This document shows, piece by piece, positions 1 through 44,242 of a stretch of DNA of 44,242 bases (position 1 is its first letter; each line of letters opens with the position of its first letter). The notes below the pieces were generated by a model that saw only the letters and a list, made by a program, of their open reading frames with translations, ran no database searches and was not told the origin of the DNA. This DNA comes from a candidate division WWE3 bacterium. GTDB lineage: Bacteria > Patescibacteriota > WWE3 > UBA101185 > UBA10185. The stretch is taken from positions 1 to 44,242 of the forward strand of contig CAMDGN010000002.1 in NCBI GenBank assembly GCA_945897985.1, given 5' to 3'. The translations under genes were made by a program, and so were the position numbers.

Positions 1-701
1 ACTTTAGCTTCAAAGTCAGAAAGTGTTTCTCCGACAAATTTTTCAATTTCCATTATTTCTAGTTTGAACTCAATCTTGCCTTGTTCGATTTTAGAAACAC
101 TTAACATATCGTTTATAAGGCTTAGCATTCTCTCTGACGAGTTAATGGCCTTATTGACGTATTCTGCTTGTTTAGGGCTTAATGGGCCTGCTTTTTCCTC
201 TTGAAGGAGCCAAAGATAGCTTTTAATTATAGTCATAGGAGTTCTTAATTCATGCGAGGTTATTGTAATAAAATCATCTTTTGAGATCTCTGATTTTTTC
301 TCTGGAGTAACATCAGTTAGCGTTAGAACGTATTCCTCGTTGCCTGGTGTTTCTGCTGTGATAACAGATATTCTAAGATTAAAGTAGAATTCTTTATCGT
401 CGATAATTTGCATCAGGCCATTTAGGTTGATACTGGTACTATTAATAAAGTTTTTAATAGGAATTACTTTTTCGTTTTTATCTACTAAAAACAAGACTGA
501 ATCGATTTTTTTACCAATCAGATCTTGATTCTTTCCAAAGAAAATTTCGCTCTTTTTATTGGCTAAAGTAATTATAAATTTACTATTCAGGACAAAAATA
601 CTTTCTGAAATATTGTAAATTAGTTTTTGAGATTTTTTTTGAGCTATGTAGAGTTCACGATTTTTAAGATAGAGCTCTTTCTCGAGGTTAATTTTTGGCA
701 T
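1..701 (-). CDS. Sensor histidine kinase, N-terminal part (coiled-coil/PAS-like region plus HisKA phosphoacceptor domain). The 3' end lies beyond the window.
   Basis: Absent from the ORF track because no stop falls in the window. My reverse-strand translation from ATG (comp. 699-701) reads MPKINLEKELYLKNRELYIAQKK...DDFITITSHELRTPMTIIKSYLWLLQEEKAGPLSPKQAEYVNKAINSSERMLSLINDMLSVSKIEQGK. SHELRTPM is the canonical H-box (His codon comp. 252-254). No TM segment in the 233 aa visible. Confidence 0.8.
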   Translation of the reverse strand, partial: MPKINLEKELYLKNRELYIAQKKSQKLIYNISESIFVLNSKFIITLANKKSEIFFGKNQDLIGKKIDSVLFLVDKNEKVIPIKNFINSTSINLNGLMQIIDDKEFYFNLRISVITAETPGNEEYVLTLTDVTPEKKSEISKDDFITITSHELRTPMTIIKSYLWLLQEEKAGPLSPKQAEYVNKAINSSERMLSLINDMLSVSKIEQGKIEFKLEIMEIEKFVGETLSDFEAK

Positions 702-725
702 AGGTTATAATTCTATCTTATTTTT

Positions 726-977
726 TTACTTTTTGAATAAATTGTGTCTTTTTATTACTTCATCACAAACTTCAACTGATGCATCCCCAAATATCTCTTC
801 GAAAGATTTAACTAGTTTTTTAAGTGCGTCAGCTGGTGAAGTTAGAATTTTAATATTATCTCCCTCGATAGTGATAACTTTTGTTGATCTAACTCTATCT
901 AGAGCGACTCGGGACCCTACAATATTTGATTGTTCTTGAATGATCTCTTTTATTATTGTACTAATTTCGTTTTTCAT
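726..977 (-). CDS. Hypothetical small protein (83 aa), no family recognised
   Basis: ORF with balanced charged/hydrophobic composition. It overlaps the upstream membrane-protein gene by 17 nt (coupled) and ends 24 nt before the kinase start. The competing + strand ORF 733-939 is Ser/Thr-rich and looks like an antisense artefact. Confidence 0.45.
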   Translation of the reverse strand: MKNEISTIIKEIIQEQSNIVGSRVALDRVRSTKVITIEGDNIKILTSPADALKKLVKSFEEIFGDASVEVCDEVIKRHNLFKK

Positions 978-1767
978 TTAAGCTATCAGGGTTTAGCATC
1001 AATACCCCATAAGTTACAAAGGAGATTGACATAAAGAATATTAAATCTGAAAGAGAGCCATTGGTTTTTTCGGTTACAAATATCTCAAACAAATTATCAG
1101 CAAAATATTGACAAAGAAGTCCAATCAAAATTAATTGAAGAGCATTCTTATACATCCCACCTAATTTCTTTGAAAAAAGAAGGATTGAAACAACATAAGT
1201 TGAAAGAAGTACACTTCCTACAATATAGAAAGTATCGATATCTAAATTAGTAAAAGATGTGAAAATATCCTGGTTTCTTATTAAACAAATTGCAATGTAA
1301 TTTAAAATCAAAATTAAAGCTGAGAGTAGTAGCAAGTTTAAATTTTTAAGAATTCCACTTAAAGTACCAATCGCTTTTGACATAAAATAAACAGCTAGAA
1401 GATACAAAGGATCAATAAGTATAAAAAAGAAGTCATAGATATTTAGAGGCGTAATGGATTTTGAGTCTAAAAAGTAAAATGTTTCTCCTATTGCCCACAT
1501 TAATAAGGCTAGAGATACAAATATGAGGGATAGTCCCATATAACTTTTAGTAAATCCCCAAAGTTTGCTTCTTTGATAACTAAGAAAGGCTCCAGCTAAG
1601 GAAATTGAGATTATAAGTCCGGCAAAAATATCTCCAAATAATTCCTGACCGTCGAACCAAATTGAGAGGTGGTAACCTCCCCAGAAAACAATAGTTGAAA
1701 TGAAGAATAGTGATACATAGAAATTAAAAGATTTTCTGGAAATTGGGGGCAAGTTTTTCTTTTTCAT
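961..1767 (-). CDS. Polytopic membrane protein (about 7-8 TM), unknown function; possibly a stand-alone sensor module
   Basis: 268 aa, almost entirely hydrophobic helices (e.g. FYVSLFFISTIVFWGG, LSLIFVSLALLMWAIGETFYF, LILIGLLCQYFADNLFEIF). Same strand and tightly packed with speH upstream and the small ORF/kinase downstream. Confidence 0.6.
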   Translation of the reverse strand: MKKKNLPPISRKSFNFYVSLFFISTIVFWGGYHLSIWFDGQELFGDIFAGLIISISLAGAFLSYQRSKLWGFTKSYMGLSLIFVSLALLMWAIGETFYFLDSKSITPLNIYDFFFILIDPLYLLAVYFMSKAIGTLSGILKNLNLLLLSALILILNYIAICLIRNQDIFTSFTNLDIDTFYIVGSVLLSTYVVSILLFSKKLGGMYKNALQLILIGLLCQYFADNLFEIFVTEKTNGSLSDLIFFMSISFVTYGVLMLNPDSLNEKRN

Positions 1768-1777
1768 ATTTTATTTA

Positions 1778-2185
1778 TTAATATATGTTATCAATAGGAT
1801 ACTTCATTCCCCTCCTAAAGTGCAAGACATCTTTATCTTTAGGTTTAAAAATTTCAGTTAAATAGGAGATAATTTTGGAGGTGTCAAATTCCTTACATGA
1901 ATAGAGGTCGATAGTTATAAAACCTCTTTTTGCAAATGTATGAATTGTGATATGAGATTCTTGGATAAAAACAGCACCGGTAAATCCGCCGGGATCTTTT
2001 CCACCGAGGATTAAATTTCCTTCTGATTTTATAATCATTGGTTCAGTTATTTTATGCATTCCCGCAAGAGTTACTAATGTATTTAAAACATCGTAACAAA
2101 TTTCCATGTTGTTGAGGGAGGAGTAGTCACAGCCGTAGGCATCAAAGATTAGATGTTCACCGAAAGCGGACGTTTTTTCGATCAT
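1778..2185 (-). CDS. speH: S-adenosylmethionine decarboxylase proenzyme (pyruvoyl-dependent, small bacterial/archaeal SpeH/SpeD type)
   Basis: 135 aa. GEHLIFDAYGCD...AVFIQESHITIHTF...ITIDLYSCKEFD follows the class-1 AdoMetDC pattern, including the Glu-Ser self-cleavage site (E76-S77) in ESHxTIHT and the DxYxC motif. Confidence 0.8.
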   Translation of the reverse strand: MIEKTSAFGEHLIFDAYGCDYSSLNNMEICYDVLNTLVTLAGMHKITEPMIIKSEGNLILGGKDPGGFTGAVFIQESHITIHTFAKRGFITIDLYSCKEFDTSKIISYLTEIFKPKDKDVLHFRRGMKYPIDNIY

Positions 2186-2237
2186 TACAGTAAATTAGAT
2201 ACCAAATTTCTTGAATTGTAAATACCATTTTATGTAA

Positions 2238-2243
2238 TACAAT
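2238..2243 (+). promoter_or_regulatory. Putative -10 box (TACAAT), 6 nt upstream of ATG 2250; candidate leaderless promoter of the CAP gene and first glycan unit
   Basis: TACAAT-aaatta-ATG. A possible -35 TTGTAA at 2216-2221 (16-nt spacer). No SD-like purine run. Confidence 0.45.
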
Positions 2244-2249
2244 AAATTA

Positions 2250-3137
2250 ATGAAAGATCTTGCCCATTTTAAAGAGAAGTCTTTAATGAAACACCACTTT
2301 GTTCCAAATAAAGATACTAAAAAAAGAGCTAGACTTTTGCATCACAAATTTTTTTATCTTTATTCTTCAGTTTTTGTAGTTTTATTTTTATTAATTAATG
2401 TTTCTAAAAGTGTAAAACCAGGTGTACTAGGTTACTCCTCAGAGATTACTGTTAGACAGCTCCTAGATGATACAAATAAAGAAAGAGATAGAAGTGGTAA
2501 AAAACCTTTAGCAATTAACGAGAAGTTATCTAAAGCCGCAAAATTAAAAGCTGATTACATGTTTGCCAAAAATTTTTGGGCTCACACCGCTCCTGATGGG
2601 ACACAGCCTTGGGAGTTTGTTTTACAAGAGGGTTACGATTATGCCTATGCGGGTGAAAACTTAGCTAGAAACTTTTACTATTCTCAAGAAGTTGTGGACG
2701 CTTGGATGAACTCACCGTCTCACAAAGAAAATTTACTGTCAGAGAATTATGATGAGGTAGGTTTTGCTGTTGAAAATGGTGTGCTTGATGGCTATGAAAC
2801 AACTTTGGTTGTTCAATTTTTTGGTCGACCGAAAAATACTGCTGCAATCACAACCAAAAGCGATCAGGAAAGATACCTCAATTCTCTAAATGAAAAAGTT
2901 TCAACCATGGGTGTTTCTACAAAAACAACCTCATCTGTTATAGATGTTCCTTCTTTGTTTAGATATGTAGCTTTCACAATACTTGGATTTGTTTTAGCTT
3001 TGTTTATTCTTGATATTTATTATTCTAGAACTAGAGGGGTTGATAAATTTACTGGCCATACTTCAGCTCATATAATGGTTCTTTTGGTGACAATGTTTAG
3101 TGTTTATATTATTTTCAAGAATGGTCATATTTTATGA
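2250..3137 (+). CDS. Membrane-anchored CAP/SCP/PR-1 (YkwD-like) domain protein
   Basis: CAP-domain stretch WAHTAPDGTQPWEFV...YAGENLARNF...VVDAWMNSPSHKENLL...YDEVGFAV. N-terminal TM (FFYLYSSVFVVLFLLINV), Ser/Thr-rich linker (VSTMGVSTKTTSSV), two C-terminal TM helices. Confidence 0.8.
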   Translation: MKDLAHFKEKSLMKHHFVPNKDTKKRARLLHHKFFYLYSSVFVVLFLLINVSKSVKPGVLGYSSEITVRQLLDDTNKERDRSGKKPLAINEKLSKAAKLKADYMFAKNFWAHTAPDGTQPWEFVLQEGYDYAYAGENLARNFYYSQEVVDAWMNSPSHKENLLSENYDEVGFAVENGVLDGYETTLVVQFFGRPKNTAAITTKSDQERYLNSLNEKVSTMGVSTKTTSSVIDVPSLFRYVAFTILGFVLALFILDIYYSRTRGVDKFTGHTSAHIMVLLVTMFSVYIIFKNGHIL

Positions 3138-3388
3138 ACTATAGAAAACATATTTTCGAGTACATATTTATAGGGGTATATTTTGCGTTCTTAATTTACT
3201 TTTTTCAGTATCTTTCATTTAGTCCTTATAGTGCCTATATTTTTTCAGCTTCTCTACCTGCATTTTATTTGCTTTGGTCATTGCTTCATCATTACTTTGA
3301 AGAAAGGCTAAATCTTAATATTTTCTTAGAATATTTGTCAATTAGCCTTTTTATCTTTATAATACTTACTACTGCCTCAAATCTATAA
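3134..3388 (+). CDS. Small hydrophobic membrane protein (84 aa, about 3 TM), unknown function
   Basis: ATGA start/stop overlap with the CAP gene, and its stop abuts the next ATG. The sequence is almost entirely TM helices. Confidence 0.5.
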   Translation: MNYRKHIFEYIFIGVYFAFLIYFFQYLSFSPYSAYIFSASLPAFYLLWSLLHHYFEERLNLNIFLEYLSISLFIFIILTTASNL

Positions 3389-4507
3389 ATGAAGATATCA
3401 ATAATTATTCCTACTTATAACGAAGAGGAAAACATCAAAACCCTGGTCCCTTTACTGGTTGCTAAATTTAAAGAATTTAAAAGTTATGATTTTTCCATAC
3501 TTTTTGTAGACGGTAATTCCAAAGATAAAACGGTAGTTGCAATAAAAAATTTCCAAAAAGAAATTAAAAATATATTTCTAATAGAAGAAGAGTCAAAAAC
3601 TGGTCTAGGAGGAGCTTATATTAAAGGTTACATCTATTCCATGAAAAAATTAAAAGCTGATTACGTTGTTGAAATGGATGCTGATCTGCAACATAGTCCC
3701 GATGACTTTCCAAAATTAATTTCCAAAATTAAAGAAGATTACGATTTAATTATTGGTTCCAGGTATGTTAAAGGGGGTTCTGTTCCTAAAGAGTGGGCAT
3801 TATATCGAAAATTTATTTCTTACTTTGGAAGTCTCTTTGCTAGAGTTTTGCTTAGAATTATGAAGGTAAAGGATTTTACTTCAGGATTTAGAGTAACCAA
3901 AGTTAAAGGAATTTTAGACCAGATTGATTTTACTCAAATCAAATCAAAAGGTTTTGCCTACAAGATGGATATGTTAGTTCGAATTTATGAAATGAAAGCA
4001 AGGATTGTGGAGGTTCCGATCGCGTTTGGGTTACGAGATAGGGGAACTTCCAAGATGGAGAAGAAAAACTTTAGAGATTCACTAGATGTTGTTTTATATT
4101 TTGCACTTCAGAGAAATAAAAATTTTATAAAATTCGTAATTGTTGGATTTGGTGGACTCTTTACCGATTTACTTATTTTTAACTTACTCTCTTTAAAGAT
4201 TGCTTCTTCGGCAGCTAGTTTAGTTTCAGGAATCTTCGCATTAACTTTTACATTCCTTATGAATAATTTTTGGTCCTTTAGCGAAAGACAAAAAAAGACT
4301 TTTAGAGAAATTATTCCAGTTTTTGTGATTTACGGAATTAGTTCTTATGTTCCGATTCTTTTAAGAAGTTACCTAATTCACTTTTTAGAATCTACCTATG
4401 GAGACACACTTGTTATTAGTAATATTGGTTTCTTAATCGGTGTTGTGTTTGGAATTGTTTGGAACTTTACAGTTTATAGTAAAATTATATGGAAGAAAAA
4501 ATCATGA
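3389..4507 (+). CDS. Polyprenyl-phosphate glycosyltransferase (GT2, Dpm1/GtrB/ArnC type) fused to a C-terminal GtrA-like membrane domain
   Basis: GT2 core motifs ISIIIPTYNEEENI, VEMDADLQHSPDD, GSRY. C-terminal 4-TM region FIKFVIVGFGGLFTDLLIFNLL...NNFWSF...WNFTVYSKIIW is typical of GtrA. Confidence 0.8.
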   Translation: MKISIIIPTYNEEENIKTLVPLLVAKFKEFKSYDFSILFVDGNSKDKTVVAIKNFQKEIKNIFLIEEESKTGLGGAYIKGYIYSMKKLKADYVVEMDADLQHSPDDFPKLISKIKEDYDLIIGSRYVKGGSVPKEWALYRKFISYFGSLFARVLLRIMKVKDFTSGFRVTKVKGILDQIDFTQIKSKGFAYKMDMLVRIYEMKARIVEVPIAFGLRDRGTSKMEKKNFRDSLDVVLYFALQRNKNFIKFVIVGFGGLFTDLLIFNLLSLKIASSAASLVSGIFALTFTFLMNNFWSFSERQKKTFREIIPVFVIYGISSYVPILLRSYLIHFLESTYGDTLVISNIGFLIGVVFGIVWNFTVYSKIIWKKKS

Positions 4508-5274
4508 AACAACATAAAGTCGACATTTCAATTGTTATACCTTGCTATAACGAAGAAGAGAGGATTATCTCTTCAATTAGCTCTGTTGTATCCTTTATGA
4601 ATTCCTTTAACCCATCGTTTGAGATTATAGTAGTTGATGATGGCTCAAAGGATAATTCTGTTACTTTATTAAAAAATTATATTTCAACTAGAGATAATAT
4701 TTATTTAATTGAAAATCCGCACAAAGGAAAAGGTTTTGCTGTTCGAACTGGCGTTTTGTTGTCAGAAGGTAAATATGTTTTGATGTCTGACGCGGATTTA
4801 GCAACACCAATTGATGAGATAAAAAGACTTCTAGTTTGGGTAGAAAATAATAACTATGATATCGCTATAGCTTCCAGAGAAGGCTTAGGTGCCTCAAGAT
4901 CCGATGAGCCTTTTATAAGACATTTAATGGGAAGAGTTTTTAACTTTTTAATTAAAATTCTTGTTGGGCTATTTTACAATGATACTCAATGCGGATTTAA
5001 GTTGATAAAAGGGGATGCAGCTAGGGATATTTTTAATAGAATGATTCTTTTCGGTGATGATGCACGAATTGTAAAATATCCAAAAGTAACTGCTTTTGAC
5101 GTTGAAGTTTTAGTAATTGCCAAAAATGACGGATTAAAAGTAAAAGAAGTTCCTGTTGCTTGGAGCTATATCCCAACTAAGCGTGTTTCAGCGATTCGAG
5201 ATTCAGTTTTAATGCTCATGGAAATTTTAAAAATAAGAATAAATGATTTATTTGGGAGATACAAAAAGAGATAG
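4504..5274 (+). CDS. GT2 glycosyltransferase, Alg5-like (candidate polyprenyl-phosphate beta-glucosyltransferase)
   Basis: ISIVIPCYNEEERI, VVDDGSKD, MSDADLATPIDE, ASREG, QCGFK. The track start is 4489, but ATG 4504 forms an ATGA overlap with the upstream stop and directly precedes the GT2 N-terminus. Confidence 0.7.
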   Translation: MKQHKVDISIVIPCYNEEERIISSISSVVSFMNSFNPSFEIIVVDDGSKDNSVTLLKNYISTRDNIYLIENPHKGKGFAVRTGVLLSEGKYVLMSDADLATPIDEIKRLLVWVENNNYDIAIASREGLGASRSDEPFIRHLMGRVFNFLIKILVGLFYNDTQCGFKLIKGDAARDIFNRMILFGDDARIVKYPKVTAFDVEVLVIAKNDGLKVKEVPVAWSYIPTKRVSAIRDSVLMLMEILKIRINDLFGRYKKR

Positions 5275-5286
5275 AAAGGTTTCAAT

Positions 5287-6579
5287 ATGAGAATTTGCGT
5301 AATTGGTACAGGTTATGTCGGTTTAGTTGGCTCTTCAGTTTTTGCAGACTGGGGTAATGAGGTAATTGGGGTTGATAATAATCCTGAAAAAATTAAGATG
5401 ATTGAGTCCGGAGTAATGCCTATTTTTGAACCAGGTTTAAGAGAGCTTGTTGCTAAAGGTATTTCTAGTGGTAATCTAAGATTTACTGATTCGTTAAAAG
5501 CAGGAATCAACGACGCTGAGATCATTTTTATATGCGTCGGTACACCTATGGGAGAGGACGGAAGTGCCGATTTAAAATACATTTATCAAGTTGCTGATGA
5601 GATAGCGCTTGAAATGAAAACACCTAAGATAATATCAATTAAAAGCACAGTTCCAGTTGGAACAAATAAAAAGATCAGAGAATATATTAAAAATAAAACC
5701 TCAGTAGAATTTGACTCGGTATCAGTCCCTGAATTTTTAAGAGAAGGTTCCTCAATTGAGGATATGAATCAAACCGATAGAACTGTGATTGGATCCAATA
5801 GCCCTGAAGCTATTGAGAAAGTCTCTAGGCTATTCGAACATTTAAATTCTCCTATTGTTAAATGTGACTTAGAGAGTGCGGAATTGATTAAATACGCTTC
5901 CAATTCCTTTCTAGCCACTAAAATTTCTTTTATTAACGAAATAGCTCAAATTTGCGATTTGAGTGGGGCTGATGTATCCAAGGTGGCTCAAGGTATGGGT
6001 TTGGACTCCCGAATTGGCCCTAAGTTTCTAAACGCTTCTATTGGGTATGGAGGTAGCTGTTTTCCTAAAGATGTCCAAGCTCTATACAAAACATCTAGTG
6101 ATTTAGGGTATCACTTTAATATATTAGAGAGTGTGATAAAGACTAATAAAGACCAAAAGCACTACTTTATTGAAAAAATTAAAAAAGTATACGGGGAGGG
6201 TCTTAAAGGAAAAACCGTCGCTTGCTTAGGCCTTGCCTTTAAAAATGATACCGACGATATTAGAGAATCCGTAGCAATTGAGGTCGTTCGAATTTTAAGA
6301 GATATGGGAGCTGAAATAAAAGCTTTCGATCCTGAAGCAATGCCAAATTCCAAAAAAGTACTTGGAGACTCCGGTATTACTTACTGCGCTACAAAAGAAG
6401 ATGCCGTAACGAACTCTGATTTTCTTGTGATTTTAACCGAATGGCGAGAATTTAAAGAACTCCAAGACTCAGTTCTAATTTCTGTTAAAGATAAAAATAT
6501 TTTTGATGGAAGAAACTTACTTGATAGAACTAAACTTGGTAATTTAGGAATTAATTATTATTGTATCGGTAAAAAATGA
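5287..6579 (+). CDS. ugd: UDP-glucose 6-dehydrogenase
   Basis: N-terminal Rossmann MRICVIGTGYVGLV, catalytic-Cys motif GYGGSCFPKD, 430 aa, C-terminal UDP-binding domain (GLAFKNDTDDIRES). AAAGG lies 7 nt upstream of the ATG, one of the few SD-like sites in the window. Confidence 0.9.
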   Translation: MRICVIGTGYVGLVGSSVFADWGNEVIGVDNNPEKIKMIESGVMPIFEPGLRELVAKGISSGNLRFTDSLKAGINDAEIIFICVGTPMGEDGSADLKYIYQVADEIALEMKTPKIISIKSTVPVGTNKKIREYIKNKTSVEFDSVSVPEFLREGSSIEDMNQTDRTVIGSNSPEAIEKVSRLFEHLNSPIVKCDLESAELIKYASNSFLATKISFINEIAQICDLSGADVSKVAQGMGLDSRIGPKFLNASIGYGGSCFPKDVQALYKTSSDLGYHFNILESVIKTNKDQKHYFIEKIKKVYGEGLKGKTVACLGLAFKNDTDDIRESVAIEVVRILRDMGAEIKAFDPEAMPNSKKVLGDSGITYCATKEDAVTNSDFLVILTEWREFKELQDSVLISVKDKNIFDGRNLLDRTKLGNLGINYYCIGKK

Positions 6580-7790
6580 AGAAAATTCTCTATTTTGTCC
6601 CCACCTTTTCAAATCTCTCTGAAACCTTTATTTTAAGAGAGATTGAATCTCTGGAGCAAAGAGGGAATCTTGATATACATGTAATTTCCCTTAAAGAAGG
6701 TACGGCCAGAATCCCTGATAGCCTGATCTATAAAGTGTCTTATTTTAAAGTTGATTACGCTGATCTATTGCCGGCAATTGGATTTGGTTTTAAAAACTTT
6801 AAACACATATATAAAGTCTTTAAAAAGTTTCTGAAGGAATCTGAAGATGGTTTAAAACTAAAATTAAAAAACTTTGCCAAAGGTGTTTTATACGCTTATA
6901 AATTAAGCCCTTTTGAGTATGACCAAATTCATATTCATTTTTTATCTGATATTTCAACAATTATTTCAATTTCAGCTTTAATCAACAAAAAACCCTTTAG
7001 TATTTCTGGGCATGCTAGAGATATTTTCGTTGAAGCTTCCTCGATAAATTTTAAGGTTAAGAATTCAAAATTTATAACTGTCTGCAACACTAAAGCTTTT
7101 TTAAAATGTGTTGAGTTGTCTGGAGGTAAGGGAAGAAAAAACTTAATCATGTCGTTTCACGGTGTTGATAATTCTAAATATCAATATTCCTTAAGGAAAT
7201 TTACTTCCACGGGAAACTTAAATGTTTTAACCGACGCTAGATTTACTGAAAAAAAGGGTCTAATTCCTCTCTCTAAAGCCGTTATTTCCCTAATTAAGGA
7301 TTACAACTTTGACATCAATTTTACAATCGTTGGTTTAGCTGTAACTGAAGAGCAGTTTAAACATCTAGAGGAGATTAAGAAGTTATTCAAGGATGCCCAT
7401 ATTTATGAGAGGCTATCAATCCCGGGTCATGGTAAAGGAGTTCAACAAGACGAGGTAATTGAAATCTATAAAAACGCTCAAATTTTCATTTATGCTGGAG
7501 TTGATACTCAAAGCGGGGATTCAGATGGCGTACCCAACGGCTTGCTTCAAGCAGCCTATTCTGGTTTGCCTGTAATCACAACATTATCTGGAAGTATTGC
7601 TGACTTATTTAATGAACGAAACTCCTATATTATTAAACAAGCAAGTTTCGAAGATATTATTGAAAAATTTAATTTTTTGATGCTTGATAAGGTTAGGGCG
7701 GATAAATCTGAAAAACTAAAGAAAGATGTAAGCGAGAACTTTGATCTAATTAAAAATATAACTTACCTGGAAAGTCAGCTACTAAAATAA
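6576..7790 (+). CDS. GT-B fold glycosyltransferase (GT4, WcaL-like) with a non-canonical EX7E region
   Basis: N-terminus KILYFVPTFSNLSETFILREIESLEQRG is typical of WcaL-like GT4 proteins. C-terminal donor-binding region SDGVPNGLLQAAYSGLPVITT has D...Q where GT4 enzymes normally have E...E. Confidence 0.65.
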   Translation: MKKILYFVPTFSNLSETFILREIESLEQRGNLDIHVISLKEGTARIPDSLIYKVSYFKVDYADLLPAIGFGFKNFKHIYKVFKKFLKESEDGLKLKLKNFAKGVLYAYKLSPFEYDQIHIHFLSDISTIISISALINKKPFSISGHARDIFVEASSINFKVKNSKFITVCNTKAFLKCVELSGGKGRKNLIMSFHGVDNSKYQYSLRKFTSTGNLNVLTDARFTEKKGLIPLSKAVISLIKDYNFDINFTIVGLAVTEEQFKHLEEIKKLFKDAHIYERLSIPGHGKGVQQDEVIEIYKNAQIFIYAGVDTQSGDSDGVPNGLLQAAYSGLPVITTLSGSIADLFNERNSYIIKQASFEDIIEKFNFLMLDKVRADKSEKLKKDVSENFDLIKNITYLESQLLK

Positions 7791-8956
7791 TGAAGAAGAT
7801 TGCAATTATTACTAAAAACACTACCTTCAATAAGTACTTTGGCGGCCTTGAAGTTCATACTAAGGCATTGATTGAGAATTTAAGTTCCGATTATCAAGTA
7901 GATGTTTTTGCACCAAAGAGAGAGCTTAAAAACTTATTTGTTAAAGAGAACAACAAGAATTTCTATTTTCTTGAATGTGAGTACAAAACAGGCTTTATCT
8001 CGGATTTATCTAAAAATAATTGGTATCACGGTTTAATAACTTTTTTTGAAGAGAAATATCATGAGAATAAATATGATTTAATAATCTCTATCTCTTCTGC
8101 GGGCTACCCGATCATTCGAAATAAAGCTAAGTACAAACCAAACATTATTACAATCTGCCATGGTTCGGCTTACTCTGAATTTAAATCTTTGTACAATGAA
8201 CAGGGATTAAGTTTTAGTTTTTTTAAAAACCTTCCTTATTTTTTATATAATTACTTTTTTAAGCAGCCAGACTTCATTAGAAATTCTGACTTTGTTGTTA
8301 GTGTATCAAGCTATGTACAAGCCTCTATTGTAAAAGAAACCGGAGCCCTAGATCTTGCCAAATTCAACGTAATTCATAACGGGGCAAAACTTGAAGCATA
8401 CCAGAAAGATTTTAGTAGAACAAATTCTTTGAAAGTTCTTTTCTCCGGAAGAATTGAGAAATCAAAGGGTATCTTCATTCTGTTACAAAGTATTAAGGAT
8501 TTAAATATCAAGTTACTTATAGCCGGGGATGGTTCTATGCTTGAGCAAGCCAAACAACTTCAACTTGACTTACAGATTCAGGATAAAGTTTTATTTTTAG
8601 GTAAGTTAAACTACCCTCAGCTGACTGAGTATTATAAAGAATGTGACCTATTAGTAGCCCCTAGCCTAAGAATAGAGGGTTTCCCTATGTCTATTGTTGA
8701 AGCAATGGGTTATTACATGCCTATAATTGCAACAAAAATTGGGGGTAATGACGACGCTGTATTTGAAAATAGGAATGGGTTCTTAATATCTCCAGGAGAC
8801 GTAGATGAGCTGAAAGAGAGGATAAAGTTTTTTGATACCTATCCTGAGAAGATAAAGGAGTACGGTCTAAACTCTAGGAATCTTGCCGTCCAAAAGTTTA
8901 ATCAGGATTTTATGATAAATGAGTATAAAAATTTAATTGAAAGATTTATTATTTAG
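7790..8956 (+). CDS. GT4 glycosyltransferase
   Basis: GRIEKSKG, then EGFPMSIVEAMGYYMPIIATKIGGNDD (canonical EX7E plus glycine-rich segment). 1-nt TAATG overlap with the upstream gene. Confidence 0.8.
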   Translation: MKKIAIITKNTTFNKYFGGLEVHTKALIENLSSDYQVDVFAPKRELKNLFVKENNKNFYFLECEYKTGFISDLSKNNWYHGLITFFEEKYHENKYDLIISISSAGYPIIRNKAKYKPNIITICHGSAYSEFKSLYNEQGLSFSFFKNLPYFLYNYFFKQPDFIRNSDFVVSVSSYVQASIVKETGALDLAKFNVIHNGAKLEAYQKDFSRTNSLKVLFSGRIEKSKGIFILLQSIKDLNIKLLIAGDGSMLEQAKQLQLDLQIQDKVLFLGKLNYPQLTEYYKECDLLVAPSLRIEGFPMSIVEAMGYYMPIIATKIGGNDDAVFENRNGFLISPGDVDELKERIKFFDTYPEKIKEYGLNSRNLAVQKFNQDFMINEYKNLIERFII

Positions 8957-8958
8957 CT

Positions 8959-10161
8959 ATGAGAATACTAAGGATTTTTTATGATTGGCCTGGAACTTGG
9001 AATGGTTTGGGTCCTTCAGGATACGAAATTACCAAAGAGCAACTCAATCAAGGTAATAAAATTACATTAATGTGCGGAAATTGGGCTAAAAATCCTCCTG
9101 TTTCTTTACCAAATTTAAATATCATCCCTATTTTTAGGGAACCCATTGAAGGCACTATTTACTTTACATCTTCCATACTTTTATTAATCAAATACTTACT
9201 CTGGAGAAATACATACAAGGTTGATGTAATCCATTCTCATGGTCACTTTGCGATTTGGATTTATCTATACAGGTTAATTTTTAAAAAAATGCTTTTTGCT
9301 AGGTTTGAATTTGAGCCTCTTTTTGTAACCCATTTTCACAACACTTTTGCGGGAAGATGGGATTCACTTAGAAAAGAGAATAAGCCAATTAAATGGTTTT
9401 CTGAAAAAATTGCATGGCCTTTGGGAGTTATGTCAGATAAGTGGGCAGTATCATCGAGTGACCTGTGTGTTTTTGTTTCTCAAAATCTTTTAGATGAGGC
9501 TGTTAAATTTTATGGCGCTGACTTATCCAAATGCGTAGTGTTAGAAAATGGTGTTAACACCGAGCTCTTTAAGAGAGTTAATAGCATTGAAAAGGATAAA
9601 ACTAGGAAAGAGTTGGGTTACGACTTATTTGACACAGTTATTATTAATTATGGCAACATGGTTGGTAGAAAAAATATTGTAAACTTGATTCAGTCCTTAA
9701 GTTATCTTCCTATTAAATATAAACTACTTCTGATAGGTTCTGGGCCAAAGGATTACAAGGATCAAATTGACAAAGTAATTATTGATAACTTATTAGGTTC
9801 AAGGGTTCGAAGAATCCCGTACACCCCTTATACCGATCTACCAATTCCAATCCAAAGTTCTGATATTTTTGTGCTGCCTTCAGATTTTGAGGGCTTGCCA
9901 AAAGTTGTACTTGAAGCTTTATCTTGCGAAATTCCTACCCTTGTATCAGGGTTCAAGTTTACCGATCATGTTGACGGGGTTTATTACTTAGAAAATAAAG
10001 ATCCAAAGACTATTGCGGCTCAAATACAAGAAATTTCCACATCTGAAGTAAAAATGGACATCGATGCTTTCAGGGCTAAGTTTTCCTGGAAAACCAAGAT
10101 GTTCGTGTTAAATAATTTATACCAGAGATTTATCAACGAAAAAAATGCTAAAAATAATTAA
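8959..10161 (+). CDS. GT4 glycosyltransferase
   Basis: PSDFEGLPKVVLEALSCEIPTLVS (EX7E); GT-B length and layout. Confidence 0.75.
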   Translation: MRILRIFYDWPGTWNGLGPSGYEITKEQLNQGNKITLMCGNWAKNPPVSLPNLNIIPIFREPIEGTIYFTSSILLLIKYLLWRNTYKVDVIHSHGHFAIWIYLYRLIFKKMLFARFEFEPLFVTHFHNTFAGRWDSLRKENKPIKWFSEKIAWPLGVMSDKWAVSSSDLCVFVSQNLLDEAVKFYGADLSKCVVLENGVNTELFKRVNSIEKDKTRKELGYDLFDTVIINYGNMVGRKNIVNLIQSLSYLPIKYKLLLIGSGPKDYKDQIDKVIIDNLLGSRVRRIPYTPYTDLPIPIQSSDIFVLPSDFEGLPKVVLEALSCEIPTLVSGFKFTDHVDGVYYLENKDPKTIAAQIQEISTSEVKMDIDAFRAKFSWKTKMFVLNNLYQRFINEKNAKNN

Positions 10162-11725
10162 TTTTTTAACTAAATATAAGTATATTATTTTTATAATTTT
10201 ATATCTTGTATTCAGAGTCGCTATTTTGAACATAAATTCAGCTGAATGGGGGGATAGTTACAGAATTTTACGAGCTACAGATTATTTAAAATCTTTTACC
10301 TACCCTTCCGATGAGAAAAGACCTCCGTTATTTTCGGCTCTATTACTTCTCAATCCTTTGAATGACGCAATAGCTGGATCTAGGGTAATAATGCTTTTAC
10401 TCTCGTTACTCATACTCACTTCTTTTTACTTTCTTCTAAAGCAAATTAATTTTAGCCTAACTGAAAACCAAAGATTTTTTTCAATGGTATTTTTAGCAAT
10501 CAATCCTTTATTTTTGTATTGGTCTATAAGAGTCTATGCTGATAGTTTGTTTTTACTTTTAATGCTTTTAAGTTTAAACATTTTCTACCTATACCAGAAA
10601 CATTTTTATCGTTTTCTGCTTCCAGCACTTTCCTTTATAGCAATACTCGCTGTCTTAACTAGGTTCGAAGGTTACATTCTTTTTGCTTGTGTATTTTTAG
10701 CGATCCTTTTAAGTGTTAAGAGGAAATTTGAGACATTATTTTATTTGATACCATTTATTTTCTTCCTTTTCTTGATAATTTATTTTCCTCAATACTCCTT
10801 TTATAAAAATCCTATTGGCTCAAGTTACGTTGACGAAGCTGTTGGAAGGGTAATCTCCCTTAGGGAAATATTTAATTTTGGATTGCAGTACCTGTTTTTA
10901 TTAGGAAATTTATATACTATTTATTTTCTAGCTTTTTCAAAAAATCTAATTCTTCGATTCTTTAAAGATAATCTAATTATTCTTTTCATTTTACTTGTTC
11001 ATTCAGCTCTATCTTTTGTTTGGTTTGCTGCCGTGCCTAGGTTATTTTTACCAATACTCCCATTTCTTTGTATTTTATTTGTTATAGGGTTTGAAACATT
11101 TTTTAATCTTACTTCTCGTATTTCAACCAGCGTTTATTTGAAAAATTTTTGGAGGAGAGAATATCTTCACTACCTAACCCCAGTTCTATTACTTATTACC
11201 TACGCTTTGGGCCAAGCCTACTTAAAATTACCTTTCCTATTAACTAATTTGGTCTATTTCTCTTTAATTCTGGTTTATTCGGCACTCTTGCTCTTGGTTA
11301 TTTTCTACCACTATAAAAAAGTGTTTATATTACTAGTTATAGTTTTTAACCTTGTTTGGGGATATATGTTTATTTCCCTTGAAAAAGATACATTAAAAGT
11401 ATTAAATACCGCTACTTTATTTTTTATTGACAATTACAGCCCTTCCGGAAATGTACTTACTAATGACATCTCCAGTATCACGAGATACTACCTAGGTGAC
11501 AAGCACTACCAAACCGGACTGTTAACCAAAGGAAGAGACTTATCTGATGTTATAAAGATGAATAACATTGAATATGTAATTGTTACCAACGAGCAAAATC
11601 CTGAGATGTCTTTCACACCCTCTAAACACCCATACCTGACAATCCTGAAAGAATTTAGGCAGGTAATTGGCGGTAAAGAGTTTTATACTTATATTGCTAG
11701 AGTTAACGTACCGCTGGTTAAATGA
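10145..11725 (+). CDS. GT-C-fold integral membrane glycosyltransferase (ArnT/PMT_2-like)
   Basis: 526 aa, at least 11 TM helices. The first loop has acidic residues and a PPL motif (NSAEWGDSYRILRA...EKRPPLFSALL) as in ArnT/PMT_2 enzymes. Soluble C-terminal tail of about 100 aa. Confidence 0.6.
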   Translation: MLKIINFLTKYKYIIFIILYLVFRVAILNINSAEWGDSYRILRATDYLKSFTYPSDEKRPPLFSALLLLNPLNDAIAGSRVIMLLLSLLILTSFYFLLKQINFSLTENQRFFSMVFLAINPLFLYWSIRVYADSLFLLLMLLSLNIFYLYQKHFYRFLLPALSFIAILAVLTRFEGYILFACVFLAILLSVKRKFETLFYLIPFIFFLFLIIYFPQYSFYKNPIGSSYVDEAVGRVISLREIFNFGLQYLFLLGNLYTIYFLAFSKNLILRFFKDNLIILFILLVHSALSFVWFAAVPRLFLPILPFLCILFVIGFETFFNLTSRISTSVYLKNFWRREYLHYLTPVLLLITYALGQAYLKLPFLLTNLVYFSLILVYSALLLLVIFYHYKKVFILLVIVFNLVWGYMFISLEKDTLKVLNTATLFFIDNYSPSGNVLTNDISSITRYYLGDKHYQTGLLTKGRDLSDVIKMNNIEYVIVTNEQNPEMSFTPSKHPYLTILKEFRQVIGGKEFYTYIARVNVPLVK

Positions 11726-11731
11726 TAGAAT
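11723..11731 (+). promoter_or_regulatory. Putative extended -10 box (TGATAGAAT), 5 nt upstream of ATG 11737
   Basis: TGA (the upstream stop) supplies the TGn element; TAGAAT-aatgt-ATG. No SD. Confidence 0.45.
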
Positions 11732-11736
11732 AATGT

Positions 11737-12423
11737 ATGCTTTTATCTATTGTTATACCCGTTTATAACGAAAAAAATACTGTTTCAGATATTATTAAAA
11801 AGATAGATTCCCTTCCCACCAGTTTAAATAGAGAGTTAATTATAGTTGACGATGGTTCAACTGACGGAACTAGGGAAATCTTAAAATCCCTAGAAAGTCG
11901 AAGTGACGTTAAATTAATTTATAAGGAGTCAAATTCTGGAAAAGGGGATAGTTTAAAACTAGGATTTAAAAATTCAAAAGGGGATTATGTAATTGTTCAA
12001 GATGCTGATTTAGAGTATGAGCCTGAAGATTACTTTAAGCTTCTTGAGGCAATTGATGGGAAAGATAATACTATTATCTATGGTTCGAGATTTATGGGCC
12101 ATTATGAGGAAATGTCTCCTCTTCACTACTATGGCAATAAATTTTTAACTTCAATCACAAATATTCTATACGGTGTTGCGCTAAGTGATATGGAAACTTG
12201 TTACAAATTGTTTCCAGGCAATTTTATTAGGAGCTTAAATTTAAAGGCTAATCGATTTGATTTTGAACCTGAGATAACTGCTAAAGTTTTAAAATCTGGG
12301 TATAAAATAATTGAAGTACCTATTAGATATTATGGTAGAAAGCATTCCGAAGGTAAAAAGATTACTTGGAAAGACGGTTTTAATGCCATCTATTCCCTAG
12401 TTAAATACAAGTTCAATGACTAA
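11737..12423 (+). CDS. GT2 glycosyltransferase (soluble Dpm1-like core; candidate polyprenyl-phosphate-sugar synthase)
   Basis: LSIVIPVYNEKNTV, IVDDGSTDGT, VQDADLEYEPEDY, GSRF. 228 aa, no TM. Confidence 0.75.
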   Translation: MLLSIVIPVYNEKNTVSDIIKKIDSLPTSLNRELIIVDDGSTDGTREILKSLESRSDVKLIYKESNSGKGDSLKLGFKNSKGDYVIVQDADLEYEPEDYFKLLEAIDGKDNTIIYGSRFMGHYEEMSPLHYYGNKFLTSITNILYGVALSDMETCYKLFPGNFIRSLNLKANRFDFEPEITAKVLKSGYKIIEVPIRYYGRKHSEGKKITWKDGFNAIYSLVKYKFND

Positions 12424-14506
12424 ATTTATTAAAAAATTATTACAATTTGATCGGTATTATTTAGTTCTAATTATATTCTCTGTTGTTGTTTTTGCTTCAA
12501 TGTTGAAAATAAATTTTTTCAGATATAACAACTTTGACATGGGTAAATTTGACTTAGGCAACATGACTCAAATGTCTTGGTATTCTTTGAAAGGTAAGTT
12601 TATGTATCTTACTGATTACTTTGGTTCTAATGTTCCAAGATGGAGCATGAGTCATGTTGACCCCATCTTAGTTTTATTTATTCCGTTCTTCTATCTTATT
12701 CCTGAACCTCTAACTTTAGTTATTTTACAAAATTTACTTATAATTCTCGGAGTTTTTTTTGTTTATAAAATAGCTCTTCTTAAAACCTCTAATAAAGTGT
12801 TTTCTTTATTTATTTCCTTAGCCTATCTTTCATACCCAGCCTTGGGATTTGTAATTTCCTGGACTGGCTATCACGGTGTAAGTCCTGCAATTTTCTTTTT
12901 CCTCTGGTTTTTTTACCTATTTGAAAAATATAGAAGCTCTGATTCTGTGCTAACTTATAAAAACTACTTTTATCTAATTATACTTTTAGTTGCAACTCTA
13001 TCCGGTAAAGAGCAGATTTCTCTATACTTTATTGTTCTTGGGGCTTACATTTTTCTGACATCTAAATATAAAAAATTTGGCTTATTTGTATCTTTATTTA
13101 GTTTGATTTGGTTTGTGGTTTGTTTTTTTATAATAATCCCAGCCTATGCTCCCGTTAGAGTTCAATCCTTTGAGAGATTTATGGTGGATCTTAATTTAAG
13201 TAAGGAGGATATACCAAACGTTTATAGTTCAAATTACTTCTTATCTAGATATTCTGAGTTTGGAGATTCCTATTCTGAAATAATCAAAAATATGGTTTTT
13301 GACCCGGTTAAAACCGCGTCAATTTTTATTTCAGGTGATAAGTTAGATAACCTAAACTTAACGTTTGGCCCTCTACTATACTTACCATTTCTTTTCCCAT
13401 TAATTCTTTTAGTTGCTTTTCCTGATTTACTGATTAACTACTCAACTACCCAAGGGGGAATTGGTACTTCTGAAATTTATAACCACAGAATTTCAATGAT
13501 AATTCCAGTTTTATTCCTTAGCTCGATATATGGAATTGCCTTTCTTTCCAAATTCTTCAAACATTTCTTACAGGAAAAATACAATAAAATAATTATTTCG
13601 TTACTAGGCTTGATTTTATTTTTAAGCAATATTTACTTTTCAATGTATGTAGGAGAAAAGAACCCTATTTTTTCTTGGATAGTGGAGGCTGTAAACAAAA
13701 GAGTGTTTGCTAAATCTGAACCAAGCTTGATTGACAAAAAATTAAAAGTCGGCGAGGTAACTCGAGTTAATCCTCTAGATGAAAATGATAGAGATTGTGT
13801 TAAAAAAATAATTCAACAAATTCCCCCTTTAGTTTCTGTTTCTGGACCTGATTTTATGGGAAGCCATTTAGCTCAAAGAGAAACTTACGCCATCTTTCCT
13901 GCAGGAAAGAATACTTCAGATTATTTAATAATTGATATTTATTCTAAAAAATTACTTAGAATACTTGAATTAGACTACTCCTTAAGTAAAGATTTTATAG
14001 GTGATACCTTTGCTTCAAACGATTATGATCTTAATTTTGCTTGTGGAAACTTGATGGTTTTGACCCGAACACCTAACAAGACTACTCAAAATGAACCTAA
14101 TAAGTTAGCACCATTTCAAAGATACTCAACTTACCCAATCAAGTTTAATTATGAAATTTACAATAAATTAACAGTTGTTGATTATGAATTTAATAAAGAA
14201 ATTACCTCAAACCAAAAAATGAGTTTAAGGTACGTTTATCAGAGGAAGGGTAGTAAGGAGCTAAACGATTTCGTATTATTTACAACCTTAGTTAACAAGT
14301 CTAATGGTGAGATTTTCCAGGTAGTAAATTACCCTGCCTTTGTGTTCTCTGAGTTAGAAACTTTTAAGCAAGATAAATTTTACGAGGAGAAGTTTGATAT
14401 TGTTATCCCTCCATACCTTGAAAAAGGTACCTATATGGTTTTTGTTGGAATGGATAACAAAATTAATACTAGAAGTTTATATCTAGGAGACACCGAACTT
14501 AAATGA
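12416..14506 (+). CDS. DUF2079-family polytopic membrane protein (GT-C-like) with an extra C-terminal extracytoplasmic domain
   Basis: FDMGKFDLGNMTQMSWY...SHVDPILVLFIPFFYLIPEPLTLVILQNLLI...SHLAQRETYAIFP...DYLIIDI matches my recollection of the DUF2079 pattern (FDLG..Q..W, H..PIL, P.P..L..Q, HL..R...Y.FP). 696 aa, with about 170 aa beyond the family core. Confidence 0.6.
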   Translation: MTKFIKKLLQFDRYYLVLIIFSVVVFASMLKINFFRYNNFDMGKFDLGNMTQMSWYSLKGKFMYLTDYFGSNVPRWSMSHVDPILVLFIPFFYLIPEPLTLVILQNLLIILGVFFVYKIALLKTSNKVFSLFISLAYLSYPALGFVISWTGYHGVSPAIFFFLWFFYLFEKYRSSDSVLTYKNYFYLIILLVATLSGKEQISLYFIVLGAYIFLTSKYKKFGLFVSLFSLIWFVVCFFIIIPAYAPVRVQSFERFMVDLNLSKEDIPNVYSSNYFLSRYSEFGDSYSEIIKNMVFDPVKTASIFISGDKLDNLNLTFGPLLYLPFLFPLILLVAFPDLLINYSTTQGGIGTSEIYNHRISMIIPVLFLSSIYGIAFLSKFFKHFLQEKYNKIIISLLGLILFLSNIYFSMYVGEKNPIFSWIVEAVNKRVFAKSEPSLIDKKLKVGEVTRVNPLDENDRDCVKKIIQQIPPLVSVSGPDFMGSHLAQRETYAIFPAGKNTSDYLIIDIYSKKLLRILELDYSLSKDFIGDTFASNDYDLNFACGNLMVLTRTPNKTTQNEPNKLAPFQRYSTYPIKFNYEIYNKLTVVDYEFNKEITSNQKMSLRYVYQRKGSKELNDFVLFTTLVNKSNGEIFQVVNYPAFVFSELETFKQDKFYEEKFDIVIPPYLEKGTYMVFVGMDNKINTRSLYLGDTELK

Positions 14507-15978
14507 GTAACTTATTAAGACTTCAAGTTGTCAGTTTTATATCCAGAATTATCGCTATGTTTAGCGGTATTTTTCAATCTTTAATCATTGTTAATTTACT
14601 ATCAGTTAAAGAGTTTGGTTTAATTGGGTTGGTTACCTCAATTGCAGGAATAGCAGGGATCACCCAACATTTAGGTTTGGCTTCATCCTCTACAAAAGAG
14701 ATTTCTAGCGCCAAATCCTCGAAAGATGTTATTCATATTGTCTTAGCCTCACTATCTATCAGGTTTTTAATAACTTTTCCTGTAGCTATAATATTGTATT
14801 TCTTTGCTCCTCAAATTGCAGCTTATTATCAAAATCCTGACTTAATTTTCCCCCTTAAAGTTTTTGCTGCTGTAACAGTAATTCAGGCCTTTCAAAGTAT
14901 TTTTAATTCTGTTATTTCAGGAACTCATAGATTCAAAGAGTTGTTTACCTATCAAGTAGTTATCTCATTTGTTAGTGTTTTAATATATGTTCCACTTATT
15001 TATAAGTACAGGCTAGATGGCTTTTTTTACTCGTTAGTTATTTTTAATTTAGTTCAAACTTTAGTCTTAGGGTATTTAGCGTTCAAGGATATTGGTTTGA
15101 GGTTTGAATTTCCCACTAAAACAGAGTTTTTTAGCTTAGTAAAAAATTTACTTAAAATATCCTTAGCAATTTATTTTGTTAAAATTTTATTTACTGCTTG
15201 GCAAGAGATTCCGGTAGCCGTTTTGGGTAAACAATATTCTTTAGAGTTACTTGCATTATTTACATTCGCTTTTAATTTTTCCTCTAAATTAATGTCGATC
15301 TCAGATTCCGTTACTGATGTAAATCTTCCTGTTTATTCGAAGAAGTTTGAAGACAAAGATTTTTTTGAGCATTTTAGTCAAAATTTTAATGTTCTTTTCC
15401 ATTTTATTTTCTTTGTAGGTATTTCAGCTTCCTACTGGGCTAAAGAGATTTTACAGGTAGCTGATCTGATGATTTACAAAGTCGGTGCTGTCTTGTCGCT
15501 AGAATTATCCAAAAATATTTACGAAAGATACCAAGAAGCGCTGATATTGTTCTTACCTTTGATTCTTTCAATAGTTTTTTATTCTTATTTAAACATTCTA
15601 AAGTCTTCGATTTTCGTTCCGCTCGAGAAGTTAAGGAAGATGATGATTAGCTACCTATTACTTATTTTTGGATCTTTTTTAACTTATTTAATTTGTATAA
15701 ATCTACTACCTGGTTTAATTTCTATGTCTATAGCTCTAGCAGTGGGTTCTTTTATAGCTTTTGTTTATGCCGCATACTTTATCTACATAACTTACGGAAC
15801 CAATATCTTCAGTCTTAAGAAGATCTACTTTTCAATTTTATCTATATTTGTGGGCTATTCTGCAATTTATTTTTCCGATATGGGGTTAATTGAAAAATCG
15901 TTGATTTATTTAACTTATTTCATTTTCCTAACTTTTATATTTAAAGTTAATGTTATTAAGTTAATATTAAAGAGATAA
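14503..15978 (+). CDS. MOP-superfamily polysaccharide flippase (Wzx-like)
   Basis: 491 aa, about 12-14 TM. N-terminus SFISRIIAMFSGIFQSLIIVNLLSVKEFGLIGL is typical of Wzx/polysaccharide biosynthesis proteins. ATGA overlap with the upstream gene. Confidence 0.65.
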   Translation: MSNLLRLQVVSFISRIIAMFSGIFQSLIIVNLLSVKEFGLIGLVTSIAGIAGITQHLGLASSSTKEISSAKSSKDVIHIVLASLSIRFLITFPVAIILYFFAPQIAAYYQNPDLIFPLKVFAAVTVIQAFQSIFNSVISGTHRFKELFTYQVVISFVSVLIYVPLIYKYRLDGFFYSLVIFNLVQTLVLGYLAFKDIGLRFEFPTKTEFFSLVKNLLKISLAIYFVKILFTAWQEIPVAVLGKQYSLELLALFTFAFNFSSKLMSISDSVTDVNLPVYSKKFEDKDFFEHFSQNFNVLFHFIFFVGISASYWAKEILQVADLMIYKVGAVLSLELSKNIYERYQEALILFLPLILSIVFYSYLNILKSSIFVPLEKLRKMMISYLLLIFGSFLTYLICINLLPGLISMSIALAVGSFIAFVYAAYFIYITYGTNIFSLKKIYFSILSIFVGYSAIYFSDMGLIEKSLIYLTYFIFLTFIFKVNVIKLILKR

Positions 15979-16877
15979 TGAAGAAATACCTAAAACTCAC
16001 CTTAAAAATAATTATTAGTACCTCTTTGATTGGGTATCTTCTTTTATCAACAGATATAAGCAAGGTACTTGATATTTTATTTCGAGTTAACCCCTTCTAC
16101 TTTTTTGTTGCCTCTATTCTAATTATTGTTAATTATGTATTTTCATCATTTAGATGGAGATATTTAGTTTTAGATTCAAAAATTTCTATTATTTACATGA
16201 TTAAACTTTATTTTATTGGTTCTTTTTTTAATAACTTTTTACCAACTTCCATCGGAGGGGACGCCTATAAGATTATGAAGTTGGGTGAGAAGCTTGGATC
16301 TAAAACTAATTCATTTACAGCAACTTTCCTTGAGAGATTTATTGGCATGATTGCATTACTTGTAATATCTCTTTATGGTTACCTAACTTTTTCAAATCTA
16401 AACATAATGAGCTTTTTGATGGTATTTATATTGGTTATTCTTAGTTTCTTTGCTTATTTAATTTTCTATCCCAAATTTACTTTTAAACCAAAGCTCTTAC
16501 TTAAATTATTTGATGTTTTAGATAAAATTCATGCCTCCTTTATGAGATATAAAAAAGAGCCAATGTTACTTGGTTATTCGTTTTTAGCTAGTTTAGTGGT
16601 ACAGGTGTCGGCTATTTTTACACAATATTATATCTTTAAGTCCCTTGAGGTAACTTTACCAGTGGACTTTTCTCTTTTTGCTTTTCCAATTATTTTTCTT
16701 TCTGGTTATGCAATTCCATCTTTAAACGGTATTGGATCTCAAGAAGTTTTATATACCTCATTCTTTTCTACAATTGGTGTGGCTGCGGGCATTTGTATAG
16801 CTGCATCCTTCCTTTACCATATCTCACGATTAGTAGTTAGTTTAATTGGTGGCTTATTATATCTAAATGAAAAATAA
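15978..16877 (+). CDS. Flippase-like membrane protein (UPF0104 / lysyl-PG synthase TM-region family)
   Basis: 299 aa, about 8 TM. Characteristic motif FFNNFLPTSIGGDAYKIMKL. Confidence 0.65.
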   Translation: MKKYLKLTLKIIISTSLIGYLLLSTDISKVLDILFRVNPFYFFVASILIIVNYVFSSFRWRYLVLDSKISIIYMIKLYFIGSFFNNFLPTSIGGDAYKIMKLGEKLGSKTNSFTATFLERFIGMIALLVISLYGYLTFSNLNIMSFLMVFILVILSFFAYLIFYPKFTFKPKLLLKLFDVLDKIHASFMRYKKEPMLLGYSFLASLVVQVSAIFTQYYIFKSLEVTLPVDFSLFAFPIIFLSGYAIPSLNGIGSQEVLYTSFFSTIGVAAGICIAASFLYHISRLVVSLIGGLLYLNEK

Positions 16878-18345
16878 ACTTTTAAACTCCCTTAACAACC
16901 GATTGGTTCTATTTTTAACAATCTTCATTTTTAGTGTTGTAATTAGATTGTATTATTTAGGGTATGAGTCAATTAACCCTGATGCTGTAAATTGGCATTA
17001 CAGATGTCAGCAGTTTGCAAACGGAATTAAGTACCTTCAGTTCGAGAAAACATATCCTCACTACCATCCTGGAGTTACTTTGTGCTATACCATGTCTGTT
17101 CCGACGGAAATTTATAAACAAATTACCGGCCAAATTTACAATAGTAATACTTATTTAAATTTTAATTTTGTAAACTCCCTTTCGTTAATTTTTGTTGTTT
17201 CATTTCTAATTTCTTTAATTGCATTACAGTTTTCACTTAGAGAAGGGGTGCTATTTAGCTTGATTTTAAATCTTGAACCTTTCTTTTTTGGCAATAGTAA
17301 GTTAATTCATTTGGATACGCTTTTATCCTTATTTATCTTTCTATCCTTAATTTTTATTAAAAACTATTTAAATTCCAATTCTAAAAAAGATTTGATTTAT
17401 TCCGGTTTGTTTTTAGCGCTTGGCTTTTTAACTAAGAGTGTTGCTATAGTTTTCTTTCCTTTTTCTCTAATTGGAATTTACCTTTTATCAAAATCCAGTA
17501 AGTTGAAAAACGTCAGTGTTTATTTAGCTTCTTTTATACTTACAGTTTTCATCCTGTTTCCTGCTATGTGGGTGGCTCCGGTACAAACTATTACTAGAAT
17601 CTTTAAAGAGGCTGACCGAGTTGGGGTTAGAACCGGTCACTCTGAGTTTTTCCTAGGAGAGTACTATGATGACACCTCAGATCCCGGTTTACTTTTCTAT
17701 CCGGTTGATGCCCTGATTAAGTATTCCCCGTTGATAATTTTCGGTATCTTTTTAATTGCAGTTTGTATTTTTAAATTTATTCAGAATAATCTTTCTTTTA
17801 AGAAGTTTTTAAATTTTGAGGTATTTCTATTACTAATTTACTTTGTTTACTTATTCGTAATTTTTTACTCAGATAAGAAAGTTGACAGATACCTACTAGT
17901 TCTACTGCCTCCAATTTTCTACTTTTTAGCTCACAATTTCAGTAAGCATGTTAAAACTATACTTGCTTTGTTGGTTGTGAACTTTATTTCAATGGTTTAT
18001 TTTTCACCGTTTCAATTTTTGTATTTCTCCCCAATTTTAATGAATTACACTAATGTTAATAATCTTGTAGGACAAAAATCTTTTGGAATGGGAATGTACG
18101 ACTTGAGGGAATATTTAAAAACTAATTATGGAGAGAAACATTTAGGTTTTTATGATATCAAGCCGATGGAAACAATTTATCCAAACTCAAAAGTCCACGA
18201 TATAAGAGAAACATCGCAATCTAAAGTAGATATCGTTATACTTTCTGTGAATGAAGTAATGCCTGAGAAATATACTCAGTTTACGAAGAAAGAAAGTTTT
18301 GTTATTAAGGGCATTCCTCTATATGATATCTATACCAAGAATTAA
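16867..18345 (+). CDS. GT-C-fold membrane glycosyltransferase (GT39/GT83, PMT_2-like), paralog A
   Basis: 492 aa polytopic. First-loop Asp (INPDAVNW, Asp codon 16981-16983), YPHYHPGVTL, HLDTLLSLFIF, FLTKSVAIVFFPF. Collinear with the next gene. Confidence 0.65.
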   Translation: MKNKLLNSLNNRLVLFLTIFIFSVVIRLYYLGYESINPDAVNWHYRCQQFANGIKYLQFEKTYPHYHPGVTLCYTMSVPTEIYKQITGQIYNSNTYLNFNFVNSLSLIFVVSFLISLIALQFSLREGVLFSLILNLEPFFFGNSKLIHLDTLLSLFIFLSLIFIKNYLNSNSKKDLIYSGLFLALGFLTKSVAIVFFPFSLIGIYLLSKSSKLKNVSVYLASFILTVFILFPAMWVAPVQTITRIFKEADRVGVRTGHSEFFLGEYYDDTSDPGLLFYPVDALIKYSPLIIFGIFLIAVCIFKFIQNNLSFKKFLNFEVFLLLIYFVYLFVIFYSDKKVDRYLLVLLPPIFYFLAHNFSKHVKTILALLVVNFISMVYFSPFQFLYFSPILMNYTNVNNLVGQKSFGMGMYDLREYLKTNYGEKHLGFYDIKPMETIYPNSKVHDIRETSQSKVDIVILSVNEVMPEKYTQFTKKESFVIKGIPLYDIYTKN

Positions 18346-18425
18346 TTTTTCAAGCAAAGGCGGCTATTTTTAATAACATGTTGGTTTTACTTAATCTTTA
18401 AGTAGTCATAATTTTAGTTATAATA

Positions 18426-20027
18426 ATGAGGACCTTTATGAAATTAAAAGACACTTTAATTAAATTTATTTTAAATCAAAAATATTGGGGAATTTACCTA
18501 GCGATTTTTTTTATTGTAATAAGACTTCCTTACCTCGGTTTTTCAAATTTTAATACCGATTCTTTTAAGTGGAAAGCAAGAATCTATGATTTTGGGTCTG
18601 GTGTATTTAACCTCAACTTTGAGCAAACAGTTCAAAAGTATCACCCTGGAGTCACTCTCTTATGGATCGGAACTGCTAGCGTTAAAGTTTACAACTTTAC
18701 TTACTCTTCAATCTTACAGAAAACTCCTCAGTCTGATTCTGCAGAATTTCTTTTCTCTTTGAATTTTTATCAAATCCTCTTCGTTGTTTTGGCTCTGGCA
18801 TTTTTGATAAATAAATCATACAAATATTTGTCTGAAATATTAGGAAAAACTAAAAGTCTTTTGATACTTGCGATAGTAGCGGTCGATCCTTTCTTTTTGG
18901 CATTAACAACAACTCTACACTTAGATGGGCTGTTAAACTTACTACTTTTAAATACCTTACTAACTCTATACCTCTATATTGATGGAAAAGGTTATAAGTA
19001 CCTTTACCTATCGGGCATTTATTTTGGATTAAGTTTGTTAACTAAAACTACTGCTATCTTGTTTCTTCCTGTAATCTTTATTGCGATTATCTTTAAATAC
19101 TTAAATACTAAAGAAGTTTCTCATTTTATAAAATTTGGTTATTTTTTACTCATTACATTTCTAACCTACTTTATTTTATGGCCTGGAATGTGGGTTGACC
19201 CGATAGGAACTCTAACTTATGTACTAAAGGGGGTAACCGTTGGAACCGATGATCATTCTCAAATTTATTTTGGAAATTTAGTGAATGATCCCGGTCCCTT
19301 TTATTACTTAATTGTATGTCTTATAAAAACACCAATTTATATATTTCCAGGGCTGCTATTAGCAGCCTATAGGCAATTTGGTACCACATATAAGAAATAT
19401 ACCTTTGAATTATTTCTATTTTTAAGTTCCATTCTATACTTAATAGAAATCACTATCCCCTCAAAGAAATTGGATAGGTATGCTCTAACTTTTATTTTGT
19501 TAATAAGCATCTCAATTATTTCTTATGCCTATGATTATAGTAAAAAGTTAGCTTATTCATTTTTAATTTTAAATTTACTTTTTGTATTCTATTTAAGATT
19601 CGATTTCTTTTCTTACTACAGCCCTTTGTCGGGAGGTATAAGTAACGGTATAAAGTGGGTTGAGCCCAAATGGGCATTTGGTCAAAAAGAGATTGCTGAA
19701 TATTTCTCCAATGAAATTAACATTAATAAACTAGATTATTTTGGAAACGGAGAAAATATCAGTAAAATTTCAGAAAGAAACAAAAAGTTAGTAGTAGCTC
19801 TACCTGAAAAGTACTATACCCAACTTTACCCATACTTTAAGTTAATTGGTGGTTGGGCGGTAATTAATGAGATCAATCCTGAAGCACGAAAAGCAAATTA
19901 CTTTATTTTTCCAGTTTGGGAGGATAACTCAGTTGAGTTTATAAGCAGATATAAGTTATCTTACTATGGCGAAATTAAAGTTAGAGATGTAGCAATTTTT
20001 AAAGTCTTCAAAAGAAATGATAAGTAA
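18426..20027 (+). CDS. GT-C-fold membrane glycosyltransferase (PMT_2-like), paralog B
   Basis: 533 aa polytopic. FNTDSFKW (Asp codon 18558-18560), QKYHPGVTL, HLDGLLNLLLL, LLTKTTAILFLPV, PGMWVDP, KKLDRYAL. The true start may be ATG 18438, preceded by GAGG (18428-18431) at 6-nt spacing. Confidence 0.65.
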   Translation: MRTFMKLKDTLIKFILNQKYWGIYLAIFFIVIRLPYLGFSNFNTDSFKWKARIYDFGSGVFNLNFEQTVQKYHPGVTLLWIGTASVKVYNFTYSSILQKTPQSDSAEFLFSLNFYQILFVVLALAFLINKSYKYLSEILGKTKSLLILAIVAVDPFFLALTTTLHLDGLLNLLLLNTLLTLYLYIDGKGYKYLYLSGIYFGLSLLTKTTAILFLPVIFIAIIFKYLNTKEVSHFIKFGYFLLITFLTYFILWPGMWVDPIGTLTYVLKGVTVGTDDHSQIYFGNLVNDPGPFYYLIVCLIKTPIYIFPGLLLAAYRQFGTTYKKYTFELFLFLSSILYLIEITIPSKKLDRYALTFILLISISIISYAYDYSKKLAYSFLILNLLFVFYLRFDFFSYYSPLSGGISNGIKWVEPKWAFGQKEIAEYFSNEININKLDYFGNGENISKISERNKKLVVALPEKYYTQLYPYFKLIGGWAVINEINPEARKANYFIFPVWEDNSVEFISRYKLSYYGEIKVRDVAIFKVFKRNDK

Positions 20028-21324
20028 GCCCCTCAATTCAACTATAGGCGGAATGCTTTTAGTTACTTTTGGCTCAATAATTTCAACCTTCTTTTCTTAT
20101 TACTTCAATTTTTATATCCAATCAATTTTTCCAAGTTTGAGTGATTATGGAAATTTTGTTTTTGTCCTAACATTTCTGACCCTAACTCAATTAATTCCGC
20201 TGTCAATTTCTAGCTCCCTTTCGTTATTAGTAACTGAATTAAAAGTAAAAAATGAGTTTAGAAAGTTGACCATGCTTTATCTTAGAATGAACCTTCTTTT
20301 CGGGTTTATAGGAGGTTTAATAGCTCTATTTACGCTTTTCTTTAGTAGTCAGATTAGCTCCATATTTAAAGTAGGGGACGTGTTTTATATCCAACTTATG
20401 GCAATTCTTATATTTATCTCTACTTTATCCATTCCCGTAACCTCTTACTTGTATGGCTTGCTTAGGTTTAAATCCCATACTTCCCTAATTGTTATGATCT
20501 CAATACTTAAACTAATTTTTGTATATTTCTTTTACATTTCAGGATTTGGTTTCTTATCTGTACTTTATGGTCTGATACTTTCCTCAGTTTCATTAATTGT
20601 AGTTGGAAATTTTCTTCTACTTTCTAGTTTTGATAAAGATTACAGAGCTTCAGATATAACCGGTTTGACCAAAAAGGTTTTATTTTTCTCCCTCCCAATA
20701 TTTTTTATTGCTACTGGAAATGGTTTAATTACTCAAATTGACTTTCTTTTAATTAAATCCAAATTTGCAACCGAGTTATCAGGTCAGTATGGGCTATTAG
20801 TTAATATTGGTAAAATTTTTTATTTTGGTTCCATTGTATTTCTGGGGGCTATGAGTCCTCAAATTACAGAAGCCTACAACAAAAGAGATGGGTATTTTAA
20901 AATTTTATTCTTTTATTCAAAAATTATTTTAGGGCTGCTTGCCGGTGGTTTAATTGTTTTTGGTCTATTTCCAAAATCCTTCCTGGACATCTTCGTATTT
21001 CTTTCCAGTAAAATTGGCCTTAATTTAAATTCGCTAAACCTTTACTTTCAAGTTACTGAGCTGATTCCTAGCTACGCGGTATTTATTGTTTTAGTAATAC
21101 TTATAAATTTCTTAGTCATGTTTTTGATAGCTACCTCTACAACTAGAATTTATTTAGGATTTATTTTGGCAACCCTACTTCAATTTTTATTGATCTACTA
21201 CTATTCTTATGACCTTTATTCTGTAATAAAATGTAATATAATATCGGCAAGTGCTTTACTCGGGTATTTACTTTTTGAGACCTATAAAAAATATGAAAGT
21301 TTCCATAATAGTTCCAGCCTATAA
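20017..21324 (+). CDS. MOP-superfamily polysaccharide flippase (Wzx-like), second copy
   Basis: 435 aa, about 12 TM. N-terminal pattern GSIISTFFSYYFNFYIQSIFPSLSDYGNFVFV. Confidence 0.6.
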   Translation: MISKPLNSTIGGMLLVTFGSIISTFFSYYFNFYIQSIFPSLSDYGNFVFVLTFLTLTQLIPLSISSSLSLLVTELKVKNEFRKLTMLYLRMNLLFGFIGGLIALFTLFFSSQISSIFKVGDVFYIQLMAILIFISTLSIPVTSYLYGLLRFKSHTSLIVMISILKLIFVYFFYISGFGFLSVLYGLILSSVSLIVVGNFLLLSSFDKDYRASDITGLTKKVLFFSLPIFFIATGNGLITQIDFLLIKSKFATELSGQYGLLVNIGKIFYFGSIVFLGAMSPQITEAYNKRDGYFKILFFYSKIILGLLAGGLIVFGLFPKSFLDIFVFLSSKIGLNLNSLNLYFQVTELIPSYAVFIVLVILINFLVMFLIATSTTRIYLGFILATLLQFLLIYYYSYDLYSVIKCNIISASALLGYLLFETYKKYESFHNSSSL

Positions 21325-22096
21325 GCAGGAAAAATCCATTCAATCCGATTTAGAAAATATTTCCAATGTTATGTCAAAGACAAGGTGGGATTATGAGGTT
21401 ATCTGTGTAGTCGACGGTTTTTTGGATAAAACTTTAGAAAATGCCTCTAAAACCAAAGATCCTAAAATTGTTGTTTGTGGTTATGAGCAAAATAAAGGTA
21501 AGGGTTATGCTGTTAGATTTGGTATGGCTAGATCCGATGGTGATTTTATTGCTTTTATCGACGCCGGAATGGATATAAATCCAAATGGAATCTCGTTAAT
21601 TCTGGAGCATATGATTTGGTACGATGCAGATATTATAGTTGCAAGTAAGAGGCACAGCGCTTCTAAAATATATTATCCATTTCTAAGAAAAATCTATTCA
21701 TTTTTATACCAACTTTTAGTTAGAGTTTTATTTAATTTAAGAGTTAGAGATACTCAAGTAGGACTTAAAGTTTTTAAAAGACAGGTTTTAGAGAAAGTCC
21801 TTCCAAGGCTACTGGTTAAAAAGTTTGCTTTTGATATTGAGATTCTAGCTGTCGCAAATTATTTAGGTTTTAATAAAATTTACGATGCGCCAGTTGAAAT
21901 TAAACTTGATATTTTTAACTCAAGTTTTAATCCAGCTAAAGTCATTTTTAACAAGCATATTTGGCAAATGTTGATCGATACAGTAGCTGTTTTTTACCGA
22001 ATGAGGATTCTTAAATATTATGATAATAATTCAAAAAGACTCTGGGTTTACGACAAAGAGCTTGAGATGAGAGTAAACACCGGAGAAATGAAGTAA
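21293..22096 (+). CDS. GT2 glycosyltransferase
   Basis: MKVSIIVPAYKQEKSI, CVVDGFLDKT, FIDAGMD, ASKRH, RDTQVGLK. The track start at 21251 is a GTG; ATG 21293 directly precedes the GT2 N-terminus. Confidence 0.7.
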   Translation: MKVSIIVPAYKQEKSIQSDLENISNVMSKTRWDYEVICVVDGFLDKTLENASKTKDPKIVVCGYEQNKGKGYAVRFGMARSDGDFIAFIDAGMDINPNGISLILEHMIWYDADIIVASKRHSASKIYYPFLRKIYSFLYQLLVRVLFNLRVRDTQVGLKVFKRQVLEKVLPRLLVKKFAFDIEILAVANYLGFNKIYDAPVEIKLDIFNSSFNPAKVIFNKHIWQMLIDTVAVFYRMRILKYYDNNSKRLWVYDKELEMRVNTGEMK

Positions 22097-23103
22097 TGTT
22101 CTCAATCGTAATTCCTTGTCGACTTTATAACTCTAAACTTGCTCAAACCCTTGATAAACTACAACTACAGACTTACCAAAATTTTGAAACAATAGTGATT
22201 CTTGACTTTGAAGATTCAAATTTAGTTTCAACTTCTAAGGTAAAGTATATTTTCTCAGGAATTAAAACCCCGGGAGAGAAAAGGAATATAGGGATTAAAT
22301 CGGCGAATGGGGATTACATCGCGTTTTTAGACGATGATGCCTACCCAAGCGAGAAATGGCTTGAGAATTCAAAAATAATACTTGATTCTAATCCTGAGTA
22401 TATTGGGGTATGTGGTCCTTCAATAACCCCGCCAGACTCTTCATTTTTAGAACAAATCGGAGGTTATATTTACGAATCATTCATGACTTCAGGCCCTACA
22501 AGATATAGACATTTACAACAACGGCCAAGAGTTGTTAATGACTACCCTTCAGTAAATTTAATTATCAGAAAAGAATGTATTGATGAGATTGGCGGGTTTG
22601 ATACCAAATATTGGCCTGGAGAAGATACTAAATTATGTTTAGATCTTACTAAAAAATATGGTAAAAGAATTTTTTATTCCCCAATTCTTGTTGTTTTTCA
22701 TTACAGAAGAAGTGTATTTCATCCACATTTAATCCAACTTTCGAGATATGCTTCTCATAGAGGATTTTTTGCTAAAGAGTTCCCTGAGACTTCCTTAAAG
22801 TTTTCCTATTTTATCCCTTCAATGTTTGTAATTTATTTAGCTTTTTTACCACTTCTATTTTTAAATTTAAAAAACTCTTCATATTTACTATTTCCTTTGC
22901 TTGCTTATTTCTTTGCTCTTGTGTTTGAAAGTATTCAGATTTATTTAAAAAGCGGTTCTTTGGCAAAAAGTATTCTTGCAACAATCGGGATCTTCTTCAG
23001 TAATGTCACATATGGAATCTTCTTTTTAAAAGGCCTGCTATCAAAACCTAGCTTAGTTTTGAGAGAGGTAGACATTTTAAATGAAAAGTACATCAAAGGA
23101 TAG
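22096..23103 (+). CDS. GT2 glycosyltransferase with C-terminal membrane anchor (3-4 TM)
   Basis: FSIVIPCR, FLDDDAYPSEKW, WPGEDTKLC, FHYRR. Hydrophobic C-terminal third. Confidence 0.75.
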   Translation: MFSIVIPCRLYNSKLAQTLDKLQLQTYQNFETIVILDFEDSNLVSTSKVKYIFSGIKTPGEKRNIGIKSANGDYIAFLDDDAYPSEKWLENSKIILDSNPEYIGVCGPSITPPDSSFLEQIGGYIYESFMTSGPTRYRHLQQRPRVVNDYPSVNLIIRKECIDEIGGFDTKYWPGEDTKLCLDLTKKYGKRIFYSPILVVFHYRRSVFHPHLIQLSRYASHRGFFAKEFPETSLKFSYFIPSMFVIYLAFLPLLFLNLKNSSYLLFPLLAYFFALVFESIQIYLKSGSLAKSILATIGIFFSNVTYGIFFLKGLLSKPSLVLREVDILNEKYIKG

Positions 23104-24187
23104 TAAAATTTACCTTTTTAACGCTTATTCTCTAAATAACAACAACGATATTTTTATAAGTGGTAGTGATAGGGTTGGTTTGGAGTTAATTAAACAAGAT
23201 CCAAGCAACGCGGTAGTTTTTGCGCCAAATTGTTTTAGATCCTTATTACCTCAGGAGTGCGTTTTTGTTTCTACCCAAGATGTGTTATCAAAAAGTTTAG
23301 TCTTAAACTATCTTTATCGAACTGCAAAATCAATACAATTACTTAAGAAATATTCTCAAGAGTGTTCTTATATTATTTCAACTTCTGACTTTTTTTGTGA
23401 TACGATTCCCGCCTTTATGTGTTCTGGAGTTTCGAGATGGTATGCTTTTACCTTCCACCTGTATCCCGACGTAATCAGAAATTTTAGTATTAGAAATTTA
23501 TTTGGTAATTTGGCTCAGGCTTTATCTTTCCTTTTATTTAAACGAGCAAATTTAGTTATAACAACAAATAATAACTTATCCAATCATTTAAAGCATTTTT
23601 ACAACATTGATAATATTTTAAAAATTAAGCTAGGGGTGGATTTTACAAAGTATTTAAATTCAAATAAGGATAGACCTGTAGATTTAATTTTTTTAGGCCG
23701 AATTAAAGATTCTAAAGGTGTATTTGAACTTCCAGAAATTATTTCTCTAGTTGCAAAATCAGTAGATACGCTAAGTGTGGAGATAGTAGGTAACGGAGAT
23801 ACTCAAGATTTAGAGAAACTTAAAAATTTGATCACAAAATTTCACGTTAGAGAATATTTGACAATCACCTCAAATTTAAACGATTCTCAAGTTATCGATC
23901 GTTTAAAAAATTCAAAATACTTAATTCAGCTCAGTCGGGAGGAAGGATTTGGATTAGTTATTTTGGAGGCACTTGCTTCTGGGTGCCAAGTTCTTGGTTA
24001 CGAATTACCTGTTTATTTAGAGAATTTCTCTGAATTTAATTTAAAAATGACTGAGAATTTTAATCAAAAAAATTTAAGTCTATTTATAATAGATAGCATT
24101 AAGACTTATCAGTTTAAAAGTACTGATAAGCGTAATTTTGTAAATTTTGAATGGGAAAGTATTTATAATTCAATCTTCAATAATTGA
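23081..24187 (+). CDS. GT4 glycosyltransferase
   Basis: FLGRIKDSKG; SREEGFGLVILEALASGCQVLG (EX7E). Confidence 0.75.
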   Translation: MKSTSKDSKIYLFNAYSLNNNNDIFISGSDRVGLELIKQDPSNAVVFAPNCFRSLLPQECVFVSTQDVLSKSLVLNYLYRTAKSIQLLKKYSQECSYIISTSDFFCDTIPAFMCSGVSRWYAFTFHLYPDVIRNFSIRNLFGNLAQALSFLLFKRANLVITTNNNLSNHLKHFYNIDNILKIKLGVDFTKYLNSNKDRPVDLIFLGRIKDSKGVFELPEIISLVAKSVDTLSVEIVGNGDTQDLEKLKNLITKFHVREYLTITSNLNDSQVIDRLKNSKYLIQLSREEGFGLVILEALASGCQVLGYELPVYLENFSEFNLKMTENFNQKNLSLFIIDSIKTYQFKSTDKRNFVNFEWESIYNSIFNN

Positions 24188-24193
24188 TATAAT
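24185..24193 (+). promoter_or_regulatory. Putative extended -10 box (TGATATAAT, perfect consensus), 6 nt upstream of ATG 24200 (radical SAM gene)
   Basis: TGATATAAT-aatctt-ATG in the 12-nt gap after the GT4 stop. No SD. Confidence 0.55.
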
Positions 24194-24199
24194 AATCTT

Positions 24200-25813
24200 A
24201 TGAAGGATTTTAAAGTTGTAATAGGTTACCCTCCAATAAAAACAGAAAAAGGAGTACCCCTACTTTCTCAAAATAGACAATTCCAATATTTTAATGCCAA
24301 AACTTATATCTACCCTATGGTTCCAGCCTACAGTGCTTCAGTCGCTAAATCTAAAGGTTATGACGTTTATTGGATGGACGGAATTGCTGAGGAGAAGACT
24401 TTTCAAGAGTGGCTATCTGACTTAAAAGAACTCAGTCCAGATTTATTGATGATTGAAACCAAGGCTCCTGTAGTTAAATCTCACTGGAAAATTGTAGATC
24501 ATCTTAAGTCTGAGTTACCAAATATGAAGATTGTTTTGGTAGGGGATCACGTTACCTTTAAACCTAAAGAGACCATGGATAACTGTAAAGTTGATTTCAT
24601 TATCACTGGGGGTGACTATGATTTTATGCTAACAGATCTTTTAAATACGCTAGTAAAAGGGGATAAGTTAGTTGGTGGTATTTGGGGAAGATATCCTTCG
24701 GAATTGAATCTTTCTGATTTAGTCAAAGTTGAAGATTCAGATAACTCTGACCAAAAATATTTCATTTCGGGACCATTAGTTCAAAATCACAAATTAGATG
24801 ACCTCCCTTTTGTTGATAGGGATCTAACCAAGTGGAAAAATTATGCCTATTACAACGGGAACTTTAAATACACCCCCGCCACTTATATGTATTCAGGTAA
24901 AGACTGTTGGTGGAATCGATGTACCTTTTGTGTTTGGGATCATACTTTAAATCCAATGGGTACTTACAGAAGGTTTTCACCTGAGAGGTTATTTGCTGAA
25001 ATTAAACATCTGGTAGATAACTATGGTGTTAGAGAAATTTTTGATGACGCAGGTACTTTGTTTGTGGGCCCTCCTCTCAAGAAATTCTGTCAGATGATGA
25101 TTGATTCTGGTTACAATAAAAAAGTGGTTCTTGGTTGCAATATGAGGCTTAATGCTCTAACGCAAGAGTACTATGACTTAATGAAACAGGCTAATTTTAG
25201 ATTTATACTTTATGGAATGGAGTCTGGTAATCAATACACTTTAGATAAATTAGACAAAGGTCTCAAAGTTGCTGAAATTGAAGAGGGTGTCAGAATGGCT
25301 AAAAAAGCGGGACTTGAGCCTCACCTTACAATCATGCTTGGCTACCCGTGGGAAACCGAGGAGATGTCTAAAAATACTATCAATTTGGCAAAAAATTTAT
25401 TCAAAAAAGGTTATGTAGATACAATGCAAGCAACCATTGTAATTCCATATCCTGGCACACCTTTATACAAGGAATGTATTGAAAAAGACTGGTTACTGGT
25501 TGATTCAATTGATTACGAATCTTTTGATATGAGGGGTCCTGTGATGAAAACACCTTATTCAAAAGAAAGACTTATGGAACTAACCCAAGAACTATACTCT
25601 GCATTTTTTAGTACTAGTTACATTTTTAGAAAAATAATTAGCATCAGAAAAGTAGACGACTTTAAATTCCTCTATTTCTCAGCTTGGAAATTACTGGGCC
25701 ATCTCTTGGATTTTGACAAAGACCAGACTAAAGTTTCTTTATGGTCTCTTAAATTTTGGAGAACAGCTTTAAAGAAATTAACTAATAACTCAGTTGGAAT
25801 AGAAAATGCTTAA
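24200..25813 (+). CDS. B12-binding-domain radical SAM enzyme (class B-like)
   Basis: N-terminal Rossmann-like cobalamin-binding region (KGYDVYWMDG...LLMIETKAPVV...KIVLVGDHVT), then Cys cluster DCWWNRCTFCVW (Cys codons 24905-07, 24920-22, 24929-31), then a TIM-barrel-like region (REIFDDAGT, FILYGMESG). Confidence 0.8.
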   Translation: MKDFKVVIGYPPIKTEKGVPLLSQNRQFQYFNAKTYIYPMVPAYSASVAKSKGYDVYWMDGIAEEKTFQEWLSDLKELSPDLLMIETKAPVVKSHWKIVDHLKSELPNMKIVLVGDHVTFKPKETMDNCKVDFIITGGDYDFMLTDLLNTLVKGDKLVGGIWGRYPSELNLSDLVKVEDSDNSDQKYFISGPLVQNHKLDDLPFVDRDLTKWKNYAYYNGNFKYTPATYMYSGKDCWWNRCTFCVWDHTLNPMGTYRRFSPERLFAEIKHLVDNYGVREIFDDAGTLFVGPPLKKFCQMMIDSGYNKKVVLGCNMRLNALTQEYYDLMKQANFRFILYGMESGNQYTLDKLDKGLKVAEIEEGVRMAKKAGLEPHLTIMLGYPWETEEMSKNTINLAKNLFKKGYVDTMQATIVIPYPGTPLYKECIEKDWLLVDSIDYESFDMRGPVMKTPYSKERLMELTQELYSAFFSTSYIFRKIISIRKVDDFKFLYFSAWKLLGHLLDFDKDQTKVSLWSLKFWRTALKKLTNNSVGIENA

Positions 25814-26495
25814 TTCAAAAGATTTTTCTCAGGTTTATTATTCTGATCTTCTATCCGCTAAAAATATTTACAATAAAAATAAGTTAGTAACGATTGAAGA
25901 ATGCTTGAAACTTCTACCTGCAACCGGAAAGGTTCTAGATATAGGGTGTTTTAATGGGTTCTTTTTAGATATTATAAAAAATAAAGGTTATCAAACCTAC
26001 GGAATTGATGCCTCATCCGATGCAGTTAGTCTTTGTAATTCAAACGGTCACCATACAGTAGAAGCAAACTTAGAGGAAAAGATTCCTTTTGATGACAGTT
26101 TTTTTGATGCTATAACTGGTTTAGAAATTGTCGAGCATCTTGCTGACACCGATACCTTAATGAAAGAGATTAAAAGAGTATTAAAGCCAAACGGAATATT
26201 AATTTTTTCCACTCCAAATTTCTTTTCTTTAAGCAGAAGAATAATGACTTTGGTAGGAATTAATCCTTACTTTGAGGCTTCATTTAGTTTTCCTCCAAAA
26301 ATGGCGGGTCATCTTAGATTTTTCACTCATAACCTACTCAATGATTTTCTAAGCTACCATGATTTCAAAGTAAGATACACCGGCTCTGACGTTGTTAATT
26401 TTAATTCTAGTGGAACTTTATTTTCAACAAAGCTAGCTCAGTTGTTTCCTAAAATTGGACGGGGGATAGTTATTAGTGCTACAAATAGTAAATGA
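25806..26495 (+). CDS. Class I SAM-dependent methyltransferase
   Basis: Motif I VLDIGCFNGFF, FDAITGLEIVEHLAD, LKPNGILIFSTPN. 8-nt overlap with the radical SAM gene. Confidence 0.8.
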   Translation: MLNSKDFSQVYYSDLLSAKNIYNKNKLVTIEECLKLLPATGKVLDIGCFNGFFLDIIKNKGYQTYGIDASSDAVSLCNSNGHHTVEANLEEKIPFDDSFFDAITGLEIVEHLADTDTLMKEIKRVLKPNGILIFSTPNFFSLSRRIMTLVGINPYFEASFSFPPKMAGHLRFFTHNLLNDFLSYHDFKVRYTGSDVVNFNSSGTLFSTKLAQLFPKIGRGIVISATNSK

Positions 26496-27817
26496 AAGAC
26501 TTTCTAAAGGTATTTTTATTTAGTTTTATTGGTTTTTTCCTAGCCTGGTTAATTTTATTTAAATTAGGTATTAACTCGCTGCCCCTTCAATCTGAAGACG
26601 CAATACCTTCTATTTTCACTGGTATTTCAATTGTTAGAGAGGGAACTTTAAATCTCGATTCTTACTACCAAATGATGGTTAGTAAATATCCTCAACCTGA
26701 TGATTCAAATTTAACTCCTTTTTATTTAAGAAAAATAAATAATCACTATCTTTCGGCTTTTCCCATTATGAATACAATTCTTTCTTTGCCAATTTTTATC
26801 CTGTATGTTCCGTTTATAAACAGCGTTTCTTGGAACGATATTTATTTGCTTAGCCATCTGTCAGGAAGTTTTATATTATCCATCTCTTGTGTCGCCTTAT
26901 TCTACTTATTTAATCGCGTATTAAAGTCTTCAACTAGAAATTCCTATTTACTAACTGCAATTTACGCGCTCGCTACTATAAATCTACCTCTTATTTCTCA
27001 AGCCCTATGGCAACACGGTGCAGTTCAGTTTTTTACAATTTTAGGCATAATATTTTTTCTCAGGGAAAGATATTTACTTACTTTTATGTTTTTAGGTTTT
27101 GGAATCCTTTCAAGACCTACTGCAGGAATTGTTTTACTCGTTTTATTTATTTATCTGCTAGTTAATAAGAAAGTGAACCTTAAGTTAGTAATAAACTCAG
27201 CCATAGGATTTTTAATTCCAGTTTTATTCTTCTTAATCTATAACTATATTTATTACACAGATTTATCTAATCAAGGATATGCATCCCAATTAGGTAATTC
27301 CTGGCTTGGAAATTTTCCTGAAAGCTTAATTGGTATTTGGGTTTCACCTTCTAAAGGCTTACTTATTTACTCTCCAATTTTTATTTTTACCCTTATAGGT
27401 ATTTGGAAAGGTTACAAAAAAGATAATTTAGTCTCAATTTCATTCTGGATAATTCTTCTTCATACTTTAGTTCTTTCTAAATGGAAACACTGGTACGGAG
27501 GATACGGGTTTGGATATCGAATGATTTCAGATGTGATCCCTTTTTTCATAATACCAATTTGGTATTTGCTCGAAAATTATTACGATAAAGTAAAAAATGG
27601 AATCATAGCTACTTTTACTATTTCGCTTATAATCCAACTTTCTGGCTTGGTATTTTTTGACAGTATCTGGCATAACGCATACGATACTGGGTTTAAAAAT
27701 ACTTCTTGGCTTTGGTCTGTGAAAGATAGTGAGGCTGCTTTTAATGTGAGAAGGGTTTTAGTGAGATTTAATATTTTGGATAAAGCTTGTGAGAAATGCC
27801 TTCCTGGTAACCGATAG
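26492..27817 (+). CDS. Polytopic membrane protein, GT-C-like (candidate polyprenyl-phosphate-sugar-dependent transferase)
   Basis: 441 aa, at least 10 TM. Acidic first loop PLQSEDAIPSIF. No soluble domain. ATGA overlap with the methyltransferase gene. Family assignment is tentative. Confidence 0.45.
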   Translation: MKDFLKVFLFSFIGFFLAWLILFKLGINSLPLQSEDAIPSIFTGISIVREGTLNLDSYYQMMVSKYPQPDDSNLTPFYLRKINNHYLSAFPIMNTILSLPIFILYVPFINSVSWNDIYLLSHLSGSFILSISCVALFYLFNRVLKSSTRNSYLLTAIYALATINLPLISQALWQHGAVQFFTILGIIFFLRERYLLTFMFLGFGILSRPTAGIVLLVLFIYLLVNKKVNLKLVINSAIGFLIPVLFFLIYNYIYYTDLSNQGYASQLGNSWLGNFPESLIGIWVSPSKGLLIYSPIFIFTLIGIWKGYKKDNLVSISFWIILLHTLVLSKWKHWYGGYGFGYRMISDVIPFFIIPIWYLLENYYDKVKNGIIATFTISLIIQLSGLVFFDSIWHNAYDTGFKNTSWLWSVKDSEAAFNVRRVLVRFNILDKACEKCLPGNR

Positions 27818-27823
27818 ATCCAC

Positions 27824-27829
27824 TATAAT
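27824..27829 (+). promoter_or_regulatory. Putative -10 box (TATAAT), 6 nt upstream of ATG 27836
   Basis: TATAAT-agaagt-ATG in the 18-nt gap. Confidence 0.5.
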
Positions 27830-27835
27830 AGAAGT

Positions 27836-29032
27836 ATGACTGAAAAGTATAATATTATTTGCCTTTCCAATCAACTTTGGGACTACCCAAATTGGACAAA
27901 TAAAAGACATGTGATGTATAGAATGGGTCAGTTAGGTCACCGAATCGTTTTTGTAGACCCTCCAATTAATTTTGGAAAAGTCCTCCTAACTCAATTTAAA
28001 AAAGGGTTTTTTACATTAGGGAGGTTATTTAAAGGTTACAAAGTTGCCGACAACGTTTTAATTTATACACCAATTAAATTCTTACCCTTCACGAAATTTT
28101 ATTCAGAATATTTTGCTAAGCAAATTAATAACCTAACTAAGAACTTTTTTAAAAACGAAAATAAGACCATTCTCTGGATTTATAATGTAGAAATAGAACA
28201 CCTGGAGAGTTATCTTGATGGAGTTAACAAAGACTATCTTCTATACGATTGTGTTGATTATTATGCAGGTTTTCCAAGATACGCAACCAAAGAGTCTAAG
28301 GATGTCTTTTTAAAAGTCGAGAAGGATCTTACTCAAAAGGCTGACTTAGTTTTCGCAACAGCTCCAGGTTTAGTTGAGAGACTTAAAAAATATAATTCAA
28401 GAACTTATTACACTCCCAACGTAGGTGATTTCGAGTTATTTCACGACATCAAGGAGAAATACAGAAACGATACTCCCTTAGAGTTAAAGAATGTTAAGCA
28501 TCCAATCGTTGGTTATATTGGGGCCCTTGATACATATAAATTTGATTACGAAATTCTAAAGGAAGCTGCAACTACCTATCCCGATTATAGTTTTGTAATT
28601 ATTGGCGATATAGCATTAAAAGATAGGGAAGGTACTCTTAAAGAATTAGGACTAGAGCAGATTTCAAACATTTATTTTCTTGGTTCCATTCCATTTATTA
28701 AGACTCCAAAATATATGGCTCAATTTGACGCTGAGTTAATTCCTTATGTATACAACGACTATACAGTTGGTGGCTGTTTCCCGGTTAAATTTTTTAATAC
28801 CATGTCCGCTGGCATCCCTTCGATAGTTACTGACTTGCCGGTATTTACTTTATATCGAGACATTACTTATATCTCTAAAGGAAAAGCAGATTTTGTTGCG
28901 AATATTAAAAAAGCCTTGGAAGAAGACAGTGAGCAGAAATATAAAGAGAGAGTCTCGGTTGCATCAGAAAATACCTGGGATTCAAAAGTTTCAGCTATGC
29001 TGCATCTAATTAAGAGTAATTTTAAATCATGA
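27836..29032 (+). CDS. GT-B fold glycosyltransferase (TuaH-like GT4 relative) lacking the EX7E glutamates
   Basis: N-terminus IICLSNQLWDYPNWTNKRHVMYRMGQLGHRIVFVDPP resembles TuaH-type enzymes. The C-terminal region GGCFPVKFFNTMSAGIPSIVT has N where the second Glu normally sits. Confidence 0.6.
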   Translation: MTEKYNIICLSNQLWDYPNWTNKRHVMYRMGQLGHRIVFVDPPINFGKVLLTQFKKGFFTLGRLFKGYKVADNVLIYTPIKFLPFTKFYSEYFAKQINNLTKNFFKNENKTILWIYNVEIEHLESYLDGVNKDYLLYDCVDYYAGFPRYATKESKDVFLKVEKDLTQKADLVFATAPGLVERLKKYNSRTYYTPNVGDFELFHDIKEKYRNDTPLELKNVKHPIVGYIGALDTYKFDYEILKEAATTYPDYSFVIIGDIALKDREGTLKELGLEQISNIYFLGSIPFIKTPKYMAQFDAELIPYVYNDYTVGGCFPVKFFNTMSAGIPSIVTDLPVFTLYRDITYISKGKADFVANIKKALEEDSEQKYKERVSVASENTWDSKVSAMLHLIKSNFKS

Positions 29033-30132
29033 AAATTTTATTCACTTTAAATTCTTCAAATTTTGGAGGAATGGAGCAGACAGTTTTAGATTTAGTTCAG
29101 GGCTTGGGTTTTGAGTTTGAGAAATTTGTTATTTGTCCTGAAGGTGATTTAACCCCTAATTTTAAAACTTTCTCAAAAGTAATTTTACATCCCAAAATAA
29201 AGAGCTTTGATCTAGCCTATATCAAATTTTTAATCAAGTTTATTAAAGAGAATGAAATTGAGGTGATTCATGCCAATGAACCAAGAATTGTGTTTCATTC
29301 AATGGTAGCTGGGTTTTTAGCTGGAGTTAGAGTTAGGATCTCTCATACTCACACGCCTATTTCTATGTGGCAAATTCCTTGGACTAAGAAAATCTTCAAT
29401 CTAGTTCTTAATTCATTAGTAATAAATTTTCTAAGTACCAAAGAGATAGCTTTATCTAATTCTATTAAAAAACAAAAAATCAAAGAATTAGCCCTACCAA
29501 GCAAATTAGTAGTAATTCCTAATTGTCTTGACCCCACTTTTATTACAAATATAGCTAATTATAAAAAACCTAGAAAAACAATATTAAGTAAATTGAAAAT
29601 TGAAGATAAGTTTGTGTTTCTTTATCTAAGTAGGCTAACTAAAGAAAAGAATCAGAAGTTATTAATTGAAGCTTTTTATTCTCTCTGTAAAACCAATAAC
29701 GACTCTATTCTTGTAATTGCAGGTAAAGGATCTGATTATGAAGTGCTTAAAAAAAGAATTTCGGCCTTAAACTTGGAAAAAAGAATTTTTATTTTAAACG
29801 AAGTTTCCGATGCTGATAAAATAGATTTATATATGTCTTCCGATTGCTTTGTATTTCCGACTTTAGCTGAAGGTTTTGGAATAACATTGATAGAGGCAAT
29901 GTTTTCATGCTATCCTGTGATTTCCTCAAATTTAGATGTTCTAAAGGAGGTTTCTGGAAATAAAGTTTTGTTTTTCAAAAACAATAATCAGAAATCACTT
30001 ACTTCAAAATTAAAGGAAGCACTAAAATTAAAAGAGGGGCCAAGCAAATTAGTTGAAAACAAAAAATTTGTATTAGCAAATTATTCAACGGAAAAATATA
30101 TAGAAAATTATGAAAGTTTGTATAAAAATTAA
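29029..30132 (+). CDS. GT4 glycosyltransferase
   Basis: SRLTKEKN; PTLAEGFGITLIEAMFSCYPVISS (EX7E). ATGA overlap upstream. Confidence 0.8.
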   Translation: MKILFTLNSSNFGGMEQTVLDLVQGLGFEFEKFVICPEGDLTPNFKTFSKVILHPKIKSFDLAYIKFLIKFIKENEIEVIHANEPRIVFHSMVAGFLAGVRVRISHTHTPISMWQIPWTKKIFNLVLNSLVINFLSTKEIALSNSIKKQKIKELALPSKLVVIPNCLDPTFITNIANYKKPRKTILSKLKIEDKFVFLYLSRLTKEKNQKLLIEAFYSLCKTNNDSILVIAGKGSDYEVLKKRISALNLEKRIFILNEVSDADKIDLYMSSDCFVFPTLAEGFGITLIEAMFSCYPVISSNLDVLKEVSGNKVLFFKNNNQKSLTSKLKEALKLKEGPSKLVENKKFVLANYSTEKYIENYESLYKN

Positions 30133-30135
30133 ATT

Positions 30136-31260
30136 ATGAAGATTCTTCTTTGGACAAGGTCCGATTGTTTTAAAGCCAAAGGTGGGGATATGGTTCAGAT
30201 TGAAAATACCTTTGTGGAGTTAAAGAAGTTGGGAATTGATGTTGTTATATCCGACAAGAATAATGTTAATTTAGATGAATTTGATATTGTTCATCTTTTC
30301 CAACTAGATTGGACTCCTGAAACTTATCTTCATGCTAAAAGAGCTAAAGCTATGGGTAAGAAGATTATTATTTCCCCAATTCATCACAGCGTTGATGAGG
30401 TTAAGAAATTTGATAATGAATATGTTTTTGGACTCAGAAGAATTTCAAAATTACTATTTGTTGATCAATTTCAAAGAGATACATTTAAAAACATTTACAG
30501 ATCTATTTTGGATAGAAATAAGGCTCTACCAACTCTTTATTCAGTCTTAATTGGGCTAAAGGAGATGAATAAGAGGGTTCTTGCGTGGGCTGATGTTGTT
30601 TTAGTACAAACCAAACTTGAGGCTCAGGAGCTGAAAAATACCTATAATATTGATTTCAAATGGGAAGTTATACCAAACGGCGTGACATCCTTTTATACCG
30701 AAAAATCTAAATTAAAAAATCTATTTGATTTCGAAGACTATATTATTTGTGTGGGAAGAATTGAACCTAGAAAAAATAACCTCAACATTATTGCAGCAGT
30801 TAAGCAGATTAGGAAAGAATTAAATAAGGATATTAAACTTGTTTTTGTTGGAAAGAAATCCAATAAACACAGAGAATACACCGCCCTATTTGATATAGAA
30901 GTTGCTAAAAATGACTGGATTCATTTCAAAGATTATCTTTCGTATAGCTCAATGCCTGCAGTTTATAAATTTGCTAAAGTTTGTGTATCTGCATCTTGGT
31001 TTGAAACTACAGGTTTAACTCTACTAGAAGCTTTATTTATGGGAACCAACGCAGTTTCTTCTTCCCCAAGAGCTGAGGAAATTCTTGGTGAATTCTCTTC
31101 ATATTGTAAACCAGAGAGCGTTGAGTCTATTGCTTCGGCTATTAAAACAGAGTATTTTAGAACTAGACCTAAACTTCCATCCAGTTTTAAAGAAGAGTAT
31201 ACCTGGGAAAATACGGCTAAGAAGACCTCATTAATATATAAGGCTTTATTAAATGATTGA
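30136..31260 (+). CDS. GT4 glycosyltransferase
   Basis: GRIEPRKN; SWFETTGLTLLEALFMGTNAVSS (EX7E). Confidence 0.75.
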   Translation: MKILLWTRSDCFKAKGGDMVQIENTFVELKKLGIDVVISDKNNVNLDEFDIVHLFQLDWTPETYLHAKRAKAMGKKIIISPIHHSVDEVKKFDNEYVFGLRRISKLLFVDQFQRDTFKNIYRSILDRNKALPTLYSVLIGLKEMNKRVLAWADVVLVQTKLEAQELKNTYNIDFKWEVIPNGVTSFYTEKSKLKNLFDFEDYIICVGRIEPRKNNLNIIAAVKQIRKELNKDIKLVFVGKKSNKHREYTALFDIEVAKNDWIHFKDYLSYSSMPAVYKFAKVCVSASWFETTGLTLLEALFMGTNAVSSSPRAEEILGEFSSYCKPESVESIASAIKTEYFRTRPKLPSSFKEEYTWENTAKKTSLIYKALLND

Positions 31261-34117
31261 AATATTACTTATTGCAGGAATTTTAATATTAACTCTAATT
31301 CTACTAAGATATAATTTTTATGCTTCTTTAATTCTTGCTCTAGTTTTATCAACCTTTTTACATAAAGAATTATTTTCAATTTACATTTGGGATATGCTTC
31401 CGATTAGAATTTTTATGGGAGCTTTTTTAATAAATTCGTTTTATGATTTTGTAAGATTTAACGGAATTTCTTTCAAATTTGTAAAATATCTTAAAGACCC
31501 CTTTATCTTATTAAATGTTTTATTGCTGATTTCTAAATTAGTTTCAATGGTAAACACACTAAACCTAACTGCATCACTTTCCCTGAATGCTTTTAATATT
31601 GCTATTACTGTTTTTGTAATTACTATTTATTTAAAACTTGATGCTGATCAAATTTTAGGCCTCTTTAAGAGTTACATTCCTCTAGCTGCCATCTTATCCT
31701 TTATTACATTTGTTCAGTTATTTTTCTATTTTAAATATTCCTTTTTATTTGGCGCAATTTTGAATATTGCTGGAAATACTGTTGATTTCCCTGCCTTCAG
31801 CTTGTCTAAAGAATTCTTCAACGACTCCTTAAAGTTAGTTGTAATGACTAGGGTTGGTAGTATTTTTTGGGACGTAAATCACTTTGGAGGCTTCTTGGCT
31901 GGGTTAGTTGTTCCATTACTTGCACTAGTTCTTACATTGAAGAAGAACAGAAATTTAAATATATTTTATTTTTTTATCCTTAATCTAACTTTATTTTTAA
32001 CCAACTCCAGAAGTGCCTGGATTCTTGCAGGAATTGCCTATCTAATATTCTTTGTTTTCGCGGTTTACAAAAAAATAGGTAAAAAGGGAATCGCTTATTC
32101 TCTAATTGGGTTTGGGTTATTTAGTTTGTTGCTGTTTTTTATGTATCAAGATAAGGATTCTTATTTTAGAGAAAAAGTAAGATCCTATTTTCACTACAGA
32201 CTTGATTCCTTTGACTCTCACTTTCTACTTCTTCAAGGTACTGTTGAGGTTTTTAATAAATTTCCACTTATCGGCGGCGGTACTGGTAGTTTTTTTGAGC
32301 ATTTCAAAACCACACCTTCTTCAAACGATTTTTTACGAAGGGATCCCGCTGGATTAAGTGTTAGGGTTCCGGCACATTCCATATGGGGAGAATCGTTATC
32401 CGAAGCCGGGGCTGTTGGTACTTCTATATTTGTATTAATTGTTTTATTAAATCTAGGGTATCTTCTATACTCCATAATACACAGCAAGGATAACTCTGAT
32501 TTCCTTTTACTCTCTGCCTTTTTTGGAACCATCATCGGATGGTTGATCTCAGGAATTTTTTATTCCTTTAATTCTGAGTTTTTTTACATCTTATTTTTCT
32601 TTCCAGTTATGTACTCTATTAAGAAGAATAATTTGATTCTTGAAGAAGTTTTGCTCTATTTTAAAAAGAAATCCTTTTACGCAACCTTAATTCTTTTTTC
32701 AATTTGTTTTTATATGGTTTTTATAAATATTGGGGCCAATAAATTGATAGCTTTTGATGAGGCAATCTACGCTAAAGTTGCCAAAAACATGTTTGAAACT
32801 GGTGATTTAATGACATTGACCTGGAAAGCTTATGATATTAATTGGTTTGAGAAGCCTTCCCTTTATTTTATTTTAACTTCCTTTGCTTATTCTCTATTTG
32901 GGGTTTCTGAATTTGCAGCTAGATTTGTGACTGCTTGTTTCTCTATTGTATGTTTAGCGTATGTCTATAAGCTTGGAAAAGAGCTAAAAGACTCCGTGAC
33001 TGGGTACTTTTCAGTCCTAGCTATGATTCTAAATGTTTCTTATTTGTATTACTCAAGAACCGCAATGCTGGACGTGATTCTTACAGCGTTTATTACTGCT
33101 TCTGTTTTCTATTTCTTAAAGGCTCAAAAAGGTAATAAGCTTTTAAATCTATCACTTTCCGGTTCAATGGTCGGGCTTGCAGTTATGACAAAGAGTATAG
33201 TTGGATTTTTACCGCTTGGAATTTACTTTTTGTATTACATTTATACTCTTATTAAAAAAGAAAATACTTACTTAGTTGCACTAAAAGAGCTTTCTTTACT
33301 GACAGGTGTATCTCTTTTGGTCTGCGCTCCTTGGCATTTTTATATGTGGTACTTACACGGAAGTGATTTTATTAATTCTTATTTTGGCTACCACTTATTT
33401 AAGCGATACACTTCAGCAATCGAGGATAAAGGCGGGCCTTGGTATTATTACTTTGTTGTTATTAGAAATACAATGCGATTATGGTTTTTAGTTTTGATTC
33501 CTTCACTTGCATACTTCATTTATAAAGCTTACAAAGAGAAGTTTTCTAATGAAAAGATTTTAATACTTATTTCTGCAGTAATTGTGATGTTATTTTTCTC
33601 AACCTCCTCTTCTAAACTTAAGTGGTATATTATGCCCATTTATCCATTTTTAGCTATAATTTGCGGCTATTTTGTCTCAGAAGCCAAGGAACTTTTATTT
33701 AAGAAAACTAAGTCACTTGTTATAGCTTTTGTAGCATCTTACTTATTTATTGTTGCCAATATATTTTACTTCTATACTCAAAGAGATATGGTCTACACTG
33801 GAGATCTGACTGGCAGGATTGTTACCTTAATTCAAAAAAATAATGAGTTGCCAAAAAAGGAAGTTGAGTACTCTTACTTTGATAAAACTGATTACCCTGT
33901 AGCACTTTATTACTCTGAGAAACCTTTTGAATTAGCTGACTTTTCTCCTTTAAAACAACATTTAACTAATCTTAAAAAGGATAATAATGGGGTGATTATG
34001 ACCAATACTTTCGTAACCAGTCAGAGCAGGTTCAGATCATTAAAGAATACTTTTCCTGAACTAACAATTATTTCTGAAAACAAAGACTACGTCTTAGGGT
34101 CTTTGACAGTTTACTAA
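31253..34117 (+). CDS. Fusion protein: N-terminal O-antigen polymerase/ligase-like domain (Wzy_C/WaaL family) plus C-terminal ArnT/PMT_2-like GT-C glycosyltransferase
   Basis: N-half (aa 1 to about 460): polytopic, LTNSRSAWILAGIAYLIFF, loop GGGTGSFFEHF...VPAHSIWGESLSEAGAVG (Wzy_C-type H..W/Y..L.E.G..G, His codon 32375-77). C-half (aa about 470-954): LIAFDEAIYAKVAKNMFETGDLMTLTW...WFEKPSLYF (Asp-Glu codons 32756-61), SRTAMLDVILT, MTKSIVGFLPLGIY. One uninterrupted 954-codon frame. Confidence 0.7.
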   Translation: MIEILLIAGILILTLILLRYNFYASLILALVLSTFLHKELFSIYIWDMLPIRIFMGAFLINSFYDFVRFNGISFKFVKYLKDPFILLNVLLLISKLVSMVNTLNLTASLSLNAFNIAITVFVITIYLKLDADQILGLFKSYIPLAAILSFITFVQLFFYFKYSFLFGAILNIAGNTVDFPAFSLSKEFFNDSLKLVVMTRVGSIFWDVNHFGGFLAGLVVPLLALVLTLKKNRNLNIFYFFILNLTLFLTNSRSAWILAGIAYLIFFVFAVYKKIGKKGIAYSLIGFGLFSLLLFFMYQDKDSYFREKVRSYFHYRLDSFDSHFLLLQGTVEVFNKFPLIGGGTGSFFEHFKTTPSSNDFLRRDPAGLSVRVPAHSIWGESLSEAGAVGTSIFVLIVLLNLGYLLYSIIHSKDNSDFLLLSAFFGTIIGWLISGIFYSFNSEFFYILFFFPVMYSIKKNNLILEEVLLYFKKKSFYATLILFSICFYMVFINIGANKLIAFDEAIYAKVAKNMFETGDLMTLTWKAYDINWFEKPSLYFILTSFAYSLFGVSEFAARFVTACFSIVCLAYVYKLGKELKDSVTGYFSVLAMILNVSYLYYSRTAMLDVILTAFITASVFYFLKAQKGNKLLNLSLSGSMVGLAVMTKSIVGFLPLGIYFLYYIYTLIKKENTYLVALKELSLLTGVSLLVCAPWHFYMWYLHGSDFINSYFGYHLFKRYTSAIEDKGGPWYYYFVVIRNTMRLWFLVLIPSLAYFIYKAYKEKFSNEKILILISAVIVMLFFSTSSSKLKWYIMPIYPFLAIICGYFVSEAKELLFKKTKSLVIAFVASYLFIVANIFYFYTQRDMVYTGDLTGRIVTLIQKNNELPKKEVEYSYFDKTDYPVALYYSEKPFELADFSPLKQHLTNLKKDNNGVIMTNTFVTSQSRFRSLKNTFPELTIISENKDYVLGSLTVY

Positions 34118-34139
34118 TTTAAAAATATTAATTAAAATT

Positions 34140-35333
34140 TTATCTTTGAGATTTATTTAAAATATAAAGAAATGTTACAGCAGTAAGTATTATTGAAGAA
34201 ATTAAATCAGCTGCAGCTAAGCCTGTAATCCCGAAATTTATAGTTAGGAAGAGGCTTAAAATAACGAAGAGAACTAATTTTCCTAGTGTAAAGCTAAGTA
34301 AAGTCTTAGATTTTTCTTCGATAAAGAAGTAGTTATCAAGGAATTTATGGATTGAAGAAAAGGCCTGAGCAAAAAGTAAGATTGAGAATATTAAGATAGA
34401 CTCATTAAATTTATCACCAAAAAATAAATTAAAAAAGAATGGTGAAATTAGGGACCCGATTGTAGCGAGAATAAGAACAAAAATTCCTAATATTAAAGAT
34501 TCCTTTAAATTGTAACTTAAATCATCCCTTTTTCTTTTTGCATTAGAAGTCAGTATTACTGTGTAAATGGAGTAAGAGACTACTGAAAATACATTTGAAA
34601 GTTTTGAAGCAAGGGAGAAGGTCCCAAGGTCACTTAAAGTACTAATTATTTTTAGGATTTGGTTTGAAATCGTATTCCAGCTTTCGTTTATGGTTTGACT
34701 AATACCAGCCAAAAAGAATCTAGATAAGAATTTATTAATTTTAAAGTTCAACTTAAATGTCTTTAATTCGTTTAATTTAAGGGGTAGCAATATTATTGAT
34801 GCTCCTATAGATAACGAAAAGATTTGAAAAGCTGTTTCAAGGTTAACATTGAAATGGTTGGTTAGGATTAAAGCTCCAAAAATACCTTTGATTAAAGCTG
34901 GGAAGAAGTTTAAAAGCGAGGCCAAGACAAATCTCTCATCCTTTTGGAATAAAGCAAACAGAAGGTAGTTGATACCGTAGAAAAATAACCCAAGGATAAA
35001 ATTAGTAAAAATCGAAAGGTTTTCGATTTCATTTAGGTAGTAAAGGATTAATATTGAAAGAAAAGCTGTAAAAACAAAGGCTACAATTTTAAAATTTATG
35101 AGTTCATTTAAATAGCTTTTACCTTTTCCGATATACTCTGATACAAAAGTTGAGTTTGATCCAAAATCGATAATTTTAGAAATTGAAACTAATAGGAGAG
35201 TAAGTAAGCTATAAATTCCAAATTCTTCCTTTGGAAGTTTGATAGCAACAGCTAAGAAGAGTAAAACACCTAAACCTAGGTTAATTAGGTTAGTGAGGGA
35301 TACTAGTGAGATGTTTTTAGCTGATTGCTTCAT
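34140..35333 (-). CDS. MOP-superfamily polysaccharide flippase (Wzx-like), third copy, the only minus-strand gene in the locus
   Basis: 397 aa, about 12 TM. N-terminus NISLVSLTNLINLGLGVLLFLAVAIKLPKEEFGIYSL. Confidence 0.6.
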   Translation of the reverse strand: MKQSAKNISLVSLTNLINLGLGVLLFLAVAIKLPKEEFGIYSLLTLLLVSISKIIDFGSNSTFVSEYIGKGKSYLNELINFKIVAFVFTAFLSILILYYLNEIENLSIFTNFILGLFFYGINYLLFALFQKDERFVLASLLNFFPALIKGIFGALILTNHFNVNLETAFQIFSLSIGASIILLPLKLNELKTFKLNFKINKFLSRFFLAGISQTINESWNTISNQILKIISTLSDLGTFSLASKLSNVFSVVSYSIYTVILTSNAKRKRDDLSYNLKESLILGIFVLILATIGSLISPFFFNLFFGDKFNESILIFSILLFAQAFSSIHKFLDNYFFIEEKSKTLLSFTLGKLVLFVILSLFLTINFGITGLAAADLISSIILTAVTFLYILNKSQR

Positions 35334-35339
35334 TTGTTT

Positions 35340-35345
35340 ATTATA
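35340..35345 (-). promoter_or_regulatory. Putative -10 box (TATAAT on the minus strand), 6 nt upstream of the minus-strand flippase ATG (comp. 35331-35333)
   Basis: The minus strand reads TATAAT-aaacaa-ATG. Confidence 0.5.
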
Positions 35346-35352
35346 TCTTACT

Positions 35353-35361
35353 TGGTAAAAT
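35353..35361 (+). promoter_or_regulatory. Putative extended -10 box (TGGTAAAAT), 6 nt upstream of ATG 35368
   Basis: TGGTAAAAT-catatt-ATG. Shares the 34-bp divergent gap with the minus-strand box. Confidence 0.5.
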
Positions 35362-35367
35362 CATATT

Positions 35368-36477
35368 ATGGAAAATATCAAGAAAATTGGAATTGATTGC
35401 AGAATGATTAAAGAGTCTGGGATTGGAAGATACATATATAACTTAATTGAAAACTTGGCAAAAACTGATACCCACAATGAGTACTATTTATTTTGCTATA
35501 ACAAAGAGAGTTTTGAAATTTCACTGCCTTCAAACTTCCATCTAATCTCAGCTCCGATTAAATGGCATACCATTTCCGAACAAACCCGTCTACTAAAAAT
35601 TATCAACTCTTATAGCTTAGACTTGTATCATTCTCCGCATCCAAATATGCCGTTTTTTTATTCAGGTAAGTTTGTGATTACAATTCATGATTTAACAATG
35701 CTTAAAGAAATGACAGGAAGAGCTTCAACCTATTTCTATCCTTTTTATTATTTCAAATGGTTAGTTTTTAAAATCATGCTTTCAAAGGTTATCAGGACTT
35801 CTGAAAAAATTATAACTGTTTCGGAATTCGTGAAAAAAGAAATTATTAATACATTCAACATATCTGAATCTAAGGTTGCGGTAATTTATAATGGGGTACC
35901 TGAAAAAATCCAAAAAAAGACCCAGTTAGAGGTGAGGGATACTTTATATAAATTTAAAATTAATAAACCTTTTCTATTTTATGTGGGAAATGCCTATCCT
36001 CATAAAAATCTTGAGAGACTTATTCTTGCTTTCACCTTATTTAATGTTGGAAATAAATTTGAGCTCATTCTTGGAGGTAAAGAAGATTTTTTCTATAAAA
36101 GATTAAAACTAGAAAACAAGAATCTGTCCAGCTTGCGATTTCTAGGAGAGTTAACTGACGAAGAAATTTCGGCTTTATATTCAGGTTGTCAGGCCTTTGT
36201 ATACCCAAGCATTAGCGAAGGCTTTGGAATTCAAATTATTGAAGCCATTAAATGTGAAGCCCGAATACTCTGTTCGGATAACACTTCTTTTCCTGAAATC
36301 GCTGGGGATTATGCGTACTATTTTAATCCTTTTGATGTTGAGGATATAAAAAATTGCTTGTCTGAAAATATAAATTCCTCGTACAAAGATAAAATAGATA
36401 AGTCCCTTGCTAGACTCAAAAACTTTAGTTGGAAATTGTCTGCCCAACAACATCATGAACTCTTCAAGAAAATATAA
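35368..36477 (+). CDS. GT4 glycosyltransferase
   Basis: GNAYPHKN; PSISEGFGIQIIEAIKCEARILCS (EX7E). Confidence 0.8.
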   Translation: MENIKKIGIDCRMIKESGIGRYIYNLIENLAKTDTHNEYYLFCYNKESFEISLPSNFHLISAPIKWHTISEQTRLLKIINSYSLDLYHSPHPNMPFFYSGKFVITIHDLTMLKEMTGRASTYFYPFYYFKWLVFKIMLSKVIRTSEKIITVSEFVKKEIINTFNISESKVAVIYNGVPEKIQKKTQLEVRDTLYKFKINKPFLFYVGNAYPHKNLERLILAFTLFNVGNKFELILGGKEDFFYKRLKLENKNLSSLRFLGELTDEEISALYSGCQAFVYPSISEGFGIQIIEAIKCEARILCSDNTSFPEIAGDYAYYFNPFDVEDIKNCLSENINSSYKDKIDKSLARLKNFSWKLSAQQHHELFKKI

Positions 36478-37573
36478 AATAGCCATTGTCCACGATGACT
36501 TTATTCAATTCGGTGGTGCGGAAAATCTTATTTTTGATATTTCAAAAAAATTAAATTTAAACTCAGATTTTGAGATAGTTATTTACTCCTCATTGATTTC
36601 GACTAAATGGAAGAAAAAGCTAAGTAATGCGTCTCTTAAGTATCAAGAGAGTTTTTTAAGTTATATACCCTTTTGCTATTTAATTTCAAAATTATTTTTT
36701 ATTCCTAATTTGTTTTACTTGGCTTTTCAAAGTTTTAATTTCGATAAGTTTGACGTTGTGTTGTCTTCCTCTACTAGGTTTGGTCATAGTGTAATTACAA
36801 AGCCCTCAACTTACCATATTTCATACCTTAATTCGCCCTCAAAAATGTTATGGAGTACTTGGGAATATTTTAAAAGTAAGGATAAGTTGTATCGATTGGT
36901 TTATATTTTCTTAAACAATAAAAGAGTAATTGATCAGGTTACCCAAAACTACAGTGATTTAATTATCTCAAATTCTAAAAATATTAGACGTAAGATTACA
37001 AAATTTTATCGAAGGAAATCCTTAGTTTTATACCCGTACATTGAATCAGGTTTTATGTTAAAACCTAAAGAAAATTATTATGTTTTGGTCTCGAGATTAG
37101 TTTCATGGAAAAGAATTGATTATGTGATTGAAGCTTTTAATGAATTAGGTGAGAGGTTAGTTATTATTGGTTCAGGTCCCCAACAATCCCATTTAAAGAA
37201 GATCTCTAATTCAAACATTGAATTTACAGGTTTTATAGGTGAAGCCGCGAAGCGGGAATTGATCTCTAAATCAACAGCTATGATTTTTCCTCAAAACGAG
37301 GATTTCGGTTTATCTATTGTTGAGAGCCTGTGTCTTGGCACCCCAATTTTATATTTTAATAAAGGTGGTGCCAAAGAGATTCTTAATGAATCCCTTGGAA
37401 TACCCTTTGAAGAACAGAATGCAAAATCCCTTATCTCAGCGATAAATAAACACAAATTTAGGTCTTACAATATAGAGGAACTGCTTCTTTCTGGATCTAA
37501 ATATAATTCAGATAATTTTATAGGTTTCCTCACTAAGCTGATTAATACAAGGCTTGAGATGAAAAAAAGTTAA
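36455..37573 (+). CDS. GT4 glycosyltransferase
   Basis: MNSSRKYKIAIVHDDFIQFGGAENL; SRLVSWKR; PQNEDFGLSIVESLCLGTPILYF (EX7E). The track start 36407 would add 16 residues overlapping the previous gene by 71 nt; ATG 36455 gives a 23-nt overlap. Confidence 0.75.
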   Translation: MNSSRKYKIAIVHDDFIQFGGAENLIFDISKKLNLNSDFEIVIYSSLISTKWKKKLSNASLKYQESFLSYIPFCYLISKLFFIPNLFYLAFQSFNFDKFDVVLSSSTRFGHSVITKPSTYHISYLNSPSKMLWSTWEYFKSKDKLYRLVYIFLNNKRVIDQVTQNYSDLIISNSKNIRRKITKFYRRKSLVLYPYIESGFMLKPKENYYVLVSRLVSWKRIDYVIEAFNELGERLVIIGSGPQQSHLKKISNSNIEFTGFIGEAAKRELISKSTAMIFPQNEDFGLSIVESLCLGTPILYFNKGGAKEILNESLGIPFEEQNAKSLISAINKHKFRSYNIEELLLSGSKYNSDNFIGFLTKLINTRLEMKKS

Positions 37574-37600
37574 AAAGAGTGTAAAATCATTATCAATACA

Positions 37601-38230
37601 ATGTTTGAATTTACTAAACGATTTATAGACATAATCGGATCCCTTATTGGGATATTAATCTTTATAATCCCGATGGCTTTAATAGCTTTATACATTAAAA
37701 TTGCTTCCCCCGGAGACTCTGTTATCGCAAATACCAAAGGTAGGGTTGGGTATAAGGGTAAAGAGTTTAAATTACTAAAGTTTAGATCAATGATTCCTAA
37801 TGCTCAGGCTTGGTTAGAATCTCAACCTGAATTATTCAATAAATACAAAGAAAATAATTTTAAACTCGATCCAGACCCAAGACTAATTCCCGGAGGTAAA
37901 TTTATTAGAAAATTTTCTTTAGACGAATTGCCTCAATTTTTTAATATCTTAAACGGGGATATGAGTCTAGTTGGGCCTAGAGCTTATTTCAAATTTGAAT
38001 TAGAAGAGCAATTAAAAAAATATCCTCAAACCAAGGCTGATATATTACAGATGCAGGAAGCAAAACCCGGACTAACTGGAGTTTGGCAAACCAGTGGAAG
38101 GTCAAGTATTGGGTTTGTTGAAAGGATAAAGATGGACGCAGATTACTCTAGAAAGCGTTCTCTGCTTTATGATATATTAATTATATTGAAGACACCATTA
38201 GTAGTTATATTCGGAAAAGGAGCTTACTAG
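37601..38230 (+). CDS. Initiating polyprenyl-phosphate phosphoglycosyltransferase (small monotopic 'bacterial sugar transferase', PglC/WbaP C-domain type)
   Basis: KRFIDIIGSLIGILIFIIPMALIALYIKIASPG (re-entrant helix), LLKFRSM, SLDELPQFFNILNGDMSLVGPRA (Asp-Glu dyad), PGLTGVWQ, DADY. Confidence 0.85.
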   Translation: MFEFTKRFIDIIGSLIGILIFIIPMALIALYIKIASPGDSVIANTKGRVGYKGKEFKLLKFRSMIPNAQAWLESQPELFNKYKENNFKLDPDPRLIPGGKFIRKFSLDELPQFFNILNGDMSLVGPRAYFKFELEEQLKKYPQTKADILQMQEAKPGLTGVWQTSGRSSIGFVERIKMDADYSRKRSLLYDILIILKTPLVVIFGKGAY

Positions 38231-38233
38231 TTT

Positions 38234-40282
38234 ATGGATAAAGATAAAAGTATAAAGTTTGGAGGTAATTCTGAATCAGAAAATTTTAAAAATAAATTTA
38301 CTGAGAAGTTAGAATCTAAAGCTGCTCAAATTAAAGAAAAATTTAATTTAAATAGTTCTAACAATAAAATGAATATTGGATCAAATATGGGAAAAGTAGT
38401 TTCATCTGGAAATTTAAATAAAGTTACAAAAATTTTAGTCCCTGTTTTTGGGGGTATTCTTGTTGTATTGGTTCTGTTATTTTTTGTAGTAATAAATCCT
38501 ATTCTAAGTTTAAGAGACTCCGTTACTAAATTACAGAAGACAGTTAACCAAACAAGTTTTTCTCTAATTAATGATAGAGATCTTGTAGCTTACGAATCTA
38601 ACTTAGCAAAACTTGAAAGTGATTTGAACAACTTAAGATCTGAAAGAGACAGCAAAATTGGCCACTTAAAGAATTTTCCTTATATAAAGAACTTCTACGG
38701 TGATATTGATATCTTCATTAACACAGGAATCAAGCTTGTCGCTGCAGGAAAAGAAGTTAGACCTGTAATTGAGCCTTTTGCAGATGCTATGGGAATTAAA
38801 GTTTCCAAAGACCAGCAAGTAAATAAGATTGGATTTGCGGATGCTGTTGCAACCTGGATTAGTGTAATGCCAAAAGTTGCTCAAAATCTTGATCCAATCA
38901 TTCTTAAACTTGATGAAGCTGGAAAAGAGTTAAATAAGATTGATGCTCAGAAGTACAATTTTAATTTTGGCTTTTATAAAAACGATTTAAGACCTGGAAT
39001 TTTATTTGCTCAAAAATCTTTAGCTGACGTACGAACCTATGGTCCTGATGCCAAAGAGGCTCTTCTAATTTTCCCTGGAATTTTAGGAGTAGGTACAGGT
39101 GAGCAAAGATATATGATTATTATGCAGAATAATGCTGAAATCAGAGCAACTGGTGGTTTCTGGACTAACTTTGCAACCTTCAAGGTTAAAAACGCACTTT
39201 TAACATCTGATTTTACGTCTAAAGACATGTATTCAATTGATATTGCTCTTGACGCTGTTGATAAGTACGTAACATTTCCGACTGCTCCCGCAGCTTATAA
39301 CAAGTTCTTAAAAGTCGAGAGATTGTACGCAAGAGATACCAATATTTCTCCTGATTTCCCGTCTGCTATTACTCAGTTTAATGTTTACTACAACATGGCT
39401 CAAAGAGTTAATCCAGTTGATTTCAAGCCGGTAGATGGTTATATCGGAATTAACACCGAGGTTGTTAAAGAATTTATCGGAATCACAGGTCCTGTAAATG
39501 TTAATGGTGTAATTTTTGACAAGAATAACGTTGTTCTTGAGCTTGAAAAAATTGCCTCACTCTCCTTAGCTCAACAAGCAAATAGAAAGAAAGTTTTAGG
39601 GGACTTAATGGAAGCTATGCTTAAAAATGTGTTTGAATCTGATTCCTTCTTATGGCCACAACTTATCAACAAAGGTGTTGATTTGATGAATAGAAAACAG
39701 GTTATAATTTACTTTAACGACGTAAATTCGCAAAAACTTGTTGAAAAATATAACTACGGTGGAAGAATTGTTGAACAAACCCCAGGAAGTGACTATGCTT
39801 TCTTCGTTTCAACCAACCTTGGTGGTGATAAAACTAACTTGTTTATTAAGAAAGAGCTTACTCAGACAACAACCCAGGAGAATGGTAAGTTGCTTCGAAC
39901 TGTCAAAGTTAGATATACCTACCCGCAACCACCTTCTGAGTACAACGACTTTGTGAAGAGATACCAAGACTGGTATAGACTTTATGTTCCTGAGGATGCT
40001 GAATTTGTATCACTTACAGGAAATGAAGACAGTACTTTATTCCAAGGTAAAGAAAGAGGTAAAGTTTATTTTGGAGGATTTATGACATTAGTACCTAACG
40101 AAACTAAAGAAGTTGAATTCAAGTATTATCTTCCTGCATCTTATGTTAAGAATAAGCAATACAACTTATACATTCAAAAGCAATCCGGTGTTAACGAAGA
40201 AAAATACAACTTTAATGTTTTCGGTACAACTTCAACTAAGGTAATTGATACTGATTACAACTTAAATGTTACTTCTAACTAA
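38234..40282 (+). CDS. DUF4012-family protein: N-terminal membrane anchor, coiled coil, large extracytoplasmic domain; function unknown
   Basis: 682 aa. Lys/Asn-rich N-terminus, one TM (ILVPVFGGILVVLVLLFFVVI), coiled coil (aa about 95-140), then YMIIMQNNAEIRATGGFWTNFATF, which I recognise as the DUF4012 signature (QNNAE.R.TGGF). Confidence 0.7.
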   Translation: MDKDKSIKFGGNSESENFKNKFTEKLESKAAQIKEKFNLNSSNNKMNIGSNMGKVVSSGNLNKVTKILVPVFGGILVVLVLLFFVVINPILSLRDSVTKLQKTVNQTSFSLINDRDLVAYESNLAKLESDLNNLRSERDSKIGHLKNFPYIKNFYGDIDIFINTGIKLVAAGKEVRPVIEPFADAMGIKVSKDQQVNKIGFADAVATWISVMPKVAQNLDPIILKLDEAGKELNKIDAQKYNFNFGFYKNDLRPGILFAQKSLADVRTYGPDAKEALLIFPGILGVGTGEQRYMIIMQNNAEIRATGGFWTNFATFKVKNALLTSDFTSKDMYSIDIALDAVDKYVTFPTAPAAYNKFLKVERLYARDTNISPDFPSAITQFNVYYNMAQRVNPVDFKPVDGYIGINTEVVKEFIGITGPVNVNGVIFDKNNVVLELEKIASLSLAQQANRKKVLGDLMEAMLKNVFESDSFLWPQLINKGVDLMNRKQVIIYFNDVNSQKLVEKYNYGGRIVEQTPGSDYAFFVSTNLGGDKTNLFIKKELTQTTTQENGKLLRTVKVRYTYPQPPSEYNDFVKRYQDWYRLYVPEDAEFVSLTGNEDSTLFQGKERGKVYFGGFMTLVPNETKEVEFKYYLPASYVKNKQYNLYIQKQSGVNEEKYNFNVFGTTSTKVIDTDYNLNVTSN

Positions 40283-40995
40283 TGAACTCTAAGAACTACG
40301 ATGCTCTTGTACTCAAGAGCATCAACCTTAAAGACTCTGACAAGATATACACTCTTCTTGTCAGAGGCTTAGGTAAAATTTCAGCTAAAGCTAAAGGTGT
40401 CCGAAAAATTAATTCTAAAAGACTTTCTACTTTAGATACTTTAAATTTTATTAGAGTTGGACTGGTAGGGGAGTCTGAAATCAGAGTAATTACTGAGGTT
40501 AAAATGACCTATTCTTTTTCAAATTTAAAAACTAATTTAGACAAATTAAAAACAGCCTATTATTTTATTGAAATTGTAAACAAGTTAATTCAGGAATCTG
40601 ATGAGTATGATGGTGTATTTGAGCTCCTAATTAAATGCTTAAAACGTCTTGATGAAAAAACTTTTTATGATTCTAGAGTTGAAAACTATTTTGAAATAAA
40701 TCTTCTTAAAATATTGGGTTATTCCATTGAGGTAGGTTCGTGTGTTGCTTGTTTTAATTCAGATTTCACTACTAGAGATTTTTCTTTTGATTTTGATCAA
40801 GGGGGTATTATCTGTTCTCACTGCTCTAACTCGCTAAACTATTTACATACTGCCACACTTAACTCGTTTAATTACTTGGATGGCAAGCTACCTGATCAGA
40901 ATCTGGAGTTTGAAGAGGTAGACCAAATTCTTAAATTCTATATTGGGAGTTTACTTAACGAAGCTCCAAAATCTCTTAAATACCTTAAACTCTAA
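40282..40995 (+). CDS. recO: DNA repair protein RecO
   Basis: N-terminal OB-fold pattern DALVLKSINLKDSDKIYTLLVRGLGKISAKAKGVRK. C-terminal zinc-finger cysteines CVAC...CSHC. 1-nt TAATG overlap with the DUF4012 gene. Confidence 0.8.
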   Translation: MNSKNYDALVLKSINLKDSDKIYTLLVRGLGKISAKAKGVRKINSKRLSTLDTLNFIRVGLVGESEIRVITEVKMTYSFSNLKTNLDKLKTAYYFIEIVNKLIQESDEYDGVFELLIKCLKRLDEKTFYDSRVENYFEINLLKILGYSIEVGSCVACFNSDFTTRDFSFDFDQGGIICSHCSNSLNYLHTATLNSFNYLDGKLPDQNLEFEEVDQILKFYIGSLLNEAPKSLKYLKL

Positions 40996-41022
40996 GTTTA
41001 GTCTCATTTTTCGTTCATTTTT

Positions 41023-41031
41023 TGTTAAAAT
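41023..41031 (+). promoter_or_regulatory. Putative extended -10 box (TGTTAAAAT), 6 nt upstream of glyQS ATG 41038
   Basis: TGTTAAAAT-ataagt-ATG. No SD in the 42-nt gap. Confidence 0.5.
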
Positions 41032-41037
41032 ATAAGT

Positions 41038-42420
41038 ATGTCAAAAGTAACTGATTTTCAGAAAATCGTAGCCTTATGTAAAAGAAGGGGATTTATCTTC
41101 CCTGGTTCTGATATTTATGGCGGACTTGCTAACACTTATGATTTTGGGCCTTTAGGTGTTGAGATGCTTCAAAACGTTATGAATTCATGGTGGAGAACGT
41201 TTGTTAGGTCAAGAGAAGACATGCATGGATTGGACACTTCTATTTTAATGAGTCCTAAAGTTTGGGAATCGTCGGGCCACACTAAAAACTTCACTGATGT
41301 ATTGGTGGATTGTAGAAATTGCCAACTTCGAACTAGAGCTGACCATCTGATTGAGGATCATTTTGAATCTAAAGGTGACAAGATTTCCGTAGAGGGTAAA
41401 ACTTTAGAAGAAATGGATAAGGTTATAATTGGCGAGAAAATTCCTTGCCCTAAATGTGGAAATCACGCCTTTACTCCGGTTAGAAAGTTTAACCTGTTAT
41501 TTGAAACTAATGTTGGAATTATTTCTACTTCTCAAAACAAGGTTTATTTAAGAGGTGAAATTGCTCAAGGAATGTTTGTTAACTTTAAAAATGTTTTGGA
41601 TACCATGAGGCCAAAACTACCATTTGGAATTGCTCAAATGGGTAAAGCTTTTAGAAATGAAATTACTTTAGGAAATTTTATCTTTAGAACACTTGAATTT
41701 AATTTAGCTGAATTTGAATATTTCTTTAATCCTGAAAAAACTGATGTAAATGTATTGTTTGATTACTGGAAAAAAGAAATGGAAGATTTTCTAATCAACT
41801 TAGGCTTAGATAAATCTAAAATGAGATGGAGAGTTCATGCTGAAGAAGAAAGAGCTCACTATTCAACTCGAACCGAAGATTTAGAATACCAGTTCCCTTT
41901 TGGATTTAAGGAAGTTCTTGGTTTAGCTTACCGAACAGACTTTGATCTTAAAAATCATATGGAACAATCTGGAACTGACCTTAGGTACATCGATCCTGAA
42001 AATAATGATAAATTTATTCCTCATGTTATTGAACCAACATTTGGAATTAATAGAATTTTCTTGGCTTTAATGGCAGAAGGTTTTACTGAAGACGAAGAAG
42101 ATAATAGGTTAGTCTTAAAGCTTTCTAAGAATGTGTCTCCTTATTTGGTTTCAGTTTTTCCATTAGTTAAAAATAAACCTGAATTAGTAGAGAAGGCTCA
42201 GTCTGTTTATTCTGGTCTTAGAAGAAACTATTCAGTTTCTTTTGATAGCAGAGGAAATATCGGAAAAAGATATTTAGCTCAGGATGAAATTGGAACACCT
42301 TACTGCATTACCGTCGATTATCAAACCTTAGAAGACGACACAGTCACAATTAGAGACAGAGATTCTAAAACTCAAGATAGAATTAAAGTTTCTGAGATCA
42401 CTTCATATCTTTCCCGATAA
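41038..42420 (+). CDS. glyQS: Glycine--tRNA ligase (homodimeric class II, GlyQS type)
   Basis: FQKIVALCKRRGFIFPGSDIYGGLANTYDFGPLGVEM, RGEIAQGMFVNF, GKAFRNEITLGNFIFRTLEFNLAEFEYF, IEPTFGINRIFLA, and a C-terminal anticodon-binding domain. Confidence 0.9.
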   Translation: MSKVTDFQKIVALCKRRGFIFPGSDIYGGLANTYDFGPLGVEMLQNVMNSWWRTFVRSREDMHGLDTSILMSPKVWESSGHTKNFTDVLVDCRNCQLRTRADHLIEDHFESKGDKISVEGKTLEEMDKVIIGEKIPCPKCGNHAFTPVRKFNLLFETNVGIISTSQNKVYLRGEIAQGMFVNFKNVLDTMRPKLPFGIAQMGKAFRNEITLGNFIFRTLEFNLAEFEYFFNPEKTDVNVLFDYWKKEMEDFLINLGLDKSKMRWRVHAEEERAHYSTRTEDLEYQFPFGFKEVLGLAYRTDFDLKNHMEQSGTDLRYIDPENNDKFIPHVIEPTFGINRIFLALMAEGFTEDEEDNRLVLKLSKNVSPYLVSVFPLVKNKPELVEKAQSVYSGLRRNYSVSFDSRGNIGKRYLAQDEIGTPYCITVDYQTLEDDTVTIRDRDSKTQDRIKVSEITSYLSR

Positions 42421-42491
42421 TTAATCGAAATAATTTTTACTCATTTATTACTTTTTAACCGCTATATAAGCCTTTTCGGGTTATTTCCGTG

Positions 42492-42520
42492 TTGACTCCT
42501 AAGGTCAAATGGTGGAATAT
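42492..42520 (+). promoter_or_regulatory. Possible Pmra-like promoter (-35 TTGACT 42492-42497; weak -10 GAATAT 42515-42520, 17-nt spacer)
   Basis: Near-consensus -35 hexamer. The -10 is poor (3/6) and overlaps the first repeat unit. Confidence 0.3.
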
Positions 42521-42550
42521 GGTTAGTAAGGGTGAGAAATGGTGAATTAT
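42511..42550 (+). promoter_or_regulatory. Four in-phase direct repeats (10-bp period) upstream of mraZ; candidate MraZ operator
   Basis: GGTGGAATAT / GGTTAGTAAG / GGTGAGAAAT / GGTGAATTAT start at 42511, 42521, 42531 and 42541 exactly. The last unit doubles as an SD-like GGTGA for mraZ. Confidence 0.5.
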
Positions 42551-42959
42551 GAAAATGTTTTTAGGTGAGTATCAACCAAATTTAACTGATGGGTCTAGGT
42601 TAGCTTTACCTAAAAAACTAAGAGAACAGATTCTTGGTGATGAAGTAGTTTTATCAAGAGGTTTTGAGAAATGCATTTTTGTTTATGACAAACAAGATTG
42701 GATTAATGAATCTCTAAAACAAATTGATAATCCTATTACAGACTTGAGAACTAGAGATTTGAGAAGATACATGTTCGCTGGAGCTGTTGACTCAAAGCTA
42801 GATTCACAAGGAAGAATGATTGTTCCTACTAATTTACTTGCCTATGCTGGACTAGAAAAAGAAGTAACTGTTATTGGGGCTGGAGATCATATTGAAATCT
42901 GGAACACTGCAACCTGGAACGCGTACTTTGAAAATGTATCAAATAGTTTAACTGCCTAA
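42549..42959 (+). CDS. mraZ: Transcriptional regulator MraZ
   Basis: (MK)MFLGEYQPNLTDGSRLALPKKLR...DSQGRMIVPTNLLAYAGLEKEVTVIGAGDHIEIW: two SpoVT/AbrB-like MraZ repeats. ATG 42555 (MFLGEY) with GGTGA 9 nt upstream may be the real start. Confidence 0.85.
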   Translation: MKMFLGEYQPNLTDGSRLALPKKLREQILGDEVVLSRGFEKCIFVYDKQDWINESLKQIDNPITDLRTRDLRRYMFAGAVDSKLDSQGRMIVPTNLLAYAGLEKEVTVIGAGDHIEIWNTATWNAYFENVSNSLTA

Positions 42960-42966
42960 AGTTTCT

Positions 42967-43836
42967 ATGAAATACCATGAACCAGTACTTTTAAATGAAG
43001 TACTTGAAAACTTAAAGCTGGATAAAACTAAAACAATTGTAGACTGCACTCTTGGAGATGGCGGACACACAATTGAAATTTTAAAAACTGGAGCCTGTGT
43101 TATTGGAATTGATTACAATGATGATTCAATTTCTAGAACCTTTTCCAGAGTTCAAAATGAAAATTTAGATAATAATTTCAACTTAATTAAAGGTAACTTT
43201 AAAGATATTGATCAGTTAATTCCTAATAAAGTAGACGGTTTTTTACTAGACCTAGGTTACTCTTCATTCCATCTTGAGGGATACCAGAAAGGTCTTTCCT
43301 TTCAAAAAGATGAAGAATTAGATATGAGGGTTGATACTTCTTTAGGTGTAAAAGCTAAAGATTTACTGAAAGTTTTAAACAGAACCCAACTGGAGCAGCT
43401 ATTCAAAATCTATGGGGAAGAGAAATATTCAAAGAAAATTGCTGAAGAAATTGTTAAGAAACGTGAAGTGAAGGAAATACATTCCACTGGTGATTTAGTT
43501 GAAATCATTAACAGTGTCGTTCCTTCACAACAGGTTTTTCGAATTAATCCTGCAACTAGGGTTTTTCAAGCTTTAAGAATTGTTGTGAATCAAGAGCTGG
43601 AGAACTTAAAAACAGCACTACCAATGGCTGAAAATCTAACACTGCCTGGTGGACGAATTTTAGTAATAACTTTTCATTCGTTAGAAGAAAAGATAGTACG
43701 ATCATTCTCCAGAGATTTTCAGCCAAGTATATATCTAGTAGGAGAATCTTCAATTTCTCCCAGCAACTTGGAAATTAGCAGAAATCCAAGAAGCAGAAGT
43801 GCCAAATTATATGTTTTTGAGAAACGAAAAAAATAA
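42967..43836 (+). CDS. rsmH: 16S rRNA (cytosine1402-N4)-methyltransferase RsmH (MraW)
   Basis: YHEPVLLNEVL, DCTLGDGGHT, LLDLGYSSFHL, PATRVFQALRIVVNQEL, VITFHSLEEKIV. Confidence 0.9.
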   Translation: MKYHEPVLLNEVLENLKLDKTKTIVDCTLGDGGHTIEILKTGACVIGIDYNDDSISRTFSRVQNENLDNNFNLIKGNFKDIDQLIPNKVDGFLLDLGYSSFHLEGYQKGLSFQKDEELDMRVDTSLGVKAKDLLKVLNRTQLEQLFKIYGEEKYSKKIAEEIVKKREVKEIHSTGDLVEIINSVVPSQQVFRINPATRVFQALRIVVNQELENLKTALPMAENLTLPGGRILVITFHSLEEKIVRSFSRDFQPSIYLVGESSISPSNLEISRNPRSRSAKLYVFEKRKK

Positions 43837-44116
43837 ACCATTTTACAGATTACTAATCGCAACTTACGTTGTATATTTTGTACTAAATATGATTTCTCTA
43901 AACTATCTTTCAGTAAACAGTGCAGAATTTAAAAAACTAGAGACAGAGATCTCTACATTAAATGATTCAATCTCAAACTTAAATTTCAAATTATCAAAAG
44001 CTTCCTCAATTTCAGATGTAGAAGATAGAGCTAAGAAATTAGGATTTATTAAAATCAACCATGATGTTAAGGTAATATCAGCCTCCTTTGCGTATAATTT
44101 CACTAATGAGAATTAA
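43799..44116 (+). CDS. ftsL: FtsL-like cell division protein (start uncertain)
   Basis: Sits between rsmH and a PBP gene. Single TM (FYRLLIATYVVYFVLNMISLNYL) followed by a coiled coil (AEFKKLETEISTLNDSISNLNFKL). A start at 43799 overlaps rsmH by 38 nt; ATG 43811 is an alternative. Confidence 0.55.
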   Translation: MPNYMFLRNEKNKPFYRLLIATYVVYFVLNMISLNYLSVNSAEFKKLETEISTLNDSISNLNFKLSKASSISDVEDRAKKLGFIKINHDVKVISASFAYNFTNEN

Positions 44117-44242
44117 TTCACCAGGACACTCAGTTTTTGGTTTTAAAATTTTATACCTGACTTTCGCTATTTTTTTTGTTGTTTTATTTGTAAAGCTTTT
44201 TTTAATCCAAGTCTGGGGTTACTCCGAACTTAAACAAAAAGC
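44106..44242 (+). CDS. 5' end of a penicillin-binding protein gene (FtsI/PBP2-like transpeptidase), runs off the window
   Basis: Not in the track (no stop). ATG 44106 overlaps the ftsL stop (ATGAGAATTAA). My translation MRINSPGHSVFGFKILYLTFAIFFVVLFVKLFLIQVWGYSELKQK shows the N-terminal TM anchor and the 'L..Q' start typical of FtsI. The position in the dcw order supports the call. Confidence 0.5.
   Translation, partial: MRINSPGHSVFGFKILYLTFAIFFVVLFVKLFLIQVWGYSELKQK

Follow-up and report, generated by a model that had tools for sequence, protein, structure and literature searches.

An envelope-glycan locus typical of WWE3 bacteria probably joins two known kinds of glycan-assembly machinery

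The results of our family, fold and gene-order comparisons indicated that the genes at 3389-40282 are likely to form a lineage-typical WWE3 envelope-glycan locus that joins two known kinds of machinery, an undecaprenyl-diphosphate pathway and a series of transmembrane glycosylation units. The locus is lineage-wide in WWE3 and has a conserved core, which was not visible to the first-pass annotation from the sequence alone. A fused Wzy_C::GT39 enzyme and the scale of the locus are new relative to known glycan-assembly systems.

Gene content and layout of the locus

The window, which is the whole 44,242-nucleotide stretch analyzed here, came from an uncultivated member of candidate division WWE3 (Katanobacteria, CPR/Patescibacteria) with a tiny genome. 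The ORF map placed 29 ORFs in the locus (~37 kb), and the near-unidirectional layout described previously was confirmed, with 34140-35333 as the single antisense gene. Most gene junctions were overlapping or shorter than 35 bp, and all intergenic gaps within the locus were 80 bp or less. No excess of terminator-like sites over expectation was found among these tightly packed genes. An assembly artefact was ruled out, as the gene order was shared with a relative at 88% identity and with a second, distant genome from WWE3.

Every one of the 29 genes was given a family assignment with Pfam and NCBIfam or, where Pfam was negative, with homologues or fold models (Table 1; genes are named by their first coordinate). 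Much of the first-pass inventory was recovered by Pfam: five GT2 genes, all with a GT2 domain, a PglC-type phosphoglycosyl transferase (PGT), Ugd, a B12-radical-SAM and methyltransferase pair, DUF4012, a UPF0104 protein, a GtrA domain and three MOP flippases, one of which (20017) was recognized via homologues. Six polytopic GT-C candidates completed the set. The GT4 family calls also stood, but the count of ten did not; Pfam gave nine genes, the number that the annotation itself had listed. As that annotation had stated, family searches of the window found no Wzz/PCP, no ABC exporter and no nucleotide-sugar gene besides Ugd. All NCBIfam equivalog matches across the locus were far under the curated cut-offs, and therefore sugar specificity was not readable.

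Table 1. Features of the WWE3 glycan locus and its left flank
Coordinates	Strand	Feature	Basis
2250-3137	+	CAP/YkwD-family membrane protein, conserved left neighbour; membership of locus uncertain	Pfam CAP 6.7e-20
3335-3363	+	Top sigma-70-like promoter match	TTGTCA-17-TATAAT, 11/12 positions; consensus match only
3389-4507	+	GT2 fused to 4-TM GtrA/DPMS domain; predicted to synthesize polyprenyl-phosphate sugars	Pfam GT2, GtrA_DPMS_TM
4489-5274	+	Soluble GT2, ArnC/PgfS-like	Pfam GT2 4.6e-28
5287-6579	+	Ugd, UDP-glucose 6-dehydrogenase, TuaD-like	All three Pfam UDPG_MGDP_dh domains
6576-7790, 7790-8956, 8959-10161	+	GT4 trio	Pfam Glycos_transf_1, Glyco_transf_4
10145-11725	+	Divergent GT39/PMT_2-type GT-C	Homologues with PF13231/PF02366; fold; Pfam-negative
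11737-12423	+	Small GT2 of DPMS/AglJ type; candidate synthase for polyprenyl-phosphate sugars	NCBIfam AglJ 6.7e-32
12416-14506	+	DUF2079 polytopic membrane protein, GT-C candidate	Pfam DUF2079 110.9 bits; at least ~8 TM
14503-15978	+	MOP/Wzx-type flippase 1	Polysacc_synt_3, Polysacc_synt
15978-16877	+	UPF0104/LPG_synthase_TM flippase-like protein	Pfam 2.1e-42
16867-18345, 18426-20027	+	Tandem PMT_2 GT-C pair	PMT_2 44.7 and 43.1 bits, cut-off 26.1
20017-21324	+	MOP/Wzx-type flippase 2	Homologues at ~50% identity with PF13440/PF01943
21293-22096	+	GT2	Pfam GT2; NCBIfam PgfS/ArnC-like
22096-23103	+	GT2 with C-terminal TM segments	Pfam GT2; NCBIfam MftF/EpsD-like; TM prediction
23081-24187	+	GT4	Glycos_transf_1 4.8e-18
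24200-26495	+	B12-binding radical SAM, HpnJ-like (24200), and class I SAM methyltransferase (25806); predicted sugar tailoring	Pfam
26492-27817	+	GT-C family conserved in WWE3, opening core gene	Fold; Pfam-negative
27836-31260	+	Three core GT4 genes (27836, 29029, 30136)	Pfam; 27836 weak
31253-34117	+	Wzy_C N-half and GT39/ArnT-like GT-C C-half, 954 aa	Pfam Wzy_C, PMT, PMT_2
34140-35333	-	MOP/Wzx-type flippase 3, sole antisense gene	Polysacc_synt 1.5e-12
35368-36477, 36455-37573	+	Two core GT4 genes	Pfam
37601-38230	+	Small monotopic PGT, PglC-type size, 209 aa	Bac_transf domain only, 1.7e-52
38234-40282	+	DUF4012 protein, one N-terminal TM, final core gene	DUF4012 64.3 bits

Two of the GT2 products resembled lipid-phosphate sugar synthases. 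The 3389 product matched the P. furiosus dolichol-P-mannose synthase 5mlz over its full length (1.6e-39), followed by ArnC and GtrB, and its best NCBIfam match was PgfS. The 11737 product, whose gene overlaps the start of 12416 at its 3' end, matched the 5mlz catalytic domain (1.1e-21), with ArnC and GtrB further down the match list. Because both match DPMS and ArnC, lipid-phosphate sugar donors for the GT-C enzymes appear to be encoded in the locus. For 4489, the best NCBIfam match was ArnC (1.4e-19, under cut-off). An alternative start for 21293 lies at 21251; the 88% relative has a gene call consistent with the start at 21293.

Among the remaining genes, 5287 scored 449 bits against the NDP-sugar dehydrogenase family TIGR03026 (cut-off 190) and 2e-150 against TuaD, 24200 matched HpnJ under the cut-off (5.5e-47), 27836 was TuaH-like in NCBIfam (3.7e-30), and 37601 matched the EPS_sugtrans/WbaP C-terminal domain (1e-64). 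The locus contained flippase candidates of four kinds. The UPF0104 protein scored 64.6 bits against the flippase-like domain TIGR00374 (cut-off 43), and homologues of 20017 carried the JGI name O-antigen/teichoic acid export protein. An alternative start for 36455 was noted at 36407.

In the case of the flanks, the promoter match was the best site in 1-20000 and fell within the 251 bp that separate the CAP gene from the first gene of the locus. The CAP gene was under the NCBIfam cut-offs for YkwD and DalA-like proteins, and it likewise preceded the GT2::GtrA gene in the 88% relative and in RIFOXYC1_FULL_40_10. The earlier statement that an LCP ligase was missing held inside the window but not outside it, as a contig that was 99.7% identical to 38248-44242 carried an LCP gene ~2 kb beyond the last window position. 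This gene was 5.9 kb away, beside division genes, and was encoded on the opposite strand; FtsI was also just downstream of the window. In the other WWE3 loci, the 10 kb around the core showed no LCP gene.

Polytopic enzymes and the Wzy_C::GT39 fusion

A GT-C assignment was verified for five of the six polytopic proteins that had been proposed as GT-C enzymes, three via Pfam PMT/PMT_2 (16867, 18426 and the C-half of 31253) and two Pfam-negative proteins via AlphaFold models (10145 and 26492). The tandem products 16867 and 18426 were 30% identical. The sixth protein, 12416, reached hhalign values of 14-38% with the other GT-Cs of the locus and is still a candidate.

The two Pfam-negative proteins might instead have been transporters that inflated the GT-C count. 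Like 20017, they had no Pfam match even at E<=10, and they had no NCBIfam match above cut-off and no PDB sequence match. However, their AF2 models were of high confidence (pLDDT 90.5 for 10145 and 84.5 for 26492) and in Foldseek matched GT-C enzymes only, with probability 1.00; MATE, MurJ and MFS transporters reached at most 0.11. In the case of 10145, the best PDB matches were ArnT, STT3/PglB, ALG9, AftD and Emb, with TM scores of 0.56-0.57 against ArnT (5f15/5ezm) and GT-Cs alone above noise. The 26492 model matched ALG12, PglB, PimE, ALG9 and AftA/B. Homologues of both proteins carried PMT_2, and hhalign linked 10145 to the PMT_2 paralogues of the locus at 98.2% and 26492 to the GT-C paralogues at 92%. 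These fold matches and alignments ruled out the transporter reading, which we regard as extremely improbable. In the first outside loop of the 10145 family, D37 and E57 were invariant and D56 nearly invariant, and D36 was invariant in the first loop of the 26492 family. The latter family was found at 77 loci among species-representative genomes, mostly with WWE3 titles.

Pfam placed Wzy_C at residues 239-394 of the 31253 product and PMT/PMT_2 at residues 480-694. The Wzy_C half is of the O-antigen ligase/polymerase type, and profile searches found no solved-structure relative for it. Residues 480-810 matched ArnT 5ezm (6.5e-27). Full-length copies of the fusion occurred in 49 WWE3 loci; H375, G386, G389 and D502-E503 were conserved, and Wzy_C was detected in 41 of 41 N-halves. 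At least ~30 full-length representatives were among the best 150 matches from 1.84 billion. The fused enzyme is specific to the WWE3 lineage.

Conservation of gene order in WWE3

The right-hand 14 kb (26492-40282) formed a core that WWE3 species have in common. Its order was GT-C, three GT4 genes, the fusion, the antisense MOP gene, further GT4 genes, the PGT gene and DUF4012, and the first five genes were in this order in 47 of 51 informative WWE3 loci (35-53% identity). In 33 of 46 loci, the fusion was followed by a 34140-type MOP gene, antisense in nearly all of them, orthologues of 35368 and 36455 were found after the flippase in many loci, and the core terminated with the PGT-DUF4012 pair in six.

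In RIFOXYC1_FULL_40_10, the whole locus, including the left half, was collinear over 58 kb (proteins 34-48% identical), and the left module, variable zone and core had the same order and strand from the CAP-family gene on. The GT4 trio upstream of a GT-C gene was found there and in two other loci. The zone between left module and core varied by genome and held methyltransferases, radical SAM proteins, extra GT-Cs and large orphan proteins. In 46 of 47 loci, the 10 kb around the ordered core showed no left module; in the exception, L033, the core was shortened and directly adjoined the left module.

Proposed pathway, alternatives and known systems

The families, folds and donor synthases fit the logic proposed in the first-pass annotation, in which a PGT and GT4 enzymes build a glycan inside the cell that is flipped and then elaborated outside by GT-Cs. 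From them we infer substrates, a division of labour and one common product for all modules. In the core pathway, the small PGT would prime the lipid carrier, the five core GT4s would lengthen the oligosaccharide on the cytoplasmic side, the antisense MOP flippase would export it, and the Wzy_C half of the fusion would polymerise the glycan or ligate it as one block to an acceptor. The DUF4012 protein may have an auxiliary role in the envelope. In the transmembrane glycosylation units, DPMS/ArnC-type GT2s (3389, 11737 and probably 4489 and 21293) would put single sugars on undecaprenyl phosphate, and the GT4 trio may lengthen them. The GtrA domain, UPF0104 and the two other MOPs would flip these carriers, and 10145, the DUF2079 protein, 16867, 18426, 26492 and the GT39 C-half of 31253 would add the sugars to the glycan at the outer face. 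Ugd would supply UDP-glucuronate, which makes the product probably anionic, and the radical SAM and methyltransferase pair may tailor sugars.

As the end-point, we tentatively prefer a wall-associated heteropolysaccharide that the LCP ligase nearby would attach to peptidoglycan. Counted against the proposed pathway are the missing Wzz/PCP, Ugd as the only gene encoded for sugar activation, the variable segment between the left and right halves, which could serve different products, and the LCP gene's strand, distance and absence near other cores. Protein O-glycosylation ranks next, as a possible but rather doubtful end-point. The Wzy_C half would then be a PglL/PilO/WsfB-type O-oligosaccharyltransferase that transfers the flipped Und-PP-oligosaccharide to S-layer, pilin or other surface proteins, and the GT39/PMT_2 enzymes would put single sugars on Ser/Thr or on the glycan, as the PMT systems of actinobacteria or the Pgf/GtrB systems of streptococci do. 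The Wzy_C family covers O-OTases as well as WaaL, but true polymerases also fall in it. The invariant H375, G386 and G389 have the spacing H-x10-G-x2-G, which we take to be ligase-like, although H-T stands in place of H-[NSQ] in most fusion orthologues. The lack of a chain-length regulator, the PMT/PMT_2 matches and the PgfS match of 3389 are also consistent with this end-point, as are the glycoproteins or glycosylated S-layer suggested for WWE3 by Kantor 2013 (PMC3812714) and the documented streptococcal GtrB/GT-C protein glycosylation (PMC12041528). However, the window and the examined flanks contained no candidate acceptor-protein gene, and a MIR domain was absent.

It is unlikely that two or three independent clusters, such as a core wall polymer and an EPS or decoration locus, lie next to one another here as a mosaic with separate products. 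The three MOP flippases, the several candidate initiators (one PGT and DPMS-like GT2s), the segment that differs between genomes and the usual separation of left module from core point in that direction. The order and strand kept at 34-48% protein identity, the direct junction in L033 and the lack of any gap above 80 bp argue for a single locus. Still less probable is the assembly of a lipoglycan or glycolipid, similar to LM/LAM or lipid A modification, in which ArnT-like enzymes would decorate the lipid head group of a membrane-anchored glycan. ArnT was the top match for 10145 and the fusion C-half, the fold matches included PimE, AftA/B and Emb, and the GT4 matches included, weakly, the LTA glycolipid-anchor GT IagA/BgsA. 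However, the score for the ArnT equivalog was 98.5 bits, with the cut-off at 567, the fold matches were generic to GT-Cs, no ArnA/B/D, DPA or Ppm-specific genes were present, and lipid A synthesis is missing from CPR genomes (PMC3812714).

Apart from the GT-C fold common to all, the locus had no Emb/Aft-type, DPA or Ppm-specific features, and the proposed closeness to mycobacterial lipoglycan assembly did not hold. The view that no characterised pathway maps onto the locus also failed, as its logic is that of Gram-positive Wzx/Wzy-type assembly combined with multi-component transmembrane glycosylation. An unusual abundance of glycosyltransferases in WWE3 was described in 2013 (PMC3812714). Proteins similar to the teichuronic-acid proteins TuaD, TuaH, TuaC and TuaB were encoded in the locus, with scores under curated cut-offs, and the eps cluster of Bifidobacterium longum, a characterised Gram-positive locus, has the same PGT-DUF4012 pair as the WWE3 core (PMC5412050). 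The inventory fits the transmembrane glycosylation systems of lactococcal Rha-CWPS/PSP and GacI-L (PMC10821137, PMC8035078), and the lactococcal PSP model joins a GT2 initiator, cytoplasmic GTs, a Wzx flippase and GT-C transfer, the same combination as in the WWE3 locus.

Gene content and layout of the glycan locus

Pfam searches of the open reading frames (ORFs) in the 44.2-kb window yielded the assignments in the table below, in which genes are named by their start positions. The 29 ORFs between 3389 and 40282 either overlapped or were separated by gaps of 80 bp or less, and all were on the + strand with the sole exception of 34140 to 35333. The gene content proposed in the first-pass annotation was right, except that the GT4 genes numbered nine instead of ten. 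No window ORF matched the Wzz/PCP family in Pfam. The flanks consisted of housekeeping genes (AdoMet decarboxylase and CAP/YkwD on the left; RecO, a class II aminoacyl-tRNA synthetase, MraZ, RsmH, and an FtsL-like protein on the right).

Features of the glycan locus, with start positions in the window
Feature	Number of genes	Start	Strand	Basis
GT2	5	3389, 4489, 11737, 21251/21293, 22096	+	Pfam
GT2 fused to GtrA/DPMS transmembrane domain		3389	+	Pfam, GtrA_DPMS_TM 49.7 bits
Ugd		5287	+	Pfam
GT4/Glycos_transf_1	9	6576, 7790, 8959, 23081, 27836, 29029, 30136, 35368, 36407/36455	+	Pfam
DUF2079		12416	+	Pfam
Polysacc_synt (MOP)	2	14503 (+), 34140 (-)		Pfam
LPG_synthase_TM/UPF0104		15978	+	Pfam
PMT_2 proteins	2	16867, 18426	+	above Pfam PMT_2/PMT cut-offs
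B12-binding radical SAM		24200	+	Pfam
Methyltransferase		25806	+	Pfam
954-aa fusion, Wzy_C (residues 239-394) then PMT/PMT_2 (480-694)		31253	+	Pfam
209-aa Bac_transf phosphoglycosyl transferase (PGT)		37601	+	Pfam, Bac_transf 178 bits
DUF4012		38234	+	Pfam

GC content was uniform (0.30 to 0.34) across the cluster and its flanks, so composition gave no support to the idea that the locus is a horizontally acquired island. Recent duplication was ruled out because paralogues inside the window were all 32% or less identical to each other. Pfam matches to GT4-conflict (defense-system) families fell below cut-off, save for a marginal one on 23081, and were interpreted as ordinary GT4 domains cross-matching these families. 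An Rfam search of the window found no RNA family, and terminator-like sites were not enriched in it. Promoter-like sites were rarer than in shuffled sequences and, with the site at 3335 to 3363 set apart, said little.

The minus-strand MOP (Wzx-type) flippase gene was wedged among plus-strand genes with spacers of 22 and 34 bp. Its antisense orientation was found in nearly all WWE3 loci that carried this flippase, which implies a divergent/convergent promoter arrangement inside the core.

Three genes at the left edge were also of note. The gene at 2250 to 3137 (+) encodes a CAP/YkwD-family protein with membrane segments and weak likeness to DalA, a divisome-associated lipoprotein. It was located directly 5' of the GT2::GtrA gene in the window, in a relative with 88% identity, and in the distant genome RIFOXYC1_FULL_40_10, and it may be part of the glycan locus. 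An S-adenosylmethionine decarboxylase gene (polyamine synthesis; 1778 to 2185, -) adjoined the locus, and the 88% relative had the same neighbor. The gene at 961 to 1767 (-) encodes a 268-aa orphan with six transmembrane segments and no Pfam or NCBIfam match; homologues were located immediately 5' of the 26492-type GT-C gene in two comparison loci (L046 and L057), a position that may point to a functional tie with the glycan locus.

Conservation across WWE3 genomes

Where homologues were named, they belonged to candidate division WWE3 (Katanobacteria) or the "Patescibacteria group." One genome per species was scanned with the 26492 family, which yielded 77 loci whose ORFs were classified against the window proteins. 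Most were titled WWE3 or Patescibacteria group, and many others were titled "uncultured Candidatus Saccharibacteria." L004, L008, L009, L017, and about 25 further loci with the latter title had a WWE3-type core (GT-C, three GT4s, and the fusion); because their content was WWE3-type, the titles look like a labeling problem in those MAG records.

The core order was a 26492-type GT-C, 27836, 29029, 30136, the fusion, the antisense MOP, one or two GT4s, the PGT, and DUF4012. In 47 of the 51 loci with enough sequence, the initial five genes kept this order, and the flippase came next in 33 of 46. The 88% relative was collinear over 21 kb of the left half, starting from a flanking histidine kinase gene. 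In RIFOXYC1_FULL_40_10, a curated 897-kb genome whose proteins were only 34 to 48% identical, gene order was kept in the two stretches compared, which are separated by 15 kb in a locus of about 58 kb. The left stretch contained CAP, GT2::GtrA, GT2, Ugd, three GT4s, PMT_2, a 228-aa GT2, DUF2079, MOP, UPF0104, three PMT_2 proteins, and MOP; the right stretch contained a PMT_2 protein, ferredoxin, a B12 radical SAM protein, large orphan membrane proteins, and then the same core. The part that varied among loci was the middle segment (methyltransferases, radical SAM, extra GT2s, and extra GT-Cs), and in one locus (L033) the left module abutted the core directly. In the RIFOXYC1 variable zone (L083:2078-9982), the ferredoxin gene adjoined the B12 radical SAM gene, and three large proteins were encoded (765 aa, DUF6311 of 549 aa, and 676 aa), two of which had no Pfam match.

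The locus takes up about 4 to 6% of genomes of 0.7 to 0.9 Mb. Its gene order has been maintained despite the deep divergence within WWE3, so its product is probably a central surface structure (for envelope integrity, host attachment, or phage recognition). CPR/Patescibacteria account for a large share of bacterial diversity and live attached to other cells; to our knowledge, their surface chemistry is essentially unknown. In the literature searched, we found no paper describing the locus, none on DUF2079, and none on CPR bacteria and O-antigen ligase. The phylum-wide ordered super-locus, the Wzy_C::GT39 fusion, and two GT-C families outside Pfam coverage (the 10145 and 26492 types) appear to be undescribed in the searchable literature. 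Concrete candidates for testing are now available, namely, the two DPMS-like donor synthases, the two GT-C families, and the lineage-restricted ligase/polymerase-GT39 fusion.

GT-C proteins, predicted donor synthases, and the Wzy_C::GT39 fusion

Three polytopic proteins (10145, 20017, and 26492) had no Pfam match even at E values up to 10, and NCBIfam gave nothing usable for them, the sole weak match being that of 26492 to an LA_3751-family putative glycosyltransferase. Relatives of 20017 at about 50% identity carried PF13440 or PF01943, which identified it as a MOP flippase. Homologues of 10145 at 30 to 50% identity carried PMT_2 or PMT and were named ArnT-family or GT39. Many relatives of 26492 were found in WWE3 genomes at 45 to 48% identity, and a few touched PMT_2. 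Neither sequence nor profile searches of the PDB gave any match to 10145 or 26492, to the profiles of these two families, to DUF2079, or to the Wzy_C half of the fusion.

The AlphaFold2 model of 10145 (39 sequences; pLDDT 90.5, pTM 0.90) matched ArnT (5f15/5ezm, TM 0.56 to 0.57), STT3/AglB/PglB, ALG9, AftD, and Emb with a probability of 1.00 in each case, and the first transporters appeared at 0.11 or less. The model of 26492 (pLDDT 84.5) matched ALG12, PglB, PimE, ALG9, AftA, and AftB. In hhalign comparisons, the full-length alignment of the 10145 family with the profile of the two PMT_2 paralogues had a probability of 98.2%, and the 26492 profile matched the 10145 family at 92%. D37 and E57 were invariant and D56 nearly so in the 10145 family, and D36 was invariant in the 26492 family, in each case right after the first transmembrane helix. 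These acidic residues would lie in the first extracytoplasmic loop, where GT-C enzymes have conserved acidic residues.

Thus, 10145 and 26492 are predicted from their models to be GT-C fold glycosyltransferases. The possibility that the polytopic proteins fold as transporters was ruled out for these two, as only GT-C structures were matched at probability 1.00. As to the six GT-C proteins claimed in the first-pass annotation, the models bore out 10145 and 26492, and Pfam cut-offs bore out 16867, 18426, and the C-half of the fusion. DUF2079 is a candidate only: it is a putative member of the GT-C superfamily by clan, and its hhalign matches to the other GT-C profiles were weak (14 to 38%).

Donors for these enzymes appear to be encoded in the locus, as 3389 and 11737 are predicted GT2 polyprenyl-phosphate sugar synthases. 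Residues 1 to 356 of 3389 matched both the catalytic and membrane domains of the Pyrococcus dolichol-phosphate-mannose synthase 5mlz (1.6e-39), followed by ArnC and GtrB (sll0501). In the case of 11737, whose gene overlaps the start of the DUF2079 gene, matches were to the 5mlz catalytic domain (1.1e-21, with ArnC and GtrB next) and AglJ (6.7e-32). The best NCBIfam matches of 4489 and 21293 were ArnC, PgfS, or PpgS, far under curated cut-offs. With the GtrA domain, UPF0104, and three MOP proteins as flippase candidates, the locus would hold, judging by sequence, a full parts list for multi-component transmembrane glycosylation in several copies.

In 49 loci the fusion had its full length of 850 aa or more, and identity ranged from 35 to 53%. 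Wzy_C was matched by all 41 N-halves tested, and H375, G386, and G389 were conserved in this half. Besides polymerases, the Wzy_C family includes ligases and O-OTases. The C-half scored 58.1 bits against PF02366 (cut-off 22.7), and its D502-E503 motif was kept in at least 95% of 50 fusions. A search of 1.84 billion representative proteins yielded 315 matches at E values of 1e-30 or less. Among the best 150 (all at 1.1e-35 or less), about 30 full-length fusions stood near the top, and the weaker matches listed after them, past about 1e-65, were almost all stand-alone GT39-like proteins or fragments. The Wzy_C::GT39 architecture is therefore lineage restricted.

Proposed mechanism, possible acceptors, and known systems

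With gene content, folds, and synteny as observed, we infer the substrates, the acceptor, and the unity of the product. The best-supported reading would combine two known schemes. In the core Und-PP pathway, the PGT would prime, five GT4s would extend, and a MOP protein would export the glycan, which the Wzy_C half may then polymerize or ligate en bloc. The DPMS/ArnC-type GT2s around the core would make Und-P-sugars, which GT4s may extend as in the lactococcal PSP pathway (PMC10821137); these would be flipped and used on the outer face by six GT-Cs, including the candidate DUF2079. Ugd implies glucuronate or a derivative in the product, and the radical SAM enzyme and methyltransferase imply sugars that are methylated or tailored in some other way. 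A bolder proposal, which we consider unlikely, is that the fusion is bifunctional, adding to one acceptor both an Und-PP-oligosaccharide en bloc and single sugars from Und-P, and that it and five other GT-Cs assemble the main envelope glycoconjugate of Katanobacteria, be it a major wall polymer or an S-layer or pilus that bears glycans.

Among possible acceptors, we tentatively place peptidoglycan, reached via an LCP (LytR-CpsA-Psr) ligase, ahead of protein and lipid. The absence of an LCP gene noted in the first-pass annotation held inside the window; on a contig 99.7% identical to the right end of the window (L078; positions 38248 to 44242 of the window), an LCP gene (TIGR00350, 103 bits; cut-off 62) was located on the opposite strand about 5.9 kb beyond the DUF4012 gene. 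In 77 other loci, the sequence up to 10 kb from the core revealed no LCP gene. The same contig encodes FtsI (PBP dimer and transpeptidase domains), so the organism has at least a division transpeptidase. WWE3 was reported as the only CPR genome in which no complete peptidoglycan pathway could be identified (Kantor et al. 2013; PMC3812714), and the same authors suggested glycoproteins or a glycosylated S-layer, in line with the slightly less likely acceptor, protein. The Wzy_C half would then act as an O-OTase next to a GT39-family half with a PMT domain and DE motif, but Pfam found no MIR domain match in the fusion region. A lipid acceptor, giving a lipoglycan, seems improbable.

This lineage has a truncated dcw cluster. 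On the L078 contig (L078:5859-8987, about 1.9 to 5.0 kb past the 3' end of the window), mraZ-rsmH-ftsL was followed by ftsI, and the usual mur/mraY/ftsW genes were absent there; ftsI was trailed instead by UPF0102, the antisense LCP gene, a two-component system (response regulator and histidine kinase), and PPDK.

The first-pass annotation had likened the locus to mycobacterial lipoglycan and arabinogalactan assembly. Like the LM/LAM/arabinogalactan systems (PimE, Mpt, Emb, and Aft), it has many GT-Cs predicted to use polyprenyl-phosphate sugars on the outer face, with fold-level matches to PimE, AftA/B/D, and Emb. The likeness came down to this shared fold, and nothing mycobacterium-specific was found: there is no sequence-level relation, DPA pathway, or Ppm1-type or PIM gene, the PGT, MOP, and Wzy_C proteins point to Wzx/Wzy logic, and the organism is a CPR bacterium. 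On the basis of curated cut-offs and the lack of partner genes, we rejected membership in the mycobacterial pathway. The Arn (lipid A Ara4N) pathway was likewise rejected, as the NCBIfam scores for ArnT (98.5 bits; cut-off 567) and ArnC (at most 70; cut-off 529) left a domain-level likeness only, and Pfam found no ArnA/B/D domains in the window ORFs.

Gram-positive Wzx/Wzy CPS/EPS and teichuronic acid (tuaABCDEFGH) clusters share with the locus a PGT, a GT4/GT2 set, a MOP flippase (14503, 34140, and, via homologues, 20017), a Wzy_C protein, and UDP-glucose dehydrogenase. In the Bifidobacterium longum 105-A eps cluster, the PGT also adjoins DUF4012 (PMC5412050), a family listed as enriched in CPR bacteria and likewise enriched in Gram-positive bacteria, Cyanobacteria, and Chloroflexi (Méheust et al.). 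However, the WWE3 locus lacks Wzz/TuaF and a tyrosine kinase and has Wzy_C fused to GT39, whereas those clusters lack GT-C enzymes. Ugd, 27836, 14503, and several GT4s resembled TuaD, TuaH, TuaB, and TuaC, all under the NCBIfam equivalog cut-offs (502/700, 105/550, 36/580, and at most 75/550, respectively). Since TuaE and TuaF had no NCBIfam match in the window ORFs and gene order differed, Tua operon membership was rejected, and the locus was not collinear with this characterized cluster.

Three-component systems (GtrA/GtrB/GtrC, ArnC/ArnEF/ArnT, and CsbB/GtcA/YfhO; PMC8035078, PMC5836110, PMC11127046) also pair a DPMS/ArnC/GtrB-like GT2 with a GT-C transferase and a GtrA-type flippase, which in WWE3 is fused to a GT2, and overlapping pairs such as 11737/12416 resemble their coupled units. 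In WWE3, however, there are several such units (four or five GT2s, and six GT-Cs with the candidate DUF2079 counted), a single locus combines them with a full Und-PP pathway, and the GT-Cs belong to GT39-like or unclassified families instead of YfhO or GtrC.

Lactococcal and streptococcal Rha-CWPS (rhamnan plus PSP, and the four-component GacI-L system; PMC10821137, PMC9574508) likewise come from large loci for cell-wall glycans whose decoration varies. In these systems, as predicted for the WWE3 locus, undecaprenyl phosphate is loaded with sugar by a GT2, cytoplasmic glycosyltransferases extend, a Wzx-type flippase exports, and GT-Cs polymerize or transfer outside; an LCP ligase then anchors the lactococcal and streptococcal polymers. 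Unlike these loci, the window lacks dTDP-rhamnose genes and an RgpCD-type ABC exporter, the candidate for its backbone relies on a PGT and Und-PP and includes a Wzy_C domain, it has six GT-Cs (with DUF2079 counted) instead of two or three, no GacJ/WpsB-type activator was recognized in it, and similarity is below orthologue level for every protein. The high glycosyltransferase load of WWE3 was remarked on in 2013 (PMC3812714), and the mechanism class is already familiar from Gram-positive bacteria; hence, the locus is a useful extension, not a surprise. By analogy, multi-component glycosylation systems of Gram-positive bacteria, together with the Rha-CWPS/PSP loci, would be its closest functional counterparts (PMC8035078, PMC10821137, PMC11127046).

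Follow-up and report, generated by a model that had tools for sequence, protein, structure and literature searches.

The 954-residue protein encoded at positions 31253 to 34117 of the window, by which we mean the whole 44,242-nucleotide stretch of DNA analyzed here, unites in one chain a WaaL-like module bearing a Wzy_C domain and an ArnT-like GT-C glycosyltransferase. The fusion gene is genuine and belongs to a WWE3-class Patescibacterium from fresh water. We think it reasonably likely that the product is a bifunctional extracytoplasmic enzyme, one half of which adds a lipid-donated sugar, with the other performing en-bloc transfer of a lipid-PP-linked glycan to an acceptor other than LPS; the fusion probably completes a conserved surface glycan and links it to its acceptor. 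Its parts belong to two well-known enzyme families, and many copies are already in database pipelines, some bearing the JGI label "ArnT-like glycosyltransferase/O-antigen ligase." The fusion as such is uncharacterized, and our literature searches, which found no characterized enzyme of this combined architecture, agree on this point with the initial annotation of the region.

The ATG-started open reading frame has no internal stops. Logan contigs from four independent lake or freshwater metagenome runs span the junction between the halves with substitutions only over positions 31000 to 34300, save for a sole indel at 34137, past the stop codon of the fusion. Furthermore, a sister cluster with 83% identity supplies 954-residue fusion copies from more than 12 independent assemblies. 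The claim that a single uninterrupted frame holds two polytopic domains is thus upheld, the junction being free of stops and frameshifts and both domains scoring above their Pfam gathering thresholds. The motifs, too, had been placed correctly, namely, AHSIWGESLSEAGAVG at residues 374 to 389, NSRSAW at 251 to 256, FDE at 501 to 503, and WFEKPSLYF at 531 to 539. The features of the gene and its surroundings are collected in the table.

Table. Features of the fusion gene and of related genes in the window (aa, residues of the fusion protein)
Feature	Positions	Strand	Basis or distribution
Fusion gene, 954 aa	31253..34117 (stop codon 34115-34117)	+	full length in best 120 homologs; indel-free in independent contigs
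N-half, aa 1-459, 12-TM WaaL-like/Wzy_C module, both termini predicted cytoplasmic	31253..32629	+	AF2 helices, Foldseek, loop charge
Wzy_C match, aa 239-394, with the large external loop at aa 300-376	31967..32434	+	Pfam HMM
NSRSAW, aa 251-256; R253 = E. coli WaaL R215 (LTQTRAT vs LTNSRSA)	32003..32020	+	R253 invariant, 120/120
Ligase motif H375-S-x9-G386-xx-G389 = WaaL H[NSQ]X9GXX[GTY] from E. coli H338	32375..32419	+	alignment
Cytoplasmic linker, aa 460-473, NLILEEVLLYFKKK, short helix 463-472	32630..32671	+	AF2, alignment, loop charge
C-half membrane module, aa 474-842, ArnT-like GT-C (PMT_2/PMT)	32672..33778	+	HMM, ArnT sequence and fold matches
FDE, first external loop; D502/E503 = ArnT D55/E56, Pmt1 D77/E78, catalytic acid pair	32753..32761	+	invariant
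WFEKPSLYF; E533/K534 = ArnT E84/K85, metal and carrier-phosphate contact	32843..32869	+	invariant
C-terminal external alpha/beta domain, aa 843-954, placed as ArnT periplasmic domain	33779..34114	+	AF2 secondary structure
U441, first module gene, divergent GT-C, invariant Q-S-E-D motif after TM1	26492..27817	+	syntenic, 49 loci
Three GT4 genes: 27836-29032, 29029-30132, 30136-31260	27836..31260	+	conserved, 61-70/80 loci
Wzx-type flippase (Polysacc_synt), convergent with fusion	34140..35333	-	conserved, 59 loci
Two more GT4 genes: 35368-36477, 36407-37573	35368..37573	+	conserved, 53-54 loci
Initiating phosphoglycosyl transferase (PGT; Bac_transf), 209 aa, 178 bits	37601..38230	+	conserved, 50 loci
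DUF4012 protein, one TM helix + ~600-aa external domain	38234..40282	+	Pfam match
GT2 fused to GtrA/DPMS transmembrane domain	3389..4507	+	outside conserved module; non-syntenic in other loci

The N-terminal half had been assigned to the Wzy/WaaL type. It could have missed the corresponding profiles; instead, it matches Wzy_C (PF04932) with 50.4 bits against a gathering score of 31.7, a threshold that the relatives tested likewise exceed, and scanning the two halves separately left the HMM scores unchanged. The fold points the same way: for the model of this half alone, the sole strong Foldseek match is WaaL (7tpg_B; E 1.7e-5, TM-target 0.67, with 0.65 to 0.67 the range for this match), followed by SEDS proteins at 0.41 to 0.48. 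Sequence comparisons count on the other side: profile searches of the PDB did not recover WaaL, and hhalign to E. coli WaaL failed. The motif HSIWGESLSEAGAVG (residues 375 to 389) has H375, G386, and G389 invariant and S or T at position 376; 49 of the 120 family members carry the strict published motif, and 71 have at its second position Thr, which lies outside the published [NSQ]. The catalytic triad of E. coli WaaL comprises R215, R288, and H338 (PMC3643930). Only two-thirds of it is unambiguous in the fusion, because the R288 position aligns with the invariant H323, the invariant R316 lying 7 residues upstream.

The C-terminal half, previously described as an ArnT/PMT-type GT-C, is recognized as such by PMT_2 (PF13231; residues 534 to 694, 65.1 bits against a gathering score of 26.1) and PMT (PF02366; residues 480 to 689, 58.1 against 22.7). 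It matches the ArnT structure 5ezm by sequence (E 6.5e-27 with the single sequence and 3.6e-43 with the family profile), and its best fold match is ArnT 5f15 (E 3.8e-15, TM-target 0.68), PMT structures being far weaker Foldseek matches. Besides the acidic pair and the E-K pair, D607 (ArnT D158), K647 (K203), R718 (R270), and Y792 (Y345) are invariant, the mapping being taken from sequence alignment with a SEQRES offset of +3 and the residue roles in ArnT and Pmt1 from PMC7801869. This half is not an ArnT ortholog, since it scores 98.5 bits with the ArnT equivalog NF009784, whose cutoff is 567. We also considered a GT39 protein O-mannosyltransferase proper and rejected it, given the much weaker PMT fold matches and the absence of the MIR family from the Pfam matches to the fusion at an E value of ≤1.

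The AF2 model of the whole chain (pLDDT 91.4, pTM 0.89) suggests, through its pTM, that the two bundles of about 470 residues have a defined mutual arrangement; hence, the halves may well pack against each other. Conserved polar residues map to loops predicted to be external, and K and R abound in the short loops predicted to be internal, the linker among them. Both active sites are therefore predicted to lie next to each other on the outside of the cell, with the connection made on the cytoplasmic side. The linker itself, of 13 to 23 residues across the family, is poorly conserved (21% pairwise identity).

Far from being rare, this architecture is what an entire class of Patescibacteria normally carries. 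The survey of related genomes that the initial annotation had called for recovered it in at least 96 species-representative genomes, one of them a closed WWE3 genome, and each of the best 120 homologs is 908 to 1,023 residues long with both domains present. None of the 14 mapped catalytic or carrier-binding residues varies among the 120 sequences, and the two halves show similar conservation (47% pairwise identity for the N-half and 44% for the C-half), the least conserved folded part being the C-terminal domain (residues 843 to 954; 37%); judged by these residues, both halves look active. In one other lineage, the halves are adjacent separate genes with a 55-nucleotide spacer (6 contigs). Some lineages have a second Wzy_C paralog adjoining the fusion. 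The databases also contain a few short entries (430 to 570 residues), which either bear a partial flag or fall into clusters of full-length proteins; the copy on one small contig (L083) is fragmented.

The fusion lies in a conserved module of about 14 kb beside a cell division cluster, and dozens of genomes repeat the order U441-GT4x3-fusion-Wzx-GT4x2-PGT-DUF4012, with proteins about 40% identical. The three preceding genes are confirmed as GT4, as had been stated; they overlap or abut, the third overlapping the start of the fusion by 8 nucleotides, and are thus probably cotranslated with it. U441 itself has no Pfam match, but 6 of 28 members of its family match PMT_2 (best E 4e-9), and the family aligns with residues 562 to 664 of the fusion at an hhalign probability of 88%. 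The DUF4012 protein has no sequence relative in the PDB and belongs to a family enriched in CPR bacteria (PMC6744442). No obvious gene for an acceptor protein was seen within the module, and the window has no LPS core genes.

CPR bacteria are reported to have no outer membrane (PMC6744442), and the WWE3 lineage, whose genomes fall below 1 Mb, is reported to be free of LPS. The lipid A-core, the canonical acceptor of WaaL and ArnT, is therefore absent, and we take the N-half to be WaaL-like without being a strict O-antigen ligase. By the same token, the earlier placement of both activities at the outer membrane face stands as regards their extracytoplasmic location, but the outer face in question is that of the cytoplasmic membrane.

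Taking the conserved neighbors together, we propose that the small PGT begins a glycan on polyprenyl phosphate, which would be extended in the cytoplasm by the five GT4 enzymes and flipped by Wzx. On the external side, single sugars from polyprenyl-phosphate-sugar donors might be added to the glycan or its acceptor by the GT-C half and by U441, itself a separate GT-C. En-bloc transfer of the polyprenyl-PP-linked glycan by the WaaL-like half would follow, the final acceptor being the wall, a glycolipid, or a surface protein. We infer the donors, the order of steps, ligation over polymerization, and the acceptor. Coupling of the two activities on a single substrate is plausible, with support from the recurrent gene order and from the split-gene lineage, which keeps the halves adjacent. 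A candidate polyprenyl-phosphate-sugar synthase that might feed the GT-C enzymes is the GT2-GtrA/DPMS protein; its position outside the conserved module counts against this explanation.

One possibility, which we regard as rather improbable, is that the N-half is a Wzy-type polymerase that builds a surface polysaccharide from flipped polyprenyl-PP repeat units, with the GT-C half adding a side-branch sugar to each unit or to the growing chain, a mode of addition to lipid-linked polymers that is well documented in Gtr, GacL, and YfhO-type systems. The Wzy_C domain is common to polymerases and ligases (PMC3643930), no other Wzy_C-type protein occurs in the conserved module, and the second paralog beside the fusion in some lineages would permit one polymerase and one ligase; further, DUF4012, which could here serve as a chain length or export auxiliary, also occurs within a Bifidobacterium CPS/EPS locus (PMC6744442). 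Nevertheless, a ligase is favored because the catalytic His motif is invariant and WaaL is the best fold match, because Wzz/PCP, BY-kinase, and LCP have no Pfam match among the window ORFs of at least 100 residues, and because the lineage keeps the same set of genes in the module, in contrast to the hypervariable loci typical of repeat-unit polymers. The fold search weighs little against a polymerase, since Wzy polymerases have this domain and fold too and solved structures of them are scarce.

The layout of PGT, glycosyltransferases, flippase, and transferase resembles that of general glycosylation loci, which would suit a prime-and-ligate form of protein O-glycosylation. Here, a PMT-like GT-C half would place a first sugar on a Ser or Thr residue of a surface protein such as a pilin, an S-layer protein, or a wall protein, and the WaaL-like half, requiring a sugar-hydroxyl acceptor as WaaL does, would next ligate the flipped oligosaccharide onto this primer. 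We consider this unlikely. It accords with the above-threshold PMT model and the correspondence of the D-E pair to Pmt1 D77/E78, with the inclusion among Wzy_C enzymes of protein O-oligosaccharyltransferases that share the WaaL Arg/His residues (PMC3643930), with a WaaL proposed to glycosylate protein besides LPS (bioRxiv 10.1101/2022.10.31.514599), and with the wealth of type IV pilins in CPR bacteria, which are without an outer membrane (PMC6744442). However, the Pfam scan gave no match to PglL_A (PF15864) at an E value of ≤1 and none to MIR, a feature of true PMTs; the C-half is much nearer ArnT than PMTs in both sequence and fold; the module has no obvious acceptor protein gene; and the two-step logic is speculative. 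Last, that one of the halves serves as a catalytically dead scaffold or that the ORF is an artefact of assembly or annotation joining two genes, as the few short entries and the fragmented L083 copy might hint, is effectively refuted by the four runs with no indels, the 120 full-length homologs with every key residue, the copy in a closed genome, and the partial or coclustering nature of the short entries.

WaaL-like and ArnT-like enzymes represent the two main bacterial routes by which lipid-carrier sugars reach envelope molecules outside the membrane, and they have mostly been studied within LPS biology. The occurrence of a fused pair with intact catalytic residues in a strictly conserved module implies that WWE3 bacteria use it to build a core glycoconjugate of their envelope, and it suggests coupling of the two reactions through a shared substrate or acceptor. 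The fusion offers a natural stoichiometric complex for studying the coordination of en-bloc and single-sugar transfer, a handle on the surface chemistry of uncultivated CPR bacteria, with its bearing on host attachment and phage recognition, and a candidate oligosaccharyltransferase scaffold for glycoengineering. There is a slim chance that it represents a new class of envelope glycoconjugate synthase replacing LPS-type ligation in monoderm, ultrasmall CPR bacteria, a rigid one-polypeptide prime-and-ligate machine whose ArnT/PMT-like half would install a primer sugar on a surface protein or lipid and whose WaaL-like half would ligate the flipped oligosaccharide onto it; if true, this machine would define the surface glycan that is conserved throughout the WWE3 class and that might serve in contact with a host.

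Several parallels are offered by known systems. WaaL (Cupriavidus metallidurans 7TPG; E. coli K-12) shares with the N-half the Wzy_C domain and 12-helix fold (TM-target 0.67), a large external loop preceding the helix that begins at the catalytic His, R215 and H338 (R253 and H375) with the H-x-x9-G-xx-G pattern, and, presumably, a polyprenyl-PP-linked glycan as the substrate. The fusion differs from it in a host without the lipid A-core acceptor, in the His at the R288 position with an Arg 7 residues upstream, in an N-half sequence too divergent for profile detection, and in its covalent attachment to a GT-C enzyme. ArnT (GT83; 5EZM/5F15) has all its mapped residues (D55/E56, E84/K85, D158-K203, R270, and Y345) conserved in the C-half, along with the C-terminal external domain and a presumed polyprenyl-phosphate-monosaccharide donor; however, the fusion host has no lipid A, and the C-half has fewer helices after the Y345 equivalent and sits behind a WaaL-like module. 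Eukaryotic PMTs differ by the MIR domain, which the fusion does not have. Wzy polymerases share with the N-half the Wzy_C superfamily, a Wzx-dependent context, and the side of the membrane, but the fusion has the invariant ligase-type His motif, no Wzz/PCP nearby, and a conserved rather than hypervariable locus. The PglL/PilO/WsaB-type enzymes, likewise with Wzy_C and the shared Arg/His, perform the en-bloc transfer from lipid-PP to a non-LPS acceptor that a monoderm would need; the fusion differs in having neither the PglL_A motif nor an adjacent pilin-like acceptor gene in view, and we know of no fusion partner in any of these enzymes. Finally, in the GtrA/GtrB/Gtr*, CsbB/YfhO, GacI/GacL, and GT39 systems, a GT-C enzyme adds one extracytoplasmic sugar, drawing on a polyprenyl-P-sugar that a GT2 enzyme has made, and the window, too, carries a GT2-GtrA/DPMS gene; their GT-C enzymes stand alone, whereas that of the fusion is tied covalently to an en-bloc transferase.

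Both enzymes that the initial annotation had read from this locus, a Wzy/WaaL-type polymerase or ligase and an ArnT/PMT-type GT-C glycosyltransferase, are carried by one uninterrupted forward-strand frame (31253..34117, ATG start, 954 aa). The motifs lie where that reading had placed them, with NSRSAW (aa 251-256) and AHSIWGESLSEAGAVG (aa 374-389) in the N-half and FDE (aa 501-503, nt 32753-32761) and WFEKPSLYF (aa 531-539) in the C-half. Pfam profiles bear out both assignments: Wzy_C is matched at aa 239-394 (50.4 bits versus a gathering score of 31.7), PMT_2 at aa 534-694 (65.1 versus 26.1), and PMT at aa 480-689 (58.1 versus 22.7), the scores being unchanged when the halves are scanned separately. 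The NCBIfam ArnT equivalog covers aa 473-850 at 98.5 bits, far under its 567-bit cut-off.

Three independent lines, namely, metagenome contigs, full-length homologs, and genomes, rule out an assembly artefact. The junction is free of the frameshift or missed stop that might have hidden two genes: across positions 31000-34300, Logan contigs drawn from four metagenome runs of lake or fresh water depart from the window by substitutions alone inside the ORF, and their sole indel falls at 34137, past the stop codon. One contig differs from the window at 45 positions and another at 74; hence, they represent different strains. Among 5.8 billion proteins, a search picked out 251 homologs, and the best 120 of these are all 908-1023 aa long and all combine Wzy_C with PMT_2, so that the architecture holds among relatives. 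Copies of 954 aa from more than 12 separate assemblies fall in an 83%-identical cluster, and at least 96 species-representative genomes carry the gene, among them the closed 878-kb genome CP006914; almost all bear a WWE3 or Patescibacteria label. The fusion is real, conserved, and uncharacterised. A promoter and terminator scan around the junction found nothing, promoter-like sites being fewer than in shuffled sequences, and a search for RNA runs that might show expression turned up none.

Relatives of the N-half alone are few: when 1.84 billion representatives were searched exhaustively, just 153 reached E <= 1e-3, and 33 reached E <= 1e-30. As the closest of these are mostly of fusion length, the N-half constitutes a small, clade-restricted Wzy_C subfamily. 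Most short relatives are fragments rather than split versions (P0121 is flagged as partial, and P0122 groups with a fusion of 1057 aa). On a small ENA contig (L083:529-2578), a 452-aa Wzy_C ORF overlaps a 233/239-aa PMT fragment, an arrangement that seems better explained by a frameshift or pseudogenisation than by a clean split. The sole convincing two-gene form among the short relatives comes from one lineage (L081:4001-6932, also L082; a 285-kb JGI contig, with 6 contigs in all), where a 460-aa Wzy_C gene and a 497-aa PMT_2 gene follow one another, separated by a spacer of 55 nt that includes a stop codon. The former shares 29% identity with the N-half over its full length (E 3e-46) and the latter 35% with the C-half (E 7e-67); the L081 spacer also holds a GC-rich hairpin-like sequence, and the pair has GT4 genes and another Wzy_C gene as neighbours. 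This pattern, adjacent genes in one lineage and a fusion in another, is the classic sign of functional partners. In some WWE3 loci, a 700-746-aa protein lies directly behind the fusion and aligns to its aa 29-583 (hhalign probability 100%), which identifies it as a second copy of the fusion whose GT-C half is truncated but retains "YDE" and "EK." The 4.2-kb matches at four such loci (L060, L080, L065, and L069) are accordingly neither insertions nor splits, each being a fusion with its downstream paralog. One of them, L065 (JAWABG010000068.1), is a 7.6-kb contig labelled "Candidatus Woesearchaeota archaeon" with a WWE3-type fusion and paralog, and is probably a mis-binned bacterial contig.

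An AlphaFold2 model of the whole chain, built with the 120-sequence alignment, has a mean pLDDT of 91.4 and a pTM of 0.89. In Foldseek searches of the PDB, the C-half best matches ArnT (5f15, E 3.8e-15, TM-target 0.68), followed by ALG12, STT3/PglB, AftA, and Pmt4, and the N-half matches the WaaL ligase (7tpg_B). When the N-half is modelled alone (pLDDT 87.9), WaaL is its only strong match (E 1.7e-5, TM-target 0.67), with the SEDS polymerases FtsW and RodA far behind (TM-target 0.41-0.48). At the sequence level, ArnT is the only PDB relative (E 6.5e-27 with the single sequence, 3.6e-43 with the family profile); the family profile did not find WaaL among PDB sequences, and hhalign of the N-half family against Escherichia coli WaaL gave a meaningless 1% match. 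Hence, the WaaL mapping rests on fold and local motifs. Judged from the model's helices and loop charge, the N-half is predicted to have 12 TM helices with both ends inside, and a K-rich, cytoplasmic linker of 14 residues (aa 460-473; 13-23 aa across the family and only 21% conserved) leads to a C-half that opens with an in-to-out TM helix and an external loop bearing D502/E503. The C-half has about 11-13 TM helices, an approximate count; helix 704-720, being amphipathic (mean hydropathy -0.5), is probably juxtamembrane rather than TM, and the chain's terminal alpha/beta domain (aa 843-954) is predicted to be external. This layout would require no adaptor helix and is predicted to set both active sites on the outer face. 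As the pTM is computed over the whole chain, we infer that the two bundles hold a defined mutual arrangement.

The active-site residues that could be mapped in each half are retained. In the C-half, they were mapped by alignment to ArnT (5ezm, SEQRES offset +3; see the table). In ArnT, D55/E56 is the active-site acidic pair, E84/K85 contact the metal and carrier phosphate, D158-K203 form a salt bridge for sugar or acceptor, and Y345 lies near the phosphate (PMC7801869). In the N-half, the reference residues are R215, R288, and H338 of E. coli, which are common to WaaL and PglL (PMC3643930). Direct comparison sets "LTQTR215AT" of K-12 WaaL against "LTNSR253SA" of the fusion and "H338NEIIEAGSLKGLMG" against "H375SIWGESLSEAGAVG," while the R288 position aligns with an invariant H323, seven residues upstream of which is an invariant R316. 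H375, G386, and G389 are invariant in the family (n=120), position 376 is Ser in 49/120 and Thr in 71/120, and all 14 mapped residues are kept in 120/120 sequences. With mean pairwise identities about equal (47% for the N-half, 44% for the C-half; n=120), neither half looks degenerate in sequence.

A single long envelope-glycan island takes up about 3.4-40.3 kb of the window. When all window proteins were compared with 80 related loci by tblastn, only the part from 26492 onward proved conserved, in the fixed order U441 (a 441-aa protein)-GT4-GT4-GT4-fusion-Wzx (opposite strand)-GT4-GT4-Bac_transf PGT-DUF4012-RecO-aminoacyl-tRNA synthetase-MraZ-MraW; the placement of the fusion directly after three GT4 genes, noted at the outset, thus recurs in related loci. 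U441 (26492-27817), polytopic and always first in the module, has no Pfam match itself. Of 28 family members, however, 6 match PMT_2 (best E 4e-9) versus 2 matching EpsG; the family aligns to the fusion's GT-C core (hhalign probability 88%) and has an invariant Q-S-E-D-T-x-P motif just after TM1. These alignments indicate that U441 is a divergent GT-C, which leaves the N-half as the only Wzy_C-type protein of the conserved module. DUF4012, without a sequence relative in the PDB, is a CPR-enriched family that also occurs in a CPS/EPS locus of Bifidobacterium (PMC6744442). The TTG-start ORF of the fifth GT4 (36407-37573) shares 71 nt with the GT4 gene before it, and its true start probably lies further downstream. 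RecO, a class II aminoacyl-tRNA synthetase, and the start of the division/cell-wall cluster (MraZ and MraW) abut the module at 40282-44116, an adjacency kept in many WWE3 genomes.

The upstream two-thirds of the island (3389-26495) is not conserved in related genomes and is unusually rich in GT-C-type membrane proteins (see the table). A plausible role for its GT2-GtrA/DPMS protein is that of a synthase supplying polyprenyl-phosphate-sugar to the GT-C enzymes. A 435-aa protein at 20017-21324, with about 11 predicted TM helices and Pfam-negative even at E <= 1, could be a divergent flippase or Wzy-like polymerase of this variable region. At 24200-26495, a B12-binding radical-SAM enzyme (537 aa; in only 1/80 loci) is followed by a class I methyltransferase (in 9/80), a pair that suggests C-methylated or otherwise unusual sugars. 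Genes for a CAP/SCP-domain secreted protein and an AdoMet decarboxylase (2250-3137 and 1778-2185, reverse strand), unrelated to the fusion, immediately precede the island.

Features of the variable region, downstream paralogs, and fusion residues with ArnT equivalents
Feature	Position	ArnT equivalent (5ezm alignment)
GT2-GtrA/DPMS protein	3389-4507	
Unannotated 526-aa protein, "SAEWGDSYR" after TM1	10145-11725	
DUF2079	12416-14506	
Second flippase	14503-15978	
LPG_synthase_TM protein	15978-16877	
Stand-alone PMT_2, two	16867-18345, 18426-20027	
Paralog of the fusion	L060:13056-15167; L080:12969-15188; L065:3005-5218; L069:8506-10746	
Fusion acidic pair	D502/E503	D55/E56
Fusion residues	E533/K534	E84/K85
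Fusion residue	D607	D158
Fusion residue	K647	K203
Fusion residue	R718	R270
Fusion residue	Y792	Y345

Taken together, the residue mapping and the predicted structure show a single polypeptide with two apparently intact, outward-facing, lipid-carrier-dependent transferase modules, set within a conserved PGT/GT4/Wzx pathway. We propose that the PGT and the five GT4 enzymes would make a polyprenyl-PP-oligosaccharide, which Wzx would flip. Outside, the GT-C half and U441 might add single sugars from polyprenyl-P-sugar donors, the GT-C half either decorating the glycan or priming an acceptor, and the WaaL-like half would transfer the glycan en bloc to an acceptor that could not be lipid A-core. The outer membrane is reported absent from CPR bacteria (PMC6744442). 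That the N-half is instead a Wzy-type polymerase seems to us less likely, since it has the invariant His motif and WaaL alone as a strong fold match, co-polymerase and LCP genes are absent (no Wzz/PCP, BY-kinase, or LCP family member was found among the window ORFs of 100 aa or longer), and the gene content of the module is fixed. On these same grounds, a ligase or oligosaccharyltransferase is favoured.

Literature searches (Wzy_C with PMT_2; O-antigen ligase in Patescibacteria, CPR, or WWE3; ligase-GT-C/ArnT fusion) found no description of a Wzy_C-GT-C fusion, in line with the initial annotation, which knew of no characterised enzyme with this architecture. Hundreds of database copies are annotated "glycosyltransferase family 39 protein," and some bear the JGI label "ArnT-like glycosyltransferase/O-antigen ligase." The N-half shares with WaaL the 12-TM, both-ends-inside layout and probably works like WaaL or the O-OTases, but, given the lack of an LPS context, it is not a strict O-antigen ligase, and it differs from PglL in being without the PglL_A motif. 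The C-half resembles ArnT, including the in-to-out TM helix followed by the external D-E loop, yet it is no ArnT ortholog, nor, with the MIR domain absent, is it a MIR-bearing PMT. The fusion is, therefore, a new covalent joining of two known kinds of enzyme.
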